Assembly (NCBI GenBank): GCA_035513335.1
Contig: DATKCE010000017.1
Coordinates: 13,255-77,254 of the forward strand
Direction of reading: 5' to 3'
Length of the DNA stretch: 64,000 nt
Origin: Acidimicrobiia bacterium
Lineage (GTDB): Bacteria > Actinomycetota > Acidimicrobiia > Spongiisociales > ZC4RG35
A model generated the notes under the pieces. That model was not told where the DNA came from. It did no database searches and saw nothing but the letters and a program-made list of their open reading frames with translations. Numbering within the stretch: position 1 is the stretch's first letter; the number at the start of each line of letters is the position of its first letter. Below, piece by piece: positions 1-64,000 of the stretch. The position numbers and the translations under genes were made by a program.

Positions 1-723
1 CTCCTCAGCGTGGCGGTCCTGCTTCCTCTCGAGATCGCCTTCGGTCTCGTCTCCAGGCTCGCCATCTGGCTCGCCGGCCTCTTCGACGGCCTGCTCCCAG
101 AGGTGGACACCGGAGGGAGCCCGATCAAGGACGCGGTGTCGGCCCCGGTGGCTTGGGCCCAAGAGGCGGTCGCCTCGCTGGGGTGGGGGACGGTCGAAGG
201 CGTAGTACTCCTCGCGCTCGGCTTCGGACTCATTTTCGTATCCCTCTGGCTGATCACCCGAAACATGCGTGCGGTGATGTCCGGCCGCATCGAAAACGCC
301 ATCAACGGCATCCTCGGGAAGGGTGCCGGCGCCGGGGCATTGGTAGCCGGGATCCTGATGACCGTGGCGGTGCAGAGCTCGAGTATCACCACGTCGATCC
401 TCGTCCCCCTGGTCGCGGCCGGTGTCCTGACCCTGCGGAACGCCTTTCCGGTGACCCTCGGAGCCAACGTGGGAACGACGGTCACCGCGCTGCTCGCATC
501 CGTCGCCGCCGAGTCTCCCGACGCTCTGGTCGTGGCAGTGGCCCACCTGGTCTTCAACGTCCTGGGGATACTGATCTTCTACCCATGGTTACCGATGCGC
601 CGCATCCCGCTGCAACTCGCCACCTGGACCGCCGCCGCCGCAGTGAGACACAAGACGTTGGTGGCCGGGTATGTGATCGGCCTGTTCATCGTCGCCCCAC
701 TAGGCATACTCTTGATTGCGTGA
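1..723 (+). CDS. Na+/phosphate cotransporter (NaPi-II family), C-terminal part; 5' end lies outside the window
   Basis: Frame is open from nt 1 to TGA 721-723. Polytopic hydrophobic translation with the NaPi-type segment GANVGTTVTALLAS. Followed by a PhoU-like gene, its usual partner. Confidence 0.75.
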   Translation, partial: LLSVAVLLPLEIAFGLVSRLAIWLAGLFDGLLPEVDTGGSPIKDAVSAPVAWAQEAVASLGWGTVEGVVLLALGFGLIFVSLWLITRNMRAVMSGRIENAINGILGKGAGAGALVAGILMTVAVQSSSITTSILVPLVAAGVLTLRNAFPVTLGANVGTTVTALLASVAAESPDALVVAVAHLVFNVLGILIFYPWLPMRRIPLQLATWTAAAAVRHKTLVAGYVIGLFIVAPLGILLIA

Positions 724-733
724 GGAGATAGCA

Positions 734-1408
734 ATGTTCTCGATATTCCGTGATTACGACCAGCTGGAGAACGTCGAGCAGCAGCTGGCGGCGATGCTCG
801 CCCAATGCCAGGACGCCTACCGGATCGCCACCGAGGCGGTGTTCGGTGAGAGCGACCCCACCGCGGCCGGGGAAGAGCTGCTCGCCCTCGACCAGGAGAT
901 CAACCGGGCCGAGCGCGCCGTCCGCCGCGAGCTCCTCGTCCATGGCACGGTGCGCGGAGCCGAGCTCGACTTCGGGCTGATGCTCACCTACATGTCGGTG
1001 GCCAAGGACATCGAGCGAATCGGTGACAAATGCAAGGACATCTGGGAGCTGACCGGGATGGGGGCCAACTTCAGCGTCGGTGACGACCTCGAAGAGCTGA
1101 CCCGGCACCGTGAGCACGTTGCCGAGCTCATCACCTGGACGCTCGAAGCCTTCACCACCGAGGACGCCGAGAAGGTCCACGAGCTGATCTCGACGATCAA
1201 CGACGACGCCGACCACTACGACACCCACGTCCTCCACTTCGTGCGGTCCGACCTGCCCTCGCGACATGCCGCTCCTCGTGCCCTGTTCTATCGCTACATC
1301 AAGAGGCTGAGCCGGCACCTGTCAAACATCCTGTCCTCGGTGGTGATGCCCGTGGACCGTCTCGACTTCTATAAGCGGTCCAAGGCGATCGACGCCGAGG
1401 ACGACTGA
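734..1408 (+). CDS. PhoU-domain protein associated with the Na/Pi transporter
   Basis: GAGGAG lies about 6 nt before ATG 734; the ORF-track start at 716 overlaps the upstream stop. Helical PhoU-like repeats including VAKDIERIGDKCKDIWE. Confidence 0.7.
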   Translation: MFSIFRDYDQLENVEQQLAAMLAQCQDAYRIATEAVFGESDPTAAGEELLALDQEINRAERAVRRELLVHGTVRGAELDFGLMLTYMSVAKDIERIGDKCKDIWELTGMGANFSVGDDLEELTRHREHVAELITWTLEAFTTEDAEKVHELISTINDDADHYDTHVLHFVRSDLPSRHAAPRALFYRYIKRLSRHLSNILSSVVMPVDRLDFYKRSKAIDAEDD

Positions 1409-1436
1409 GCGGTCGAAGCGCTTATTCTGCTCGCCC

Positions 1437-2000
1437 ATGCGGTTGGGGATAGATCTCGACGGAGTGGTGGCCAACTTCACAAAGGGTTGGATGTGGTTCT
1501 ACAACCGGGAGTTCGGCACCGAGTTAACCGTCGAGGACTCCCAGCGTTGGAGCGACCTCGTGGACCTCACCCACTTCACTGACATCGACGAGTTCTGGCG
1601 GTGGTCGTCGGACCTGGACGGGCGCTCGGTGTTCTGGCATCTCGAGCCCTTCCCGGGAGCGGTGGCCGCCTTGCATGCTCTGGCCGACGAGGGGCACGAC
1701 ATCGTCATCGTCACCACCAAGCCTGTATTCGCCGTCGACGACACCCACCAGTGGATCGAGAAGCACGAGATTCCGGCTGCGGAGATCCACATCCTCGAGG
1801 ACAAGTGGCTGGTGCCGTGTCACGTGTATGTCGACGACGGGCCACACATCCTCCCCGGGTTGGTGCAGCGTCGCCCTGAGGCGACCGTGTGCCGTTATGT
1901 CCGGCCCTGGAACCATCCGGTGCCGGGAGCGATCGACGTCCACGACTTCGATGAATTTCGCGAGGTGGTCGATCGCTTGGCGGTAACCGGGTCCACCTAG
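1437..2000 (+). CDS. HAD-superfamily 5'(3')-deoxyribonucleotidase-like phosphatase
   Basis: HAD motif I GIDLDGVVANF at the N-terminus, later VIVTTKP and YVDDG. 187 aa. Confidence 0.6.
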   Translation: MRLGIDLDGVVANFTKGWMWFYNREFGTELTVEDSQRWSDLVDLTHFTDIDEFWRWSSDLDGRSVFWHLEPFPGAVAALHALADEGHDIVIVTTKPVFAVDDTHQWIEKHEIPAAEIHILEDKWLVPCHVYVDDGPHILPGLVQRRPEATVCRYVRPWNHPVPGAIDVHDFDEFREVVDRLAVTGST

Positions 2001-2100
2001 CTAGCCTCGCCCCGATCGTTTGGCGCACCCGAAGGCCGAGTCGTATTCGACAGAAGCCTACGGGAGCGGAGCGATCCAAGAAATCAGGAGGAAAACGCAC

Positions 2101-3222
2101 ATGAAGAGAAGACTCTGGGCACTGCTCGCGGTGCTCGTTCTGTTGGTAGCCGCCTGTGGGGACGATGGGGCAGACGAGACCACCACCACAGAGGCTCCCG
2201 CCGCGACCACCACTACGGAGGCGGCTCCCGAGGAGACCACTACGACCGAGGCCGACGAGACGTCCGACTGGCCCGACACCCTGGTGTTCGGGTTCGTCCC
2301 CTCCCGTGAGGCCGAGGACCTGCAGGACAATGTCGATGTCCTCGCCGGCATCCTCTCCGACGCCTTGGACATCGATGTCGAAGGCGTCGTAACCACCGAC
2401 TACACCGCTCTCGGTGCGGCCCTGGGGACAGGACAAGCCCAGATCGGGGCCCTGGCGCCGGCGAACTACGTGATCGCCGCCCGCCAGTATGACAACATCG
2501 AGCTGTTGGCTCAGTCGGTGCGGTTCGGTGACTCGACCTATCACGCCCAGTACTTCACCAACGACCCCAGCGTCTGCACGGGCGACCCGGTCGAGGGTGC
2601 CTACTACTACGACGACGAAGGGAACGTCGAGTTTCGGGAGCCGACAGACACCCCTGCCCTTCAGGTGGGCTGGAATCCCGACGGGACCCGCGATGAGTCG
2701 GTCTCGGCAGGCCTGGTGTGCCCCGAGCCAGTCGACTTGAGCGTCGTCGAAGGTGGCCACATGTCATTCGGTACCGAGACCTCGACCTCCGGGTTCATCT
2801 TCCCGGTCCTCGAGCTCGGCGGTGTCGGGCTGACCCAGGACGTCGACTACACGTCGTCCTATTCGGGAAGCCACGACAACTCCGTGCTCGACGTCTACAA
2901 CGGTGACGCCGACTTCGGTGTCTCGTTCGACGATGCCCGTCGCAACGTCAGGGAGGAGAATCCCGACGTGGGTGAGCGCGTGATCGTGTTCAACATCTCC
3001 TCACCCATCGCCAACGACGTCATCGCTGTGGACGCCAACCTCCCCGACGATCTGAAGGATGCGATCTTCAATGCGATCGTTGACTTCGTGAATACGGAAG
3101 ATGGCGCGGCCCTCATGGATGAGGTCTACAGCTGGACCGATCTGACCCGGGCCGATGAGTTCACCGAGGCTTCGTTTGTCCTGATCGAGCAGGCTCTCGA
3201 CGAGCTCGGGTTCGGTCAGTAG
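2101..3222 (+). CDS. phnD: Phosphonate/phosphite ABC transporter substrate-binding lipoprotein
   Basis: AGGAGG RBS before ATG 2101. Signal peptide with lipobox LVAAC, T/E/A-rich linker, PhnD-like body. Followed by phnC and two phnE genes. Confidence 0.8.
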   Translation: MKRRLWALLAVLVLLVAACGDDGADETTTTEAPAATTTTEAAPEETTTTEADETSDWPDTLVFGFVPSREAEDLQDNVDVLAGILSDALDIDVEGVVTTDYTALGAALGTGQAQIGALAPANYVIAARQYDNIELLAQSVRFGDSTYHAQYFTNDPSVCTGDPVEGAYYYDDEGNVEFREPTDTPALQVGWNPDGTRDESVSAGLVCPEPVDLSVVEGGHMSFGTETSTSGFIFPVLELGGVGLTQDVDYTSSYSGSHDNSVLDVYNGDADFGVSFDDARRNVREENPDVGERVIVFNISSPIANDVIAVDANLPDDLKDAIFNAIVDFVNTEDGAALMDEVYSWTDLTRADEFTEASFVLIEQALDELGFGQ

Positions 3223-3239
3223 GCAGGACTCGCTGGGAT

Positions 3240-3270
3240 GAGTGGGGTCGACCGGGGATCGGCCCCACTC
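3240..3270 (+). promoter_or_regulatory. Intercistronic stem-loop between phnD and phnC
   Basis: 12-bp stem (gagtggggtcga / tcggccccactc, one G-U) with a 7-nt loop. A second small hairpin gtccc-gaaa-gggac lies at 3281-3294. No U-tract. Confidence 0.5.
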
Positions 3271-3321
3271 ACGCGCTAGCGTCCCGAAAGGGACCGTCAA
3301 GGCAAACGGAGAAGAGGCAGG

Positions 3322-4095
3322 ATGATCGAGTTCCGCAACGTCGACGTCACCTATCCCAACGGGTTCCAGGCGCTGAGCGACCTGAGCGTCACGATCGAGG
3401 ACGGCGAGTTGGTGGTGATCGTCGGACTGTCCGGCGCCGGAAAGTCGACCTTCCTCCGCGCCATCAACGGGTTCGTCCCCATCACCGCCGGGTCGGTGAA
3501 GGTCCATGGGATCGAAGTCCGTGGAGCGAGCAACCGCACCCTGCGCGAGCTGCGCTCCGGAGTCGGCATGATCTACCAGACCTTCAACCTGGTGAACCGG
3601 ACCACGGTGATCAACAACGTGCTGATGGGACGTCTCGCCAAGGTCGGATTCGTCAGGGCCCTGCTCGGCATGTGGCCGGCGGAGGACAAAGAGATCGCCC
3701 TCCGGGCCCTGGAGAGGGTCGAGATCGTCGACAAGGCGTACACCCGGGCCAGCAATCTCTCCGGCGGTCAGCAGCAACGGGTGGGTATCGCCAGAGCCCT
3801 CACCCAGGAGCCGAAAGTCCTCCTCGCCGACGAACCGGTGGCTTCGCTCGACCCGGTGACCTCACACACCGTGATGAGCGACCTGCGGCGGATCAACCGC
3901 GACCTCGGAATCACGACGATCATCAACCTCCACTTTCTCGACCTGGCGCGCAGCTACGGGAAGCGTCTCATCGGGCTCCGCGACGGCGAGTTGGTCTACG
4001 ACGGTGACATCGCCGACGTCGACGAGGAGACCTTCCGGGGGATCTATGGGAGGTCGGTGACACCCGACGACCTGCTCGAGGGCGCCGATCTGTGA
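3322..4095 (+). CDS. phnC: Phosphonate ABC transporter ATP-binding protein
   Basis: Walker A GLSGAGKST, ABC signature LSGGQQQRV, Walker B LLADEP. Stop overlaps the next GTG start (GTGA). Confidence 0.9.
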   Translation: MIEFRNVDVTYPNGFQALSDLSVTIEDGELVVIVGLSGAGKSTFLRAINGFVPITAGSVKVHGIEVRGASNRTLRELRSGVGMIYQTFNLVNRTTVINNVLMGRLAKVGFVRALLGMWPAEDKEIALRALERVEIVDKAYTRASNLSGGQQQRVGIARALTQEPKVLLADEPVASLDPVTSHTVMSDLRRINRDLGITTIINLHFLDLARSYGKRLIGLRDGELVYDGDIADVDEETFRGIYGRSVTPDDLLEGADL

Positions 4096-5459
4096 CCTCG
4101 GAGGTCCTGGCACCGACCCGACCTGCGCCACCCCGGCGTGCCTGGCCCATGGCCATACCGCTCATGGTGGCGGTGGCCGCCATGGCCCTCGGAGGCGCTG
4201 CGGCCGGAGTGGCTGGTGGTGTGGTCTGGGGCGCGGTCGGTGCACTGGGCCTGGTCGCGGCCCTGGTGATCGGCAACGTCACCGTCTCCAATCTCGACCG
4301 CGGACTGCTCGTTGCCGGCCTGGCCATCTCCACATTCCTGGCCACCCGAGTCCTGCCCGGGGCACCCGAAGTAGTCGACGTCCTCCTTTGTGTGCAGTTC
4401 GCACTGGCCTTCACCCCTGCGGCGCTCGTCTTTGCAGTGGTGGCCCGGCGACGCGGGGCCAAACCCACTTCTGCGTTGAACGCCGGGATCGCCTGGCTGA
4501 TGGCAGGCGCTTTCGCCCTCCCCGCGGCGGTCACCCTCGACATCCTGACGCCCGTCTCGTCGCTGCGACAAGGAGTGGAGCCGGTGTTCGGGACCGGTGA
4601 CTACATCGCCATCGGTCTCCTGGTGGGAGGAATCGCGTTCGCCGCCTTCCTCGGCGTGGTCGCCCGACTCCCCGCACTGGCCGTGGCGTCGATCGTCCTG
4701 TTGTCCACCTGGTTCGCCGGGGCCGCAGTTGGGTTCAGCATCGACGCACTCGTCAGCGGGATCGCCGATATCGCCAAGATCCCCAACTTCTGGCCGCCTG
4801 ATTTCGCCTGGGCAATAGGCGACGGCGACTGGTGGTGGCTCCCCTCCTGGGAGTTCGGCGCGCCCCTCCGCGCCAATCCACTCGTCGAGACCATCCGCAT
4901 GGGAGTCACCGCCACGGTCCTCGGGTGTGGTGTGGCCCTCCCCCTCGCCTTCCTCGCCTCGACTCTCACCGCTCCGAACCATCCCCTCTACCTCGTCGCC
5001 AAGGGGTTCATGAACGTGACCCGCACCATCCCCGACCTGTTCTGGGCCGTGATCCTGGTGGCCTCGGTCGGAAGCGGTCCGTTCGCCGGGACCATCGCCT
5101 TGTCGGTCTTCGCCATGGCGATCATGGCGAAGTTGTTCTCCGAGACCATCGACGATGCCGACCCCGGGCCGCTCGAGGCCGCTAAGGCCACCGGCTCACG
5201 ACACTCACCTTCTGTGAAAGTCTCCGTGTTGCCCCAGGTCCTGCCAAGTTATGTCTCGTATGCCCTCTACATCTTCGAGCTCACCATCCGCGCCTCGGCG
5301 ATCGTCGGTCTGGTCGGTGCCGGTGGTATCGGACGGGTCCTCGAAGCGCAACGGGTCTTCTTCCAGTTCGACAGAATCCTGGCGATCGTCATCGTCGTCG
5401 TCATCGTCGTGTTCGTCCTCGACCAGATCAGCAATGCCCTGCGGCGGCGCCTGGTGTGA
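4092..5459 (+). CDS. phnE: Phosphonate ABC transporter permease with a long hydrophobic N-terminal extension
   Basis: The C-terminal ~260 aa is PhnE-like (EAAKATG motif region). The N-terminal ~190 aa adds extra predicted TM segments. GTGA overlap at both ends. Confidence 0.8.
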   Translation: MTSEVLAPTRPAPPRRAWPMAIPLMVAVAAMALGGAAAGVAGGVVWGAVGALGLVAALVIGNVTVSNLDRGLLVAGLAISTFLATRVLPGAPEVVDVLLCVQFALAFTPAALVFAVVARRRGAKPTSALNAGIAWLMAGAFALPAAVTLDILTPVSSLRQGVEPVFGTGDYIAIGLLVGGIAFAAFLGVVARLPALAVASIVLLSTWFAGAAVGFSIDALVSGIADIAKIPNFWPPDFAWAIGDGDWWWLPSWEFGAPLRANPLVETIRMGVTATVLGCGVALPLAFLASTLTAPNHPLYLVAKGFMNVTRTIPDLFWAVILVASVGSGPFAGTIALSVFAMAIMAKLFSETIDDADPGPLEAAKATGSRHSPSVKVSVLPQVLPSYVSYALYIFELTIRASAIVGLVGAGGIGRVLEAQRVFFQFDRILAIVIVVVIVVFVLDQISNALRRRLV

Positions 5460-6406
5460 GCAGTCCGACCGCCACCGCGGCACCACCCCGGCTTCGACCC
5501 GAGGAGCCGGTCGGACCGAAGATCTTTCGCTGGGGGATAACGCTCGCCATCCTCATCCCGTTGATCTGGTCCGCCGCCGGGCTCAACGTGACCTGGGACC
5601 GGGTTCTCTCCGCTCCCGCAGACATTTGGAACATCGTCCACCGCATGGTCCCACCCGACCTGACCCCGGAGACCGTTCAGCGAGCGATGCCCAAGGTCAT
5701 GGAGTCACTGTTCATCGCCTGGGTGGGGACGATCATCGCCGCCTCCCTCTCTCTCCCCCTGGCCATCCTGGCGGCGCGGAACCTGACCACTGATAGTTCC
5801 AGCTTCATCATCCGCCAGATCTTCATCCTCATCCGGTCAGTGCCCGAACTGCTCCTCGCCATGGTTCTGATCCCGGTGACCGGGCTCGGGCCCTGGACCG
5901 GGGTATTGGCCATCGGGCTTCACTCCATCGGCACCCTGGGGCGGCTCTCCTCGGAGGTCATGGAAGGGATCGACCCAGGGCCGGTGGAGGCGATAGCCAG
6001 CTCCGGTGCCGGCCGGCTGTCACAGATCCGATACGGCGTACTACCCCAGGTGATGCCGACGATCACCGCCTACTGGCTCTATCGATTCGAGATCAACATC
6101 AGGGCGTCGGCCGTGCTCGGTGCAGTCGGGGTGGGAGGCATCGGTCTGGAGCTCATTCAGCAGCTGGCGTTCCGAAACTACGCCCGGGTCGGCACAGTCC
6201 TCTTCTTGACCATCGCGGTGGTCCTGGCCATCGACACAGTTTCCGCCAGGCTGAGGCGACGGATCATCACCGGCAATCGCGAGCCGGGACCGGTCGCCAT
6301 CTTCCTTAAAGCCGGACTCACGCAGCGGGTGACGATGATCACCATGACCGTTCTCATCGCAGTGACGGTGGCGTTCCTGCTGATTCAGCTGCAAGCACCC
6401 GCTTGA
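5456..6406 (+). CDS. phnE: Phosphonate ABC transporter permease, second copy
   Basis: PhnE-like translation (VEAIASSGAG..., multiple TM segments). GTG start overlaps the upstream stop. Confidence 0.85.
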   Translation: MSSPTATAAPPRLRPEEPVGPKIFRWGITLAILIPLIWSAAGLNVTWDRVLSAPADIWNIVHRMVPPDLTPETVQRAMPKVMESLFIAWVGTIIAASLSLPLAILAARNLTTDSSSFIIRQIFILIRSVPELLLAMVLIPVTGLGPWTGVLAIGLHSIGTLGRLSSEVMEGIDPGPVEAIASSGAGRLSQIRYGVLPQVMPTITAYWLYRFEINIRASAVLGAVGVGGIGLELIQQLAFRNYARVGTVLFLTIAVVLAIDTVSARLRRRIITGNREPGPVAIFLKAGLTQRVTMITMTVLIAVTVAFLLIQLQAPA

Positions 6407-6407
6407 C

Positions 6408-7409
6408 ATGAGCGAGATGCTGCGGCGCACTCGTGATGAGCGGGAGCGGCTCGAGCACGAGCTCCTCGCCCCGGCGGCGACCAAGTCCGACCAGACGCTG
6501 GGGCGCCGACATGAGGAGGAGGACGACGAGTTTCGCACCGGGTTCGAGCGCGACCGCGACCGAATCATCCACTCCAAGGCCTTCCGCCGTCTCAAGCACA
6601 AGACCCAGGTCTTTCTCAATCCCGACGGTGACCATTTCGTCACCCGGATGACCCACACCATCCACGTCACCCAGGTGGGTCGGGCCATGGCCAGCGCGCT
6701 CGGCCTCAACGAGGACCTGACCGAAGCCATCTGCCTGGCCCACGACGTGGGGCACTCCCCGTTCGGACATACCGGTGAGGACGCGCTCAGCCCGCTGGTC
6801 GAGGGCGAGTGGCTCCACTCGACCCACGGAGTGAGGACCCTGGAGCTGCTCGAGCCCCAGAACCTGACCCATGAGGTTCTCGACGGAGTGCGGGCCCACT
6901 CTTGGAAAATCGATCCGCCCCCGGAGACCCCTGAGGGATGGCTGTGTCGATTCGCCGACCGCATCGCCTATCTGACCCACGACGTCTCCGACGCTCTCCG
7001 TGCCGGTGTGCTCGAGTACCACGACCTCCCCGTGAAGGCGCTGACCACCTTCGGCGCCACCTCCCGGGAGTGGATCGGCTCGATGATCAACGCCGTGGTC
7101 GAAGCCTCGTACCGCGCCGGTGAAGTGACGATGGACGAGGAGCACCTGTCGGTGATGGGCGAGCTGCGCGACTTCATGTTCGAGCAGGTCTATCTGCGCC
7201 CCGAGTCCGAGGCCCAGAAGGACAAGGCGATCCTGGTCATCCAGGATCTCGTCGGCCACTACCAGGCCCATCCCCATGAGGTCCCGGACTCGTACACCGT
7301 CACCGAGGCGGACTCGCTGACCCGGGCGGTCGATTACGTGGCCGGGATGACCGACCGTTACGCCCTCCGCACCCACGACCGTCTCTTCCGCCCCACCCTC
7401 CTCGACTGA
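6408..7409 (+). CDS. dGTP triphosphohydrolase-like HD-domain protein
   Basis: HD motif LAHDVGHSPFGH. N-terminal FERDRDRIIHSKAFRRLKHKTQVF is typical of the dGTPase family. Confidence 0.8.
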   Translation: MSEMLRRTRDERERLEHELLAPAATKSDQTLGRRHEEEDDEFRTGFERDRDRIIHSKAFRRLKHKTQVFLNPDGDHFVTRMTHTIHVTQVGRAMASALGLNEDLTEAICLAHDVGHSPFGHTGEDALSPLVEGEWLHSTHGVRTLELLEPQNLTHEVLDGVRAHSWKIDPPPETPEGWLCRFADRIAYLTHDVSDALRAGVLEYHDLPVKALTTFGATSREWIGSMINAVVEASYRAGEVTMDEEHLSVMGELRDFMFEQVYLRPESEAQKDKAILVIQDLVGHYQAHPHEVPDSYTVTEADSLTRAVDYVAGMTDRYALRTHDRLFRPTLLD

Positions 7410-7487
7410 CCCTCCGAGCCTTGCGTTCTCAGGGCGCTGGACTTCGCGGAGCGGGGCCTGGAACCCAGGGTTCGCCATAGTCGGCCA

Positions 7488-8315
7488 GTGAATAGCATGT
7501 CGACGATGGGCTTCGAGCACCTCGAGATCGAGAAGAGCGGTCACCTGGCTATCGTCTGGCTCAACCGGCCGGAGAAGCTGAACGCACTCTCCGCGGACAT
7601 GTGGGCCGACATCCCACGTGCGATCTCCTCGCTCGACGAAGACGACGAGGTGAGAGTGATCGTCGTCGCAGGGCGGGGGAAGACCTTCACCGTTGGAATC
7701 GACATCGACATGCTGGCCGGGTTACAGCCAGATGGGCCCTCGCCCGCCAAGGGCAATTTCCACATCTACACCGAGATCAAGCGTCTTCAGGACACGGTCG
7801 ACTCTCTGGCCGATACCGCCAAGCCGGTGATCGCCGCCATCCACGGCTACTGCCTGGGCGCCGGAGTCAACCTCATCTCGGCATGCGACATCCGCATCGC
7901 CTCCGAGGACGCGGTGTTCTCGATCCGGGAGACCAAGATGGGGCTGGTGGCAGACATCGGGGCCCTGCAGCGTCTTCCCAGGATTGTGGGTGACGGCGTC
8001 ACCGCCGAGATGGCGCTGACCGGTGCCGACTACCCGGCGTCGTGGGCGCTGGACAAGGGACTGGTGACCCGGGTATTCCACGACCCCGAGACCTTGATGA
8101 CCGGTGCCCGCGCCCTGGCCGATGAGATCGCCGCCAATTCGCCACTGGTCATTCAGGGCATCAAGCGGATTCTCCAGGCCAACGACGGACGCACCATCGA
8201 CCAGGCGCTCGACTACATGGCGCAATGGAACTCATCGTTCCTGATCTCGAACGATCTCATGGAGGCGATCAACGCCTACACGGAGAAGCGGGACCCCGAC
8301 TTCACCGGCACCTGA
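7488..8315 (+). CDS. Enoyl-CoA hydratase/isomerase (crotonase) family protein
   Basis: Crotonase fold signatures LNRPEKLNAL and IAAIHGYCLGAGVNLISACDIRIAS. The start could be 7488, 7497 or 7506. Confidence 0.8.
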   Translation: MNSMSTMGFEHLEIEKSGHLAIVWLNRPEKLNALSADMWADIPRAISSLDEDDEVRVIVVAGRGKTFTVGIDIDMLAGLQPDGPSPAKGNFHIYTEIKRLQDTVDSLADTAKPVIAAIHGYCLGAGVNLISACDIRIASEDAVFSIRETKMGLVADIGALQRLPRIVGDGVTAEMALTGADYPASWALDKGLVTRVFHDPETLMTGARALADEIAANSPLVIQGIKRILQANDGRTIDQALDYMAQWNSSFLISNDLMEAINAYTEKRDPDFTGT

Positions 8316-8528
8316 AGGTCCCAGCTGGCGTTGCTATAGCAAGAGGTCGTGGAATCCGAGACCTCGTGCACACTCGTCTCCGCTTCCGGCAGGCGGAGGT
8401 CCCGCGTCCCACGGGACTTTCGCCCTGGGACTTCCGGCCCGCGAACCGGGACCTTCGGCACTCGTGCATTCTTTCACAAAGTCCGATGCTTTCTCCATAG
8501 GCAGTTGACCTGTTGATTGGAGGATCAC

Positions 8529-9065
8529 ATGACTGCAACAGTCGAAAGAGACCGCATCTACCAAGTGGAAGCGGCACCGAAGAAGAGTCTCGTACTCTTG
8601 CTCGCCGGCATCCTGGCGATGACCGTCGGGTTCGGTTCCATCGCCGGCGGGGTGTTCGGCGCCTGGTACACATGGGATCAGGCCGCCGTTCAGAACATCG
8701 TCACCCCTGACGATGCGGCCATAGCGGAGACGCCGGTGAGGGGCCCGTTCACGATGTGGGCGCAAGCCGACATCATCAATTATCACCAGCTCGATCGCAC
8801 CGATGGCCTCTACTACGCCGAGATGGATCGAACGGTTCCGGCGATCGACGAGGCTGGAGAACCGGTCCTCGACGAGGCCGGTGAGGTGGTCATGGTCCCG
8901 AACGAGGCAAGAGCCTCATGGTTCGATGCCACGACCCTGACCACGGCGCTCAGCCTGGGGATCGTGTCCTACGCCCTGGCAGCCTTTGCCATGGTGGTCG
9001 GACTCACCCTGGTGGTCGTCGGATACGTGTTCATTCACATCCGGCGCAAGGCAGTACTCCTCTAA
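8529..9065 (+). CDS. Hypothetical membrane protein (two TM helices flanking an exported domain)
   Basis: GGAGG RBS before ATG 8529. Hydrophobic helices near both termini. Followed by a strong terminator. Confidence 0.6.
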   Translation: MTATVERDRIYQVEAAPKKSLVLLLAGILAMTVGFGSIAGGVFGAWYTWDQAAVQNIVTPDDAAIAETPVRGPFTMWAQADIINYHQLDRTDGLYYAEMDRTVPAIDEAGEPVLDEAGEVVMVPNEARASWFDATTLTTALSLGIVSYALAAFAMVVGLTLVVVGYVFIHIRRKAVLL

Positions 9066-9082
9066 CAACCAACTGCCGAGGA

Positions 9083-9118
9083 GGGACCGGGCCCCGATTT
9101 CGGGGCCCGGTCCCTTTT
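9083..9118 (+). terminator. Rho-independent terminator
   Basis: gggaccgggccccga / tcggggcccggtccc inverted repeat (about 13 bp usable stem) followed by tttt. Confidence 0.8.
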
Positions 9119-9171
9119 CGCCCTGGCCCAACCCCTCCACTCCGAGGCACGATCGACCACAATCCGGCGCG

Positions 9172-10563
9172 ATGACCTCATTCGATGCGGCGGTGGTGGG
9201 CGCCGGACCCACCGGTCTCGCCGCCGCGTTGGAGCTGGCACGCTCGGGTATGAAAGCCCTCCTCGTCGAAGCGTCCGATGAGATCGGCGGAGGCACCCGG
9301 ACCGCCGAGTTGACACTCCCCGGGTTCAAACACGATGTGTGCTCCGCCATCCACCCGGCCGCGATCGCCTCCCCGTACTTCGACGAGATCGACCTCGAGG
9401 TCGACTGGGTGCAGCCACCAATCCCGTTCACCCATCCCCTCGATGATGGCCGAGCGGTGGCAATGCACAGATCGGTCGAGGAGACCGCCGCCGGCCTGGG
9501 CGACGACGGAGACCGGTATCGCGATCTGATGGGTCCGTTTGTCGAACGCATCGACGTGATGGTGGACGCGGCCCTTCGCCCGGTGACCGTGATCCCGAAC
9601 AACCCTCTGGCTTTTGCTCGGCTCGGCGTGGTGGGCGGGCTTCCCGCCGCCGTCCTGGCCAAGCGCTTCGCATCAGACGATGCGAAGGCCCTGATCGCCG
9701 GAGTCTTCGCTCACGCCATCGCCCCGTTTCACGCCCCCGCGACCGCGGCGGTTGGGATCATGCTGGGAGCGATAGCCCACAGCCACGGGTGGCCCATTGC
9801 CCGAGGGGGGTCGCAGACCATCGCCACCGCCCTGGCGGCTCGCTTCGTCGACCTGGGCGGAGAGATCGAAGTGGGAAAGACCGTCTCCTCTACTGACGAA
9901 CTCGACGCCGACAAGGTCTTCCTCGACGTGATGCCACCCGCCGCCCTCTCCATCGCCAAGGATCGCATCTCGTCCGCGAGCGCCCGACGGCTGTCCCGGT
10001 GGAAGCCGGGCCCAGGCATCTTCAAGCTCGATTGGGCACTGGACGGGCCGATTCCATGGATCGACCCCCTCAGCCCCCGAGCCGGCACCGTCCACCTCGG
10101 TGGCAGTTACGCAGACGTGGCCGCCGCCGAGCGCGCCGTGGGTAAGGGTGAGCACCCTCGCCGGCCTTTCGTTCTCCTGGCCCAACAGTCACTGTTCGAC
10201 GAGTCACGTGCCCCCGAGGGCATGCACACTGCCTGGGCATACTGCCACGTGCCAAACGGCTCGGATGTCGACATGACCGAAGCCGTCGAGGACCAGGTGG
10301 AGCGGTTCGCACCCGGGTTTCGGGACCGCATCCTGGAAAGGAGCTCGTGGGGGTCGATGGCCTATCAGGACTACAACCCCAACTACGTCGGCGGCGACAT
10401 CGGTGGCGGCCAGTTTGGGCTGGCCAAGGTCCTGCAAATCGGATCCAAGGCCCCCTACGACCTCGGAGGCGGGGTGTTTCTGTGCTCTGCTGCGGTCCCC
10501 CCCGGCGCCGGCGTCCACGGGATGTGTGGATATCTCGCGGTGAGAGCCGCCATGGACGAGTGA
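9172..10563 (+). CDS. FAD-dependent oxidoreductase, phytoene desaturase (CrtI)-like family
   Basis: N-terminal dinucleotide fold AVVGAGPTGLAAALELARSG just after ATG 9172. The ORF-track N-terminal extension overlaps the upstream gene and terminator. Confidence 0.75.
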   Translation: MTSFDAAVVGAGPTGLAAALELARSGMKALLVEASDEIGGGTRTAELTLPGFKHDVCSAIHPAAIASPYFDEIDLEVDWVQPPIPFTHPLDDGRAVAMHRSVEETAAGLGDDGDRYRDLMGPFVERIDVMVDAALRPVTVIPNNPLAFARLGVVGGLPAAVLAKRFASDDAKALIAGVFAHAIAPFHAPATAAVGIMLGAIAHSHGWPIARGGSQTIATALAARFVDLGGEIEVGKTVSSTDELDADKVFLDVMPPAALSIAKDRISSASARRLSRWKPGPGIFKLDWALDGPIPWIDPLSPRAGTVHLGGSYADVAAAERAVGKGEHPRRPFVLLAQQSLFDESRAPEGMHTAWAYCHVPNGSDVDMTEAVEDQVERFAPGFRDRILERSSWGSMAYQDYNPNYVGGDIGGGQFGLAKVLQIGSKAPYDLGGGVFLCSAAVPPGAGVHGMCGYLAVRAAMDE

Positions 10564-10640
10564 CGAAAGACATGCTCCTCGATGTCCAAATGGGCCGTTC
10601 GACCCTCAAGCCACAGCCGGGGGCTGCCGAAACCCTCACC

Positions 10641-10910
10641 ATGACAGCAACCAGTCACCCGGCCAACGCATGGGCCACTCATCCCGCCGGGAAGGCAGTA
10701 AGGGTCTTCATCGCGGCGACAGGAATGGTCACAGCCACCTTCGTCCTGATGACTGCCTCCCTGGTGTCGTCAGGCTCTTGGGCGCTCGTACTCCTCGGGG
10801 TGGGGCTCGCCGCATCGGCGATCCGCGCCGCTCGGGTACCAACCGTCACCAGGTTGGCTCTCGTGGCCGCGGCCCTCATCGCCATCCCCCTGTCCATCCA
10901 GGTCTTTTGA
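10641..10910 (+). CDS. Small hypothetical membrane protein
   Basis: Three hydrophobic helices in an 89-aa translation. Start uncertain (10572, 10590 or 10641). Followed by a terminator hairpin. Confidence 0.35.
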   Translation: MTATSHPANAWATHPAGKAVRVFIAATGMVTATFVLMTASLVSSGSWALVLLGVGLAASAIRAARVPTVTRLALVAAALIAIPLSIQVF

Positions 10911-10946
10911 ACTCAACGGGTCCCGATACGAGGGCCCGCACGCAAG

Positions 10947-10975
10947 CAACGGCCACCGGCTAACGGTGGCCGTTG
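10947..10975 (+). terminator. Terminator-like hairpin
   Basis: Perfect 12-bp stem caacggccaccg / cggtggccgttg with a 5-nt loop, then aatgttt. Confidence 0.6.
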
Positions 10976-11184
10976 AATGTTTGGATATCACTGACATGGG
11001 GGACATTCCCCATATACAGAGCGGCGTCGATCGGACATCATGGAGGTCAGTAGGGGGACTTCAGGGCAAGAACTCCGTCCCTCGAAGCGACAATGGGGAC
11101 CTCACCTGGGGAGCCGTCTCGACGGCTCCCCAGGCCCTCGTCCGGGGCTCATGGGCCAGGTGACCCCGGCTAGCTTCCCAACCT

Positions 11185-12303
11185 ATGTTGCGAGGGCGAT
11201 TCATCCAGCGGGGGAGCCCGGAGCTGGAGTCGACTCTCCGCCGCATGGTGGTCGTGTTCCGCTTCCTCGGTTGGATCTGGATGACCCTCCTGGTCGTGGT
11301 GACACTGGCTTCCAGCCCTCCCCCACGTCTCTGGATCGTCTACGGATCATTGGTGCTGGCCACCGTGTGGACCTTCCTGACGTGGTACATGGCGCGCAAC
11401 CATCCCGCGCGCCTCGCCGGCCCCCTCTGGTTCGTATTCGACTCCGCAGCCATGCTCGCCGTGGGCGCCGCCTCGGTAGCCGCTGGAGCGGGTGAGCTGT
11501 TCCACGGTGGCATGCCGCTCTCCTACGTGTTCGTCGGGGCCCTCTGGGGTGGCCTTCCCGGATCTCTCATCGCCGCCATCCTGCTCGCCATCGAGCAGTT
11601 CGCCGTCCATGTGATCGCCGACCTCGGCGCAGTCCGAGCCGCAGGAAGCATCATCTTCTTCATCATCGCCGCCATCGTGGGATGGACGTTCGACAGACTC
11701 CGTGACTACGACCTCGCCCGCCAGCGAGCCGAGGGACAGCTCGCCGCCGAGAGAGAGACGTTGGCCGCCCACGAAGCTCGCGTCGAGTTGGTCAACAAGC
11801 TCCACGACTCGGTGTTGCAGACGTTCCATGCCATCCGGATGGGCGCCGACGACCCGGCGCAGTCCCGCTACCTGGCGCGCCGACAGGAGCGGGAACTGCG
11901 ACGAAACATCGAGGAGTGGCGCTCGCAGCACGAGAAGAGCTTCAAGGCGGCGTTGCTGGCCATCCGGGACGACGTCGAGGACATCCATCGGGTCGAGATC
12001 GAGGCCGTCATCCGCGATGACGCTCCTTTGACCCCGGACCTGGAGGCGGCGATCGAGGCGGCGCGGGAGGCGTTGACCAACGCGGTAAAGCACTCGAGCG
12101 CGCAGAGCATCTCGATCTTTTCGGAACTGGTGGACGACACCGCGCACATCCACATCAGGGACAACGGGAAGGGCATGGAGAATTCCGTGTTGGCACGTCT
12201 GGCGGCACGCCTCAACGAGAGAGTCGAAAGCGTCGGCGGCCTGGTCGCCGTCGACTCCGGCGACACGGCCGGAACCGAGGTGAAGATCACGGTGGGACTG
12301 TGA
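11185..12303 (+). CDS. Sensor histidine kinase (HisKA_3 / NarL-partner type), polytopic N-terminus
   Basis: H-box LHDSVLQTFHAIRM, N-box ALTNAVKHS, G1 IRDNGKGM. About 5 TM helices at the N-terminus. Stop overlaps the response-regulator start. Confidence 0.85.
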   Translation: MLRGRFIQRGSPELESTLRRMVVVFRFLGWIWMTLLVVVTLASSPPPRLWIVYGSLVLATVWTFLTWYMARNHPARLAGPLWFVFDSAAMLAVGAASVAAGAGELFHGGMPLSYVFVGALWGGLPGSLIAAILLAIEQFAVHVIADLGAVRAAGSIIFFIIAAIVGWTFDRLRDYDLARQRAEGQLAAERETLAAHEARVELVNKLHDSVLQTFHAIRMGADDPAQSRYLARRQERELRRNIEEWRSQHEKSFKAALLAIRDDVEDIHRVEIEAVIRDDAPLTPDLEAAIEAAREALTNAVKHSSAQSISIFSELVDDTAHIHIRDNGKGMENSVLARLAARLNERVESVGGLVAVDSGDTAGTEVKITVGL

Positions 12304-12971
12304 GGCGTCGCATCTTCCTCGTCGACGATCACGACATCGTGCGGGCCGGAATGAAATCGGTGCTCTCTTCGACCTTCGATATCGTCGGCGAGGCCGCGGA
12401 TGTCGACAGCGCCATCTCAGGAATCCTCGACAACGAGCCCGAGTTGGTGGTGCTCGACGTCAAGCTGCCAGGCGGCGGGGGTGCCGAGGTGATCCGCGCG
12501 GTGCGCGGGGAGCGGCCCGACGTCCTCTTCATGGCCCTGACGGTCTCGACCTCACGCGGCGACGTCGTGCAGATGATGCAGGAAGGAGTCGACGGGTACA
12601 TCACCAAGACGACGCTGACCGACGAGCTACCAGACCTGATCGAACAGACAGCCGAGGGGCAACGTCCGGTATCTCCCGAGGTGGCGGCGTTCCTGCTCGA
12701 CATCGACGAGAACATCGCGGCAGGATCCTCGATCGAACGGCTGACTCCGCGCGAGCGGGAGGTGGTGAATCTCATCGCCCGCGGCTACTCATACCGTGAG
12801 ACCGCCAATCGTCTCAGCATCTCCGTGAAGACACTGGAGAACCACATGGGCCACATTTTCGAGAAGCTGTCCGTAGCCAGCCGTCACGAGCTGGCGGCGC
12901 TGGCCTACGAGGAGGGGTATGTCGAGGGGCCCTCCGGACGGACTCAGTGGGAGGCGGACACGAACCGATAA
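12300..12971 (+). CDS. LuxR/NarL-family response regulator
   Basis: Receiver IFLVDDHDIVRAG...VVLDVKLPGGGG. C-terminal LuxR HTH REREVVNLIARGYSYRETANRLSISVKTLENH. Confidence 0.9.
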   Translation: MRRRIFLVDDHDIVRAGMKSVLSSTFDIVGEAADVDSAISGILDNEPELVVLDVKLPGGGGAEVIRAVRGERPDVLFMALTVSTSRGDVVQMMQEGVDGYITKTTLTDELPDLIEQTAEGQRPVSPEVAAFLLDIDENIAAGSSIERLTPREREVVNLIARGYSYRETANRLSISVKTLENHMGHIFEKLSVASRHELAALAYEEGYVEGPSGRTQWEADTNR

Positions 12972-13612
12972 CCCATCCCGCGCACGGTCTGGATCGATTC
13001 GCTCCCCAACTTCTTGCGCAGATAGCCGACGTATACGTCGACGACGTTGCTCCCCGGGTCGAAGTCGTACCCCCACACCCGGGAGAGGAGCTGCTCGCGG
13101 GAAAGCACCTGGCCGGGATGCTGCATCAGAGTCTCGGCGAGCGCGAACTCCCGCGCCGACAGGTCGACCTCGGCGCCGCCTACCTTCGCCCTCCGGGTGC
13201 GCAGATCGAGGCTGATGTCGCCGGACTCGAGAACGGTCGTGTCGGCGGTCGGCGTATCGCGAAGCCTGACCCTGACCCGGGCGAGGATTTCCTGGAATGA
13301 GAAAGGCTTGGTCACGTAGTCGTCCGCACCCCCTTCCAGGCCGGCCACCGTGTCCTGGACGCTCTTGCGGGCGGTGAGGATGATCACGGGCATCTTCTCC
13401 CCGCGCGCACGGATGTCGGTCAGGACCTCCCTGCCATCCATCCCGGGGAGGCCCAGGTCCAGGATCATCAAATCGAAAACGCCGTCGCGGGCGGCGAGGG
13501 CCGCACTGACACCGTCGCCGATGACCATCGTGGTGAATCCCTCGGCCCGCAGCCCCTTTTCGAGAAACGAAGCGATTCCGGGCTCGTCCTCGACAATGAG
13601 AATCCGGCTCAC
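12944..13612 (-). CDS. OmpR/PhoB-family response regulator
   Basis: Receiver ILIVEDEP...MILDLGLPGMDG. Winged-helix C-terminus ending VRGMGYRF. Confidence 0.9.
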   Translation of the reverse strand: MSRILIVEDEPGIASFLEKGLRAEGFTTMVIGDGVSAALAARDGVFDLMILDLGLPGMDGREVLTDIRARGEKMPVIILTARKSVQDTVAGLEGGADDYVTKPFSFQEILARVRVRLRDTPTADTTVLESGDISLDLRTRRAKVGGAEVDLSAREFALAETLMQHPGQVLSREQLLSRVWGYDFDPGSNVVDVYVGYLRKKLGSESIQTVRGMGYRFVSASH

Positions 13613-15048
13613 GCCGGAGCCGGTGGAGCAGAGGGGATGGTGATGGTGAAGAGATTCCCCCCTCCTGACGGAGCATCCAGGGTGACCCGACCCCCGTGGG
13701 CCTGGGCGATGGCGGCCACTATGGCGAGCCCGAGACCGGCACCCTCGGTCTTCCGTCGTTCGGTTTCGACACGGGCGAACCTGTCGAAGATGCGGTCTCG
13801 CTCGGTTTCGGGAATCGGCTCACCGCCGTCCCTGACCCATAGGTGGACGTTTCCTCTCCAGTCGAGACGGCTTCCGAGCCGGACTTCGGTCCCGGGAGGG
13901 GTGTGCTCGATCGTGTTGCGGATGAGATTCATCATCGCCTGATTGAGTCTATGTCTGTCCGCTTCCACCACCACATGGTCGGTGCTCTCCACTATCCACG
14001 GTCGATCGTCGAGGGCCGTAGCCTTGGTCACCAGGTCGTTGGTGAACTCGCCCAGGTCCATCGGTGCGAGCTGAATGAAGTCGGGCTGCTCGGCCTTGGC
14101 GAGGTCGAGCAGGTCGTCGACGATCCGCGACATGCGGTCGAGCTCATCGGTGACCAGCGCAACCGTCTCCTCGCGCTCCGCCGGGTCGTCACCCATGACC
14201 TCGAGGTTTCCCCGGATGATGGTTATAGGCGTCCGCAACTCGTGACCCGCGTCGTCGACGAACCTCTGCTGTGACGCAAAGGCATGATCCAGACGGTCGA
14301 GCATCGAGTTGAACGTCCTTCCCAACTCCGCGATCTCGTCGTCACCGTCCACCTCGATCCGCTTCGAGAGGTCGTCGGTGTCGCTGATCGACATCGCGGT
14401 CTCGGACAGGTCGGTCAGTGGGCGGAGGATTCGCCCCGCGGCCACCCAGGCAAGAGCAGAGGCGAGGAGGAAGATCGAGCCGTACACGACCGCTCCGAGC
14501 CGGATGACGTCGTTCACCGCAGCGAGCCTGCTCTCCATGATGACGCTGACCACGAAGACGCCGCCCTCCGCCTCGCCGACGATGGGAACCGCCAGATAGT
14601 GGATCGCACCGAGGGTGGGGTCGTCGAGAACCCCGCGCTCACTGTCGACCAGAGCTCCCCAGCGCTCAGCTTCAGGGATGCGGGCGATCCGGGCCCCGGT
14701 GACATCGGTCTTGTAGATCTCCTCGTTCACGAACGTGATCAGGCCCTCTCCTTCGAGGGGGACGTTGCGAGCGAGGAACGTGTCGAAGATCGCCGTGATG
14801 TTCCCGCCGAACGGCTCGCCGGTGGCGGGGTCCACACCCCCGACGAGTGCCCCCAACTCCTCCACCTCCTGGTCGAGGGCACTCTCCGCATCCGCTTCCG
14901 CCTGGGCGAGGAGGAAGGTGCGCTGGAGGAAGAGGGCGGCGATGAGGGAGATGGCGAGGAGGGCCACATACCAGCCCAGGATGCGGACCCGCACCGACGA
15001 CGAACGCCGACTCTGGGCGTCATTGGTCGCAGGGTCGGTGTTCACCAT
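13609..15048 (-). CDS. Sensor histidine kinase (two TM helices, periplasmic domain, HAMP, HisKA, HATPase)
   Basis: H-box HELRTPITII, N-box NLIRNTIEHT, G2 GAGLGLAIV. Overlaps the downstream response-regulator start. Confidence 0.9.
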   Translation of the reverse strand: MVNTDPATNDAQSRRSSSVRVRILGWYVALLAISLIAALFLQRTFLLAQAEADAESALDQEVEELGALVGGVDPATGEPFGGNITAIFDTFLARNVPLEGEGLITFVNEEIYKTDVTGARIARIPEAERWGALVDSERGVLDDPTLGAIHYLAVPIVGEAEGGVFVVSVIMESRLAAVNDVIRLGAVVYGSIFLLASALAWVAAGRILRPLTDLSETAMSISDTDDLSKRIEVDGDDEIAELGRTFNSMLDRLDHAFASQQRFVDDAGHELRTPITIIRGNLEVMGDDPAEREETVALVTDELDRMSRIVDDLLDLAKAEQPDFIQLAPMDLGEFTNDLVTKATALDDRPWIVESTDHVVVEADRHRLNQAMMNLIRNTIEHTPPGTEVRLGSRLDWRGNVHLWVRDGGEPIPETERDRIFDRFARVETERRKTEGAGLGLAIVAAIAQAHGGRVTLDAPSGGGNLFTITIPSAPPAPA

Positions 15049-15124
15049 TGGAGGTTAGGCGGAGGGGACGGGGAAGCCGCATGGGGCAGGGCGGAGGCGG
15101 CGGCTCCCCCGTCTGGGGCCCGGT

Positions 15125-15574
15125 TCAGGTGTCGAGCGAGTCGAGCGAGTCGTCGGGGGAGTCGTCGGGGGAGTCGTCGGGGGAGTCGTCCGGGGAGTCG
15201 TCCGGGGAGTCGTCCGCGGAGTCGTCCGGAGAGTCGTCGGGGGAGTCCTGCGCCAAGGTCGTCGCCGGGGAATCGTCCGGAGAGTCCTGTATCTCGGGCG
15301 AGGAGTCGGGCGAATCCTCGGTGTCGGCACTCGCCAACGGGGAGTCGAACGAGTCGTCCATCGTGAACGACGGCGCCGGAACGACCTCGAAGTCCGGGTT
15401 GGTGGGCGTGGTGAAAACAGTGCCTTTGTCTCGGGTGTCCTGGATCTCGATCGGGGGCGGGGTGTCGGCCGGGTCCCCAGGGCTGGCTATGGCCAGTCCG
15501 CTCACACCCAGTGCCGCCACGGTGGCGACGCTGGCCACGACCTTCCAATTCTTGACTTGCTCACGTGTCTGCAT
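15125..15574 (-). CDS. Secreted acidic protein with C-terminal (D-D-S-P)n tandem repeats
   Basis: GAGGAG about 5 nt before ATG 15574. Signal-peptide-like VASVATVAALGVSGLAIASP. The C-terminus is about 8 DDSP units. Lies directly upstream of the HK-RR pair on the same strand. Confidence 0.6.
   Translation of the reverse strand: MQTREQVKNWKVVASVATVAALGVSGLAIASPGDPADTPPPIEIQDTRDKGTVFTTPTNPDFEVVPAPSFTMDDSFDSPLASADTEDSPDSSPEIQDSPDDSPATTLAQDSPDDSPDDSADDSPDDSPDDSPDDSPDDSPDDSLDSLDT
15135..15254. repeat. Tandem repeat: 12-nt unit gagtcgtcgggg x8 (15147-15242) plus degenerate flanking units
   Basis: Read directly from the sequence. In-frame unit encoding DDSP on the minus strand. Confidence 0.9.
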
Positions 15575-15608
15575 GGTCACTCCTCGTTCTTGTCTGATCT
15601 GATATTGA

Positions 15609-16871
15609 TCATGATGCGAGACCCTCGTGAGACCTCCCTGAGGTGGCGATGAGACTTCTCTCATCGACTCGTCGCGCGCTCTGGACCCACTGCTCGGCGA
15701 TCACGATTCGCTCGATCGTTTCGGTCACCCAGTTGGGGCGGTTCACCCGGAAAGGCCCGGTAGCCAGTCCCAGCACCACGGCAGCAGTCCTCAGTCGCAG
15801 ATCGGTGGGATCGACCTTCGTGTCCCAGTAGAGGTTGAGGTCACGAGCCAGGCTCATCGTCTGCGCCGGGTTCGCGCAACTGGGGGCCAGCAGATGGAGG
15901 TGGGCGAGCATCGTGGCCGCGTCGTCGCCGGAATGACCCCACCCATAGGTGTCGACGTCGATGAGGCCGATCGGCATCTCACCCCTGGTCAGAATCTGCG
16001 CTTCGTGGAAGTCTCCATGCACCGGGACTCGCTCCGTGCCACGCTCCGATCCGATCTCGCCGACGAGGAGATCGAGGCGGTCTCGCTCCGTGGGCAGGAG
16101 CCCGCCGAGCAGGGCCACTAGGTTCGGCAAGGTCTCGAACGGTGACTTCGATGTCCAACCGGCCGGTGGCTGTGGCAACCCCTCGATCATGCGGGCGAGA
16201 GTCGCCGCGTCCGGAAGTGGGTGTGTCCCGGCTCTCAGGGCCGTGCGGAGATCCTTGCCGGGCAGAGCTCTCATCACCACTACCCCGAGATCGGGAGCCA
16301 CACCCAGGCTGTCGGGAACCGGCAGGAAGTCGGAGAGGAACCGATGCTTCTCGTGCAGCTCGTCGACTTGCGCCGGAGGAACCACCTTCAGAAATATCGA
16401 GGATCGGCCCGCCCGAACCTCGACCACCGCCCGTCGTCCCGGGCGGTAGGAGCGGAGCCGGGCCCTTGTCACCTCATCGGTGGAACCGAGATCGGCGAGG
16501 ACCCTGCTCACCGTCGGAATGTCGAGTGTGGAGCGAAGCCCCGGCAACATCGGGTCGTCGGGGACCACCCAGAGCCCAACAGGCCCATCCGGTCCCTCCA
16601 CGATTGCGGCACCGGCGGGGATCCGGCCGATGGTGGCCACCACGTCGTTGTCACCGGATAGCTCGCCCTCGGAGCCGGATATCCGGTATCGCACCGTGAG
16701 TTGTCTGCCGGGCCACCAGGTGTTCTGGATCAGCGCGATCGCATCGATCGTCGTGCCGGCCGCCTCGTAGATGGCGGCGATGGGGCCGGGCAGGGGGCTG
16801 TGGATCAGTTCGGCGAAACCGCCCAGGTCGTCGTCGTTGGGATGATGAGGGCGCGTCGCCATCCGGTCCAT
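15609..16871 (-). CDS. Aminoglycoside-phosphotransferase (APH)-family kinase
   Basis: Only the C-terminal ~420 aa of the 811-aa track ORF is coding. It contains VHGDFHEAQIL and IDVDTYGWGHSGDD kinase motifs. Start is ATG 16871 or 16862. Confidence 0.7.
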   Translation of the reverse strand: MDRMATRPHHPNDDDLGGFAELIHSPLPGPIAAIYEAAGTTIDAIALIQNTWWPGRQLTVRYRISGSEGELSGDNDVVATIGRIPAGAAIVEGPDGPVGLWVVPDDPMLPGLRSTLDIPTVSRVLADLGSTDEVTRARLRSYRPGRRAVVEVRAGRSSIFLKVVPPAQVDELHEKHRFLSDFLPVPDSLGVAPDLGVVVMRALPGKDLRTALRAGTHPLPDAATLARMIEGLPQPPAGWTSKSPFETLPNLVALLGGLLPTERDRLDLLVGEIGSERGTERVPVHGDFHEAQILTRGEMPIGLIDVDTYGWGHSGDDAATMLAHLHLLAPSCANPAQTMSLARDLNLYWDTKVDPTDLRLRTAAVVLGLATGPFRVNRPNWVTETIERIVIAEQWVQSARRVDERSLIATSGRSHEGLAS

Positions 16872-16976
16872 GTCCCGACCATCGCACCACGGGGTGAGAA
16901 CCGAATGAGGAGAGCATGAGAAGGCTCTCATCTCCACCTGACCGCTCTTACGGCGAGCCCACACCAGACTGGCTCG

Positions 16977-18113
16977 GTGACGTTTCTCATCGTGGTCGCA
17001 TCCGGTGTCGCGCTGTTGGCACTGGTCCATCTCGTCGTGGGATGGTTCGTCGCCAACGGCCTCCACCGGGAGATGCTCGCGGTGAGACCGCGTTGCAAGG
17101 ACCTGGCAGTGAGGGTGAGAGAGGTTTCGTCGGATCGGATCGTCCTGGAGGCACCGGGCCCACGCCAGGACACCGGGCACCCCGGCACGTTGGGCCTGGT
17201 CTGGGAGGGTGGCCATGGGAGGGTGGGCGACCTGCTCGACGTCGATGGCACCCGATTCATCCGCCGTTTCGAGCCGATGCGAGGGATGCCTCCGATCTGT
17301 GTGGGTGAGCTCGAGTCGTGCCCTCCAGTGGAGCTCGATCCGCACGTGTTCTGGGATCCTGGCGATGTCTGTCTCCCGTTCCAGACGGTGACCTATCGGT
17401 CGCCCCTGGGAGACATGGAGGCGTGGCTGGTTCCGGGCGGGAGCCCTGACACCTGGGCCATCCACTGCCACGGATGGGCGGCGGAACGACGCGAGTTGGT
17501 CCGCATGCTCCCCACCTTCAACCGCCACGGGCTCACCTCCCTGGTCATCGACTATCGCAACGACCCTGACCGCCCCGCGGACCCCTCTGCTCGCCACCAG
17601 TTCGGGATGACCGAGTGGGAAGACCTGGAGGCAGCGGTGCAATGGGTGTTGGACCGGGGAGCCGAGCAGGTGGTGCTCACCGGCTGTTCGACCGGTGGCG
17701 CGCTGGTGATGTCGTTCCTCGAGCGCTCGAGATTGGCGGAGGCCGTCACCGGAATCGTCCTCGACGCTCCCAACCTCGTCCTCTCCGAGGTGATTCGGCA
17801 CGGGACGGGGGACATGCGGGCGACGCCTCTGATGATCGACTTCGGGATGTGGATCGCACATCTGCGCTGGGGAGTCGACTGGGAAGCGACCAACTTCGTG
17901 GAGCGTGCGTCTCAGATCCTCCGGATCCCGGTGCTGGTCTTCCACGGCACCTCGGATCAGACCGTTCCGATCTCGGTGAGTCGCCGTTTGGGGGCTCTGG
18001 TCCCGGAGCTGGTCGAGCTCGTCGAGTCGCCCGCGGCCGGCCACGTCCTGAGTTGGAACGCCAACCCCGAACGCTACGAGAGGTACCTCGAGAACTTCCT
18101 CGACAGGATCTGA
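16977..18113 (+). CDS. Membrane-anchored alpha/beta hydrolase
   Basis: N-terminal TM helix, nucleophile elbow GCSTG, later FHGTSD. GTG start. Confidence 0.75.
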   Translation: MTFLIVVASGVALLALVHLVVGWFVANGLHREMLAVRPRCKDLAVRVREVSSDRIVLEAPGPRQDTGHPGTLGLVWEGGHGRVGDLLDVDGTRFIRRFEPMRGMPPICVGELESCPPVELDPHVFWDPGDVCLPFQTVTYRSPLGDMEAWLVPGGSPDTWAIHCHGWAAERRELVRMLPTFNRHGLTSLVIDYRNDPDRPADPSARHQFGMTEWEDLEAAVQWVLDRGAEQVVLTGCSTGGALVMSFLERSRLAEAVTGIVLDAPNLVLSEVIRHGTGDMRATPLMIDFGMWIAHLRWGVDWEATNFVERASQILRIPVLVFHGTSDQTVPISVSRRLGALVPELVELVESPAAGHVLSWNANPERYERYLENFLDRI

Positions 18114-18120
18114 GTCGAGA

Positions 18121-19098
18121 TCAGAACTGCACGGCCGCCGCGGCCCAATGGAACCCGGCGCCGAACGCGGTCAACACCACGAGGTCTCCCGGAGCGATTC
18201 GCCCCGAATTGACCGCCTCCCACATGGCAAACGGAACCGTGGCCGAGCCGGTGTTGCCGTACTCATGGATGTTGACGTAGACGGTTTCCTCGCCCAGGCC
18301 GAGCTTCTTGCGCACCGCCTCGATTATCCGGAGGTTCGCCTGATGGGGGATGACGAGTTGCACATCCGCCAGCGACATGCCGACCTTGTCGACGACATCG
18401 GTCGCCGCCTCGGACATCCTCTTCACCGCCTCGACGAAGATCTTTCGACCGTCCATCACCAGCCGGTTGTAATCGCCGCTGGCCAACGAATGGGCATTGA
18501 AGGGGTTGCGGGTCCCTCCAGCGGCCAGGGTCAGTATCTCGGCGGATCCTCCGTCCGTACCCGCCACCACCCCGAGCACCTCCGCCCGGCCCGCGTCCGG
18601 CCCCATGACCACCGCGCCGGCACCATCGCCGAACAGGATCGCCGTAGCCCTATCCTCCTGGGAGATCATCCGGGAGATGACTTCGACTCCGATGACCAAG
18701 ATCCGCTTGGGGTCGACCAGGATCCGTGAGCGTGCCACATCCAGCGCCTGGACGAACCCGGCGCAGCCGCTACCGCCCAGGTCGTAGGTGGGAATGTTCC
18801 GACAGCCGAGACGATGCTGGACCAAGGCGGCGGTGTCAGGGGTCATCATCTCGGGAGTGTCTGTGGCGAGGACGATCTCGTCGATGTCGTCTGGGGTCAG
18901 GTCCGAGTCCTTGAGTGCGGCCGCGGCAGCATCGGCGGCGAGGGTCATCGTGGTCTCGTCCTCTGCGGCGTAGCGGCGTCGCTTGATGCCGGTGCGCCGA
19001 GTGATCCACTCGTCGCTGGTGTCGACCAGCTTCGCCCAGTCGTCGTTGGTCACCACTCGCTCCGGCGCGTATCCCCCGAACCCGAGAATGTGCGTCAC
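18121..19098 (-). CDS. fabH: 3-oxoacyl-ACP synthase III
   Basis: Cys-His-Asn triad contexts CAGFVQAL, IPHQANLRI and EYGNTGSAT. GTG 19098 gives the usual N-terminus VTHILGFGGYAP. Confidence 0.85.
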   Translation of the reverse strand: MTHILGFGGYAPERVVTNDDWAKLVDTSDEWITRRTGIKRRRYAAEDETTMTLAADAAAAALKDSDLTPDDIDEIVLATDTPEMMTPDTAALVQHRLGCRNIPTYDLGGSGCAGFVQALDVARSRILVDPKRILVIGVEVISRMISQEDRATAILFGDGAGAVVMGPDAGRAEVLGVVAGTDGGSAEILTLAAGGTRNPFNAHSLASGDYNRLVMDGRKIFVEAVKRMSEAATDVVDKVGMSLADVQLVIPHQANLRIIEAVRKKLGLGEETVYVNIHEYGNTGSATVPFAMWEAVNSGRIAPGDLVVLTAFGAGFHWAAAAVQF

Positions 19099-19172
19099 GG
19101 TTTCCAGATTAGGGGCGGGAGGACCGGCTGCGCGGGTGAACTCGAAGCTGTGCGCCTCATGTCCGCATCCAA

Positions 19173-20321
19173 CTAACCGAGGCTCGAATGATCGGGGACC
19201 TTGGCGGTGAGCCACTCGACACACAGGCCGGAGAAGGCGCGCGTTCGGAGCGAGGCGACGGCGTCGAAGCCATGCTGGGCTCCGGGAACCTCCAGATACT
19301 CGACATCCACACCTGCGGCGCGCAATACGGCCACGAAGTGCTCCGACTCCGCCTTGAGGACCAGGGAGTCGTACTCGCCGTGCACGACGAGGAATGGGGG
19401 AGCCCCAGCATGGACCTGGTCGATCGGAGAGCCCAAGCGGTAGAGATCGGGGGCCTCCGCCGCCGGCGCCTTCATCACGGTGGTGGCGATGAACGGCCAG
19501 TCGTACCGGGTGGGATTGCGGATCAACAGGTCATATATCCCATAGAACGGGACACAGGCGACGACTGAGACGTCGGCGTCCTGGAAGCCGGGCTGCAATC
19601 CCGTCTCGTCCGCGGTCAGCGCGGCGAGAGCGGCCAGATGCGCACCCGATGATCCCCCCGAGATGACGACCCGTCCCGGATCGATTCCTAGGCGGCGACC
19701 CTCGCCCTTGGCCCAGGCGATGGCGCGTTTCACGCCGACGAGATGCTCCGGGAACGTGGCGTCGGGAGATAGCGGATACCTGATGTCGAGAATCACCCAG
19801 CCCCGCTTGGCGAGACGGTGGAACATGGCACGCGCCTGCCGACCGGGTCGGCCTCGCATCCAGCTTCCCGGATGGACATAGATCAGGGTCGGTGCCCCCA
19901 CCAGACCGGGGCGAGCGTAGATGTCGAGGGTGAACGAGTCCCAGTAGATGATCTGCTCGGCTCGTTCGACACCTAGAGGCAGCCGCTCCCACACCTTGAA
20001 GAGGGTCCACAGGGAGGGCGAGCGCCCCGTATCCCGGGCGGCCCTCAGCGTCCGTGCCATGAGCACGATCAGGCCCAACTCCGACACACCGAACAGCCAG
20101 ATCCCGGCGACTCCGATCGCCCGGTCGGCAGCGCCCAGGGCCAGGAACCCGGCTGCGATCGAGGCCCGGAGCAAGAAGTAGAGAGGTGCCAGTTCGGAGA
20201 TGAGCATGGCGGGAAGCCAGAGTGGGGGGAACCGACGGTGTGGCGGCACCGGCCGTCTCAGCGCATTGACCGTCCATATGCAGGCGGCTGCGAACCAGGT
20301 GAAGAAGAACGCCGAGATCAC
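19173..20321 (-). CDS. Membrane-anchored alpha/beta hydrolase (esterase/lipase-like)
   Basis: Several N-terminal TM helices. HPGSW oxyanion-like region. GxSxG as GGSSG. Confidence 0.7.
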   Translation of the reverse strand: MISAFFFTWFAAACIWTVNALRRPVPPHRRFPPLWLPAMLISELAPLYFLLRASIAAGFLALGAADRAIGVAGIWLFGVSELGLIVLMARTLRAARDTGRSPSLWTLFKVWERLPLGVERAEQIIYWDSFTLDIYARPGLVGAPTLIYVHPGSWMRGRPGRQARAMFHRLAKRGWVILDIRYPLSPDATFPEHLVGVKRAIAWAKGEGRRLGIDPGRVVISGGSSGAHLAALAALTADETGLQPGFQDADVSVVACVPFYGIYDLLIRNPTRYDWPFIATTVMKAPAAEAPDLYRLGSPIDQVHAGAPPFLVVHGEYDSLVLKAESEHFVAVLRAAGVDVEYLEVPGAQHGFDAVASLRTRAFSGLCVEWLTAKVPDHSSLG

Positions 20322-20455
20322 AGCCGTTTTCGCGCATCAAATGGCGGGTCTTCAGCGCAACCGATGCGCGAAAGCGGGTCGGGGACGGCATCCGCAAGGG
20401 TCATCGACGACGAAGTTAGTGGGGGAATCCCTGGTCCTAGTGTGATCCGAGCCTC

Positions 20456-21448
20456 ATGCCGTCCAACCCGCTCCTACGCCGCTCGTTGACCGTCACTTCG
20501 GTGGTGGTCGGCTTCGCCGTTCTGACGACTCTCGGCCCGGTGCTCGCCCTGGTCGCGGCCGTCGTCGATCTGGCACGCCGCGTCGTGACTGATCGTCCCG
20601 CCATGGCTCTGCGCTCGCTGGCTTTTCTCTGGGTCTACCTGCTCGGAGAGGTCTGGGCTTTGGGCGGTCTCGCCGTCACCGCCCTTTTTCCGACCCGAGC
20701 CCGCACCGAGACCACATACCGGCTCCAGGACAAATGGGCCCGATGGAACCTGATTGCACTGCGATGGCTGTTCTCCGTCCGGTTCGATGTGACCGGTGAG
20801 GAGACCCTGTTGCCGGGACCCATCGTGTTGCTCTCCCGTCATGCCTCCATCGTGGACACCCTGCTCCCGGCGCGCTTCGTGGCCAGACCGACGGGCCTTC
20901 GCCTCAGGTACGTGCTCAAGAGGGAAATCCTCGTCGACCCCGCCCTCGACATCGCCGGGAACCGTCTCCCCAACGTCTTCGTCGATCGCGCCTCTCGTGA
21001 CCTCACTGAGCGGAAGGCGATCGAGTCCCTGGCCGAGGGAATGGGCGCGGGTGACGGGATCCTGATCTATCCCGAGGGCACCCGGTTCTCAGTGGACAAG
21101 CTGGCCCGGGCCCAGCGACGGGTTCCGGCGGAGGGCAACCACGTCGAGCTGATCTCCGGGCTTCGCCGGGTGCTTCCCCCCAAGCCGGGCGGGACACTCG
21201 CGATCCTCGACGCCACCGACGCCGATGTGATGGTTCTGGCACATCGTGGCCTGGAGGGTCTCGCCACGCTGAAGGAGATCTGGCGGGGCGACCTGGTCGG
21301 ATCCCGAGTAGATGTGGTCCTGTGGCGGGTTCCTCGGGAGCAGATCCCGCAGTCGCACGCCGGACGCGTGCAGTGGCTCTACCGACTATGGGCCCAGGTC
21401 GACGAGTGGGTGGTGGCCGCGGGCCCAGTCGATGAGACACCGGCGTGA
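20456..21448 (+). CDS. Lysophospholipid / glycerol-3-phosphate acyltransferase family protein (PlsC-like)
   Basis: HX4D motif HASIVD and YPEGTRF. Stop overlaps the photolyase GTG. Confidence 0.75.
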
Positions 21449-22790
21449 CCTCCCTCGTCTGGCTGCGCCGCGACGTCCGGCTCGACGACAACCCGGCCCT
21501 CGCCGCGGCCGCGCAGAAAGGTGCCGTTTGTGTTCTCTTCGTCATCGATCCGGGGCTGTTCGACCGATGCTCGCCGCGACGTCGCGATCTCCTCCTCGCC
21601 GGCCTCGCCGATCTCGACGGACGACTCGCCGAGAAGGGGGCCGACTGCGAGTGGAACACGGCGATCCCAGCCTGGTGGTCCCGGCGGTGGCCGAGGCCCT
21701 GAGCGCAGAAGTCGTCCACGTCAACTCGGAGGTAACCCCGTATGGGCTGCAGAGAGACCATCGAGTCGGGGCACGCTGCGAGCTGATCGGCCACGAAGGG
21801 GTCTACGTCCATCCGCCGGGCTCGATACTCACCAACCAGGGAGACCCATACAAGGTGTTCGCTCCGTTCTTCCGTAAGTGGAGAGACCCCGAGGTGAGGC
21901 CGATCTCGATTCCCGACGGGACACGGTTCCTGGCCCATCCCGGCACCGGCCTGCCGGAGTCGGACCCACCGGCTGTCGAGTCCGGCGAGACCGGGGCGGT
22001 GGCGAGACTGGGGGACTTCCTCGAGCGCATCGATCGTTACAACCACGAACGCGATCGCATCGACCTCGATGGCACCTCGCATCTGTCGGTTGACTTGAAG
22101 TTCGGGTGGGTCGGACCGCGACGTGTCGTCGCAGAGGTGGAGAAGAGGTCACCCGAGGCGGGATTCGAGTACGTGCGACAGGTGGCCTGGCGTGACTTCT
22201 ACGGCCATTTGCTCGCCACCCACCCTGAACTGGCAGAGAAGTCGCTCGACGAGCGATACCGGTGTCTGGAGTGGCGCGACGACCCTGATGAGATCGCCAG
22301 TTGGAAACGGGGGGATACCGGATATCCCCTGGTCGACGCGGCGATGCGCCAACTCGTGGCCGAAGGTCGGATGCACAACCGAGCCCGTATGGTCGTGGCC
22401 TCGTTCCTGGTCAAGGATCTCCTGGTCGACTGGCGGATCGGCGAGCGCTTCTTCCGACACCATCTCATCGACGGGGACGTCGCCCAGAACTCCGGCAACT
22501 GGCAGTGGGTGGCAGGCACCGGCACCGACGCCGCCCCTTACTTCCGGGTGTTCAACCCGGTCACCCAGTCGGAGAAGTTCGACCCCGACGGGAAGTACAT
22601 CCGCCGCTGGGTACCGGAGCTGTCCGAGATTCCCGACGATCTCATCCATGCCCCCTGGGAGTGCGATCCCCTCGAACTGCTCTCATATGGAGTCGAGCTG
22701 GGCAAGGACTACCCCCATCCGATCGTGGATCACGGCATGGCCCGGGCCAGGGCCATCGCGGCCTACGAGACGGCGCGGGGCTCCCGGTAG
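21445..22790 (+). pseudogene. phr: Deoxyribodipyrimidine photolyase interrupted by a 1-nt frameshift at a G5 run (21636-21640)
   Basis: The N-terminal 65 aa ([16 protein letters not shown]...) are in the frame of ORF 21445-21702. The rest ([11 protein letters not shown]...WRDFY...[13 protein letters not shown]...[11 protein letters not shown]) is in the frame of ORF 21312-22790. Adding a sixth G joins them. Confidence 0.85.
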
Positions 22791-23836
22791 AGAGCAGCGC
22801 CGTAGTGGGCGCCGGCACCGAAGGCGGCGAAGCACACCAGGGTCCCGGGTGGGACCTGGCCGGCCGACCGCAATTCGTGGTAGAGGATGGGCAAGGTGCC
22901 GGCGGTCGTGTTGCCATAGGCGCCGATGTTGGAAGGCACCTTCTCCGCTCCCATGCCGAACTGTTTGCGGACGCCGTCGAGAATCCGATCGTTGGCCTGG
23001 TGGGCGACCACCACGTCGACGTCGTCGAGATCGAGACCCGACTTGTCGAGGACCGACCGCGCCGCCTCCGGCATGAGACGAACGGCGCTGCGGAACAACC
23101 CGGCCCCGTCCATACGGGGTAGATGCTGATCCGTCTCGACGTCGGCGACCGACACATACGGCCGGGACTTGGAGCCGATTCCAGGCACCCAGATCAGCTC
23201 GAACGACTCACCGTCGGTGTGCAGCGACGTTGCCAGGATGCCCTCACCGTCGTCCTCACCGGCACGGAGCACCATCGCTCCGGCGCCGTCTCCGAACAGG
23301 ACGCTCCAGGCGCGATGGGCGGTGTTGCGCGTGTAGTCGTCGTCGCTGACCTCACCACTCGGGCCTAGGACGGCACGCCAGGACTCCTCGCTCCATGGTT
23401 GGAATCCGGCGTGGACCTCGGCACCGACGACCACCACCGTCTCTGCCCGCCCGCTGGTGATCAGGGCGTCGGCGAGATCGAGGCCGTAGAGAAAGCCGCT
23501 GCATTGCTGTCGGAGGTCGTAGGCGGCGATATGGCCCATCCCGGCTTCGGCCTGGACCAGCCCGGCTATGCCGGGAGCCAGGTAGTCGGGGGTCATGGTG
23601 GCCGTGATCAGAGCACTCACGGAGTCGGGAGTCACCCCGGCATCATCCAACGCCGCTGCGACGGCCCCCACTGCGAGATCGGATGACCCGACGCCAGGAT
23701 CGACGAACCTTCGCTCCTTGACTCCGGTCCTCGTCGTGATCCAGTCGTCGGTGGTGTCCATGATCCGGGCCAGGTCGTGGTTGCTGACCACGTTCTCAGG
23801 TATCGAGGTGCCGGTCCCGGCTATGACGGCGCCCAT
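22763..23836 (-). CDS. KAS III-like condensing enzyme (second FabH paralog)
   Basis: [17 protein letters not shown] and AYGNTTAGT triad contexts. ATG 23836 overlaps the SDR stop by 1 nt. Confidence 0.8.
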
Positions 23837-24771
23837 CAACGCTCCACCCCGGAGAGGTCGGGTAGGTCGCACCCGGTGATCTCGACGAGTCGCTCCCATA
23901 ACCGCTCCCTCTCCTCGGGCGTCTCCCGAGTTCCATCCAAGAAGTGTTTGGGCACGACCTCCCGGTCGAACCACAACTCACCGGACTTCTCAGCCGGCTC
24001 AGGAGCCGCGGCCAGCCAGACCATGGTGTCAGCTCCCTGTTTCGGGCTGCGGAGGAGCGGTCGCATCAACGTGTTGAAGATGGGTAGCGATGTGGCGACC
24101 CCACCGGTGCCGGCCCAACCGGGATGCATCACGTGCAGGCTGACTCCGGTCCCGTCCAGGTGTCTCGCCCACATTTCGGTGAGTATGACCTGACCCCGCT
24201 TCGCATGTGCGTATGCCGCGGTCCCCTTGTACTCCCGGCTCTCGAACTGGAGATCATCGGGTCGGATCCGTTCCGAGTACATCCCACCCGAGGTCATGCT
24301 GACGATCCGGGACGGGGCGGAGTCGATGATCTTCGGGAGTAGGAGGTTGGTGAGCAGGAAGTGACCGGCGAGGTCGGTGGCGAAGGTCGTCTCCAGACCT
24401 TCTTCGGTGACCTGGCGCTCGGGCAACAGGACCCCGACATTGTTGATCAGGACATCGATGCGCTCCTCCTCGTCGAGGAGCCGACCGGCTAGCTGGCGGA
24501 TCTCGGACATGAGGCTCAGGTCGGCCCGATATCCGACGACTTCCCCGGTGATCTCCCTCTGCGCGACCGCGAGTTTGTCGCCGCTGCGACCGACGACGAG
24601 TGTCCGCGCCCCTAGTGCCGCCAACCCCTCTGCGCCGGCCCGACCGAGACCGCCGGTGGCGCCGGTGATCACCACCGTCTGCCCGGTCATGTCGGTGTCC
24701 ACCGGTTCGTGGTCCCTCGAATGCAACCAGTAGCCGATGTTGGTGAATGAGGGGACGGTGAGGAGACTCAT
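23836..24771 (-). CDS. Short-chain dehydrogenase/reductase
   Basis: TGxxxGxG as ITGATGGLGRA. Catalytic YAHAK. Confidence 0.85.
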   Translation of the reverse strand: MSLLTVPSFTNIGYWLHSRDHEPVDTDMTGQTVVITGATGGLGRAGAEGLAALGARTLVVGRSGDKLAVAQREITGEVVGYRADLSLMSEIRQLAGRLLDEEERIDVLINNVGVLLPERQVTEEGLETTFATDLAGHFLLTNLLLPKIIDSAPSRIVSMTSGGMYSERIRPDDLQFESREYKGTAAYAHAKRGQVILTEMWARHLDGTGVSLHVMHPGWAGTGGVATSLPIFNTLMRPLLRSPKQGADTMVWLAAAPEPAEKSGELWFDREVVPKHFLDGTRETPEERERLWERLVEITGCDLPDLSGVER

Positions 24772-25196
24772 CGCTCCAGAGCTCGAACCAGACCGTCGAG
24801 CGTCTTCTCCCCGACGCCACGCAGGACAGGAGACATGAGGGGCGCGACGAAGCGAATCCAGTTGGTGAAGGTGATGTCGGCGGTGTAGTCCACGAGAGTT
24901 CCTCCATCCCGGGCCCCTAATCGGATCTCATCGATGGCCTCGATCGTGTCTCCCTTGCCGTGGAGAACCACCCGGGAGTCCTGCTCCCAGTCGGTGATCT
25001 CGTACGTCATCGGGATCTCCCTCGAGCCGAAGGCGACCATGACGTCGTATCGCGCCCCCACCCCAGGAGGCCCGTCGTCGATCCGGCGTGAGGATGCCAC
25101 TCCCGGGTCCCAGTTCTCGGCGTTGGCGAAGTCGGCCGTGAAGGCGAAGACCTCTTCGAGTGGCCGGTCGATCTGACGTGTCTCGTGCAGTCTCAT
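24768..25196 (-). CDS. SRPBCC (polyketide cyclase/START-like) family protein
   Basis: MRLHETRQIDRPLEEVFAFTADFANAENWDPGV is typical of the SRPBCC family. Overlaps the SDR start. Confidence 0.7.
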   Translation of the reverse strand: MRLHETRQIDRPLEEVFAFTADFANAENWDPGVASSRRIDDGPPGVGARYDVMVAFGSREIPMTYEITDWEQDSRVVLHGKGDTIEAIDEIRLGARDGGTLVDYTADITFTNWIRFVAPLMSPVLRGVGEKTLDGLVRALER

Positions 25197-25410
25197 GTGA
25201 ATCCTTTCGTGGCCGCCGCCGACCATGGATGACTCGCCGGCGCCCGATCACGAACCTAGTGGTGCGTCGCTGAAATAGGGTGAGGGTGTCTCCGAGTCAT
25301 CGGCGTCCTCAGGCAAGGAGAAAAGCGCAGTCGCAGCCGGGAGCTGCGGCGAGCATTTTGGACGCCGCCAGGGGCGTCGAGGGCCGGAGAGACCCCGCCA
25401 GTACTTCTGC

Positions 25411-25432
25411 GACGCACCACTAGTGGTGCGTC
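25411..25432. promoter_or_regulatory. 22-bp perfect palindrome GACGCACCACTAGTGGTGCGTC (candidate operator)
   Basis: Read directly. Lies 14 nt upstream of ATG 25446, in the divergent intergenic region. A third arm copy ctagtggtgcgtcgc is at 25256-25270. Confidence 0.6.
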
Positions 25433-25445
25433 GTATCCTGAGATC

Positions 25446-27101
25446 ATGAGCCAAACCCATGAAGTGCTCAACCAACCTCCGCCGCTCGAGGGTTACAACC
25501 TCTACCTGAGCGACCCCGTTCTGGACCGTGCCGTCGCCCGGGAGGGCGGAAAGGACGCTCGCGACACCCTGATCGAGTTCGGGGCGACCGCAGGCTCGGC
25601 GAGGTATTACCGCTGGGGTTTCGAGGCCGACCGCAACAATCCCAGGCTGGTCACTCACGACAGGTTCGGGCATCGGGTCGACGTGGTGGAGTTTCACCCC
25701 GCTTGGCACCGGTTGATGGAAACCGCGGTCGCCAACGGGCACCACAGCCTTCCTTGGGAGGACGACCCGCCCGAGGGCGCTCATGTCGTGCGGGCGGCGC
25801 TCACCTACATATCCGGTCAGGTCGAGGCGGGCCACAACTGCCCGATCTCCATGACCTATTCGGTCATTCCCGCTCTCCTCACGACACCGGAGGTTGCCGG
25901 CGAGTGGGTGCCCGGCATCGTCAGTCGCACCTATGACCCCTCCTTCCAGCCTCCGTCGGACAAGGAGGGGCTGCTCCTGGGCATGGGCATGACCGAGAAG
26001 CAGGGCGGGTCGGACGTCCGCGCAAACACCACCCAAGCGGAGCCGTTGAACGGTGGAGGACCGGGAGGCGGATATCACATCACCGGGCACAAGTGGTTCA
26101 CGTCGGCCCCGATGTGCGATGCCTTCCTGGTGCTGGCCCAGGCCCCAGGGGGGCTGTCGTGTTTCCTGCTCCCCCGATGGACCCCCGAAGGAGAGTTGAA
26201 CCGGTTCCACATCCAGAGGCTCAAGGACAAGCTGGGCAACCGGTCCAACGCCTCGTCCGAGGTCGAGTTCGACCAAGCCTGGGCGGTCATGGTCGGTGAG
26301 AAGGGCCGTGGTGTGCCCACCATCATCGAGATGGTCAACGGCACCCGGCTCGACTGCGTCATCGGCTCGTCTGCGCTGATGCGCCAGGCCGTCTCCCAAG
26401 CCGCCTGGCACGTCTCCCATCGGGCAGCGTTCGGCTCGAAACTCATCGACAAGCCGTTGATGCAGAACGTCGTCGCCGACCTCGAGGTGGAAACCGAAGC
26501 GGCCACATCGATGATGACGCGTCTCGCCGGTGCCTTCGACCGCGCGAGTGACGATCCGGCCGAGGCGGCGATGAAGCGAATCGCCCTGCCCATCGCCAAG
26601 TATTGGGTGACCAAGCGAACCAGCGAGACCGTGAGGGAGGCGCTGGAGTGCCTCGGTGGCAACGGCTATGTGGAGGAGTCGATCCTGCCCCGGCTCTACC
26701 GGGAGTCACCGCTCAACGCGATCTGGGAGGGTTCGGGAAACGTCATCGCATTGGACGTGCTCCGGGCGGCGAGCCGGTCTCCTGACAGCCTTCAGATGTT
26801 CCTCGCCGAGCTCGATCTGGCGTCCGGCCTGGATACCAGGCTCGACCGGGCCATCGAGGGAGCGAAATCGGCCATCGGGGGAGCCGACGACCTCGAGTTC
26901 GAGGCCAGGAGAGTCGTCGAGCGACTGGCGATCACCTGGGCCGGCTCACTCTTGGCGCGCCACGGCGAACCTGTTGTGTTCGAGGCCTTCGCCGCCTCCC
27001 GTCTCGGCGGCGACCACGGCTCGTTCTTCGGGACACTTCCGCCTGGCACACCCGTCGCCGACATCCTCGAACGCGCCGTACCGCAGGCGACGGACTCTTA
27101 G
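25446..27101 (+). CDS. AidB-like acyl-CoA dehydrogenase
   Basis: 551 aa. MTEKQGGSDVRANTTQAEP and the C-terminal ACAD fold are typical of the AidB subfamily. Confidence 0.8.
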   Translation: MSQTHEVLNQPPPLEGYNLYLSDPVLDRAVAREGGKDARDTLIEFGATAGSARYYRWGFEADRNNPRLVTHDRFGHRVDVVEFHPAWHRLMETAVANGHHSLPWEDDPPEGAHVVRAALTYISGQVEAGHNCPISMTYSVIPALLTTPEVAGEWVPGIVSRTYDPSFQPPSDKEGLLLGMGMTEKQGGSDVRANTTQAEPLNGGGPGGGYHITGHKWFTSAPMCDAFLVLAQAPGGLSCFLLPRWTPEGELNRFHIQRLKDKLGNRSNASSEVEFDQAWAVMVGEKGRGVPTIIEMVNGTRLDCVIGSSALMRQAVSQAAWHVSHRAAFGSKLIDKPLMQNVVADLEVETEAATSMMTRLAGAFDRASDDPAEAAMKRIALPIAKYWVTKRTSETVREALECLGGNGYVEESILPRLYRESPLNAIWEGSGNVIALDVLRAASRSPDSLQMFLAELDLASGLDTRLDRAIEGAKSAIGGADDLEFEARRVVERLAITWAGSLLARHGEPVVFEAFAASRLGGDHGSFFGTLPPGTPVADILERAVPQATDS

Positions 27102-27107
27102 CGCCCC

Positions 27108-27133
27108 GTTTACCACCGGCCTCGGGCGGGTAG
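27108..27133 (+). promoter_or_regulatory. SigB/SigF-type promoter motif GTTTAC-N14-GGGTAG
   Basis: Read directly. The -10 ends 31 nt before the GTG 27165 of dodecin, with AAGGAG between them. Confidence 0.6.
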
Positions 27134-27164
27134 TGGCATGACACGGCGAGAGAAGGAGAAAACC

Positions 27165-27365
27165 GTGTCAGTCGCGAAGGTCATCGAGCTCAACGCACGC
27201 TCAACCGACAGCTTCGAGGATGCGATCAAAGAGGCCATTGTCAAGGCGGGAGAGACCGTCGACAACATCGAAGGCGCCTGGGTGAAAGAACAGAAGGTCG
27301 TCGTCGAGAACGGCGCCATCACCGGATACGACGTCAATCTCAAGATCACATTCGTAGTTTCCTGA
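27165..27365 (+). CDS. Dodecin (flavin-binding) family protein
   Basis: AAGGAG 6 nt before GTG 27165. 66-aa translation VAKVIELNARSTDSFEDAIKEAI...GYDVNLKITF matches the dodecin family. Confidence 0.8.
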   Translation: MSVAKVIELNARSTDSFEDAIKEAIVKAGETVDNIEGAWVKEQKVVVENGAITGYDVNLKITFVVS

Positions 27366-27379
27366 CCTGCTGAGCCATC

Positions 27380-27901
27380 GTGTGGTTCGACAGTTGGGAG
27401 TCATTACTCCGGATCCTCGTTCATGGGACCCTGGGCTACATCGCTCTCGTCTTCATGCTGCGGTTGAGTGGCAAACGGACTCTGTCGAAGATGAACGCCT
27501 TCGACTTCGTAATCACCATCGCCCTCGGCTCTGTCTTCGCCACACTTCTCATCTCCGACATGGTTCCACTTGCCGACGGCGTGGTGGCCATTGCACTTCT
27601 GGTGACTCTGCAGTGGGTTGCATCCTCCATCTATGTGAGATCGGAGCGTTTCGAGTCGATCGTGAAGGGCACTCCTCAACTCGTCTACTGGAAGGGCGAT
27701 TACCTCGAGGACGTGCTGCGCCGGGAAAGGATCACCCACGAGGAGGTCCAGGCCGCGATGCGGGGCAACAGCATCGCGAATGGCAGCGGCGCGGCAGCCG
27801 TCCTCGAGACCGACGGCAGCCTCTCAGTGGTCCCTCTCGGGAATGGTGAAGGGGTCGAGGCGATGGAGCGGGTCCGGTCACCCGGCGATCGACCCATCTG
27901 A
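27380..27901 (+). CDS. DUF421 (YetF-like) membrane protein
   Basis: N-terminal TM helices with LRLSGKRTLSKMNAFDFVITIALGS, followed by a soluble C-domain. Confidence 0.7.
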   Translation: MWFDSWESLLRILVHGTLGYIALVFMLRLSGKRTLSKMNAFDFVITIALGSVFATLLISDMVPLADGVVAIALLVTLQWVASSIYVRSERFESIVKGTPQLVYWKGDYLEDVLRRERITHEEVQAAMRGNSIANGSGAAAVLETDGSLSVVPLGNGEGVEAMERVRSPGDRPI

Positions 27902-27930
27902 GCCTGCCGGTGACCGGGCAGAGCAAGGAC

Positions 27931-28716
27931 TCATATACGGACGGCCAGCCCCCGGATCCGCTCGTTGATCTCCGCTGCCGTCTCCAGCAACTTGGGCTTG
28001 AACACCTCGTGCATGCCCTCGATGTCGACCCGGGAGGCATGACAGCTGACGTTCATCGCAGCGATGACCTCGCCTCTGCGGTTCCTGATCGGTGCCGCGA
28101 TCGAGCGCACGCCCTCCTCCAGCTCCTGGTCCACCAGTGCGAAGCCTTCTTCACGACACTGGTGGATCAGTTCGCGGAACCGTTCCCGGTCGGTGACGGT
28201 GTGGGGGGTCAGCTCCTCGAGGTCGGTTCGCTCGATGGCCTCCTCGAGTTCCTCATCGGCCAACCCGGCGAGGAGTACGCGACCCATCGACGTCGGGTAG
28301 GCGGGAAGCCGGGACCCGAGCGCCAGGGCGATGGTCATGATTCGCTTCGTGGGGACCCGGGCTACGTAGACGATATCGGGCCCGTTGAGAACGGACATCG
28401 AAGATGACTCCTGGACCTGGTCGACCAGCCGCTCCATGGACGGCTGGGCGACGTCGACTACTCGTAATGACGAGAGGAATGAGTATCCCAGTTCGAGGAC
28501 CTTCGGCGTGAGAGCGAACGACCGTCCTCGCTGATCGACGTACCCGAGCTCGGCGAGGGTCAGCAACACCCGTCGCGCGGTGGCTCGGGTGAGTCCGGTG
28601 TGCTCCGCCACCTCACTGAGCGTCTGGCCCGGGTTCTCACCGGAGAACGAGTTGATCACCAACAGGCCACGCTCGAGAGACTGGATGAAATCGGCCGAGT
28701 GGCCCCTGGCGGTCAC
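27931..28716 (-). CDS. IclR-family transcriptional regulator (PcaR/PobR-like)
   Basis: HTH LSEVAEHTGLTRATARRVLLTLAELGY plus an IclR effector domain. GTG 28716 overlaps the pcaJ stop (GTGA). Confidence 0.8.
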   Translation of the reverse strand: MTARGHSADFIQSLERGLLVINSFSGENPGQTLSEVAEHTGLTRATARRVLLTLAELGYVDQRGRSFALTPKVLELGYSFLSSLRVVDVAQPSMERLVDQVQESSSMSVLNGPDIVYVARVPTKRIMTIALALGSRLPAYPTSMGRVLLAGLADEELEEAIERTDLEELTPHTVTDRERFRELIHQCREEGFALVDQELEEGVRSIAAPIRNRRGEVIAAMNVSCHASRVDIEGMHEVFKPKLLETAAEINERIRGLAVRI

Positions 28717-29489
28717 TTCCCCTCCCCCGAGTGCGCCGCCGCGGTGCGCTCCTTGAGATCGCGCAGGATGCGCAGCTCGTCGGCCGTGGGAGGGTCGGTC
28801 ACATCGAGATCTTCGGCTATCCGCAGTGCCCACCCAGTCTTCTCGACGATCTCATCGGTGTCGACTCCCGGATGGATCGCCACCAGCTCAAGCTCGTGAC
28901 TCGTCGGGTGGGGCCGTAGCACCCCGAGATCGGTGATCACCACGGTGGGCCCTGCTCCGCGATGCCCCTCCCTCCCTTCCCCGCTCCGTCCGTACCCGAC
29001 CGATGACACGAAATCGACGGTCTCGACGAACGTGCGCTCCGAGTGCCGCAGCATCACGATCACCTCACCTGCCGAAGAGGCGATCTCCGGTGCGCCTCCT
29101 GCTCCGGGGAGACGCACCTTGGGATCGTCGTACGGGCCGATGACCGTGCTGTTGAGATTGCCGAAGCGATCGATCTGAGCGGCTGAGAGGAAACCCACGT
29201 CGACCCGTCCCGCCTGCAACCAGTAGGCGAAGATCTCGGGAACACTCACCACCAGGTCGGCCTGCTCGGCCAACTCTCCATCACCGATGGAGAGGGGCAG
29301 GACCTTCGGTCGGGTGCCGATGGTCCCGGACTCATAGATGAGCACCACTTCGGGGGCGTGGGAGAGACGGGCCAGGTTGGCCGCCTCGCTGGGAAGGCCG
29401 ATGCCGACGAAGCACACCTGCCCGCCGCGGAGTTGGCGGGCAGCCACGATCGACATGATCTCGTCGGCGGTGTAGTTGACGTCAGTCAT
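28713..29489 (-). CDS. pcaJ: 3-oxoadipate:succinyl-CoA transferase subunit B
   Basis: CoA-transferase B-subunit-like (ESGTIG region), paired with the A subunit, in a pca context. Confidence 0.75.
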   Translation of the reverse strand: MTDVNYTADEIMSIVAARQLRGGQVCFVGIGLPSEAANLARLSHAPEVVLIYESGTIGTRPKVLPLSIGDGELAEQADLVVSVPEIFAYWLQAGRVDVGFLSAAQIDRFGNLNSTVIGPYDDPKVRLPGAGGAPEIASSAGEVIVMLRHSERTFVETVDFVSSVGYGRSGEGREGHRGAGPTVVITDLGVLRPHPTSHELELVAIHPGVDTDEIVEKTGWALRIAEDLDVTDPPTADELRILRDLKERTAAAHSGEGK

Positions 29490-30354
29490 CGGCCACCAGG
29501 GAGGTCACGGAGTCATCGTCCACCGCGGCCAGATATGTGGAGAAATCGTCCGGTCCGGTGACATACCTCCCGATCCACCTGGCAAAGACCTCGCGGTATC
29601 TCGAGATGGCATCCCACCGGGTGTAGAAGGCGTTGTCGCGTTCGGTGTATCCCATCGAGTAGGAGGGGTGCGACCCGCGCGGGACTTCGGCGATGGCATC
29701 GATCGTCCAGGAGGGAAGGACCACACCGTTGGGACCCCGGAACTCGATGTCACCGACCACCTCCTCGACGGTGACCACCACTCTTGATGCGGCCAGGGCC
29801 ACCTCGCGCTGCACTCCCGTGATACCCCACAAGCCCACGTTGCCTTGTCTGTCCGCCTGCTGGGCGTGGATCACCGCTACGTCGGGGTTGATGGCAGGCA
29901 CCGCCGTCACCTCCTGACCGTCGAACGGAGAAGTGAGGGTGGCGACGTTGGTGTGCGCACTCAGGTCGGTGCCGATGTAGCCGTGGAGGATGCCGAAAGG
30001 GAGCCCGGCGGCCCCGGCGGAGTAACGGGCTGCCATGCCGGCATGGGTGTGCTCTTCGATCTCGAGAGGCCGTGGGTATCCGTGCTCGACCGCGTCGCGC
30101 AGTCGATGGAGTGATCCGACACCGGGATTACCACCCCAGGAGAAGACCAGCTTGGCGGCACACCCCGCCCCGATCAACTGGTCGTAGATGACATCGGGGG
30201 TCATCCGGATCAGTGTGAGGTCCCTTTTCGCCTGTCGGATCACCTCGTGGCCGGCAGCGACGGGGATGAGATGGGTGAAACCCTCCATCGCAACGACAGA
30301 GCCATCATCGACCAGATCGGCGATCGCCGTGTGAAGAGAGGTGATCTCGGCCAA
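29482..30354 (-). CDS. pcaI: 3-oxoadipate:succinyl-CoA transferase subunit A
   Basis: CoA-transferase A-subunit-like translation. Overlaps the pcaJ start. Divergent from pobA. Confidence 0.75.
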   Translation of the reverse strand: MAEITSLHTAIADLVDDGSVVAMEGFTHLIPVAAGHEVIRQAKRDLTLIRMTPDVIYDQLIGAGCAAKLVFSWGGNPGVGSLHRLRDAVEHGYPRPLEIEEHTHAGMAARYSAGAAGLPFGILHGYIGTDLSAHTNVATLTSPFDGQEVTAVPAINPDVAVIHAQQADRQGNVGLWGITGVQREVALAASRVVVTVEEVVGDIEFRGPNGVVLPSWTIDAIAEVPRGSHPSYSMGYTERDNAFYTRWDAISRYREVFARWIGRYVTGPDDFSTYLAAVDDDSVTSLVADD

Positions 30355-30371
30355 TTCAGCAGATCCTCCGC

Positions 30372-30386
30372 GTTCGCATTACGAAC
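30372..30386. promoter_or_regulatory. Candidate IclR (PcaR-type) operator GTTCGCATTACGAAC
   Basis: 15-bp inverted repeat GTTCG-N5-CGAAC in the pcaI/pobA divergent region. Resembles the Pseudomonas PcaR box GTTCGATAATCGCAC as I recall it. Confidence 0.45.
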
Positions 30387-30478
30387 ATTTGTGCGAGAAC
30401 CGTACGAATTGGCTATACACGTGTCAAGCGTGCCCTCGTCACAGCCCGATAGCCTCAGTCGGTAAGGATAGACCACAC

Positions 30479-31666
30479 ATGAGCGAGACCGGTGACAAGA
30501 CCCAGGTAGCGATCGTCGGTGGGGGACCTGCCGGGTCGCTGCTCGCCTATCTCCTCCATCTCCAGGGCGTCGAGTCGATCGTGTTCGAGCTGCGCACCCG
30601 TGAGTACGTCCTGGAGCGGATTCGCGCCGGAGTCATCGAGCACGGCAGCGGCGAGGTCCTCAGGCAGGCAGGGCTCGGCGACCGCATGGACCGGGAGGGT
30701 TTCTTCCACGACGGGGTCAATCTCGCCTTCGCCGACACCTTGCTGAACGTGAACTTCAAGGAGCTCACCGACAAGCACGTGATCATCTACGGCCAGACCC
30801 AATTGCAGAAAGATCTCTATGACGCAATCGACGGGGCCGGGATCACCCTGATCGACGAAGCAGAGAGCATCGGCCTCCACGGTATCGAGACCGACTCACC
30901 CACCGTCACCTTCACCCGCCACGGAGAAGAGCATGAGCTCTCCTGTGACTACATCGCCGGTTGTGACGGCGCCCACAGCACCACCCGGGAGTTCGTGCCG
31001 CCATCGATCCGGGAGACATTCGAGCGGCTCTACCCCTTCGTGTGGGTCGGCATCCTCTCCGAGACCCCACCGGTCAACGACGAGCTGATCTACGCCAACC
31101 ATCCCGACGGATTCGCCCTCTGCTCGATGCGCAACGAGAACCTGAGCCGCTACTACGTTCAAGGCGCGGCGGACGACACCCCCGACGACTGGCCCGATGA
31201 TCTCTTCTGGGAGACGCTCGCGACACGACTCCCCAACGAGGCCTCCGATCGGCTCGTCACCGGCCCGTCGATCGAAAAATCTGTCACGCCCCTTCGCAGC
31301 TGGGTGTCGGAGCCTCTGCGTCACGGTCGTCTCTTCCTCGCCGGCGACGCGGCCCACATCGTGCCCCCCACGGGAGCCAAGGGGCTCAACCTGGCGATAT
31401 CCGACGTGGTCTACCTGGCCGAGGCTCTGGTCGGCTTCTACTCGGACGGGTCGGAGACCGGGCTCGACGAGTACTCCGACCGAGCCCTGGCGCGGGTCTG
31501 GAAGGCGGTTCGTTTCTCGTGGTGGATGACCTCGACCATGCATCGCTTTCCCGGGATGTCCAACGACTTCGATCGCCGACTGCAACGCACCGAGCTCGAG
31601 TACCTGTTCTCCTCGCAGAACGCACAGCGGGCCATGGCTGAGAACTATGTTGGGCTTCCCTTATGA
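30479..31666 (+). CDS. pobA: 4-hydroxybenzoate 3-monooxygenase
   Basis: TQVAIVGGGPAGSLLAYLL, YVLERIRAGVIEHG and DYIAGCDGAHS are collinear with PobA. Confidence 0.9.
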   Translation: MSETGDKTQVAIVGGGPAGSLLAYLLHLQGVESIVFELRTREYVLERIRAGVIEHGSGEVLRQAGLGDRMDREGFFHDGVNLAFADTLLNVNFKELTDKHVIIYGQTQLQKDLYDAIDGAGITLIDEAESIGLHGIETDSPTVTFTRHGEEHELSCDYIAGCDGAHSTTREFVPPSIRETFERLYPFVWVGILSETPPVNDELIYANHPDGFALCSMRNENLSRYYVQGAADDTPDDWPDDLFWETLATRLPNEASDRLVTGPSIEKSVTPLRSWVSEPLRHGRLFLAGDAAHIVPPTGAKGLNLAISDVVYLAEALVGFYSDGSETGLDEYSDRALARVWKAVRFSWWMTSTMHRFPGMSNDFDRRLQRTELEYLFSSQNAQRAMAENYVGLPL

Positions 31667-32037
31667 GTGACGACAAGCACGAGCGAGGCATGGAGATGCG
31701 CCGCGGCGTCCTGGGAGACGAGCACGTCGACCGGGCGGTGGCAGCCACCACGGATCTCGACCGTGACTTTCAACGGTGGATCACCGAGAACGTGTGGGGC
31801 GACCTCTGGGCCCGGCCCGGGCTGGAGAGACGACAGCGGAGCCTGATCACCATCGCAATCCTCGCCGCCTCCGGCCATGAGGAGCTCGCCTTGCATCTCC
31901 GGGCGGCAAAGAACACCGGAGCCACACCGGAGGAGATCACGGAGGTGCTGCTCCACGTAGCCGTCTACGCCGGGGTCCCGGCGGCCAATCAAGCTCTCAA
32001 GACAATGAAGACCATCTACGAGGAGGGGGCAGAGTGA
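31663..32037 (+). CDS. pcaC: 4-carboxymuconolactone decarboxylase
   Basis: 124 aa. The CMD-family segment WARPGLERRQRSLITIAILAASG...HLRAA is present. ATGA overlap with pobA. Confidence 0.85.
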   Translation: MSDDKHERGMEMRRGVLGDEHVDRAVAATTDLDRDFQRWITENVWGDLWARPGLERRQRSLITIAILAASGHEELALHLRAAKNTGATPEEITEVLLHVAVYAGVPAANQALKTMKTIYEEGAE

Positions 32038-32759
32038 CCGAGCCCGTCATCCGCCATTACGGGCCGAAGGCCTATTCGGACCATCCACCGTTCAGCTATC
32101 CCGACTACAAGTCGACCGTCCTACGCGGCCCGAAACAGGACCTGCTCACAATCGTGCAGACACTGTCCGAGACCACAGGGCCCGGACCGATCTGGACGGA
32201 AGTCTCCGAGGAGGACGCCGACCTGACCAGCAACGCTGGCACCGGCGAGGCGGCGATCGGTGAGCGCATCATCGTCACCGGACAGGTCCTCGACGAGGAC
32301 GGCAACGGGATACCGGGTGTCCTCATGGAGATCTGGCAGGCCAACGCCTGTGGACGCTACGTCCACTGGAGGGAGACCGCCTTCCCGGCTCCCCTCGACC
32401 CCAACTTCATCGGGGTGGGCCAATGTGTGACGGGAGAGGGCGGCGAGTACCGGTTCCTCACCATCAAGCCGGGACCCTACCCATGGGGCAATCACCCCAA
32501 TGCGTGGCGGCCGGCCCACATCCATTTCTCCTTCATGGGGCCGTCGGTGGGGAGCCGCCTGGTGACCCAGATGTACTTCGAGAACGACCCCCTCTTCCCC
32601 TTCGACCCGATCTTCAACTCGGTACCAGAGCACACCCGGCACCGGATGATCGCCCGGTACGACCATGAAGTAACCGAGGAGAACTGGGCTCTGGGATGGC
32701 GATGGGACGTTGTCCTCAGGGGAAAGGCGGCCACCCCATTCGAGGAGGACGACGAGTGA
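32034..32759 (+). CDS. pcaH: Protocatechuate 3,4-dioxygenase beta subunit
   Basis: IWQANACGRY...RPAHIHF intradiol dioxygenase signatures. Confidence 0.9.
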   Translation: MTEPVIRHYGPKAYSDHPPFSYPDYKSTVLRGPKQDLLTIVQTLSETTGPGPIWTEVSEEDADLTSNAGTGEAAIGERIIVTGQVLDEDGNGIPGVLMEIWQANACGRYVHWRETAFPAPLDPNFIGVGQCVTGEGGEYRFLTIKPGPYPWGNHPNAWRPAHIHFSFMGPSVGSRLVTQMYFENDPLFPFDPIFNSVPEHTRHRMIARYDHEVTEENWALGWRWDVVLRGKAATPFEEDDE

Positions 32760-33328
32760 GCGAGCTGGGTGAGACTCCGTCACAGACGGTCGGGCCGTAC
32801 TTCAGCATGCGTCTCTCCGCCGAAGGGGAGAACATTCTCACCAGCAGGGACGATCGGATCGTCATCGAGGGCAGGGTGATAGACGGTGCCGGCAACCACA
32901 TCGAGGACGCCCTCCTCGAGATCTGGCAGGCATCGCCGTCGGGGAGGTACAACCACCCCGACGACACCCGCGACCTCGAGCTGGAACCGGACTTCACCGG
33001 TTTTGGCCGGGCAGCCAGTGACTTCGAGACCGGCGAATACCGAGTCGAGACCCTGAAGCCAGGCCGGGTCCCCGACAGTGAAGGGGCGTTCCAGGCTCCG
33101 CACATCTCGCTCATCGTGCAGGGGCGGGGCATGCTCAATCCCAGCTTCACCCGGATCTACTTCTCCGACGAGGAGGACGCCAACGCCGACGACCTCGTTC
33201 TTCGCAGCGTCCCGATGGGGCGACGTCACACCCTCATCGCCGAGCTCCAAGAGGGCACCGACCCGCCTGTGTACCGGTTCGACATCAAGATGCAGGGGGA
33301 AGACGAGACGGTCTTCTTCGACTTCTGA
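32756..33328 (+). CDS. pcaG: Protocatechuate 3,4-dioxygenase alpha subunit
   Basis: GTG 32756 overlaps the pcaH stop. TPSQTVGPYF and IWQASPSGRY. Confidence 0.9.
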   Translation: MSELGETPSQTVGPYFSMRLSAEGENILTSRDDRIVIEGRVIDGAGNHIEDALLEIWQASPSGRYNHPDDTRDLELEPDFTGFGRAASDFETGEYRVETLKPGRVPDSEGAFQAPHISLIVQGRGMLNPSFTRIYFSDEEDANADDLVLRSVPMGRRHTLIAELQEGTDPPVYRFDIKMQGEDETVFFDF

Positions 33329-34461
33329 TGACCGTCCGGCCCTCCTTCGACCCCGGCTTCTCCACCGACGCCCTCACCACCCTGTACGCGCCGCGGTCGC
33401 GGGTCGATGCCCTGCTCAGGTTCGAAGAGGCTCTGGCTCTGGCTGTCGCCGACGCCGGTCTGGCGCCGGGAGACGAGGCAGAGGCGACCGCGGCGGCATG
33501 CCGCGGTGGGGTAGACGACCCGGAGCGGATCCTCGACTCGACCTGGGAGACGGGTACTCCGGTCATCGCATTGCGCGCCGCGGTCGAGGCCGGCCCATGG
33601 TTCCACCACGGTGCCACCACCCAAGACGCTATCGACACCGCCCAGATGATCCTCGCCGGAGCGGCGCTGGAGATCCTCGAAGGCCACCTGTCCGCGATGG
33701 CGGAGCGTCTGCGCGATCTGACCCGGGAACATAGTCACCAACCGCAGATGGGCCGGACCTTCCTCCAGGACGCCCGCCCCACCACCTTCGGATTCCGCAC
33801 CGCGACCTGGCTCGATGCCGTGCTCGACCATATCGTGGATGTGCGATACCAGCGAACACGGCTGGTGGTGCAGTTGGGTGGCCCGGTGGGCACAGGAGAC
33901 GCCTACGGCGAGCGAGGTCGAGCGGTGATCGATACCCTCGCCCAACGGCTCGGACTGAGGGCGCCAGACGTCTCGTGGCACACCAACAGGTCTGGTCTGC
34001 TCGCCCTGGCTCAGGCGGTGGAGAGGATGGCACGCACCATGGCCAAGATCGGCTCCGATGTCGCCCTGCTCGCCTCGAGCCCCATCGCCGAGGTAGCGGT
34101 GCGGTCGGGTGGTTCGTCCAGCATGCCGGAGAAGAAAAACCCCATCGACTCCGTTCGCGCCGTGGCCGCGGCATCGGCATGCGCAGGGGCGGCGGCCATG
34201 CTGACCACGGCTCCGCCGCACCAGTTGGATCGGGCCGTGGGGGGATGGCACGTCGAGTGGGTGGCCCTTCCCCTGGTCTTCCAGACCGCAGGTGCCGCCG
34301 CGGAGGCGATGGAGCAGTGTCTCGACTCACTGGAGGTCGACGCCGAGGCCATGGGCTCTCATGCAGGCACAAATAGCCTCGAAGCCGGCTTCTCGCAGAT
34401 CGACCGCGTCCTCGCCGCTTGTGACGAGACACTGGCCCATCGGCCTCAAAGGCCCAGGTAG
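33328..34461 (+). CDS. pcaB: 3-carboxy-cis,cis-muconate cycloisomerase (short form)
   Basis: Fumarase/ASL-superfamily signature GGSSSMPEKKNP. Position directly after pcaHG. Confidence 0.8.
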   Translation: MTVRPSFDPGFSTDALTTLYAPRSRVDALLRFEEALALAVADAGLAPGDEAEATAAACRGGVDDPERILDSTWETGTPVIALRAAVEAGPWFHHGATTQDAIDTAQMILAGAALEILEGHLSAMAERLRDLTREHSHQPQMGRTFLQDARPTTFGFRTATWLDAVLDHIVDVRYQRTRLVVQLGGPVGTGDAYGERGRAVIDTLAQRLGLRAPDVSWHTNRSGLLALAQAVERMARTMAKIGSDVALLASSPIAEVAVRSGGSSSMPEKKNPIDSVRAVAAASACAGAAAMLTTAPPHQLDRAVGGWHVEWVALPLVFQTAGAAAEAMEQCLDSLEVDAEAMGSHAGTNSLEAGFSQIDRVLAACDETLAHRPQRPR

Positions 34462-35150
34462 GCCCGACCCAGCAGCTCGCTCGACTCCAACTCCGTCGTG
34501 TCGCCCTCGAGCACGACACGACCGTTCTCGAGCACATAACCGCGGTCGGCGATCTCGAGGCTCTTGTGCACGTTCTGCTCGATGAGGAGAACGGTGATCC
34601 CCTCGTCGCGCAGTTGGCTCATGACGTGAAAGGACTGTTCGATCAGCAGCGGAGACATCCCTATGGAGGGCTCATCGAAGATACACAGTGTGGGAAGGCC
34701 CATCAACGCCCGCCCGATGACCAGCATCTGTCTCTCTCCACCACTGAGGGTGCGGGCGAGGGCACGCTCGCGCTCCTCGAGTCGGGGGAAGAGATGTAGG
34801 ACGCGCTCGAGGGTTTGGTCACGACGCTCCCAGGCCCTTCGGTGGTACGCACCCATCTCCAGGTTCTCCCGGACACTCATGTCGCGAAAGATCCCTCCTC
34901 CCTCCGGTCCGTAGGCGATCCCGAGTTCGCTGATCCGATGGGGGTCACGACCTTCGATGCGTTGCCCGGTGAACTTGATCATCCCCGAGGACGGTTCGAT
35001 CAGGCCGACGATCGTCCTCACCAACGTGGTCTTGCCGGCCCCGTTCGCTCCGAGAACGGTGACGATCTCCCCCTCGTCGACCCGTATCGTCACGTCCCAC
35101 AACGCCTTGATCGCCCCATATCCGGCATTGACGTTGTGGAGGCGGAGCAT
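34446..35150 (-). CDS. Branched-chain-amino-acid-type (HAAT family) ABC transporter ATP-binding protein, LivF-like
   Basis: Walker A GANGAGKTT, signature LSGGERQ. Confidence 0.85.
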   Translation of the reverse strand: MLRLHNVNAGYGAIKALWDVTIRVDEGEIVTVLGANGAGKTTLVRTIVGLIEPSSGMIKFTGQRIEGRDPHRISELGIAYGPEGGGIFRDMSVRENLEMGAYHRRAWERRDQTLERVLHLFPRLEERERALARTLSGGERQMLVIGRALMGLPTLCIFDEPSIGMSPLLIEQSFHVMSQLRDEGITVLLIEQNVHKSLEIADRGYVLENGRVVLEGDTTELESSELLGRAYLGL

Positions 35151-35878
35151 CAGGAGTCCTCTCCCAGATATACCGACCTGACCGCTGGGTCGGCGGCGAT
35201 CTCCCCTGGTGTGCCCTCGGCGATCTTCGCGCCGAAGTGAAAGACGATGATGCGGTCGCAGACACCCATGATCGCCTCCATCACGTGCTCGATCATGAAG
35301 ATCGTCACTCCCTGATCGCGCAGCCGGCTGATCTGCTCCATGGCCTGTTCGAGCTCTCGCGGAGTCAGACCTGCCATCGACTCGTCGAGAAGGAGCATCT
35401 CGGCACTGGTAGCCAGGGCGCGTGCGATCTCCAGATAGCGGCGGCTCGCCAGTGAGAGATCTCGGACCGGCTTGTTGCGATCGGAGAGGATCCCCATCCT
35501 CGCCATCATCTGGTTGACCTCTCGCTCGGCCTCTTCGTGGCGGAGACGTCGCTCCGGGTTCCCATAGATGAGGGCCAGTCGGATGTTCTCGAACGCGGTC
35601 ATGCCGTTGAACAGCTTCGAGGTTTGAAAGGTCCGGGCCAGGCCACGGCGGCTGATCTGATCCGGTCGAATCCGGGTGATGTCTTCGTCCTTGAACCTGA
35701 TCGCCCCCCGTTGCACTTCGAGAGCTCCCGAGATCAGGTTGAACATCGTCGTCTTGCCGGCGCCGTTGGGCCCGATGAGCCCGACGATCTCACCCTGGTC
35801 GACCTCGAGATCGACCCCGTCAACTGCCTTGAGGCCACCGAAGCGGTGCGAGACCTTTCGAACCTCGAGCAAGCTCAT
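35150..35878 (-). CDS. HAAT-family ABC transporter ATP-binding protein, LivG-like
   Basis: ATG 35878 overlaps the permease stop (ATGA). Walker A GPNGAGKTT. The upstream part of the track ORF is antisense noise. Confidence 0.85.
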   Translation of the reverse strand: MSLLEVRKVSHRFGGLKAVDGVDLEVDQGEIVGLIGPNGAGKTTMFNLISGALEVQRGAIRFKDEDITRIRPDQISRRGLARTFQTSKLFNGMTAFENIRLALIYGNPERRLRHEEAEREVNQMMARMGILSDRNKPVRDLSLASRRYLEIARALATSAEMLLLDESMAGLTPRELEQAMEQISRLRDQGVTIFMIEHVMEAIMGVCDRIIVFHFGAKIAEGTPGEIAADPAVRSVYLGEDS

Positions 35879-36870
35879 CGCCTCTTCGCCTGCCTCTCGC
35901 GCCGCAACCGGGTGATCCTCATTCTCAGCATGATCCAGCGGACCTTGACCCGGAAGTAGCCCTTCTGGGCGAGCTCGACCAGACCCCCGGGGAGCCAAAG
36001 AACCACGACCACCAACGTCAGGCCGAATAGGAGTAGGTAGATGTACGGGTACTCGGTGATGAGCCACTCCTGCAGGGCGACCAGGATCACAGATCCGAGC
36101 AGAGGGCCGTACAGCTTCGAGATACCGCCCAAGATCGCCATCACCACGGGGAGGAACGAGATGAGAGGGTTGAAAGCGACGTTGGGGTCGATGTAGCGGA
36201 ATCTGGTGGCCATCACGGCACCCGTCATGCCCATGAGCACGCTGCTGAGCGCAAACGTGAGCACCTTGACGCGGGTCACATTGATGCCGATGTGCTCTGC
36301 CGCCTCCTGATTCTGGCCGATTCCCTGCAGAGCCATGCCCGGACTGGAATGTCTGAGGAGAAATGCGGCGATCAACGTGATGGAAAATAGGATCAGCAGC
36401 AACAGATAGACCGTCTCGTTGCTCGCACCGGCGACATGTCGACCGACCGTCCCGCTGATCCGGGTCTCGAACCATTGGACCGAGCTCCGGATCAGGGCGG
36501 CGACTCCGAAGGTGAAGAGAATGAAGTAGACCCCCTTCAGCTTGAGGGTGAGCAGCCCGATGGCGAGGGCGATCAAGAAGGCAGCCAGTCCACCTATCAG
36601 GACGATCACCTCGATGGGCAGATGGCCTCTGAGAATGGCCGACAGGTAGACCCCGACTCCGAACAGCCCGGCCGTCGCCAGGGAGATGTACCCGGTGGGG
36701 CCGGAGAACATCGTCCAGCTCAGTGTCAGGATGGCGTACATCAACACGGTGATGAGGCTGATGGCGAGCGAGCCGGGCAAGATCGTGGGTGCGATCGCCA
36801 GGGCCACGATGGCAAGAGGAATCGCAACCAGGGCCGGCTTCTCCTCGCTGATGATCGTGCTAATCAGCAT
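35875..36870 (-). CDS. HAAT-family ABC transporter permease, LivM-like
   Basis: Polytopic translation in the usual operon position. Confidence 0.8.
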   Translation of the reverse strand: MLISTIISEEKPALVAIPLAIVALAIAPTILPGSLAISLITVLMYAILTLSWTMFSGPTGYISLATAGLFGVGVYLSAILRGHLPIEVIVLIGGLAAFLIALAIGLLTLKLKGVYFILFTFGVAALIRSSVQWFETRISGTVGRHVAGASNETVYLLLLILFSITLIAAFLLRHSSPGMALQGIGQNQEAAEHIGINVTRVKVLTFALSSVLMGMTGAVMATRFRYIDPNVAFNPLISFLPVVMAILGGISKLYGPLLGSVILVALQEWLITEYPYIYLLLFGLTLVVVVLWLPGGLVELAQKGYFRVKVRWIMLRMRITRLRRERQAKRR

Positions 36871-37753
36871 GGATCTGTCTCCCCAGGAGCCCCGAGGGTT
36901 TCACCAACAGGACGAGGATGAAGATGAGGTAGAAAGCCACCAGCGACAGGCTGGGGTCGATGAAGTTGACGAGGGATATCACCAGCCCGAGAAGGAACCC
37001 TCCGATCAGGCTGCCGGTGATACTCCCCAGGCCGCCAACGACCACGACCACTATCGCCACGAGGGTCAGCTCGATGCCACGACTGGCCTGTATCTCGAAC
37101 ATCATGCTGTAGAGGACTCCGGCGAGCCCGGCGAGCCCCGCACCGAGACCGAAACAGATCGCCAGCACCCGCTTGCGATCGACCCCCAGCGCCTCAGCCA
37201 TGTCTGGCCGCTCGGCAGCGGCCCGTATCGCCTTGCCCAGCCGGGTGTGACGGATGAAGAGGTAGAAGGCGATACTCACGGTGACCGCCACGAGGAGTGT
37301 GATCAGACGGTTGAGCCCGTAGCGTCTGCCCAGGATCTCCACGGGTGTGTTCAACACGCTGTAACCGCGCAGGCCAGCTCCCCAGGTGACGAGCATGAGG
37401 TTCTGGATGACGAAGAGCAATCCAAACGAAACCAGCAACGACCTGCCCTCGAAGTGGTCTTCGTCGAACGAGGTTCGGCGCAGGTCGTTGAACAGGGTCC
37501 GGTCGAGGGTGAATCCGATCAGGAACAGAACCGGAGCGACGAAGGTGATCGCCAACAGAGGATGGATGCCGGTGACGGTGTAGAGGCTGTAGGTGGCCAG
37601 GGCAGCCAGGATGATGAACTCGCCGTGGGAGACGTTCAGGACACGACCGACTCCATACTGGAGGCTGAGTCCTACGGCGATCAGGGCGTACAGCCCTCCG
37701 AGGATGAGGCCGGTGATGACGACATCGATGGCGCTCTCGATCATCTCAGCCAA
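36860..37753 (-). CDS. HAAT-family ABC transporter permease, LivH-like
   Basis: Polytopic translation. Overlaps the LivM-like start. Confidence 0.8.
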   Translation of the reverse strand: MAEMIESAIDVVITGLILGGLYALIAVGLSLQYGVGRVLNVSHGEFIILAALATYSLYTVTGIHPLLAITFVAPVLFLIGFTLDRTLFNDLRRTSFDEDHFEGRSLLVSFGLLFVIQNLMLVTWGAGLRGYSVLNTPVEILGRRYGLNRLITLLVAVTVSIAFYLFIRHTRLGKAIRAAAERPDMAEALGVDRKRVLAICFGLGAGLAGLAGVLYSMMFEIQASRGIELTLVAIVVVVVGGLGSITGSLIGGFLLGLVISLVNFIDPSLSLVAFYLIFILVLLVKPSGLLGRQIHAD

Positions 37754-37772
37754 TCACCCCGACCGAGGCACG

Positions 37773-37813
37773 AAGAGGGGTCGTGTCCAGACCCGGGTCC
37801 GGCACGACCCCTC
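37773..37813 (-). promoter_or_regulatory. Intercistronic stem-loop between the binding-protein and permease genes
   Basis: 12-bp perfect stem agaggggtcgtg / cacgacccctct with a 17-nt loop. No U-tract. Confidence 0.5.
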
Positions 37814-37857
37814 TCTGATCCGCAATTCGAGCTTCTGGTCTCAGTGGTGGCGGAAGA

Positions 37858-39171
37858 CTATCCCTCGGGCCATGGAGCCTTGGGATAGATGGGGTCTGCG
37901 GTACGTTGGTCGGTGTAACCGACGATCTCGAACTCACCGTCCTGCCACTGCCCGATTTGGCCGGGGTAGACGGGGTTCACCTGATTCTCGAAGCTGAAGG
38001 ACCCGAGAATCGTATCGAACTCCGTCGTGTCGAGAGCCTCCTTGACCGCGATCGGATCGAGTGTGCCCGCCGCCTCGATGGCCTGCTGCAGGATCTCTCC
38101 CGATGCGTAGCAAGCGGCTGACGCCCACCTGTCGGGCTCGACACCGTGCATCTCGACATGACGGTCGAAGTAGCCCTGGGCGTCGTCTGCGTCGACGGTC
38201 GGGTTCCAGGCGCCGGTGCCGATGACTCCCTCGGCGGCCTCGCCGAACGCATCCCTATACGGCGGGAACGCGACACCGACTGCTGCCATGAAGAGATTGG
38301 GGTTGAAACCTATCTCCATCGCCTGGCCGGTCATCAGGAACGTCTCACCCGGGTAGGAGAAGGCGAGGAACGCATCTGGTTCCGCAGCCTGGACCGCCCT
38401 CAGTGTCTGGGAGAGGTCCTCCGGATTGGGCGAATAGGTCTCCTTGATGACCACCTCGATGCCTGCCGCTTCCAACGCCGGCTCCACTACCTCGTTGAAC
38501 TCGAGGCCGAACTGATCCGTGTGATGGATGATCCCGGCCGTTTGCACTCCGAGTTCCTCGAGCAACTCGACCAGAGCCGCACCCTGATCGGATGCCTGAT
38601 TCAACACCGTGTAGAAGTAAGGGAAGTTCTCGGAGTTCTCCACCAGGTCGCGATGACCTACGGTGCACCCGAGAACCGGAGTCTGGGCATCACTGATGTC
38701 CTGTGCTATCGCGAAGTTCGCCGCGGTGCCCCATGGTGGGAGGATGAAGTGGATGTCCTCGTTGGCGATCATCTGCTGGATCAGTTGCACCGCAGTACCG
38801 ATGTCGCTGGTGTCGTCCACCCTCTCGATGCGAACCGGGATCTGGCGGTCGTACTCGGCGACAAAGATGCCTCCAGCCGCATTCACGTCCGCCGCCCACA
38901 GGTCGTAGGACGGGATCTGAGACAGGCTGGCACCGGCGTTGTTGGGCCCGCTCAATGCGATGGGGTTCCCGAACACGATCTCGTCCGGTCCCTCCATCTG
39001 CTCAGCCTCAGTGGTGTCGGGGCTTTCCGCCTCGGTCGTGTCCGGGCTCTCGGCCTGGGTCGTCTCGGGCGCCGGCTCCGTGGTGTCGGTTGTGTCCGCC
39101 TCCACGCATGCGGTCAGCACGAGCGCGAGCACCACGGTCATGACCGGGATCACACGCAGCTTGACTCTCAT
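37858..39171 (-). CDS. HAAT-family (LivJ/K-like) substrate-binding lipoprotein
   Basis: GAGGAGGAG RBS before ATG 39171. Lipobox LVLTAC. Linker with a duplicated TTEAESPD unit. Periplasmic binding protein type I body. Confidence 0.8.
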   Translation of the reverse strand: MRVKLRVIPVMTVVLALVLTACVEADTTDTTEPAPETTQAESPDTTEAESPDTTEAEQMEGPDEIVFGNPIALSGPNNAGASLSQIPSYDLWAADVNAAGGIFVAEYDRQIPVRIERVDDTSDIGTAVQLIQQMIANEDIHFILPPWGTAANFAIAQDISDAQTPVLGCTVGHRDLVENSENFPYFYTVLNQASDQGAALVELLEELGVQTAGIIHHTDQFGLEFNEVVEPALEAAGIEVVIKETYSPNPEDLSQTLRAVQAAEPDAFLAFSYPGETFLMTGQAMEIGFNPNLFMAAVGVAFPPYRDAFGEAAEGVIGTGAWNPTVDADDAQGYFDRHVEMHGVEPDRWASAACYASGEILQQAIEAAGTLDPIAVKEALDTTEFDTILGSFSFENQVNPVYPGQIGQWQDGEFEIVGYTDQRTADPIYPKAPWPEG

Positions 39172-39372
39172 TGCTACTGGTCTCCTCCTCGCTTCGAATG
39201 CCAGCGCCAGCGAGCCGATCGGCCGAACCGGGATCCGAGCCAATGTACGCATAGCGCCCATCCGTACGATGAGCGTACACTATGGTTGTCGGACGCGTCG
39301 GAGGAACTTGATGACTGCTCCACCGGGGGGCACCACTAGTCGAGAAGCGATTCGGGACAGAGGAGGACCGAG

Positions 39373-40830
39373 ATGATCGCCAAGAAACAGAAGATGTTCA
39401 TCGGGGGAAAGTGGGTCGACTCCACCTCGGGCGAGAGCTTCGACGACCTCAACCCGTTCACCGGCGAGGTCTACGCCAAGGTCCCGGCGGGTACGAGGGA
39501 GGACGCCAGACAGGCCATCGATGCCGCGAAGGCGGCCTTCCCGGACTGGGCCGAGTCGCCGCCGGGCATGAGGCGCGGGATATTCCTCAAGGCCGCCGAC
39601 ATCATGGAGCGGCGCCAGGACGAGCTCGTCAAGGCGATGATGGAGGAGGTCGGTGGGACCATCGGGATCTCCATGTTCCAGATGGGCTTCGTTCCGGGTT
39701 TGTACCGGATGGCGGCAGGCGCGGGTTACGACGTCAAGGGTGAGATCATCCCGGCCGACCACGCCAACTCGTTCTTCATGGCGATACGCCAGCCCGCCGG
39801 AGTGGTGGCTTGTTTCGCTCCTTTCAACGTTCCCTACATCCTGGGGAGCAGGTCGTTCACCTTTCCCATGGCCTATGGGAACACCATCGTGCTCAAGCCG
39901 TCGGAGGAGGCACCGCTCACCGGTGGCCTACTGCTCGCCGAGATCTTCGAAGAGGCCGGGCTCCCGCCCGGTGTGCTCAACGTGATCACGAGCACCCGCG
40001 AAGAGGCGGCCGACGTCGGGGACGAGATGATCGCCAACCCGGCGGTGAGAAGGGTGTCGTTCACCGGCTCGACAGAGGTCGGGAGAATCATCGCGGAGAA
40101 GGCAGGACGTCACCTCAAGCGGGCGGTGCTGGAGTTGGGCGGCAAGGACCCGCTGATAGTGCTCGGCGACGCCGACCTCGACTATGCGGTCGACGCCGCA
40201 ACCTGGGGTGCATTCCTCCACCAGGGAGAGATCTGCATGTCGACGGAGCGGGTCATCGTGGAGAAGAGCATCGCCAAGCAGTTCACCGAGAAATTGAAGA
40301 AGCGAGCACAGGAGCTCCCGGTGGGAGACCCCACCGACCCGGCGACGGCCATCGGCCCCCTGATCAATCAGGCGGCGGTGGAAAAGGTGCACTCACATGT
40401 TCAGGAGGCCGTGGCCGGAGGAGCGAACCTCGTCACGGGAGGCCAGCACGACAATCTCGTTTACTACCCGACGGTGGTCAGCGACGTCGATCCCGACATG
40501 AGATTGTTCCGCGAGCAGACGTTCGGCCCGGTGGCCCCGATCGTCGTGGTCAAGGACAGGGACGAGGCCCTGGCCGTAGCCAACGACTCGGAATACGGCC
40601 TGTCTGCGGGGATCATCACCAACGACTTCAACCGGGCTCTCGATATGGCCCTGAAGTTGGAGACCGGGATGGTCCACATCAACGACCAGACCGTCAACGA
40701 CGAACCCCAGGCGCCGTTCGGAGGTGTCAAGGGCAGCGGGTATGGACGCTTCGGCGGCGACGCCGCACTCGACGAGTTCACCGAGCTGAGGTGGATCAAC
40801 GTCCAGCGTGTTCCACGCACATTTCCCTAG
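39373..40830 (+). CDS. NAD(P)-dependent aldehyde dehydrogenase (aromatic-aldehyde type likely)
   Basis: GAGGAGG RBS. ELGGKDP and catalytic Cys context GEICMSTERV. Confidence 0.85.
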   Translation: MIAKKQKMFIGGKWVDSTSGESFDDLNPFTGEVYAKVPAGTREDARQAIDAAKAAFPDWAESPPGMRRGIFLKAADIMERRQDELVKAMMEEVGGTIGISMFQMGFVPGLYRMAAGAGYDVKGEIIPADHANSFFMAIRQPAGVVACFAPFNVPYILGSRSFTFPMAYGNTIVLKPSEEAPLTGGLLLAEIFEEAGLPPGVLNVITSTREEAADVGDEMIANPAVRRVSFTGSTEVGRIIAEKAGRHLKRAVLELGGKDPLIVLGDADLDYAVDAATWGAFLHQGEICMSTERVIVEKSIAKQFTEKLKKRAQELPVGDPTDPATAIGPLINQAAVEKVHSHVQEAVAGGANLVTGGQHDNLVYYPTVVSDVDPDMRLFREQTFGPVAPIVVVKDRDEALAVANDSEYGLSAGIITNDFNRALDMALKLETGMVHINDQTVNDEPQAPFGGVKGSGYGRFGGDAALDEFTELRWINVQRVPRTFP

Positions 40831-40880
40831 GGGTTCCCAGAGAGCTTCGCGAATAGGCGCCTCCTGACGGGGGTCGGCCC

Positions 40881-40906
40881 GTTTGACCAGGAGCCACGTC
40901 GGGTAT
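40881..40906 (+). promoter_or_regulatory. SigB/SigF-type promoter motif GTTTGA-N14-GGGTAT
   Basis: Read directly. The -10 ends 9 nt before ATG 40916, implying a leaderless or near-leaderless mRNA. Confidence 0.65.
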
Positions 40907-40915
40907 CGACCTCGC

Positions 40916-41122
40916 ATGGGTGACATCTGGTCGATTCTCCTGGTGGTCCTGGGCCTGTTCGCTCTCTACGCCGGCATAAAGCTGGCGACGGGGAACAAGC
41001 CGTGGGCCGACGATGCCATCGAGCCGACCTCCCCACCCGGCGACCCCGGTGCCGAAGGCATGGGCGTGGTGGGGCCTGGAGACATCTCCCCCGGTGTGCC
41101 CGAAGACGACTCAGAGGATTGA
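40916..41122 (+). CDS. Small membrane protein with an acidic Pro/Gly-rich tail
   Basis: One TM helix IWSILLVVLGLFALYAGI. No SD, but a promoter motif is placed for a leaderless start. Confidence 0.45.
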   Translation: MGDIWSILLVVLGLFALYAGIKLATGNKPWADDAIEPTSPPGDPGAEGMGVVGPGDISPGVPEDDSED

Positions 41123-41139
41123 GGATTCAGGAGGAACAA

Positions 41140-41574
41140 ATGCCCAAGACGCTGCTGTTCAGCATCGGCGTTGCCGCCGGTGCGGTGCTCGCATATCTAT
41201 TAGACCCCGACCGGGGACGCTCCCGTCGGGCCCGGCTCGCCGACCAGGCGGCGGCTCGAAGTCGGGACGTGTCCGACTCGGTGAGGAAGACCGCCGAGTA
41301 CCAGAAGGGAGTAGCGCGCGGAGTCATTCACGAGGTCGCCGACGTCCTTCGCCCGGAGCAGGACTACGACGATGAGACCCTGATGCAGAAGGTCCGCAGT
41401 GAGGCGCTCGGATATTGGGATGGATCCGACGACGTCGAGATCGACATTTCCGACGGCATGGTGCAGGTCACCGGCTCGGTCGACGACGAGGCTGCCCGAG
41501 AGCGTCTCATCGATTTGATCCGTCATGTCGACGGCGTCTCCATGATCGACGACCGCTTGCGAGTGGATGCCTGA
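41140..41574 (+). CDS. YtxH-like / BON-domain stress protein
   Basis: AGGAGG RBS. N-terminal helix plus charged region. C-terminal BON-like DGMVQVTGSVDDEAARERLIDLIRHVDGVSMIDDRLRV. Confidence 0.75.
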   Translation: MPKTLLFSIGVAAGAVLAYLLDPDRGRSRRARLADQAAARSRDVSDSVRKTAEYQKGVARGVIHEVADVLRPEQDYDDETLMQKVRSEALGYWDGSDDVEIDISDGMVQVTGSVDDEAARERLIDLIRHVDGVSMIDDRLRVDA

Positions 41575-41584
41575 CCTTCGGACG

Positions 41585-42070
41585 TCACCTACCGACATTC
41601 AGGCTGCGCCGCTCCAAGAGCACGGTGTCCCGCCATCGCCCAAGATGAGAGCCGATCCTCTCCCGCGTCCCGACGAGGCGGAAGCCGTGCCGGGCGTGGA
41701 GAGTGATGCTGGCTTCGTTTTCGGGGAAGGTGACCGCCTGCAGGGTCCAAATCCCCGCGTTCTCCGAGCACTCGACCAGAGCAGCGAGTAGTTCCGAGCC
41801 GACCCGGCGCCCCCGCGCCTCAGAGCCGACATAAACACTCACCTCGGCCACTCCTCGATAGACGCTCCGCCGCGACACCGGACTGAGCGCAGCCCATGCG
41901 ACGACGTCTCCTGCGACCTCGGACACCAGACGACAGTCCTCGAGATGCCCAGAGTCCCACACCTCCCAGTCCGGCACCTCGGTCTCGAAGGTCGCGTGAC
42001 CACTCTCGATGCCTTGCGCGTAGATCCGGGCGACGGACGGCCAGTCGGATGGAACCATCTCCCGGACCAT
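41585..42070 (-). CDS. GNAT N-acetyltransferase (phosphinothricin-acetyltransferase-like)
   Basis: MVREMVPSDWPSVARIYAQGIESGHATFE... followed by the GNAT core RGRRVGSELL. Confidence 0.7.
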   Translation of the reverse strand: MVREMVPSDWPSVARIYAQGIESGHATFETEVPDWEVWDSGHLEDCRLVSEVAGDVVAWAALSPVSRRSVYRGVAEVSVYVGSEARGRRVGSELLAALVECSENAGIWTLQAVTFPENEASITLHARHGFRLVGTRERIGSHLGRWRDTVLLERRSLNVGR

Positions 42071-42077
42071 CCGGGGC

Positions 42078-42494
42078 TCAGGTCCAGACGGCGAGGATCG
42101 CAGCCACGATGGCGTAGGCGATGACGGCGTTGAGCCCATTGATCAGGAAGTACGAGCCACCCTTGCGTTCGTACACCTGGTTGACCAGGGCACCGACCAT
42201 CCCGAACCCGACCCCGAGCACTGCGCCGAGGACGATGCCGTCGCCAACAGTCATCGCACTGGTCGCCGCCACCAGCAACCCGATCACCACCGTGGTGACG
42301 AAGTAGCCGATCAGGGTAGGGATGAACAGGAGTGCTAGGGGCGGTCCCTCCCCTGTCATGTCGACCCCGGCTGCCTTCGCCCAGGCCTGGCTGAGAGGAG
42401 GGATCGAGTACCAGATCGCGGAGAAGACGAACCAGACGAGCGTGGCCACGATCACCGCCAGCCAGTTCAACTCGCCGAACAGTTCGAGAATCAT
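42078..42494 (-). CDS. DUF1761 membrane protein
   Basis: ELNWLAVIVATLVWFVFSAIWYS and four TM helices. The upstream part of the track ORF has no support. Confidence 0.65.
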   Translation of the reverse strand: MILELFGELNWLAVIVATLVWFVFSAIWYSIPPLSQAWAKAAGVDMTGEGPPLALLFIPTLIGYFVTTVVIGLLVAATSAMTVGDGIVLGAVLGVGFGMVGALVNQVYERKGGSYFLINGLNAVIAYAIVAAILAVWT

Positions 42495-42599
42495 GATCGT
42501 CCTTTCTAGGAGTATCCGGCGAACAGTAGAGAAGATGTCTCGCCGGGCGCCGGTGTTCGGCCAATGCCGCACGCACCCAACCCGACGTACACTCGTGTC

Positions 42600-43637
42600 A
42601 TGGAGTCGAGATCCCTGGGCACCTCCGAGCTGAACGTGAGTGTCTTCGGGATCGGGTCGATGACGTTCGGAGCCGAGTCGGACGAGGCGACATCCCGTGC
42701 GATCCTCGACCGCTACTTCGACGCCGGGGGCAGGTTCATCGACACTGCCGACGTCTACAGCCGGGGTGTGTCCGAGGAGATCATCGGGCGCTGGCTTCAC
42801 AGAGCCGGTGCCCGTGACGAGGTCGTCATCGCCACCAAGGCCCGATTTCCCATGGGTGACAGACCCGACATGCGCGGGGCAGGCTCGGACTACCTCGAGC
42901 GAGCCGTCGATGCCAGTCTAAAGCGTCTCGGTGTCGACGCCATCGACCTGTACCAGATGCATGCCTGGGATCCCGATGTGCCGATCGACGAGACTCTCGG
43001 TGCCCTGAACTCGTTCGTGGAGGCGGGGAAGGTCCGCTTCATCGGCTTGTCCAACTACACCGGCTGGCAGGTCGAGCGAGCCGTCCAGGTCTCCAGTCAC
43101 AACCGCTGGGCTGCGCCGGTGTCCCTCCAGCCGCAATACAACCTCCTCGCCCGAGACATCGAGTTGGAAATCCTCCCGGCCAGCATCGAGAACGGCCTGG
43201 GCCTGCTCCCCTGGTCACCTCTGGGTGGCGGGTGGCTGACGGGGAAGTACTCACGGGAGAGCCGTCCGATCGGTGAGACCCGCCTCGGTGAAGATCCCAA
43301 CCGTGGGGTCGAGGCGTACGACCGACGCAACACCGACCGGACCTGGAGCATTCTCGCCGAGGTGGCGGTGATCGCCGAGGGACGCGGGGTGACCATGAGC
43401 CAGGTTGCCCTCAACTGGCTGCGCAACCGGCCGTCGGTGTCGTCGGTGCTCGTCGGAGCCCGGACCGTCGAGCAACTAGACGACAACCTGCGTGCCCTGG
43501 CTTGGAATCTGGAGGACGAGGAGATGGAGGCGCTGACCCAGGTGAGCGCACCGGGAGTCCCCGACTACTTGCACGGATTCCTCCGCGACGAGGCCGGAGT
43601 CGACATCTGGCGGCGTCTGGGGACCGAGGCGACCTGA
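42600..43637 (+). CDS. Aldo/keto reductase
   Basis: GIGSMTFG, IDTADVYS and IDLYQMHAWD signatures. Confidence 0.85.
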   Translation: MESRSLGTSELNVSVFGIGSMTFGAESDEATSRAILDRYFDAGGRFIDTADVYSRGVSEEIIGRWLHRAGARDEVVIATKARFPMGDRPDMRGAGSDYLERAVDASLKRLGVDAIDLYQMHAWDPDVPIDETLGALNSFVEAGKVRFIGLSNYTGWQVERAVQVSSHNRWAAPVSLQPQYNLLARDIELEILPASIENGLGLLPWSPLGGGWLTGKYSRESRPIGETRLGEDPNRGVEAYDRRNTDRTWSILAEVAVIAEGRGVTMSQVALNWLRNRPSVSSVLVGARTVEQLDDNLRALAWNLEDEEMEALTQVSAPGVPDYLHGFLRDEAGVDIWRRLGTEAT

Positions 43638-43775
43638 GGGGCCCGTTCTCCTCAAATCACCGCCAGCGCTTCCAGTGTTTGCACCGGCGTCTCGTTGAAG
43701 GCAGGCAGATCGCGGGTCTCACGGATCGCGGCCCAGGAGCGCTCTCTCAGCAGCTGCTTGTCAACGGATCTGGTG

Positions 43776-44234
43776 CTACTTGCCCGTCAACCTGGCAATG
43801 TTGTTCATCTCGTCTTCGTCCGGGGCGTCCACACCGAGGAAGGCATCGACACACTCCACGGCGACGGCCGGAGCAATTCGCTTGAGACTCATGGTGAGGA
43901 CGTTGGCGTCGTTCCAGCGGCGAGCATTCTCGGCAATCCACGGGTCGGACGCCTGGGCGGCCCTCACCCCCGGCACCTTGTTGGCGGCGATGGCGGTTCC
44001 GGTCCCAGTCCAGCACATGAGGACTCCGTAGTCAGCCTCCCCGTCGGCCACCGCCCGAGCCACTGCCTCGGACATCCCGGGCCAGGAATCCCCCGAGCCC
44101 AGTTCGATGACCTCAGCCCGGTCACTCAGTCTCGCCCGGACCGCCTCGACACACTCGTTGGAATCGTCGGCGGCGAAGGCAACACGCATGAGAGTGAGTG
44201 TATTGGCCATGGCACCGTCACCGACGTCGGCCAT
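43776..44234 (-). CDS. rpiB: Ribose-5-phosphate isomerase B family
   Basis: LMCWTGTGTAIAANKVPGVRAA. Start ambiguous (44234, 44210 or 44189). Confidence 0.8.
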   Translation of the reverse strand: MADVGDGAMANTLTLMRVAFAADDSNECVEAVRARLSDRAEVIELGSGDSWPGMSEAVARAVADGEADYGVLMCWTGTGTAIAANKVPGVRAAQASDPWIAENARRWNDANVLTMSLKRIAPAVAVECVDAFLGVDAPDEDEMNNIARLTGK

Positions 44235-44244
44235 GGCCTGCGCG

Positions 44245-46008
44245 TCAGGCCAAGCCGAAGAGTTCCCACACCCACGTCACCACCACCGTGAGCAACACGA
44301 TCCCCACTATGTCGAGCGCTGCCCCCCGTCGCAGGATTTGGCCTGCGGTATACATGCGGGTGGAGTAGGCGATCATCGTCGGCGGGGTCCCAATGACCAG
44401 TGCGAAGTCGACCGACGAGGCGATTGCCACCACCACGACCATGATCGTCGGGCTCACCCCCACCACCGCCGCCAGAGGTATCGCCATCGGAATCAGGATG
44501 GCGGCCGAGGCGGTGTTCGAGGCAACCGTGGTGAGGAGGAGAGCGAGACCGGCAACCAGGAAGAGAGCGACCAGCTCGGGTAATCCGGCCAGGCCAGAGA
44601 GTCGAGTGGCCACGAAGTCGGAGGCGCCCGAATCGACCAGTGCCAGACCCAAGGTGAGCCCTCCTCCGAAGGTGAGCAAGGCCGGCCATGAGATCCTTCC
44701 CAAGTCCTCGGGCTCGAGACGACGAACCGCGAAGAGAGCCACGGCACCCGCGAGGGCGACCAAACCGGGATGGACACTGTGCCAGGTCTCGGTGAGCCAG
44801 CCCATCGCCACCAGAGCGAAGACCGCTAGCACCACCGTTTGGTCCCCTCGCGGCCGGCCCAGCTCGGCCTTCTCGACCGAGGCCACCCGTCGGACTTCTT
44901 CGAGGTGCCCTGGATCGATACGAACCTCGCTCCGCCACCACAGGTAGACACCCATCACGGGGAGGAAGAGCACGACCATGGGCAACCCGAACCCGAACCA
45001 CTCGACGAAGGAGATGCGTCTCCCCCCGAACTCGCCGAGAAACTCGATGGCGAGCTGGTTGGCCGGGGTGCCGATGGCGCTTCCCACCCCACCGATCGTC
45101 GACGCATAGGCGATGCCCAGGACCAACGCCCTGCGGAAGCCGGGGTGGCGCAAGGGCTCGGTGACCGCCATGGCAATCGGGATGAGCACCGCGGCAGCCG
45201 CAGTGTTCGACATCCACATGGACAAGAACGCCGCCAGGGCGAGCATGCCCCCGAACAGGAACCTGGCGCTGCGCCCCACCCGTGCGGTGATGTTCACCGA
45301 GACCCAATGGTCCAACCCGCTGCGCTTCATCGCCTCGGCCATGAGGAAGCCGGCGAAGAACAAGACGATGATCGGGTTGGCGAACGGGGCGGTGGCGTCG
45401 ACGGGCGACGCCACCCGGCCCACCACGAGTGCCACGGGAATGAGGAGTGAGGTCACGAACAGGGGTACCGCCTCTGTCACCCACATCACGACGACGAACG
45501 CGAGCAAACCGAAGACCAGCTTCGCCGAGTTGGCGGGTCGACGGACCGCATTGAGCGACTCGGAGGCGGCGTCCCAGGACGCCACTGGCACCGGTTCGAC
45601 TCGCCCGTCTGGCAACGTCAGGGTCAGGCTGACCTCGTCGAGACCCGGTTCGATGACTATCCCGTCCTCCCGGATCGTTATCTCGGCTTCGACTGGTGCG
45701 CCCGGCGGGATGCCATTCGGATAGCTCAAACCCACCTCGACACCGCCAAAGGCTCCTGACACTTCGATGGGATCGTCGTCTCCGACGACTACCGGCTCGG
45801 TGACCTCGACACCCTGGAAGCGGACGGTGGTGCTGCCCTCCCCGGCCCTCCAGTCGTCAGGAGCGAGCACCGCGACGACAACCCCAACCAGCAGCGCCAG
45901 GGGCGCGACCACGAATAGCTTCGTCCAGCCATCGGTCTGCTCCGACCGCAAGTACCCGGTGACCGACTGGTCGTCGGTAGGACGGTGCTCCTCCCCGTTC
46001 TCAGACAC
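44245..46008 (-). CDS. DASS/SLC13-family anion:Na+ symporter with an extra N-terminal TM helix and exported domain
   Basis: The C-terminal ~440 aa is polytopic and DASS-like. The N-terminal ~150 aa has one TM helix plus a beta-rich segment. Confidence 0.7.
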   Translation of the reverse strand: MSENGEEHRPTDDQSVTGYLRSEQTDGWTKLFVVAPLALLVGVVVAVLAPDDWRAGEGSTTVRFQGVEVTEPVVVGDDDPIEVSGAFGGVEVGLSYPNGIPPGAPVEAEITIREDGIVIEPGLDEVSLTLTLPDGRVEPVPVASWDAASESLNAVRRPANSAKLVFGLLAFVVVMWVTEAVPLFVTSLLIPVALVVGRVASPVDATAPFANPIIVLFFAGFLMAEAMKRSGLDHWVSVNITARVGRSARFLFGGMLALAAFLSMWMSNTAAAAVLIPIAMAVTEPLRHPGFRRALVLGIAYASTIGGVGSAIGTPANQLAIEFLGEFGGRRISFVEWFGFGLPMVVLFLPVMGVYLWWRSEVRIDPGHLEEVRRVASVEKAELGRPRGDQTVVLAVFALVAMGWLTETWHSVHPGLVALAGAVALFAVRRLEPEDLGRISWPALLTFGGGLTLGLALVDSGASDFVATRLSGLAGLPELVALFLVAGLALLLTTVASNTASAAILIPMAIPLAAVVGVSPTIMVVVVAIASSVDFALVIGTPPTMIAYSTRMYTAGQILRRGAALDIVGIVLLTVVVTWVWELFGLA

Positions 46009-46128
46009 CGATCGACTCCATCAGCGCCGGGATGGTAGGTAAGGCGGAACCGGGCCAACCGCCTCAGCCGAGACGACGGTGGTGCACACGAGGTGCGATC
46101 GTCTGTCAGTCGTCTTAGATTCGAGGGG

Positions 46129-48132
46129 ATGGACAACTCGCCCCGGCAGCTAGCAGCGGTGTGGTTCGCCGACATTGCGGGATACACCAGCCTCGCCAAT
46201 CGGGACGAGTCGGCAGCCCTGCGACTCGTGGGGATCTTCAATGAGGTGGCTCGAGAGCAGATAGAAGACAACGGCGGAACGGTGGTGAAGTTCGTGGGCG
46301 ACGGGGTACTTGCTTATGCACCGAGCGTCACCTCTGCCACCGGTGCCGTCCTCTCCCTGAGGGAGGTATTCGAGGAACGTTCGGCGCAGACCGGGATCGA
46401 TGCTCATCTCAGGATCGGAATGCATCTCGGCGATATCGCAATCGGTCCCGACGGAGACGTGTTCGGCGATGGCGTCAACATCGCCTCCCGGCTCGAGACC
46501 GCCGCCGGGCCCGGGCGCATCTACGTGAGCGAGGATCTGTGGCGACAATGCCGACAACGGGCCGAGCTGGAGTTCATCCCTCTAGGCCCGCGACATCTCA
46601 AGGGGTTGGAGAATCCCGTTTGGGTCTACGAACTCGCCCCTCCCGCGACCGATCCGGGCTCTGCCAACGATGACGCGGCCGGGCGGAATACGACCCACTC
46701 CCTGGCAATCCTCCCCTTCGACGTGCTCGGTTCCGGCGACGATCCGGTGTTTCTCGCCGCCGGCATTCACAACGACCTGCTCACCGAACTCAGCAAGAAC
46801 CCGAGCCTCACCGTGATCAGCCGGACATCGGTGATGGGTTACAGGCAACCAGCAAAGTCGATTCCCCGGATCGCGCATGAGCTCAACGTCGGATGGATCG
46901 TCGAAGGCGCGGTGCAGAGCGTCGGCAACAGGGTACGTCTGACCGTGCAGCTGATCGACGGGACGACAGATGTCCATCGTTGGGCGGACTATTTCGATCG
47001 CGAGCTCACCACCGAGAGCCTCTTCGAGATCCAGACAGAGCTCACCCAACAGATCAGTGAGTCGCTGCATGGCGAATTTGCCCAAGCTGGTGAGGCCGCC
47101 GGGCCGGCCACCAACAGCATGGAGGCCTATCGCCTGGTGACGGAGGGAAGGATGCAGTTCGACCGAAAGACCGAGGCCGGTCTGGCGAGGGCAAGGGAGC
47201 TGTTTCAGCGCGCCGTGGACCTCGATCCGGACTATGCACCAGCCTGGGTGGGACTCACCGACTCTCTGGCGATTACCGCCGACTACGGATACGGGGATAG
47301 GGGGTCACTGCTAGAGGCCGCCCATGTGGCCGTCGAACGGGCCCTCGAGCTCATGCCCGATTCTGCGGAAGCGCATAGCTCGCTCGGCTTGATCGCCGAG
47401 GGGGAACACGATGCCCCGAAGGCGCTTCGAGAATATGAGAAGGCGATGCAACTGGGTCCGAGCTACGCAGATGCCCACAGCTGGCACGGCTGGGTGTCTC
47501 TGGTGGTGGGACGAGCAGGACCGGCGTTCGAGAGTGTGTCGAGGTCCGTGGAGCTGAACCCCCTGTCCGCCGAAGCGGTGAGCAATCTGGCACTGTCGCA
47601 CCTGGCCCTTCGAGACCCGGCGTCGGCGATCGTCGAGGCTCGTCGCGCCGGGGAGCTGTCACCCGACTTCACCACAGCCACCTACTACGAGGCATTGGCG
47701 CGATACGACATGGGTGGATTCCAGGAGGCGGTGAACATCCTCACACCGCTGTCGGTCGCCGTCGCCGGCGAGCTGGCTGTCTCCTGGGCGTCGATGATGC
47801 CGGACGCGGCGCTGGCACTGGCCCAGATCCGAACGGGCAGACCAGACGCGGCGCGGGAGGTGCTGGCCACGATCGACGCCGAGGTGTATCCATTCGAGGC
47901 GGCGATGGTCCACGCCGGGATGGGAGACCTGCAGTCCGCGTACGAACTGTTCGGTAGAGCTGAACATGCTCCGTACGGCCCTGCCCTCGCCTTCCATCAT
48001 CACTTCCGTGACGTATGGAAGGACCTGCGCGACGACCCCCGCTACCACGAAATCGTGGATCTGGTCTATCGAAGCTGGAGAACGGAGCCCCCCGGCGGGG
48101 ATGCTCCCCCAAGTCGGGACGAATCCGGTTAG
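46129..48132 (+). CDS. Class III adenylate/guanylate cyclase domain protein with C-terminal TPR repeats
   Basis: AVWFADIAGYTSL, VKFVGDGVLAYA and GDGVNIASRLE. TPR-like repeats in the C-terminal half. Confidence 0.8.
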   Translation: MDNSPRQLAAVWFADIAGYTSLANRDESAALRLVGIFNEVAREQIEDNGGTVVKFVGDGVLAYAPSVTSATGAVLSLREVFEERSAQTGIDAHLRIGMHLGDIAIGPDGDVFGDGVNIASRLETAAGPGRIYVSEDLWRQCRQRAELEFIPLGPRHLKGLENPVWVYELAPPATDPGSANDDAAGRNTTHSLAILPFDVLGSGDDPVFLAAGIHNDLLTELSKNPSLTVISRTSVMGYRQPAKSIPRIAHELNVGWIVEGAVQSVGNRVRLTVQLIDGTTDVHRWADYFDRELTTESLFEIQTELTQQISESLHGEFAQAGEAAGPATNSMEAYRLVTEGRMQFDRKTEAGLARARELFQRAVDLDPDYAPAWVGLTDSLAITADYGYGDRGSLLEAAHVAVERALELMPDSAEAHSSLGLIAEGEHDAPKALREYEKAMQLGPSYADAHSWHGWVSLVVGRAGPAFESVSRSVELNPLSAEAVSNLALSHLALRDPASAIVEARRAGELSPDFTTATYYEALARYDMGGFQEAVNILTPLSVAVAGELAVSWASMMPDAALALAQIRTGRPDAAREVLATIDAEVYPFEAAMVHAGMGDLQSAYELFGRAEHAPYGPALAFHHHFRDVWKDLRDDPRYHEIVDLVYRSWRTEPPGGDAPPSRDESG

Positions 48133-48162
48133 GGTCGCCCGGGATCGACAGGAGAGGTAGCG

Positions 48163-49524
48163 GTGGATCCCGAACGACTTGCAGATTCGATTGTCGGCGA
48201 GGTGCTGACGCCTGGTGAATCCGGGTTCGACGAGGCTCGCGCCCTGTGGAACGTGAGATTCGACAGGAAGCCCGACCTGATCGCACGATGCACCAGCCAT
48301 GACGACGTAGTTGCGGCGATTGCATATGCGAAAGCGGAGGGGATCGACCTCTCGGTGAGAGGTGGTGGCCACAACTACGCAGCGAAGACGGTGGCCGAAG
48401 GCGGCTTGCTGGTCGATCTCTCGGCCATGAAGGACATCGAGGTCGAGTTGGAAGCGAGAACGGCGAGGATCGGCCCTGGGGTAACGGGAGAAGAGCTCGA
48501 CGCCGCCACACAGCAACACGGACTCGCCGTTCCCATTCCAACGGTGTCCTCGGTGGGAGTGGTTGGCGCCGCGCTGGGCGGTGGCACCGGCTACCTCTCC
48601 AGGAAGTACGGGATCACCGCGGACAATGTGATCTCGATCGACGCCGTCACCTCGGACGGACGCCCGGTGACGGCGTCGGCAGATGAGAACCCCGACCTCT
48701 TCTGGGCGATGCGTGGCGGAGGAGGGAACTTCGCCGTGGCCACCTCCATGCTCCTCGGTCTCCACGAGGTCGGCCCTGAAGTCCTGGCGGGCCAGATCCT
48801 CTACCCCTTCGACGGCGCCGGTGATCACCTTCGCTTCTTCAGGGATTTCATGGAGAGGGCACCACGCGAATTCCAGTGCTATCCGTTCACGTTCCGGGTG
48901 CCTCCCATCAAGCTATTCCCCGAGGAATACCACGGCGAACCGGTGCTCGACTTCGTCTTCTATCACGAGGACCCGGACGCCGCCGACTTCGTGCAGCCAT
49001 TGCGCGAGTTGGGCGCCAAGGTGCTGGACTTCGTCGCCCCAGGCCCATATGTCGACGTGCAGAAGTCTTTCGACGCCAACCTCCCCAAAGGGCAGCGCTA
49101 CTACTCCAAGGCCCATGATCTCGCCGGCCTCACCGACGGAGCCATCGACACGATGGTCGAGTTCGTCCCTCAGATGGTGGGGGCCTTGAGCGCCGCCTAT
49201 TTCGATCCGGCTGGAGGGGCCATCGGCGACGTCGCCGTTTCGGCCACCGCCTATGCCGGCAGGGAAACACGCTACGGATTCCACATCATCGCCGGATGGT
49301 TCGACGAGTCCGAGGATGAGTCTGTGATGACATGGGCGTCGCAGTTCCACGCCGCCATGGCGACCCACGCCACCGGCGGCGTGTACGTCAACCTGATCGC
49401 CGACGACGAAGCCGACCGGGTATCAGCTGCCTACGGCGACAACTACACGCGACTGATCGAGTTGAAACAGAAGTGGGACCCCACCAACGTCTTCAGCAAC
49501 AACTACAACATCCCGCCGGACTGA
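48163..49524 (+). CDS. FAD-linked oxidase (FAD_binding_4 plus BBE-like C-terminus)
   Basis: RGGGHNYA. The C-terminal WDPTNVFSNNYNIPP is typical of the BBE domain. Confidence 0.8.
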   Translation: MDPERLADSIVGEVLTPGESGFDEARALWNVRFDRKPDLIARCTSHDDVVAAIAYAKAEGIDLSVRGGGHNYAAKTVAEGGLLVDLSAMKDIEVELEARTARIGPGVTGEELDAATQQHGLAVPIPTVSSVGVVGAALGGGTGYLSRKYGITADNVISIDAVTSDGRPVTASADENPDLFWAMRGGGGNFAVATSMLLGLHEVGPEVLAGQILYPFDGAGDHLRFFRDFMERAPREFQCYPFTFRVPPIKLFPEEYHGEPVLDFVFYHEDPDAADFVQPLRELGAKVLDFVAPGPYVDVQKSFDANLPKGQRYYSKAHDLAGLTDGAIDTMVEFVPQMVGALSAAYFDPAGGAIGDVAVSATAYAGRETRYGFHIIAGWFDESEDESVMTWASQFHAAMATHATGGVYVNLIADDEADRVSAAYGDNYTRLIELKQKWDPTNVFSNNYNIPPD

Positions 49525-49585
49525 AGAGGCCACGAGTCAGACCGAACTCCGGCATAGTCGTGTGATTCGGATGAATGAGGGCGCC

Positions 49586-49627
49586 GGCGCAGCGAGAAGA
49601 CTCCAACCCCCCAACCTTCTGATCCGT
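49586..49627. repeat. Degenerate copy of the 3' half of tRNA-Arg (att-like)
   Basis: ggcgcagcgagaagactccaaccccccaaccttctgatccgt versus tRNA ggcgcgctcgggaggacttgaacccccaaccttctgatccgt. The last ~21 nt are identical. Confidence 0.6.
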
Positions 49628-49816
49628 CAACCAACAATCGGGCCCGGTCACTCCCTCGACTCGAGGTCGAAATGTGGCGGTAGTCGCGGCCAGAGGTTGC
49701 TCTTCCTCTCTTGGGGGACCCAAACGATGCTCGGGCGGCCCGGGCAGAAGAATCCAGCCTGCGGCTCAGGCTTCGGTTCCTACGGGTAGCGTCGGCTCAT
49801 CGATGGGAGGTGGACG

Positions 49817-50677
49817 ATGAGACTCGGGGGCTTGCTGCTGGCGACCGCAATCCTGGGTGCCGCTTGCGGGGGCATGGCGGAGGAGCCCTCCACCACCGCA
49901 ACCGACATCGACACCGACAGGACGCAGGCCTCCACCGCTGCTCCCACCACCGCTCTTCCCACCACTGACAGCGCAACTCCGGCCGGATCCGCTCCGGTCT
50001 GGTTCGGGGACCACATCTCGGTCGACGACTGTTTCGACGACACCTACGACGAGGACGGGGAGTGGTACTTCGCCGAGATGCCGGTGTTCGTCGACTGCGA
50101 GGTCCTCCACGACAACGAGGCCTACCACGTCTTCACCATCGACGACGGCACGGGATCGTTCCCTGGTGACGAGGCCTTCGACGACCTCGCTGCGGAGCTG
50201 TGCCGTGCCGAACTGGCGACCTTCCTCGGTGCCGATCCCGATCGCGGCGGCATCGACTGGTGGTGGGGATGGCCGCTGGAGGAGCAGTGGGATGCGGGAG
50301 CCCGACAAGCCTTCTGCGCGGCCTATCTTCCCGACGCCCACATGATTGGATCGATGCGGGGAGTCGAAACCGGATTCCGTCCAGCCGAACTTCCAGCGGT
50401 AGCGCCCGTGCCGGCGGGGGCGGTGTACGACGATCTCAGCTTCTCCGAGGACGGTGACCGGGTGGCGTCCTTCCTCATGCCGCCCTCCACCCTCGAGGAG
50501 GCGATAGAGGCGGCATTGGCAGCGGCGACCGAAGCGGGTCTGACACCCACGGGCGCCGGGAGGTCGGGCAGCGTCTTCGTCTTCCGCTTCGAGGCCGAGG
50601 GGGTGACGTACCCAGTGACCGTGTACGAGCAAACGGATGGCGAGATCGAGTGGTGGCTCTATTTCCCATCCGAGTGA
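49817..50677 (+). CDS. Hypothetical secreted lipoprotein (Cys-containing exported domain)
   Basis: GGGAGG RBS. Lipobox ILGAAC. T/A/P-rich linker. Any function call (septum-formation-like?) is only a weak impression. Confidence 0.6.
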   Translation: MRLGGLLLATAILGAACGGMAEEPSTTATDIDTDRTQASTAAPTTALPTTDSATPAGSAPVWFGDHISVDDCFDDTYDEDGEWYFAEMPVFVDCEVLHDNEAYHVFTIDDGTGSFPGDEAFDDLAAELCRAELATFLGADPDRGGIDWWWGWPLEEQWDAGARQAFCAAYLPDAHMIGSMRGVETGFRPAELPAVAPVPAGAVYDDLSFSEDGDRVASFLMPPSTLEEAIEAALAAATEAGLTPTGAGRSGSVFVFRFEAEGVTYPVTVYEQTDGEIEWWLYFPSE

Positions 50678-50786
50678 CGACGCCGGGTCGGTCATCAACG
50701 GCGGCACCCATGCGCAGTCCGGATAGTGCGTGAAGGCAGCGCTCGTCAAACGTGAACTCCGCTGCTACTAGCAGGGGATTTCGTCT

Positions 50787-50829
50787 GCGCGCTCGGGAGG
50801 ACTTGAACCCCCAACCTACTGATCCGTAG
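50787..50829. repeat. 43-nt copy of the tRNA-Arg 3' half, from the anticodon loop to the discriminator (att-like)
   Basis: Identical to 52528-52569 (plus the first flanking base) except for one mismatch at 50818. Confidence 0.85.
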
Positions 50830-50842
50830 ATCTCCAAGCCGT

Positions 50843-50930
50843 GTCCACGGACGTCCACCGAAGTCCACCCGGCCCTGAGCTACGAGGCTTTCGAATTCAC
50901 AGGCGTCCACAGCCGTCCACGCGATTCCAC
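50843..50930. repeat. Seven 10-bp-phased GTCCAC-like hexamers in two clusters
   Basis: GTCCAC at 50843, 50853, 50863, 50905 and 50915. Variants ATTCAC at 50895 and TTCCAC at 50925. Confidence 0.85.
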
Positions 50931-51352
50931 AGAGAATGGCTCCCAACTTGGCTCCTGGCGAGGGCGCTGCAACCGATCCACCATGGAACCGGCTTCCGCG
51001 GCCCCGCTGTGGGTGGGGCTTCATCGCTGGGCAGCAGATTGACTACCCGACCTGTTGAACGCGAGCCTCGTCCCATCGTCTGATGGCTGTGTGGAACGAT
51101 TGCGTGCTGGGCCGAACCCAGCGATCAGCGCCCCTGGCATCATCGCTCGGGCGATCCCCGGATTGCCAAGCATGGACATCCTGAGACAGAGAGGCCCTGC
51201 AAGCAGTGAGGTCGAGTTCGTGACGGTGATGCCATTCGATTACTGGTCCGCGGTCGAGACCGTCGCAGGGTCGGGAGGGACGGCCTCGATCGTCCCACGC
51301 GCAGCTCAACGGTGCTGTTCCGCTACAACGAGCAACCGTCGGACAGCTCGAG

Positions 51353-51634
51353 CTATAGCTCGGTCAACAGCTGAAGGAAGTCATCTCGCTCGATCGCCGG
51401 CATCGTCTGCGACTTGGCACCGATCAAATTGCCGATCCTCGCCGCGATCTTCATCGCCGCTCGGTTGTCGGGACAGTCGACAACCGCGAGGATGTCGTAG
51501 GCACCGAGAAGGCCATAGACCCCCTCGATCTCGCAGTTCTCCGCGGCGGCGATCTGTTGGGCCTTGGCGAATCGTTCCGGGCCGCCACCTTCGATCGCAC
51601 CGGTGTACTTGTACAAGCTCACATACTTGGCCAT
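51353..51634 (-). CDS. GYD-domain protein
   Basis: GGAAAGGA RBS before ATG 51634. MAKYVSLYKYTG...LLGAYDILAVVDCPD matches the GYD family. Confidence 0.7.
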   Translation of the reverse strand: MAKYVSLYKYTGAIEGGGPERFAKAQQIAAAENCEIEGVYGLLGAYDILAVVDCPDNRAAMKIAARIGNLIGAKSQTMPAIERDDFLQLLTEL

Positions 51635-51701
51635 GGGATCCTTTCCTGTTTGCCCACAGTTCTGGCTCTGCGAGAGCCTCGACGGGCCCGCGCTCGAATC
51701 C

Positions 51702-52004
51702 GTGCGGAGGACGTCGACTTCGCTCTTGAGCCTACGCAAGGGTTCTGCCAAGCGCCTCGCCGGTAGGCATGTTTTTGTCGCAGGCCCCCCACCTCGACCA
51801 CTTTGTACTGTGGCCGCCAGAAGACCCGACACCCTCGACCAAGCCGAGATCCTGGACGACCTGCGAGTACCACCTGGCAATCGACTTGAGGTACTCCGCG
51901 GAGATCGCCGAGGGCACAGTATTCGAATCAACGAGCAGTATCGGATCTGCTTCCGCTGGACGGAATCGGGTCCGGAAGATATTGAGGTAGTCGACTACCA
52001 CTGA
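51702..52004 (+). CDS. higB: HigB-like (RelE/ParE superfamily) toxin
   Basis: C-terminal LDDLRVPPGNRLEVLRGDRRGHSIRINEQYRICFRWTESGPEDIEVVDYH is canonical HigB. The N-terminal ~40 aa and the start codon are uncertain. Confidence 0.6.
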   Translation: MRRTSTSLLSLRKGSAKRLAGRHVFVAGPPPRPLCTVAARRPDTLDQAEILDDLRVPPGNRLEVLRGDRRGHSIRINEQYRICFRWTESGPEDIEVVDYH

Positions 52005-52012
52005 GGTGACAG

Positions 52013-52338
52013 ATGGTCAGCATTCCAACCAACCAAGCTCCCACCCATCCAGGAGAGATGCTCAGCGAAGAGTTCCTCGACCCGCTCGTCATGACACAGC
52101 GGGAGCTGGTGGAGGCGATCGGAGTGCCGTATCAGCAGATCAACGAGATCGTGAACGACGCGGGATCAAACCCAGCACGGCTCTCAGGCTCTCCCGGTAC
52201 TTCGGCACGCCAAGCGGATTCTGGATGAACGGCCGTATGCGCTGGAACCTGTGCCACACCCAGAAGTCACAAGGCGACCAGGTGCGAGGAATTCGCCGTC
52301 ATCCCCGTGCTCTGCCAGGCCGAGAAGCCGCCTCTTAG
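52013..52338 (+). pseudogene. higA: HigA-like XRE antitoxin with a 1-nt frameshift near 52154-52159
   Basis: THPGEMLSEEFLDPLVMTQRELVEAIGVPYQQINEIVN is in one frame. RGIKPSTALRLSRYFGTPSGFWMN continues in the frame of ORF 52006-52338. Confidence 0.75.
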
Positions 52339-52362
52339 GGGAAGAAGGTCAGGAGGTCGACC

Positions 52363-52398
52363 AGCCCTACCTCAAGAGCAAGCCCTTGAGGTAGGGCT
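52363..52398 (+). terminator. Stem-loop downstream of higA
   Basis: 14-bp perfect stem agccctacctcaag / cttgaggtagggct with an 8-nt loop. Only a weak T-tract follows. Confidence 0.5.
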
Positions 52399-52524
52399 TC
52401 GCCTGGCCGGCGACGCCGTCACTCAGATGGAGAATGGCTCCCGAGGATCACCCCCAGACTGGGCGGGTGGCTAGGTCGGCAAGCCCTCATACGGGCCGCA
52501 ACCGGCTCTACCAGGGCATATGAC

Positions 52525-52601
<77 letters not shown>

Positions 52602-52659
52602 ACGGGGAGTCACCCAGGATAACGGGGACTACCTTCGAGACGGAAGTCGACCCCGATTA

Positions 52660-53322
52660 GTGGAACACATCCGGCTCATGGCAACTTCCCGAAACGAACC
52701 GCCTTCGTTGCTCGAGCGAGCGGCATGGAACGGTCTCCCGCCGATCATCAGGACCGTGGGCCGGGTGGTCTGGAGACTCGACGTCGACGCCAGGTGGGGG
52801 TTTCCTGACCCGCCGTTCGTCGTTGCCTCGAACCACCACTCCTTCCTCGACCCCCTGGTGGTCGGATCGGCCCTGCGGGCGAAGGTCCGTTTCCTCGGCC
52901 TAGTCGACCTCTTCGGGAACTACCGATGGCTCGATCATGTCCTCGAGACGTTCGACGTCATCCCCCTCCAACGTGGTGTGGTCCCACTCGGCCCGGTGCG
53001 AACCGCTCTAACCCATCTCGAGCGTGGCGGCGCCGTGGGTCTGTTCCCGGAGGGAACCCGTCACTGGGAGTTCGATCCGGAACGGGCCCGCCCCGGAGCG
53101 GCATGGCTGGCGACTCGAACCGGGGTGCCGTTGGTGCCCGTGGCAGTCTCGGGCACCGAGAAGGTCCTCGGTGTCGACAACCGCCTCCGCACCGGCCGGA
53201 TAAGGGTCCGTATCGGACCCCCTCTGACCGCCGACTCCAGCCACCGTGGGGCCGTCGGCGACCTCACCGCGCAATGGGGGGAATGGGTGTCCCAGGCCCT
53301 GCGTCAACAGACCCCGGGCTAG
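52660..53322 (+). CDS. 1-acyl-sn-glycerol-3-phosphate acyltransferase family protein
   Basis: HX4D as NHHSFLD. FPEGTRH. Confidence 0.8.
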   Translation: MEHIRLMATSRNEPPSLLERAAWNGLPPIIRTVGRVVWRLDVDARWGFPDPPFVVASNHHSFLDPLVVGSALRAKVRFLGLVDLFGNYRWLDHVLETFDVIPLQRGVVPLGPVRTALTHLERGGAVGLFPEGTRHWEFDPERARPGAAWLATRTGVPLVPVAVSGTEKVLGVDNRLRTGRIRVRIGPPLTADSSHRGAVGDLTAQWGEWVSQALRQQTPG

Positions 53323-53329
53323 CGACCAT

Positions 53330-54067
53330 TCAGCCGACCAGCTTGCGGGCCTCGGTCTTCCAGCCGTCGACGGTGGACCTGGATGGCATCTGGTCGGGGG
53401 CATCGGGAAGCTCAACCGAGCGCATCTGCTCGATCAACTCCGAGGGCCTCGCTTCCGCCATCTGCTCCATCGTCCATATCCCGACCCTGTGCAACAGAGT
53501 CTGGTACGAGGGTCCGACACCGTCGATCCGGGTCAGGTCGACCTTGGCGCGCCAGCCCTCGATGGTCTCGGCGCCGAGCCCACTCGACGAGGCAAGCTTC
53601 TCGATGTCAGCCTCGCTCGTGGCGATGAGCTCCGCGATCCCGGACACACCGGCGGAACGGAGTCGATCGGCATATCCAGGACCGACTCCCTTGACCGTGG
53701 TGAGAGGCTCATCGGGCTCGACGAGCTGGAGACCGGACTCCGCCGTACCTCGGGCCTTGTCGAGACCCAGCTGGACCGCCTTGCGAGTCGAGTCGGCGGA
53801 GGTCCGGATCTCCCCGGCAACATTGGAGGAGCGAACCTTCTTCATGGCGCGCTCGATGACATCTTCGCCCTGGGCGACCCAGTCTTCGATCTCCTCGGCG
53901 AGATCCGCGCTGATCTCGGCTCGCGACTTCCGGAGCGTGTCGCTCAATTCGCTGACGCGGGCACTGAGTCCCTTGATCACCGCGACCGGGGCTCCAATCG
54001 CGGCATAGGCGGCCCTCTCCACCGAATCGAGAGCGTTGTCGCTGGTTCGTTCTGCTTTTCGTGTCAT
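53330..54067 (-). CDS. Helix-hairpin-helix / DUF4332-like protein with a helical N-terminal domain
   Basis: Repeated HhH-like segments VKGVGPGYADRLRSAGV and IDGVGPSYQTLLHRVGI. ATG 54067 fits a leaderless start from the promoter motif; the alternative is GTG 54076. Confidence 0.6.
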   Translation of the reverse strand: MTRKAERTSDNALDSVERAAYAAIGAPVAVIKGLSARVSELSDTLRKSRAEISADLAEEIEDWVAQGEDVIERAMKKVRSSNVAGEIRTSADSTRKAVQLGLDKARGTAESGLQLVEPDEPLTTVKGVGPGYADRLRSAGVSGIAELIATSEADIEKLASSSGLGAETIEGWRAKVDLTRIDGVGPSYQTLLHRVGIWTMEQMAEARPSELIEQMRSVELPDAPDQMPSRSTVDGWKTEARKLVG

Positions 54068-54076
54068 GAATTGCAC

Positions 54077-54102
54077 CTACCCGCCGGACGGGTTGGCTAA
54101 AC
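54077..54102 (-). promoter_or_regulatory. SigB/SigF-type promoter motif GTTTAG-N14-GGGTAG
   Basis: Read on the minus strand. The -10 ends 9 nt before ATG 54067. Confidence 0.6.
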
Positions 54103-54118
54103 GAGGTACCCTGCGGGA

Positions 54119-54144
54119 GTTTTGCGCCCCCGACAGCCGGGTAA
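54119..54144 (+). promoter_or_regulatory. SigB/SigF-type promoter motif GTTTTG-N14-GGGTAA
   Basis: Read directly. AAAGGAG and TTG 54172 follow. Confidence 0.6.
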
Positions 54145-54171
54145 TCAAGTGGACCCCGAAAGGAGCCAGGC

Positions 54172-54363
54172 TTGACCCAGGAAACACCAACAGTCGTCGG
54201 TCGGAGGCCCGAGAAGTCCGGCAAGCGCCCAAAAACCCGGGACGAGGAGCGCATATGCTCCGAACAGTCTTGTGACACCAAGCTGAGTCGATACAACATC
54301 AGCGAAAATTGCTATCGGCACAAGCCGAAACGATTCCCAAGAGTGCGCGGCCGAATCAGGTAG
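54172..54363 (+). CDS. Small basic protein with a Cys/His cluster (possible zinc knuckle)
   Basis: AAAGGAG about 7 nt before TTG 54172. CSEQSCDTKLSRYNISENCYRH, i.e. C-x4-C-x12-C-x2-H. Promoter motif upstream. Confidence 0.5.
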   Translation: MTQETPTVVGRRPEKSGKRPKTRDEERICSEQSCDTKLSRYNISENCYRHKPKRFPRVRGRIR

Positions 54364-54384
54364 CCACTGGCCCAGCGCAGGCGC

Positions 54385-55089
54385 TCAGGCGGCGTGTCGT
54401 TCGACCTGACGCGCTGCCACTCGAGCGAACAACGCCATGGTCATGTTGATGGCGGCGTGCACCGCCACGGATGCCCAGATCGACCCGGTCTCGATGCGGA
54501 GCCACACCAGGAACGCGCCGGCGAGCGTGGTGCCGGCGACCGTGGCCGCGGTGTGGAGGAGTTTGGACCGAGCCCTCTTGTCCCCTGCCTGCGCCTGGTC
54601 GAGACCCGGGCCGATGTGCCACAGGCCGAACAAGCCGGCACCCATCCACAGAGCCACCTCTGTCGGATACAGCACTACGAGCGCGCCGTGCAGGACTCCA
54701 CGAAAGACCATCTCCTCGATGAGGGCAGTGAAAACGGGAATCCGGATGAAAATGTGGATGAAGGAGTCCCGTCGGCCGAGCGAGGCCATCCGGGGGTCGG
54801 CCAGCTGGTCACGCCACGCCGGACGCGACATCATCGCCATGCCCACCAGCCCCACCACCAGGACGGTGAGGAGTCCCCATCGGGTCACGATCGACGCGTC
54901 CGCCCCGGTGAAGCCGATACTGTCGAATCCGAAGAGGAGGCCGGCCCCAAAGGCGAGTCCGGCCCCGACCAGTCCGGTGACCATCGGAGCGACCCGGGTC
55001 CGCATGGGCGCCGGCAGGGTCATATAGATCAGAGTCTGGAACACGAGGGCATAGGCGGCCAGCGGGGCAACGGCGGTTGCGAGGGTCAT
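54385..55089 (-). CDS. CPBP-family (CAAX/Abi) intramembrane metalloprotease
   Basis: EEMVFRGVLH, FGLWH and HAAINM motifs. ATG 55089 chosen because the track start 55116 lies in the upstream terminator tail. Confidence 0.8.
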   Translation of the reverse strand: MTLATAVAPLAAYALVFQTLIYMTLPAPMRTRVAPMVTGLVGAGLAFGAGLLFGFDSIGFTGADASIVTRWGLLTVLVVGLVGMAMMSRPAWRDQLADPRMASLGRRDSFIHIFIRIPVFTALIEEMVFRGVLHGALVVLYPTEVALWMGAGLFGLWHIGPGLDQAQAGDKRARSKLLHTAATVAGTTLAGAFLVWLRIETGSIWASVAVHAAINMTMALFARVAARQVERHAA

Positions 55090-55110
55090 CGGGGTCCGTG
55101 AGGAGGCTCG

Positions 55111-55150
55111 AAACAAAGTCTCGCCCCCGGCCGGAGACCGGGGGCGAGAC
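55111..55150 (-). terminator. Rho-independent terminator of the small hydrophobic-peptide gene
   Basis: 13-bp stem gtctcgcccccgg / ccgggggcgagac with a 7-nt loop, followed on the minus strand by TTTGTTT. Confidence 0.8.
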
Positions 55151-55161
55151 GGGTCAGGTGC

Positions 55162-55323
55162 TCAGATCAGTAGTAGTGCGCTCTGGGCCCGACCTGACGC
55201 CCGAAGGCGCCGAGGATCCAGAGAAATGATTCCAACGACGGCGAGAATCCCGCCGAGGGTGTAGAGGATGCCGATGTTGAGCAGCGCGCCCAGCAGCAGC
55301 AGTATTACTCCGAGGATGATCAT
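55162..55323 (-). pseudogene. Small hydrophobic peptide gene with an apparent +1 frameshift
   Basis: MIILGVILLLLGALLNIGILYTLGGILAVVGI is followed, one frame over, by LWILGAFGRQVGPRAHYY-stop (stop at 55167-55169). Removing one base of the A3 run at 55224-55226 joins them. Confidence 0.55.
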
Positions 55324-55361
55324 GATTGTCCTTTCTCGATTGTCAGCTCGTGGACGATTCA

Positions 55362-55387
55362 GTACCCCCCGGCGGCTCATCAGAAAC
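55362..55387 (-). promoter_or_regulatory. SigB/SigF-type promoter motif GTTTCT-N14-GGGTAC
   Basis: Read on the minus strand, upstream of AAAGGA and ATG 55323. Confidence 0.6.
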
Positions 55388-55416
55388 TCCGGAGGCCGTC
55401 AAGGGCCCGCCCGACC

Positions 55417-55611
55417 TCAGAGTCCGGGATCGACCGGCGCGTCGACAGGCGGCTGCTGCGGTGGCTGGTCGGCTTCGCTGTCAGACATCGCCATCAATGC
55501 CACGACCACCAGGGCGACTATGGCGATCAATCCGATCATCGCCACCCAGGCACCGCGCCCCGACTGTTCATCGCGCGGCGTCTTCGTCGATGAAACATCT
55601 ACCGGGTGCAT
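55417..55611 (-). CDS. Small membrane-anchored protein with a Pro/Gln-rich tail
   Basis: GGAAGGAG 5 nt before ATG 55611. One TM helix WVAMIGLIAIVALVVVALMAM. Promoter motif upstream. Confidence 0.55.
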   Translation of the reverse strand: MHPVDVSSTKTPRDEQSGRGAWVAMIGLIAIVALVVVALMAMSDSEADQPPQQPPVDAPVDPGL

Positions 55612-55638
55612 GTTTCTCCTTCCTGGTGATCGTGACTG

Positions 55639-55664
55639 GTACCCGGCATCTACATCCGACAAAC
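55639..55664 (-). promoter_or_regulatory. SigB/SigF-type promoter motif GTTTGT-N14-GGGTAC
   Basis: Read on the minus strand. The -10 ends 27 nt before ATG 55611. Confidence 0.6.
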
Positions 55665-55771
55665 CAGTGGACCAACACCCCGGTCCACCCCCTCCCGTTT
55701 TGGCGCATGGGATGCGCTCGAAACGCGCCATCTGATGCGCGAAACGAGTTCGGTGGTGGTTTCATGGACCC

Positions 55772-57085
55772 GTGCACAGGTTCTCCCGTCTGATCGTCAA
55801 AGCCCGGGACAGCCTCTACGCAATCCCAACCCTCATGGTCGTGGGCTGCGCCGGGTTGGCTCTGGCTGCGGTGTACCTCGACGCCCGGTTCGGTGACACG
55901 CTCGCGGAGTGGCCTGTGATCCTGGGAGCAACCGTGGCCGGAGGCCGTGCCATCGCCAGCGCCGTGGCGGGGGCGACCATCACCGTGGCCGCGATCGTCT
56001 TCTCCATCACCGCCCTCACCACCCAGATGGCCTCGACCCAGTACTCGCCCAGAGCCGTCGGGGAGTTCTTCGAAGACCCCTTCCAGCAATCGATCATCGG
56101 CCTCGTGGTGGGTACCTTCACCTACTCGCTCGTGCTGCTCGCGTCGTTGGGTAGCGCTCTCCTCGATGGCTCCCGGGCCACGCCCAGCCTGGCTGTGAGC
56201 ATCTGCATCGCCCTGGGAGTGGCCTCGGCGATCGGGATCGTCGCCTATATCAACCATTCGCTTCGACGCATGCAGATCGACTCGGTCGTGCGTCGCATCG
56301 CGAGCAGCTCGATCGAAGCCATCGAGCGCCACATGAACGAGCGAGGCAACGACGGCACGATCGTCGAGGGCCGCCCGCCTGAGAGCGAGTCCCGTCGACT
56401 CAAGTCGAATCGTGGCGGGTGGGTCGTGACGATCGATGAGCAGGCCATCCTCGAAGCGCTCCCGCCGGGCTCGACAGCCAAAGTGGATGTGCGTATCGGC
56501 GAGGCGGTCTCGGTCAACGACCGTATCATGACCATCTGGCCCGACCCGGGGGAATCTTGGTCCGGATTCGATCACTTGCGCCGGGCCATCGTCACCGCAC
56601 ACGAGCGGTCGATCGAGCTCGACCCCACCTTCGGGCTCCGCCAGCTAGTCGACATCGCCCTGAAGGCCCTCTCCCCGGGCGTGAACGACCCCACGACCGC
56701 GGTGGATGTCATCCACCACCTCAAGACGCCGGTGAGGACGGTGCTCCTGTCCGATGCCCCCCAGCGGGTGTTCGCGGGGCCCGACGACAGGCGGGTGTTC
56801 CTCGCAGGGTTGCCTGGCCGATCGGACTACGTGCACGTGGCCTTCTCCGAGATCAGGCTCGCCGCGCAACATCAGCCCTACGTGCTCGCCGCCCTCATCG
56901 AAGTCCTCGGTGACCTCGAGGAGGACCTCGCCGAAGCGGACCTGGAGGAGCGACAGGGTGCGGTGATGGAAGAGCTTCGGTTGACGATCGAGACGGCTCA
57001 GAGAGGCGGACTGCCGGAGCCCGACCTTCGCCGGATCCTGGATCGTGTCTCGATGACCGATCTCCTCGACACCGAGGAGACATGA
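55772..57085 (+). CDS. DUF2254 membrane protein
   Basis: Four N-terminal TM helices with FSITALTTQMASTQYSPR (DUF2254 hallmark) and a large soluble C-domain. Confidence 0.7.
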   Translation: MHRFSRLIVKARDSLYAIPTLMVVGCAGLALAAVYLDARFGDTLAEWPVILGATVAGGRAIASAVAGATITVAAIVFSITALTTQMASTQYSPRAVGEFFEDPFQQSIIGLVVGTFTYSLVLLASLGSALLDGSRATPSLAVSICIALGVASAIGIVAYINHSLRRMQIDSVVRRIASSSIEAIERHMNERGNDGTIVEGRPPESESRRLKSNRGGWVVTIDEQAILEALPPGSTAKVDVRIGEAVSVNDRIMTIWPDPGESWSGFDHLRRAIVTAHERSIELDPTFGLRQLVDIALKALSPGVNDPTTAVDVIHHLKTPVRTVLLSDAPQRVFAGPDDRRVFLAGLPGRSDYVHVAFSEIRLAAQHQPYVLAALIEVLGDLEEDLAEADLEERQGAVMEELRLTIETAQRGGLPEPDLRRILDRVSMTDLLDTEET

Positions 57086-57131
57086 GCGACCGACGGCATC
57101 TACCGGCGTCGGTTCCTCTACGGTCGCGCCC

Positions 57132-58808
57132 ATGACCCTCGAGACACTGGCTGATCGGTTCTGGAACAAGGCGATGGAGATGCACCCGACCATCGCCACC
57201 GTCCGCGGCATTCACGACTACGACGAGCAACTCCCGTCTCTCGACGAGTCGTGGGTGGCGGATATGTCGTCTGCCTTTCGGGGGCTGATCGACGAGGCGG
57301 AGTCCCTCGACACCGGCGCCATGACGACCCAGGAGCGCATCACGCACGCCCTCCTCATACATCAATGCCAGTCGAGGCTCCGCGAAGTGGAGACGCCCTT
57401 CCGACGCGCCCCGGTCGACCCGTTTCTCGGCCCCCACACCCGTCTTCTCTCCGATACCAGGCAGAACACCGTCACCGACATCGAGCAGGCCACCGCTCTC
57501 CTCGAGCGTTACTCGAAGGTCCCCTCATATCTCTCGGCGGCTCTGGGGACACACATCCACTGCGTCGAACGCGGACAGCCTCCGGCGGCGGCCGTCGTCA
57601 ACCGGGTGCTGAGCCAGGTCGACGGGTACCTCGAGTCCGACCTCGCCGACGATCCGTTCCTGGTCCTCGATATCCCGGGCCGTCCGGCTGGTTGGAGAGA
57701 TCGGGCCGAGATACTCGTGAAGGAAGTGATCAGGCCGGCGTTCCAGGCCTACCGACACGGGCTCGCTGAGGAGATCGCCCCGAGATCCCGCCCGGACGAT
57801 CGTTGCGGGATCTCTTGGATGGAAGGTGGCGAGGAGATCTATGCCGATCTCATCACCCAGTACACCCAACTCCCCTCCACCCCCGAGCAGATCCACGGCA
57901 TCGGTCAGGAGTGGGCAACCGGGATCAACGCTGCCGAATGGGTGGAGGTCGGCTCCCGCGCACTCGGCCTCGACACTCTGGAGGCCATTTTCGATCGCCT
58001 CGATTCCGACCCGGAGCTGCGATTCGGCAGCGAGCGGGAGATGCTCGACCACGCCAGAGGGGCCCTCGACCGGGCCTGGGCAGCAGTGGACGACTGGTTC
58101 GGCACCCGCCCGGAGACGCCGTGTCAGGTGGTTCCGGTCCCGGCGGCGACGGCACCCGCAATGCCCCCGGCGTACTACTCGCAACCGCCGGTCGACGGCT
58201 CCCGACCCGGCACCTACTACCTCAACACCTACGAGCCCGGAAAGCGAGACCGTTTCGAGTACGAATCGATCCACTTCCACGAAGGCATCCCCGGCCACCA
58301 CTTCGACCGGTCACTCGCTACAGAATTGGAGGGGATTCCCACCTTCCGTCGCTACGCGATGGTCTACGCCCACACCGAGGGGTGGGGCTTGTACAGCGAG
58401 CGCCTGGCCGACGAGATGGGGCTCTATTCCTCCGACATCGACCGACTCGGCATGATCTCGGCCGATGCCTGGCGCGCCGGGCGTCTCGTCACCGACACGG
58501 GCATCCATGCCCTCGGGTGGAGCCGGCAGCAGGGCATCGACTTCCTGCGGAAGTGGACCCCGATCGGGCTCCTGACCGTGGAACAGGAGATCGACCGCTA
58601 CGTCGGCATGCCCGGACAGGCGTTGGCCTACAAGATGGGCCAGATCGAGATCATGCGGCTCCGCGACGAGGCCACCGAGAGACTCGGCGCCTCGTTCGAC
58701 ATCAAGGGCTTTCACGACACGATGCTGGTGCACGGGGCGATGCCCCTTCCGATGCTGTCCAAGGCCGTCGACGAATGGGTGCAGGACGTCGCCGGATCCC
58801 AGACCTGA
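57132..58808 (+). CDS. DUF885 family (metallopeptidase-like) protein
   Basis: HEGIPGHHF zinc-motif context. Family-typical length of 558 aa. Confidence 0.75.
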   Translation: MTLETLADRFWNKAMEMHPTIATVRGIHDYDEQLPSLDESWVADMSSAFRGLIDEAESLDTGAMTTQERITHALLIHQCQSRLREVETPFRRAPVDPFLGPHTRLLSDTRQNTVTDIEQATALLERYSKVPSYLSAALGTHIHCVERGQPPAAAVVNRVLSQVDGYLESDLADDPFLVLDIPGRPAGWRDRAEILVKEVIRPAFQAYRHGLAEEIAPRSRPDDRCGISWMEGGEEIYADLITQYTQLPSTPEQIHGIGQEWATGINAAEWVEVGSRALGLDTLEAIFDRLDSDPELRFGSEREMLDHARGALDRAWAAVDDWFGTRPETPCQVVPVPAATAPAMPPAYYSQPPVDGSRPGTYYLNTYEPGKRDRFEYESIHFHEGIPGHHFDRSLATELEGIPTFRRYAMVYAHTEGWGLYSERLADEMGLYSSDIDRLGMISADAWRAGRLVTDTGIHALGWSRQQGIDFLRKWTPIGLLTVEQEIDRYVGMPGQALAYKMGQIEIMRLRDEATERLGASFDIKGFHDTMLVHGAMPLPMLSKAVDEWVQDVAGSQT

Positions 58809-58812
58809 GATC

Positions 58813-58838
58813 GTTTGCCGTTGATCGCCTCCGGGTAT
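58813..58838 (+). promoter_or_regulatory. SigB/SigF-type promoter motif GTTTGC-N14-GGGTAT
   Basis: Read directly. AAAGGAG and ATG 58864 follow. Confidence 0.65.
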
Positions 58839-58863
58839 CCGCTGGAAGCGAAAGGAGTAGGTC

Positions 58864-59118
58864 ATGGGAGAGAAGCACGGTCCATCCATCAAAGACGACG
58901 AGCAGTACGAAGCGCTGCGTGAAGAGGGGATGAGCAAGGAGAAGGCAACCCGAATCGCCAATACCCCGCGCCAGGAGGCAGCCACGAAAGGCGGCCAGGC
59001 CCCTCCCTACGAGCAGTGGACGGTGGACGAGCTCATGGAACGAGCTGCCGAGTTCGGCATCGAAGGTCGCTCCACCATGACCAAGGACGAGCTCATCGAT
59101 GCCCTGCGTGATCGCTGA
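58864..59118 (+). CDS. Small Rho_N-domain protein
   Basis: C-terminal WTVDELMERAAEFGIEGRSTMTKDELIDAL matches the Rho N-terminal/SAP-like motif. Confidence 0.7.
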   Translation: MGEKHGPSIKDDEQYEALREEGMSKEKATRIANTPRQEAATKGGQAPPYEQWTVDELMERAAEFGIEGRSTMTKDELIDALRDR

Positions 59119-59189
59119 CTGATCAAACAGGCTCGACAACACCGGGGGCGGCCAGGGAAGTGGCACCGCCTCCTTCCCCACTCAGAGTG

Positions 59190-59215
59190 GTTTCGAGGCC
59201 GGTTTAGCCGGGTAT
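59190..59215 (+). promoter_or_regulatory. SigB/SigF-type promoter motif GTTTCG-N14-GGGTAT
   Basis: Read directly. The -10 overlaps the track start ATG 59214 and ends 10 nt before ATG 59226. Confidence 0.65.
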
Positions 59216-59225
59216 GGCGATCTCG

Positions 59226-60068
59226 ATGAAGCGCGAGTCCCGAGGCGAGATCACAACCGACATCAGTTCCGGCGTGGTCTATCAGACTTTCGGTCCGGTG
59301 ACCACAGACACCCGGGCCGAGGCAGAAACCATGATGGAACGGCTCGCCGATCTCGCTCCCCGCCAGGTCCTCTACGCCAAGGTCAAGGCCAGCAGCAACA
59401 ACGAGCGCGATCCCGATCAGAGGTTTCTCGTACAGGGGACCATGGACATCTCGGGGGAGGTCATCCGGGCCCAAGCGGCTGCACCGACGGCGGGCGAGGC
59501 TCTCAAGACGGTCGAGGACCGGCTGGAACGCCGGGTCAGCCGTCTCGCCGAGCGCCGACGCGACACCTCGAAGCGCCCGCCCTCCACCCCATCAGGAAGC
59601 TGGCGCAGCGGCGACTTGCGGGAGCGAAGACCCGACTACTTCGACCGACCGCTCGATCAGCGCATGGTGGTGAGGCGGAAGACGTTCTCGCCGGGCGAGC
59701 GGATCCCGGTCAGCGACGCCCTCTTCGACCTAGAAGTCCTCGACCACAGGTTCTACCTCTTCGTCGACGACGCCGACCAGAAGCCGTCGATCGTGTACGA
59801 GGAAGACGATGCAGTGGCGATCCGCAAGGTCGATGGTTCACGCCCGGACCAAGGGACTCTCCCCATCGAGTTGACCGTGAACGAGACTCCCGCCCCCCGG
59901 TTCACGGTCACCGAAGCGGTCGAGTCGCTGAACGTGAGCGGTATGCCGTTCTTCTTCTTCCTCGACACCGAGAGGAACCTCGCCAGTGTGCTGTATCGCC
60001 GCTACGACGGACACTACGGGCTGGTCGTGGCCCCGGCCCACGTCTCGTCGCATGAGAGCGAAGACTGA
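59226..60068 (+). CDS. HPF/RaiA-family ribosome-hibernation-like protein with two tandem S30EA C-terminal domains
   Basis: N-terminal RaiA-like region (...ISGEVIRAQAAAPTAGEALKTVEDRLERRV). Two C-terminal repeats: HRFYLFVDDADQKPSIVYEEDD and MPFFFFLDTERNLASVLYRRYDGHYGLV. Confidence 0.7.
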   Translation: MKRESRGEITTDISSGVVYQTFGPVTTDTRAEAETMMERLADLAPRQVLYAKVKASSNNERDPDQRFLVQGTMDISGEVIRAQAAAPTAGEALKTVEDRLERRVSRLAERRRDTSKRPPSTPSGSWRSGDLRERRPDYFDRPLDQRMVVRRKTFSPGERIPVSDALFDLEVLDHRFYLFVDDADQKPSIVYEEDDAVAIRKVDGSRPDQGTLPIELTVNETPAPRFTVTEAVESLNVSGMPFFFFLDTERNLASVLYRRYDGHYGLVVAPAHVSSHESED

Positions 60069-60083
60069 GCCGGGGATATCTCT

Positions 60084-60108
60084 GTTTGACGAGAGCCGAA
60101 CCGGGTAA
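60084..60108 (+). promoter_or_regulatory. SigB/SigF-type promoter motif GTTTGA-N13-GGGTAA
   Basis: Read directly. GAGGAG (60121) and ATG 60134 follow. Confidence 0.6.
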
Positions 60109-60133
60109 GGGCCACGGCGCGAGGAGACACGGA

Positions 60134-60640
60134 ATGCCCGCCCGACATGGCTGGAAACTCAGACCCTCACCACGACCGGGATTCACGGTGCTCGAAGCGT
60201 CGCGTGAACTGTCCACGGCTCCTGTCGTGGTCGCACTCCACGACTCGCTCCACGCATTCCGGCTGTTTCGCTCCGGCGTCGACGAGGCGATGGGGAGGGC
60301 CTGCGATCTGGTAGTGCTCGACTTCGGAGAGCTTCCCCTTCGTGAGCAACTCCGGGCTACGTCGGAGCCGCATCATGAGATCGATGCCCTCCGGGCCCTC
60401 TGCTCCAACCCGCATGTGAAGGTGATCCGACAGTATCCGGGCGAGAACGGTCTCGAAAGGGTGGTGTCGTTCTGTGAATCGGTCGGAGCCTCGCTCCTCA
60501 TCCTGGGAGCCGACTACGCCAGTTCCTCGAGCCTCGACGGCGCACCCACTACCAGGCTCTTCCGCGGGTTGTTCGACGTGCTGGTGATCACCGACCCGCC
60601 GGAAGAGGTCGACGTTCCGGCGACGGGGTCCGACGGGTAA
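60134..60640 (+). CDS. Universal-stress-protein-like domain protein (degenerate)
   Basis: USP-like layout VVVALHDS...LLILGADY...DVLVITDP. No clear ATP-binding G-x2-G-x9-G-S/T motif seen. Confidence 0.5.
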   Translation: MPARHGWKLRPSPRPGFTVLEASRELSTAPVVVALHDSLHAFRLFRSGVDEAMGRACDLVVLDFGELPLREQLRATSEPHHEIDALRALCSNPHVKVIRQYPGENGLERVVSFCESVGASLLILGADYASSSSLDGAPTTRLFRGLFDVLVITDPPEEVDVPATGSDG

Positions 60641-60750
60641 GGCAAGATCGCCGGCTCACAACCGGGTGATCCCAGTGGTGATCACCAACGGCCCCCACGC
60701 CTGACACGCTCGTCTCACTCACCTCGGCAATGGGGGAGACGCTCGGGAAC

Positions 60751-61269
60751 TCAGCGGTCTCGATCCTCTCTGAATCTCACCAGTGGGAGGTAGAACCAGG
60801 ACCATGCGGAGACAACTGCGACCAGGGTGGTCGCTACTGCCGCCAGGGGGTCGGTGAATACGAGCGACGACACCAGATAGACCACCGCAACGATCGACAC
60901 CAGGAAGAAGACGTTCCCGGCGATGGTGAGCTTGGTGGCGTACAACACGTGACTTCGAGAGTTGCGTTTGATGCCGGTGATGGGACCGCGTACGCGTTGG
61001 TGGACGCTGGGCGCGATGAGCAATACCGAGGCCAGGGCGGCACTGATGAACGCCACATAGAACACGATCGTGTTCGGACCGCTGACGTCCCCGAACGACG
61101 CCTGGAGAGGCAACACCAGCAGGAACGAGAACAGCACCATCACCCCGGGGATCGTGGTTCGAAGCCCCTCCAGCAGGGCGCGGAACTCGTCGTCGACGTC
61201 ACCATCCGGGCCCTTGGTCTCAGACTCCGTGTCTCGGTCTCTTGCGATGTCCTCCACTTCGCCCACCAT
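60751..61269 (-). CDS. DUF6328-like membrane protein
   Basis: EFRALLEGLRTTIPGVMVLFSFLLVLPLQASF and further TM helices. Confidence 0.6.
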   Translation of the reverse strand: MVGEVEDIARDRDTESETKGPDGDVDDEFRALLEGLRTTIPGVMVLFSFLLVLPLQASFGDVSGPNTIVFYVAFISAALASVLLIAPSVHQRVRGPITGIKRNSRSHVLYATKLTIAGNVFFLVSIVAVVYLVSSLVFTDPLAAVATTLVAVVSAWSWFYLPLVRFREDRDR

Positions 61270-61324
61270 CAAACTCCCGGTTCCCCTTGTCGGCAAGTTC
61301 CACCTCCCCGGCGCGCCCTCGGAG

Positions 61325-61351
61325 GTTTGAACTCGGGGGCACCCCGGGTAC
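61325..61351 (+). promoter_or_regulatory. SigB/SigF-type promoter motif GTTTGA-N15-GGGTAC
   Basis: Read directly, upstream of GGAAGGAG and ATG 61398. The likely transcript also carries the sigma gene. Confidence 0.6.
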
Positions 61352-61397
61352 CCGCACTGGACCTGGCCCAACCAGGGCTTTCTGGAAGGAGCCAGAA

Positions 61398-61655
61398 ATG
61401 CAGGAAACCATTGCCAGAGACATCGAGGAGATTCACGACCGTCTCGCCGAGATCGAGGACGAGCGCATCAACCTCGACGAGGGCGACGAAACCCGCCGTG
61501 AGCAACTGTTGCGGGAGGAGCGCCGGCTCGAACTCCGCCTCGGCGAGATCGAGGAGCGAGTCGCCGACGATCGGGGCGTCGCCGAGGAGAAGGCGGCGAA
61601 CCAAGCGGACCTGACCCGCACCCCGAGACTTCCCGACTCGCACGACGAGCCCTGA
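61398..61655 (+). CDS. Small acidic coiled-coil protein
   Basis: GGAAGGAG RBS. 85-aa E/R-rich heptad-like translation. Confidence 0.55.
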   Translation: MQETIARDIEEIHDRLAEIEDERINLDEGDETRREQLLREERRLELRLGEIEERVADDRGVAEEKAANQADLTRTPRLPDSHDEP

Positions 61656-61704
61656 GCAAGATCCGAAGTCCTATTCGCAACGTGCCGGACATAAGATCGC
61701 CGCG

Positions 61705-62814
61705 ATGCCCGAGCCAACCGAGCTGAACCTCTCTGTCGAGCCCTCCTCCGCCGCAATGGCGCGCGCCTTCTTGCGAGAGCACGCCACCCTCGACAGCATG
61801 CGTCACGCCGAAGCCGATCTACTGGTGACCGAGCTGATCGGGAACGTGATCGAACATTCCCCCGATTGTGAAGAGCTCGTGGTGAGCGTCCGCCAGGAAC
61901 CCGATCGTGGGTTGGTGGTCACGGTCTCACACCGACACCCCCAACCCATCGATGAGCCGGCATCGGGTGTCGGGTTCATGCTCGTCGAGCGTCTCTCCCG
62001 CAATTGGGGCCACGAGCACGACGGGGAACGGCTGAGCGTCTGGTTCGTCCTGAGGACACCGGGAACCACTTCGATCGGCGAGGACGTGACCGATGCCCAC
62101 CTCTTCGAGCGAATGGCCGACGATCCGGCGGCCTACTCCGACGAGCTGGTGCGTCGTCACGCCGATCTGGCTTCTTCGATCGCGCGGCGCTATCGGGGCA
62201 AGGGGGTGGACGAAGACGATTTGCTCCAAGTGGCGCACATGGCGCTCCTCAAGGCCATCCAGCGCTATGACCCCTCGCTCGGGAAGATCAGGCCCTACGC
62301 GGCGGCGACCATCTCCGGCGAGCTGAAGAGACTGCTGCGTGACAAAGGCTGGTCGGTCCGGGTCCCCAGATCCCTCCAGGAGCGCTCCCTAGAAGTCGCC
62401 CGGGCGTCGGAGGAGCTGACTCAGCGCCTCAATCGGCCTCCTCAGGTCCACGAGTTGGCGAAGCAACTAGGACTCACGGAGGTGGAGATACTGGAGGCCG
62501 TCGACGCCCGGCAGGCATATGCCTCCAGCTCCATCGACAAACCGGCTGAGAACACGGGGGTGAGCCTTCTCGACCGCATCGAGGACGACGACGCCCAGCT
62601 CCGGCTCGCCGACGATCGGATCATGGTCGAAGAGGCGATCCGAGCCCTACCAGAGCGCCAGCAGAGGATCGTCGATCTCCGGTTCAACGAGGACATGACC
62701 CAGACAGAGATCGCCGAGGAGCTCGGGATATCGCAAATGCACGTGTCTAGATTGCTCGCCAACGCCTTGAAGCAGCTGGAAAAGTCCATCGGCATGGGCC
62801 CGGCGTCGACCTGA
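61705..62814 (+). CDS. Group-3 (SigB/SigF-type) sigma factor with an N-terminal RsbW-like HATPase (anti-sigma) domain fused in frame
   Basis: Residues ~1-120 have an anti-sigma-kinase layout (LLVTELIGNVIEHS ... GVGFMLVERLSRNWG ... VWFVL). Residues ~137-369 carry sigma regions 2-4 (DLLQVAHMALLKAIQRYDP, ISGELKRLLRDKGWSVRVPRSLQE, MTQTEIAEELGISQMHVSRLL). There is no stop between the two parts. Confidence 0.8.
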   Translation: MPEPTELNLSVEPSSAAMARAFLREHATLDSMRHAEADLLVTELIGNVIEHSPDCEELVVSVRQEPDRGLVVTVSHRHPQPIDEPASGVGFMLVERLSRNWGHEHDGERLSVWFVLRTPGTTSIGEDVTDAHLFERMADDPAAYSDELVRRHADLASSIARRYRGKGVDEDDLLQVAHMALLKAIQRYDPSLGKIRPYAAATISGELKRLLRDKGWSVRVPRSLQERSLEVARASEELTQRLNRPPQVHELAKQLGLTEVEILEAVDARQAYASSSIDKPAENTGVSLLDRIEDDDAQLRLADDRIMVEEAIRALPERQQRIVDLRFNEDMTQTEIAEELGISQMHVSRLLANALKQLEKSIGMGPAST

Positions 62815-62819
62815 ACGCG

Positions 62820-62845
62820 GTTTAGCCTGAGTCCGTTAGGGGTAC
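62820..62845 (+). promoter_or_regulatory. SigB/SigF-type promoter motif GTTTAG-N14-GGGTAC
   Basis: Read directly. Begins 6 nt after the sigma stop codon. Confidence 0.6.
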
Positions 62846-62860
62846 CGCTCCTTGTTGGCG

Positions 62861-63238
62861 ATGGCGAAAGTCATGGTTGTGATGAGGCTCCAGGTCGAAT
62901 CGAACAGAGAAGCCCCTAGTCTGTCGCGTTCGCGTCTCGCCTCCGTACGATCGAAGCTGGAGCCTCGCTACGAGGACGTCGTGTTGGTGGTCTCCGAGCT
63001 CGTCACCAACAGTGTCCGCCACGGTTCATCCACAGGAATTGACGTGAAGGTCACCGCACAGGAGGGGCGGATTCGTGTCGAGGTAGCCGACGACGGGCCA
63101 GGATTCTCAGCAGACGCCCCCCGCGGTGAGGGCCTCGGCCTCTCCATAGTAGAGAAGGTCGCCGATAGCTGGGGCCTCAGCGAAGACAGGTCCAGATTCA
63201 CCGTCTGGGTCGAACTGTCGACCCCGGACGGGGGCTAG
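62861..63238 (+). CDS. RsbW/SpoIIAB-like anti-sigma factor serine kinase (HATPase_c_2 type)
   Basis: VSELVTNSVRHG (N box), VEVADDGPGF (G1) and GEGLGLSIVEKVADSWG (G2). Start uncertain (62852 TTG, or ATG at 62861, 62873 or 62882). Confidence 0.75.
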   Translation: MAKVMVVMRLQVESNREAPSLSRSRLASVRSKLEPRYEDVVLVVSELVTNSVRHGSSTGIDVKVTAQEGRIRVEVADDGPGFSADAPRGEGLGLSIVEKVADSWGLSEDRSRFTVWVELSTPDGG

Positions 63239-63589
63239 CTAGGCCGACTCGACTTCGTCGAGATCCTCGGTGCTCTCGACGACCTTCATCGACGACTCGA
63301 CACCACTGAGATCGATCAATCTCGATATGGGCCCTCTGCTGACGGCGACGGCGAACCCCCGGCCACTCTCGTCGAAGCGCCGGTTGGCCATCACGAGGGC
63401 CTTGAGCCCGGTCGAATCCATGAATGATGAGTCTCTGAGGTCGACCACCAGCGGGTGGGAGTCGGTCGAGAAGACCGATTCGATCGCGTTCTCCAGATCC
63501 GGCACCGTGGCCAGGTCGATCTCGCCGGTCACGGAGATACAGTGCCATCCGGTGGAGAGCTCAGAGTTACGAATGTTGAGACCGGTCAT
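63239..63589 (-). CDS. STAS-domain anti-sigma-factor antagonist (RsbV/SpoIIAA-like)
   Basis: ISVTGEIDLATVPDLENAI...VVDLRDSSFMDSTGLKALV, with the phosphorylatable Ser in the DSTG context. Its stop abuts the RsbW-like stop (TAGCTA). Confidence 0.8.
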   Translation of the reverse strand: MTGLNIRNSELSTGWHCISVTGEIDLATVPDLENAIESVFSTDSHPLVVDLRDSSFMDSTGLKALVMANRRFDESGRGFAVAVSRGPISRLIDLSGVESSMKVVESTEDLDEVESA

Positions 63590-63648
63590 CAACCTGGATC
63601 GTATCAGGAAGGGAAATCGATACTCATGCCCGAGGGAGTCGCTGGCGA

Positions 63649-64000
63649 TCAATCACCGATCCGGGTGTATGTCCACGTCCCCAGCTTCCACATGAACTCA
63701 CCACCATGATCCTGCAGGATCCGAACCGCCTCCGTCGCCCCGTCGGGCTCGGAGTCGACCGAGATGACGTGACTGCCCTGGTCGAGCTCGGCGGTGAGAC
63801 GCTCGAGGATCCGGTACTGATCTCCAAAGACGTTGAGCAGCCGTTTGATCGTGGCGATCGGGCCCGACTCACCGGCGGGGTCGAGGTGTTCTTTGCCCTG
63901 CTCGCCCTGGAGCACCTCTACCTCGTAGTCCGCCGCTCGGAGCTCCGATGCCGCTCTACTCGCTCGTTCGGGATCGTCGAAGATGGCGACGACGGTGTCG
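63649..64000 (-). CDS. Hypothetical stress-domain protein (YflT/DUF1269-like impression); 5' end outside the window
   Basis: Frame is open to the window edge (DTVVAIFDDPERASRAASELRAADYEV...). Upstream of, and same strand as, the STAS gene. Confidence 0.45.
   Translation of the reverse strand, partial: DTVVAIFDDPERASRAASELRAADYEVEVLQGEQGKEHLDPAGESGPIATIKRLLNVFGDQYRILERLTAELDQGSHVISVDSEPDGATEAVRILQDHGGEFMWKLGTWTYTRIGD

Follow-up and report, generated by a model that had tools for sequence, protein, structure and literature searches.

Eleven intergenic copies of the pattern GTTTNN-N13-15-GGGTA, a promoter type well known from Bacillus and mycobacteria, raise the question of whether this locus of an uncultured Acidimicrobiia bacterium carries a SigB/SigF-type regulon and, if so, which sigma factor reads it. 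The DNA analyzed, here called the window, is a stretch of 64,000 nt of contig DATKCE010000017.1 (GCA_035513335.1). It was scanned for exact matches to the pattern, which can also be written GTTT-N15-17-GGGTA. Chance levels were obtained from 100 dinucleotide-preserving shuffles of the window and, for the intergenic DNA, from 2000 shuffles confined to intergenic segments. The relatives comprised 26 related genomes, sampled as loci of 5–21 kb each (419 kb together).

Promoter-like sites and their downstream genes

The scan revealed 12 exact matches in the window, against 0.11 expected (shuffle mean; maximum 2; none of the 100 shuffles reached 12). Eleven of these were wholly intergenic, against 0.05 expected in the intergenic shuffles (maximum 2), an enrichment of about 200-fold with the correct orientation. 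Intergenic DNA makes up 8.6% of the window, and the binomial probability of at least 11 of 12 matches falling within it is 2e-11. The preliminary description had listed the same eleven sites and supposed that they would be rare by chance; their positions, strands, hexamers, and spacers proved exact, and the expectation has now been computed. The matches and the genes that they precede are as follows.

27108-27133, plus strand: GTTTAC-N14-GGGTAG, before a dodecin gene (GTG, 27165-27365) and a YetF/DUF421 gene (27380-27901)
40881-40906, plus strand: GTTTGA-N14-GGGTAT, before a small membrane protein gene, predicted leaderless (40916-41122), and a YtxH+BON protein gene (41119-41574)
54077-54102, minus strand: GTTTAG-N14-GGGTAG, before a DUF4332/helix-hairpin-helix (HhH) protein gene, predicted leaderless (53330-54067)
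54119-54144, plus strand: GTTTTG-N14-GGGTAA, before a gene for a 63-aa basic Cys/His mini-protein (TTG, 54172-54363)
55362-55387, minus strand: GTTTCT-N14-GGGTAC, before a gene for a 53-aa hydrophobic peptide (55162-55323)
55639-55664, minus strand: GTTTGT-N14-GGGTAC, before a gene for a 64-aa single-pass membrane mini-protein (55417-55611)
58813-58838, plus strand: GTTTGC-N14-GGGTAT, before a DUF7218+Rho_N protein gene (58864-59118)
59190-59215, plus strand: GTTTCG-N14-GGGTAT, before a gene for a long HPF-like ribosome hibernation protein, predicted leaderless (ATG, 59226-60068)
60084-60108, plus strand: GTTTGA-N13-GGGTAA, before a gene for a 168-aa protein, family unassigned (60134-60640)
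61325-61351, plus strand: GTTTGA-N15-GGGTAC, before an operon of a coiled-coil protein gene (61398-61655) and a sigma factor gene
62820-62845, plus strand: GTTTAG-N14-GGGTAC, directly 3' of the sigma stop codon, before an RsbW-like HATPase gene (62852-63238)
50609-50634, minus strand: GTTTGC-N15-GGGTAC, the twelfth exact match, antisense within the coding gene 49817-50677

All eleven intergenic sites have exact GTTT and GGGTA boxes, and a scan allowing one mismatch added almost nothing. The positions that follow GTTT in the −35 element are G/C-rich (GTTTSN), and the spacer between hexamers is mostly 14 nt. The earlier statement that coding regions held no equally good match was not quite right because of the twelfth match, although 11 of the 12 are indeed intergenic. 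One chance match is compatible with an expectation of about 0.1, and this one is probably of that kind; it was left out of the regulon.

Orientation and the gap to the start codon confirmed that each of the eleven sites is aimed at the next gene, whose start lies 6–46 nt downstream. The distances agree with the proposal of either a ribosome-binding site (RBS) or leaderless spacing. From the −10 hexamer to the ATG there are 9 nt at starts 40916 and 54067 and 10 nt at 59226, all without an RBS. At the other sites, the distance is 25–46 nt with a GGAG-type RBS, for example, 31 nt to the dodecin GTG with AAGGAG; the Cys/His mini-protein gene has AAAGGAG and the membrane mini-protein gene has GGAAGGAG. 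Several gene starts were moved in this work (dodecin GTG 27165, HhH ATG 54067, HPF ATG 59226). The RsbW-like gene may start at TTG 62852, ATG 62861, or ATG 62882, and its leader is therefore uncertain.

Pfam searches identified dodecin (2e-22), YetF_N and DUF421 in the next gene, BON (3e-11) with YtxH in 41119-41574, DUF4332 (1e-18) with HHH_5 in 53330-54067, DUF7218 (9e-19) with Rho_N (1e-7) in 58864-59118, and Ribosom_S30AE_C (2e-24) with Ribosomal_S30AE (1e-5) in the HPF-like protein. Family searches gave no match for the Cys/His mini-protein. An Rce1-like CAAX protease gene (54385-55089) lies downstream of the hydrophobic peptide gene on the same strand. The view that the products are general-stress types stands for HPF, YtxH/BON, and dodecin; the "USP-like" label given to 60134-60640 was dropped, as searches of Pfam, NCBIfam, and PDB sequences gave no match. 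In the relatives, the genes behind the motif add CsbD, Dps, and AhpC, and DUF2383 and GlsB-type proteins also count among the regulon products. In S. aureus, hpf is SigB-controlled (PMC6256015).

Conservation in related genomes

We found 206 matches in the 26 related genomes, against about 6 expected, and 193 of them (94%) were intergenic. The spacer between GTTT and GGGTA was N16 in 139 cases, N17 in 38, and N15 in 16. Orthologous genes retain the motif upstream, while spacers and flanks diverge. The best conserved site is that of the RsbW-like gene, kept in 23 of 26 genomes. The motif was also kept at 9 of 10 DUF7218/Rho_N loci (with a diverged spacer), at every locus with an ortholog of the hydrophobic peptide (5/5) or of the DUF4332/HhH protein (4/4), at the HPF (3/3) and 64-aa membrane mini-protein (2/2) loci, and at two of four loci of the 168-aa protein. 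It is present at YtxH/BON homologs in L011 and L021, and the site at 54119(+) has a positional counterpart in both L001 and L002. The coiled-coil/sigma operon carries the motif in all seven loci with a coiled-coil ortholog; where that gene is missing, the motif stands directly upstream of the sigma gene (L004, L005, L010, L011, L019, L020, L025). By contrast, neighboring control genes had no motif upstream in the relatives (DUF885, 0/17; DUF6328, 0/21; DUF2254, 0/4).

A sigma factor with a fused RsbW-like domain

Three genes of the window encode the candidate sigma factor and its possible partners.

61705-62814, plus strand: candidate cognate sigma factor of 369 aa, with an N-terminal RsbW/UsfX-fold domain, an acidic linker, and sigma regions 2, 3, and 4 (Pfam)
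62852-63238, plus strand: RsbW-like protein of the GHKL type, not fused to a sigma, in which the N, G1 (DDGPG), and G2 boxes are present (HATPase_c 4e-14)
63239-63652, minus strand: STAS-domain anti-sigma-factor antagonist (STAS 8e-14; TIGR00377, 61.6 bits, cut-off 53.45)

The sigma factor passes the SigB/SigF/SigG model TIGR02980 (240.8 bits, cut-off 234.35), and it falls below the cut-offs of the SigF equivalog-type model (205 vs. 372) and the SigB equivalog model (188.5 vs. 315). Among PDB sequences, it matches S. aureus SigB (1e-40) and SigF (1e-33) best; the region 4.2 helix SQMHVSRL and an RDKxWSVxVPR segment are common to it and S. aureus SigB. The fusion is kept in over 100 clusters and in the 26 genomes. 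In the N-terminal domain (aa 1–120), the N-box is kept and the ATP-binding G1 box is lost. This domain matches the adjacent free RsbW-like protein (hhalign probability 96.7%), and its AF2 model (pLDDT 87.5) has UsfX-SigF, RsbW, SpoIIAB, and UsfX-RsfB as top folds (TM up to 0.73). The full-length model does not place the domains relative to each other with confidence (pTM 0.42) and does not support a docked, inhibited state. Because the N-box is kept while G1 is lost, the domain could serve in docking or dimerization instead of inhibition.

The free RsbW-like protein, with weak matches to SpoIIAB, RsbA, and RsbW, may act as a kinase or as an anti-sigma partner. The STAS protein has a phosphorylatable Ser motif (FMDSTGL). 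It is encoded by the second gene of an operon, the first of which (63649 to beyond 64000) is cut by the window edge. Related loci have the motif upstream of that first gene, for example, at L001 12370(-), equivalent to about window position 64075. The scanned part of the window had no gene for a PP2C phosphatase, a component that a classical partner switch needs, and neither stressosome genes nor an RsbU gene turned up.

Which factor reads the sites

Enrichment, agreement with known SigB/SigF consensus sequences, conservation in orthologs as against control genes, the sigma family, and the stress-type products together support, at the level of sequence, the SigB/SigF-type regulon that had been proposed. 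We consider it very probable that the eleven sites are promoters of a group-3 SigB/SigF-type sigma factor, that they form a general-stress/dormancy regulon island, and that the cognate factor is the fused sigma, which may work with a tethered anti-sigma domain.

The sites might instead be genuine SigB/SigF-type promoters read mainly, or also, by a paralog outside the window, the fused sigma having a narrower or different role. The visible portion of the genome is 64 kb, so further paralogs may exist, and the nine S. coelicolor SigB homologs cross-recognize such promoters, whose sequence does not separate their targets (PMC8346170). We regard this as unlikely: the window and the 26 loci each have no SigB/F/G-type gene besides the fused sigma, the densest motif cluster in the related loci always surrounds it, and the motif precedes its own operon as well as the genes of both partners. 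Such an arrangement usually marks the cognate sigma, M. smegmatis sigF being an example. On position and autoregulation, the motif is most likely to belong to the sigma factor at 61705-62814.

Much less credible is that the boxes are a transcription-factor binding site or what is left of a dispersed intergenic repeat. In favor of this, the motif is short, recurs, and lies between genes, two sites stand back to back (54102(-) and 54119(+)), and the palindrome GGGTACCC at 61346-61353 overlaps another. However, GTTT and GGGTA alone are conserved while spacer and flanks diverge freely, and the boxes are those of a promoter consensus proven by experiment. The spacing is constant at 15–17 nt, the strand is always that of the downstream gene, and start-codon distances fall into two sharp classes in the relatives, with peaks at 10 nt and at 25–37 nt; this geometry argues for promoters and against a repeat or operator. 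A chance or composition artifact, for which one could cite T-richer intergenic DNA and the coding match at 50634(-), is refuted by an intergenic GC content of 63.8%, almost that of the window, by the window and intergenic shuffles, and by the counts and ortholog-specific conservation in independent genomes.

Comparison with known systems

The likeness to SigB/SigF consensus sequences noted earlier holds well. The consensus is identical to the experimentally derived GTTT-N15-17-GGGTA of M. smegmatis SigF, where many genes are leaderless, with the motif 8–11 nt before the start codon, and where such promoters cluster densely beside sigF (MSMEG_1766-1804; PMC4694148). The SigF system of M. smegmatis and M. 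tuberculosis, with its partner-switch proteins RsbW1/UsfX, RsfA/RsfB, RsbW2, and RsbW3, shares with this one that spacing, the cluster beside the sigma gene, a sigma operon under autoregulation (predicted here), and Dps and STAS genes as regulon members. M. smegmatis also divides the anti-sigma and kinase roles between RsbW1 and RsbW2, with a SigF-dependent RsbW3 feeding back (PMC7693655). The system here likewise has a further RsbW paralog behind a promoter of this type, and a division between an anti-sigma paralog that lacks the kinase role and a kinase paralog would be common to both. The N-domain fold is closest to mycobacterial UsfX (8jzt, 8ih8), but here the domain is fused to the sigma N-terminus and has lost its G1 box, the sigma factor scores below the SigF cut-off, and the host is an uncultured member of the Acidimicrobiia.

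The B. subtilis SigB promoter is close (GTTTAA-N12-14-GGG(A/T)A(A/T); Pctc, GTTTAA-N14-GGGTAT; PMC8346170). Bacillus and S. aureus SigB also resemble this system in regulon members (CsbD, Dps, HPF/YvyD, YtxH-type), in a STAS antagonist with a phosphorylatable Ser plus a GHKL anti-sigma, and, for S. aureus, in the nearest solved structure of the sigma part. They differ from it in the −35 tail and spacer, in their stressosome/RsbU genes, and in an anti-sigma that is not fused. The S. coelicolor homologs, likewise from a GC-rich actinobacterium, have −10 GGGTA(C/T) and −35 GTTT/GNNT elements and osmotic or developmental stress genes as targets (PMC8346170); their −35 is much more degenerate, whereas the sites here are strikingly uniform.

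A precedent for covalent partner-switch fusions in Actinobacteria is M. tuberculosis Rv1364c (PAS-RsbU-RsbW-RsbV), a SigF regulator whose RsbW domain (3ke6) also came up as a structural match to the N-domain. Rv1364c joins regulators to each other, whereas here the anti-sigma-type domain is joined to the sigma itself. Cis regulation by an appended domain occurs in ECF sigmas with fused extensions (ECF41/ECF42-type C-terminal domains) and with region 1.1 of primary sigmas. Those are group 4 or group 1 factors, the domain being C-terminal in the ECFs, and the fold is unrelated; to our knowledge, no ECF extension or region 1.1 uses a GHKL/RsbW-type domain.

Proposed mechanism

In the mechanism that we propose, sigma region 4.2 would read the −35 GTTT and region 2.4/3.0 the −10 GGGTA 15–17 nt downstream. 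Transcription would start about 7–10 nt past the −10 element, giving either a leaderless mRNA (ATG 9–10 nt after the hexamer) or a short leader with a GGAG RBS. The most likely cognate sigma, 61705-62814, lies in the middle of the densest motif cluster. As its own operon carries the motif, positive autoregulation is implied, and the free RsbW-like gene and, just outside the window, the STAS operon would respond to the same factor. The RsbW/UsfX/SpoIIAB-fold N-domain may keep the sigma silent, either in cis or as part of a dimer, until unphosphorylated STAS protein frees it; the free RsbW paralog, with its ATP-binding boxes kept, would phosphorylate the STAS serine and reset the switch. In this partner switch, the anti-sigma would be tethered to its sigma factor. 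The fused sigma, which carries an inhibitor-like domain at its own N-terminus, is likely a new regulatory variant.

The motif in the window

A pattern search of both strands for GTTTNN-N13-15-GGGTA returned 12 exact matches in the 64-kb window, with the -35 GTTT and -10 GGGTA boxes 15-17 nt apart, which is the geometry of the SigB/SigF promoter class. The eleven sites listed in the preliminary description were all recovered, and their coordinates, strands, hexamers, and spacers were verified base by base. The motif had been expected to be rare by chance, with the exact figure left to be computed. Dinucleotide-preserving shuffles of the window gave a mean of 0.11 matches and never more than two, and per-segment shuffling of the intergenic DNA predicted 0.05 (2000 shuffles, maximum 2), against the 12 and 11 matches seen.

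Genes were mapped from codon-usage log-odds, and several starts were then corrected by hand. Intergenic DNA makes up 8.6% of the window, and 11 of the 12 matches lie wholly within it (binomial P (>=11/12) = 2e-11). Its GC content (63.8%) is the same as that of the bulk, so base composition does not explain the excess. All eleven intergenic sites face the next gene, as had been reported, with the start codon 6-46 nt away; their placement near gene starts held, whereas several of the start codons originally given did not. Two classes of distance were found. In one, the -10 hexamer ends 9-10 nt before the start codon and there is no ribosome-binding site (40916, 54067, and 59226); in the other, the distance is 25-46 nt and a GGAG-type ribosome-binding site is present. 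The exception is the RsbW-like gene, whose start codon is ambiguous.

The window sites are unusually uniform, since allowing one mismatch added almost nothing. The only extra sites were 10979(+), 20326(+), and 61372(-), which we did not count as weaker promoters; the gene targeted by the last, DUF6328, has the exact motif in 0/21 orthologs. The twelfth exact match was the following:

50609-50634 (-): GTTTGC-N15-GGGTAC, antisense, near the 3' end of the Septum_form-domain gene 49817-50677

This site runs counter to the earlier statement, from an incomplete scan by eye, that coding regions hold no equally good match. It is probably a chance match, which fits the 0.11 expected for the window; the alternative is an antisense promoter.

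The experimentally derived consensus of mycobacterial SigF is GTTT-N15-17-GGGTA (PMC4694148), and the window motif is the same as this consensus in M. smegmatis. In that species, many SigF-dependent genes carry the motif 8-11 nt before the start codon, and such promoters are densely clustered beside sigF, in MSMEG_1766-1804 (PMC4694148; PMC7693655). The motif also matches the promoters of B. subtilis SigB (GTTTAA-N12-14-GGG(A/T)A(A/T); Pctc, GTTTAA-N14-GGGTAT) and of the S. coelicolor SigB homologues (PMC8346170). The likeness to Bacillus SigB and to actinobacterial SigB/SigF sigmas, proposed in the preliminary description, agrees with these sources (PMC4694148; PMC8346170). The promoter class is already well known, as are the sigma family and the type of regulon. 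The new element is a predicted SigB/SigF-type regulon in the class Acidimicrobiia, for which a non-exhaustive literature search found no description.

Conservation in related genomes

Three adjacent genes of the window are central to the comparison with other genomes:

61705-62814 (+): sigma factor of 369 aa, with an N-terminal RsbW/UsfX-fold domain fused to SigB/F/G-type regions 2-4
62852-63238 (+): free RsbW-like HATPase, directly downstream of the sigma gene
63239-63652 (-): STAS antagonist

The sigma factor has more than 100 full-length relatives at 68-94% identity, and those bearing names are Acidimicrobiia MAGs. A scan of one genome per species gave 26 Acidimicrobiia loci with the same full-length sigma protein, 419 kb together. 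The exact motif occurs 206 times in these loci, against about 6 expected from shuffles, with up to 19 matches in one 21-kb locus. The comparison of intergenic with coding rates, which had been suggested as a check, gave 193 of 206 matches intergenic in the related loci, beside 11 of 12 in the window. The spacer between GTTT and GGGTA was 16 nt in 139 cases, 17 nt in 38, and 15 nt in 16. Distances to the next start codon showed a broad peak at 25-37 nt and a sharp one at exactly 10 nt past GGGTA without a ribosome-binding site, matching what is expected for leaderless mRNAs.

For orthologs of window genes, the exact motif was counted if it lay <=200 nt upstream; neighbouring genes without the motif in the window served as controls.

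Table. Loci with the exact motif upstream of the orthologous gene.
RsbW-like gene: 23/26 (the best conserved site of all)
DUF7218+Rho_N gene: 9/10
Coiled-coil gene preceding the sigma gene: 7/7
Hydrophobic peptide: 5/5
DUF4332/HhH gene: 4/4
HPF gene: 3/3
DUF885 gene (control): 0/17
DUF6328 gene (control): 0/21
DUF2254 gene (control): 0/4

When the promoters of orthologs were aligned, only GTTT and GGGTA persisted, and the spacers and flanks had fully diverged. The motif leaves a clean phylogenetic footprint, and the control genes serve as internal negatives. Two Solirubrobacterales loci (L027 9243-13617 and L028 6342-14658) contain unfused SigB/F-type sigma genes, with 3-4 exact motif sites around each. 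Because these unfused genes also have the motif nearby, the promoter class is older than the sigma fusion.

Neither the window nor any of the 26 Acidimicrobiia loci encodes a SigB/F/G-type sigma other than the fused one. The sites could instead be read by a different SigB/F paralog encoded outside the window, given that 64 kb of the genome is in view and that cross-recognition of promoters is documented in Streptomyces (PMC8346170). Neither a transcription-factor site nor a dispersed repeat agrees with the promoter-like geometry of the sites, or with the fact that all sequence outside the two boxes has diverged freely. Chance is excluded, as the matches in the window, in its intergenic DNA, and in the related loci are far above shuffle expectations. 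The observation in the preliminary description is therefore confirmed, and its interpretation as a SigB/SigF-type regulon is supported.

Genes behind the predicted promoters

The products encoded behind the sites are of general-stress types. In the window they are dodecin and YetF, a small membrane protein with a YtxH+BON protein, DUF4332/HhH, DUF7218+Rho_N, a long HPF, and several mini-proteins. The related loci add CsbD-like, Dps/ferritin, DUF2383, AhpC/TSA, and GlsB-type (Transgly_assoc) proteins and a baeRF-family protein. CsbD, Dps, and HPF are characteristic of the SigB and SigF regulons of Bacillus, Staphylococcus, and Mycobacterium. For HPF, membership of the SigB regulon is described in S. 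aureus (PMC6256015). The earlier assignment of the products to classic general-stress or dormancy types stood for these families but gained no support for the label "USP-like" given to 60134-60640, which was dropped; this protein, like two of its orthologs, had no match in Pfam (E up to 10), NCBIfam, or PDB sequences.

Two products deserve description:

54172-54363 (+): 63-aa mini-protein, very basic, with a C-x4-C-x13-C-x2-H pattern (ICSEQSCDTKLSRYNISENCYRH), behind one promoter
59226-60068 (+): HPF-like protein of 280 aa, unusually long, apparently leaderless

The mini-protein has no match in Pfam or NCBIfam; it may be a small protein that binds zinc and associates with nucleic acids or ribosomes. 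In the HPF-like protein, which has no NCBIfam match, a long charged linker connects a weak N-terminal match to S30AE (1e-5) with a C-terminal dimerisation domain that scores strongly (2e-24). In five genomes, a predicted stress promoter precedes a protein of ~372 aa from bacterial archaeo-eukaryotic release factor family 3 (baeRF_family3, 6e-16; e.g., L002, 13075(-)). Together with HPF, this protein suggests that the regulon may include functions in translation or ribosome rescue.

The sigma factor and its own predicted promoter

Sigma regions 2, 3, and 4 occupy the C-terminal 230 residues (Pfam; 7e-15, 4e-14, and 3e-17). The protein scored 240.8 bits against the SigB/SigF/SigG family model TIGR02980 (cut-off 234.35), whereas it stayed below the cut-offs of the B. 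subtilis SigB equivalog TIGR02941 (188.5 vs. 315) and of the SigF subfamily model NF005514 (205.4 vs. 372). These scores place it in the SigB/SigF/SigG family, and not as an ortholog-level match to SigB or SigF. The closest solved structures to the sigma part are S. aureus SigB (1e-40) and SpoIIAB-bound SigF (1e-33). Its DNA-recognition segments resemble those of sigma factors that read GTTT/GGGTA: the region 4.2 helix SQMHVSRL (aligned ISQMHVSRL / LSQMHVSRL) and the segment RDKxWSVxVPR (aligned RDKGWSVRVPR / RDKTWSVHVPR) are common to it and S. aureus SigB (8x6g_H).

The coiled-coil gene and the sigma gene form one operon with the motif in front, which implies that the sigma factor is autoregulated. 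The -10 of this promoter lies in a palindrome:

61346-61373: palindrome GGGTACCC, holding the -10 of the sigma-operon promoter

On the minus strand, the palindrome yields another GGGTA; paired with a weak -35 (GTTGGG) at a spacer of 15-16, it faces the divergent DUF6328 gene 60751-61272. This minus-strand site is probably not functional, because none of the 21 DUF6328 orthologs has the exact motif. An internal start at the conserved Met137, giving a free sigma factor, was considered and is unsupported, there being no conserved Shine-Dalgarno sequence upstream. The Met137 codon is replaced by a non-start codon, CTG, CTC, or GCG, in 5/26 loci, three of which keep ATG in the adjacent codon.

The fused N-terminal domain

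Residues ~1-120 of the sigma factor are conserved, and stay in frame, in 26/26 genomes and across more than 100 clusters of proteins. In the window, the domain is encoded as follows:

61705-62088: N-terminal RsbW/UsfX-fold domain, the first 128 aa of the sigma gene

In one MAG with long contigs, the domain is split in two frames (L020 10001-10310; HSPs 10001-10198 and 10200-10310); the probable cause is a single-base error in the assembly, not true pseudogene formation.

The N-terminal domain and the free RsbW-like protein encoded by the next gene are paralogs (hhalign probability 96.7%, E 4.5e-10). A profile search against PDB sequences gave marginal matches to the ATP-binding domain of DevS (E 0.14) and to a closely related chain of 126 aa (E 0.11). 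Modelled alone with AF2 (pLDDT 87.5, pTM 0.82), the domain had as its top 14 PDB fold matches UsfX, RsbW, SpoIIAB, or the RsbW domain of Rv1364c (TM 0.61-0.73). The best folds were UsfX-SigF (8jzt), B. subtilis RsbW (6m36/6m37), SpoIIAB (1tid), and UsfX-RsfB (8ih8, TM 0.73), and the predicted structure has the Bergerat-type fold of solved anti-sigma factors. The model of the full-length protein (AF2, pTM 0.42) had no confident inter-domain contact or docking, and a fold search with it was dominated by sigma matches and was uninformative on the N-terminal domain.

The domain keeps the N-box (ELIGNVIEH) and a G2-like GVGF. Its G1 box (DxGxG) is replaced by an invariant H76/P79 (VSHxHPxP), whereas the free paralog has DDGPG. 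It thus lacks the full set of N, G1, and G2 ATP-binding boxes of anti-sigma GHKL proteins, and is probably kinase-dead.

A search of 1.84 billion representatives found seven clusters only at E <= 1e-10: four fusions of 361-393 aa, one protein of 494 aa, and two apparent fragments. Remoter matches were free HATPase proteins of 115-170 aa. As the fusion clusters are few and the distant matches are free HATPases, the fusion is narrow and lineage-specific, and derives from the usual rsbW-sig gene pair. It is common to just a handful of 50%-identity clusters worldwide, and no RsbW-SigB-type fusion was described in the literature searched (non-exhaustively). This architecture may be a new regulatory variant.

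Partner genes and a proposed mechanism

The free RsbW-like gene directly downstream of the sigma gene also carries the motif. The STAS antagonist (STAS 8e-14, TIGR00377 above cut-off, motif FMDSTGL with a phosphorylatable serine) is encoded near the sigma gene and is present in 26/26 Acidimicrobiia loci. It is the second gene of a convergent operon whose first gene (63649-64000(-); L001 11944-12370) runs to the window end and encodes a protein of ~124-134 aa with no family match. The motif precedes this first gene in 8 related loci, from which we place the promoter of the STAS operon just past the window end, at about 64075. In L001, the promoter island runs on, with at least 8 further sites over the following 8 kb.

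No PP2C phosphatase (RsbU/RsbP/SpoIIE-type) was present among the roughly 45 window proteins scanned. A possible signalling input is a protein of 667 aa (46129-48132(+)), in which TPR repeats follow an N-terminal adenylate/guanylate cyclase catalytic domain; its gene lacks an upstream promoter site and has no link to the motif.

In the mechanism that we propose, holoenzyme containing the fused sigma factor would read GTTT and GGGTA and start transcription ~7-10 nt past the -10. The sigma factor would be held inactive by its fused RsbW-fold domain, which is probably kinase-dead, and the unphosphorylated STAS protein would free the sigma factor by binding this domain. The free RsbW paralog, induced by the sigma factor, would phosphorylate the STAS serine as negative feedback, and the promoter of the sigma operon would give positive feedback. 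Alternatively, the free paralog might heterodimerise with the N-terminal domain, as RsbW3 does with RsbW1 in M. smegmatis (PMC7693655). The same species offers a precedent for splitting the two roles between a non-kinase anti-sigma factor, RsbW1, and a kinase paralog, RsbW2 (PMC7693655). Tentatively, and with doubt somewhat outweighing confidence, we suggest that the general stress response of Acidimicrobiia is driven by a sigma factor with its own fused, kinase-dead anti-sigma domain, released in cis by STAS, with a separate RsbW paralog under the same promoter type as the kinase.

Implications

Acidimicrobiia are widespread and mostly uncultured, and to our knowledge nothing is known of their transcriptional regulation. 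The regulon alone is a confirmation and not a surprise, because its promoter type is textbook knowledge. The motif is sharp and well conserved, and a simple pattern search predicts the stress/dormancy regulon straight from metagenome-assembled genomes. The predicted members include HPF, Dps, CsbD, BON/YtxH, a baeRF-family protein, and numerous very small membrane and basic proteins, and the motif gives an expression condition to dozens of functionally uncharacterised proteins. The conserved fusion is also a natural test of anti-sigma binding between tethered partners. If the proposal is true, the tethered partner switch would represent, across a class-level lineage, a regulatory architecture new to group-3 sigma factors, and the exact GTTT/GGGTA boxes would offer an unusually clean regulon for the study of stress and dormancy in abundant uncultured actinobacteria of soil and water.
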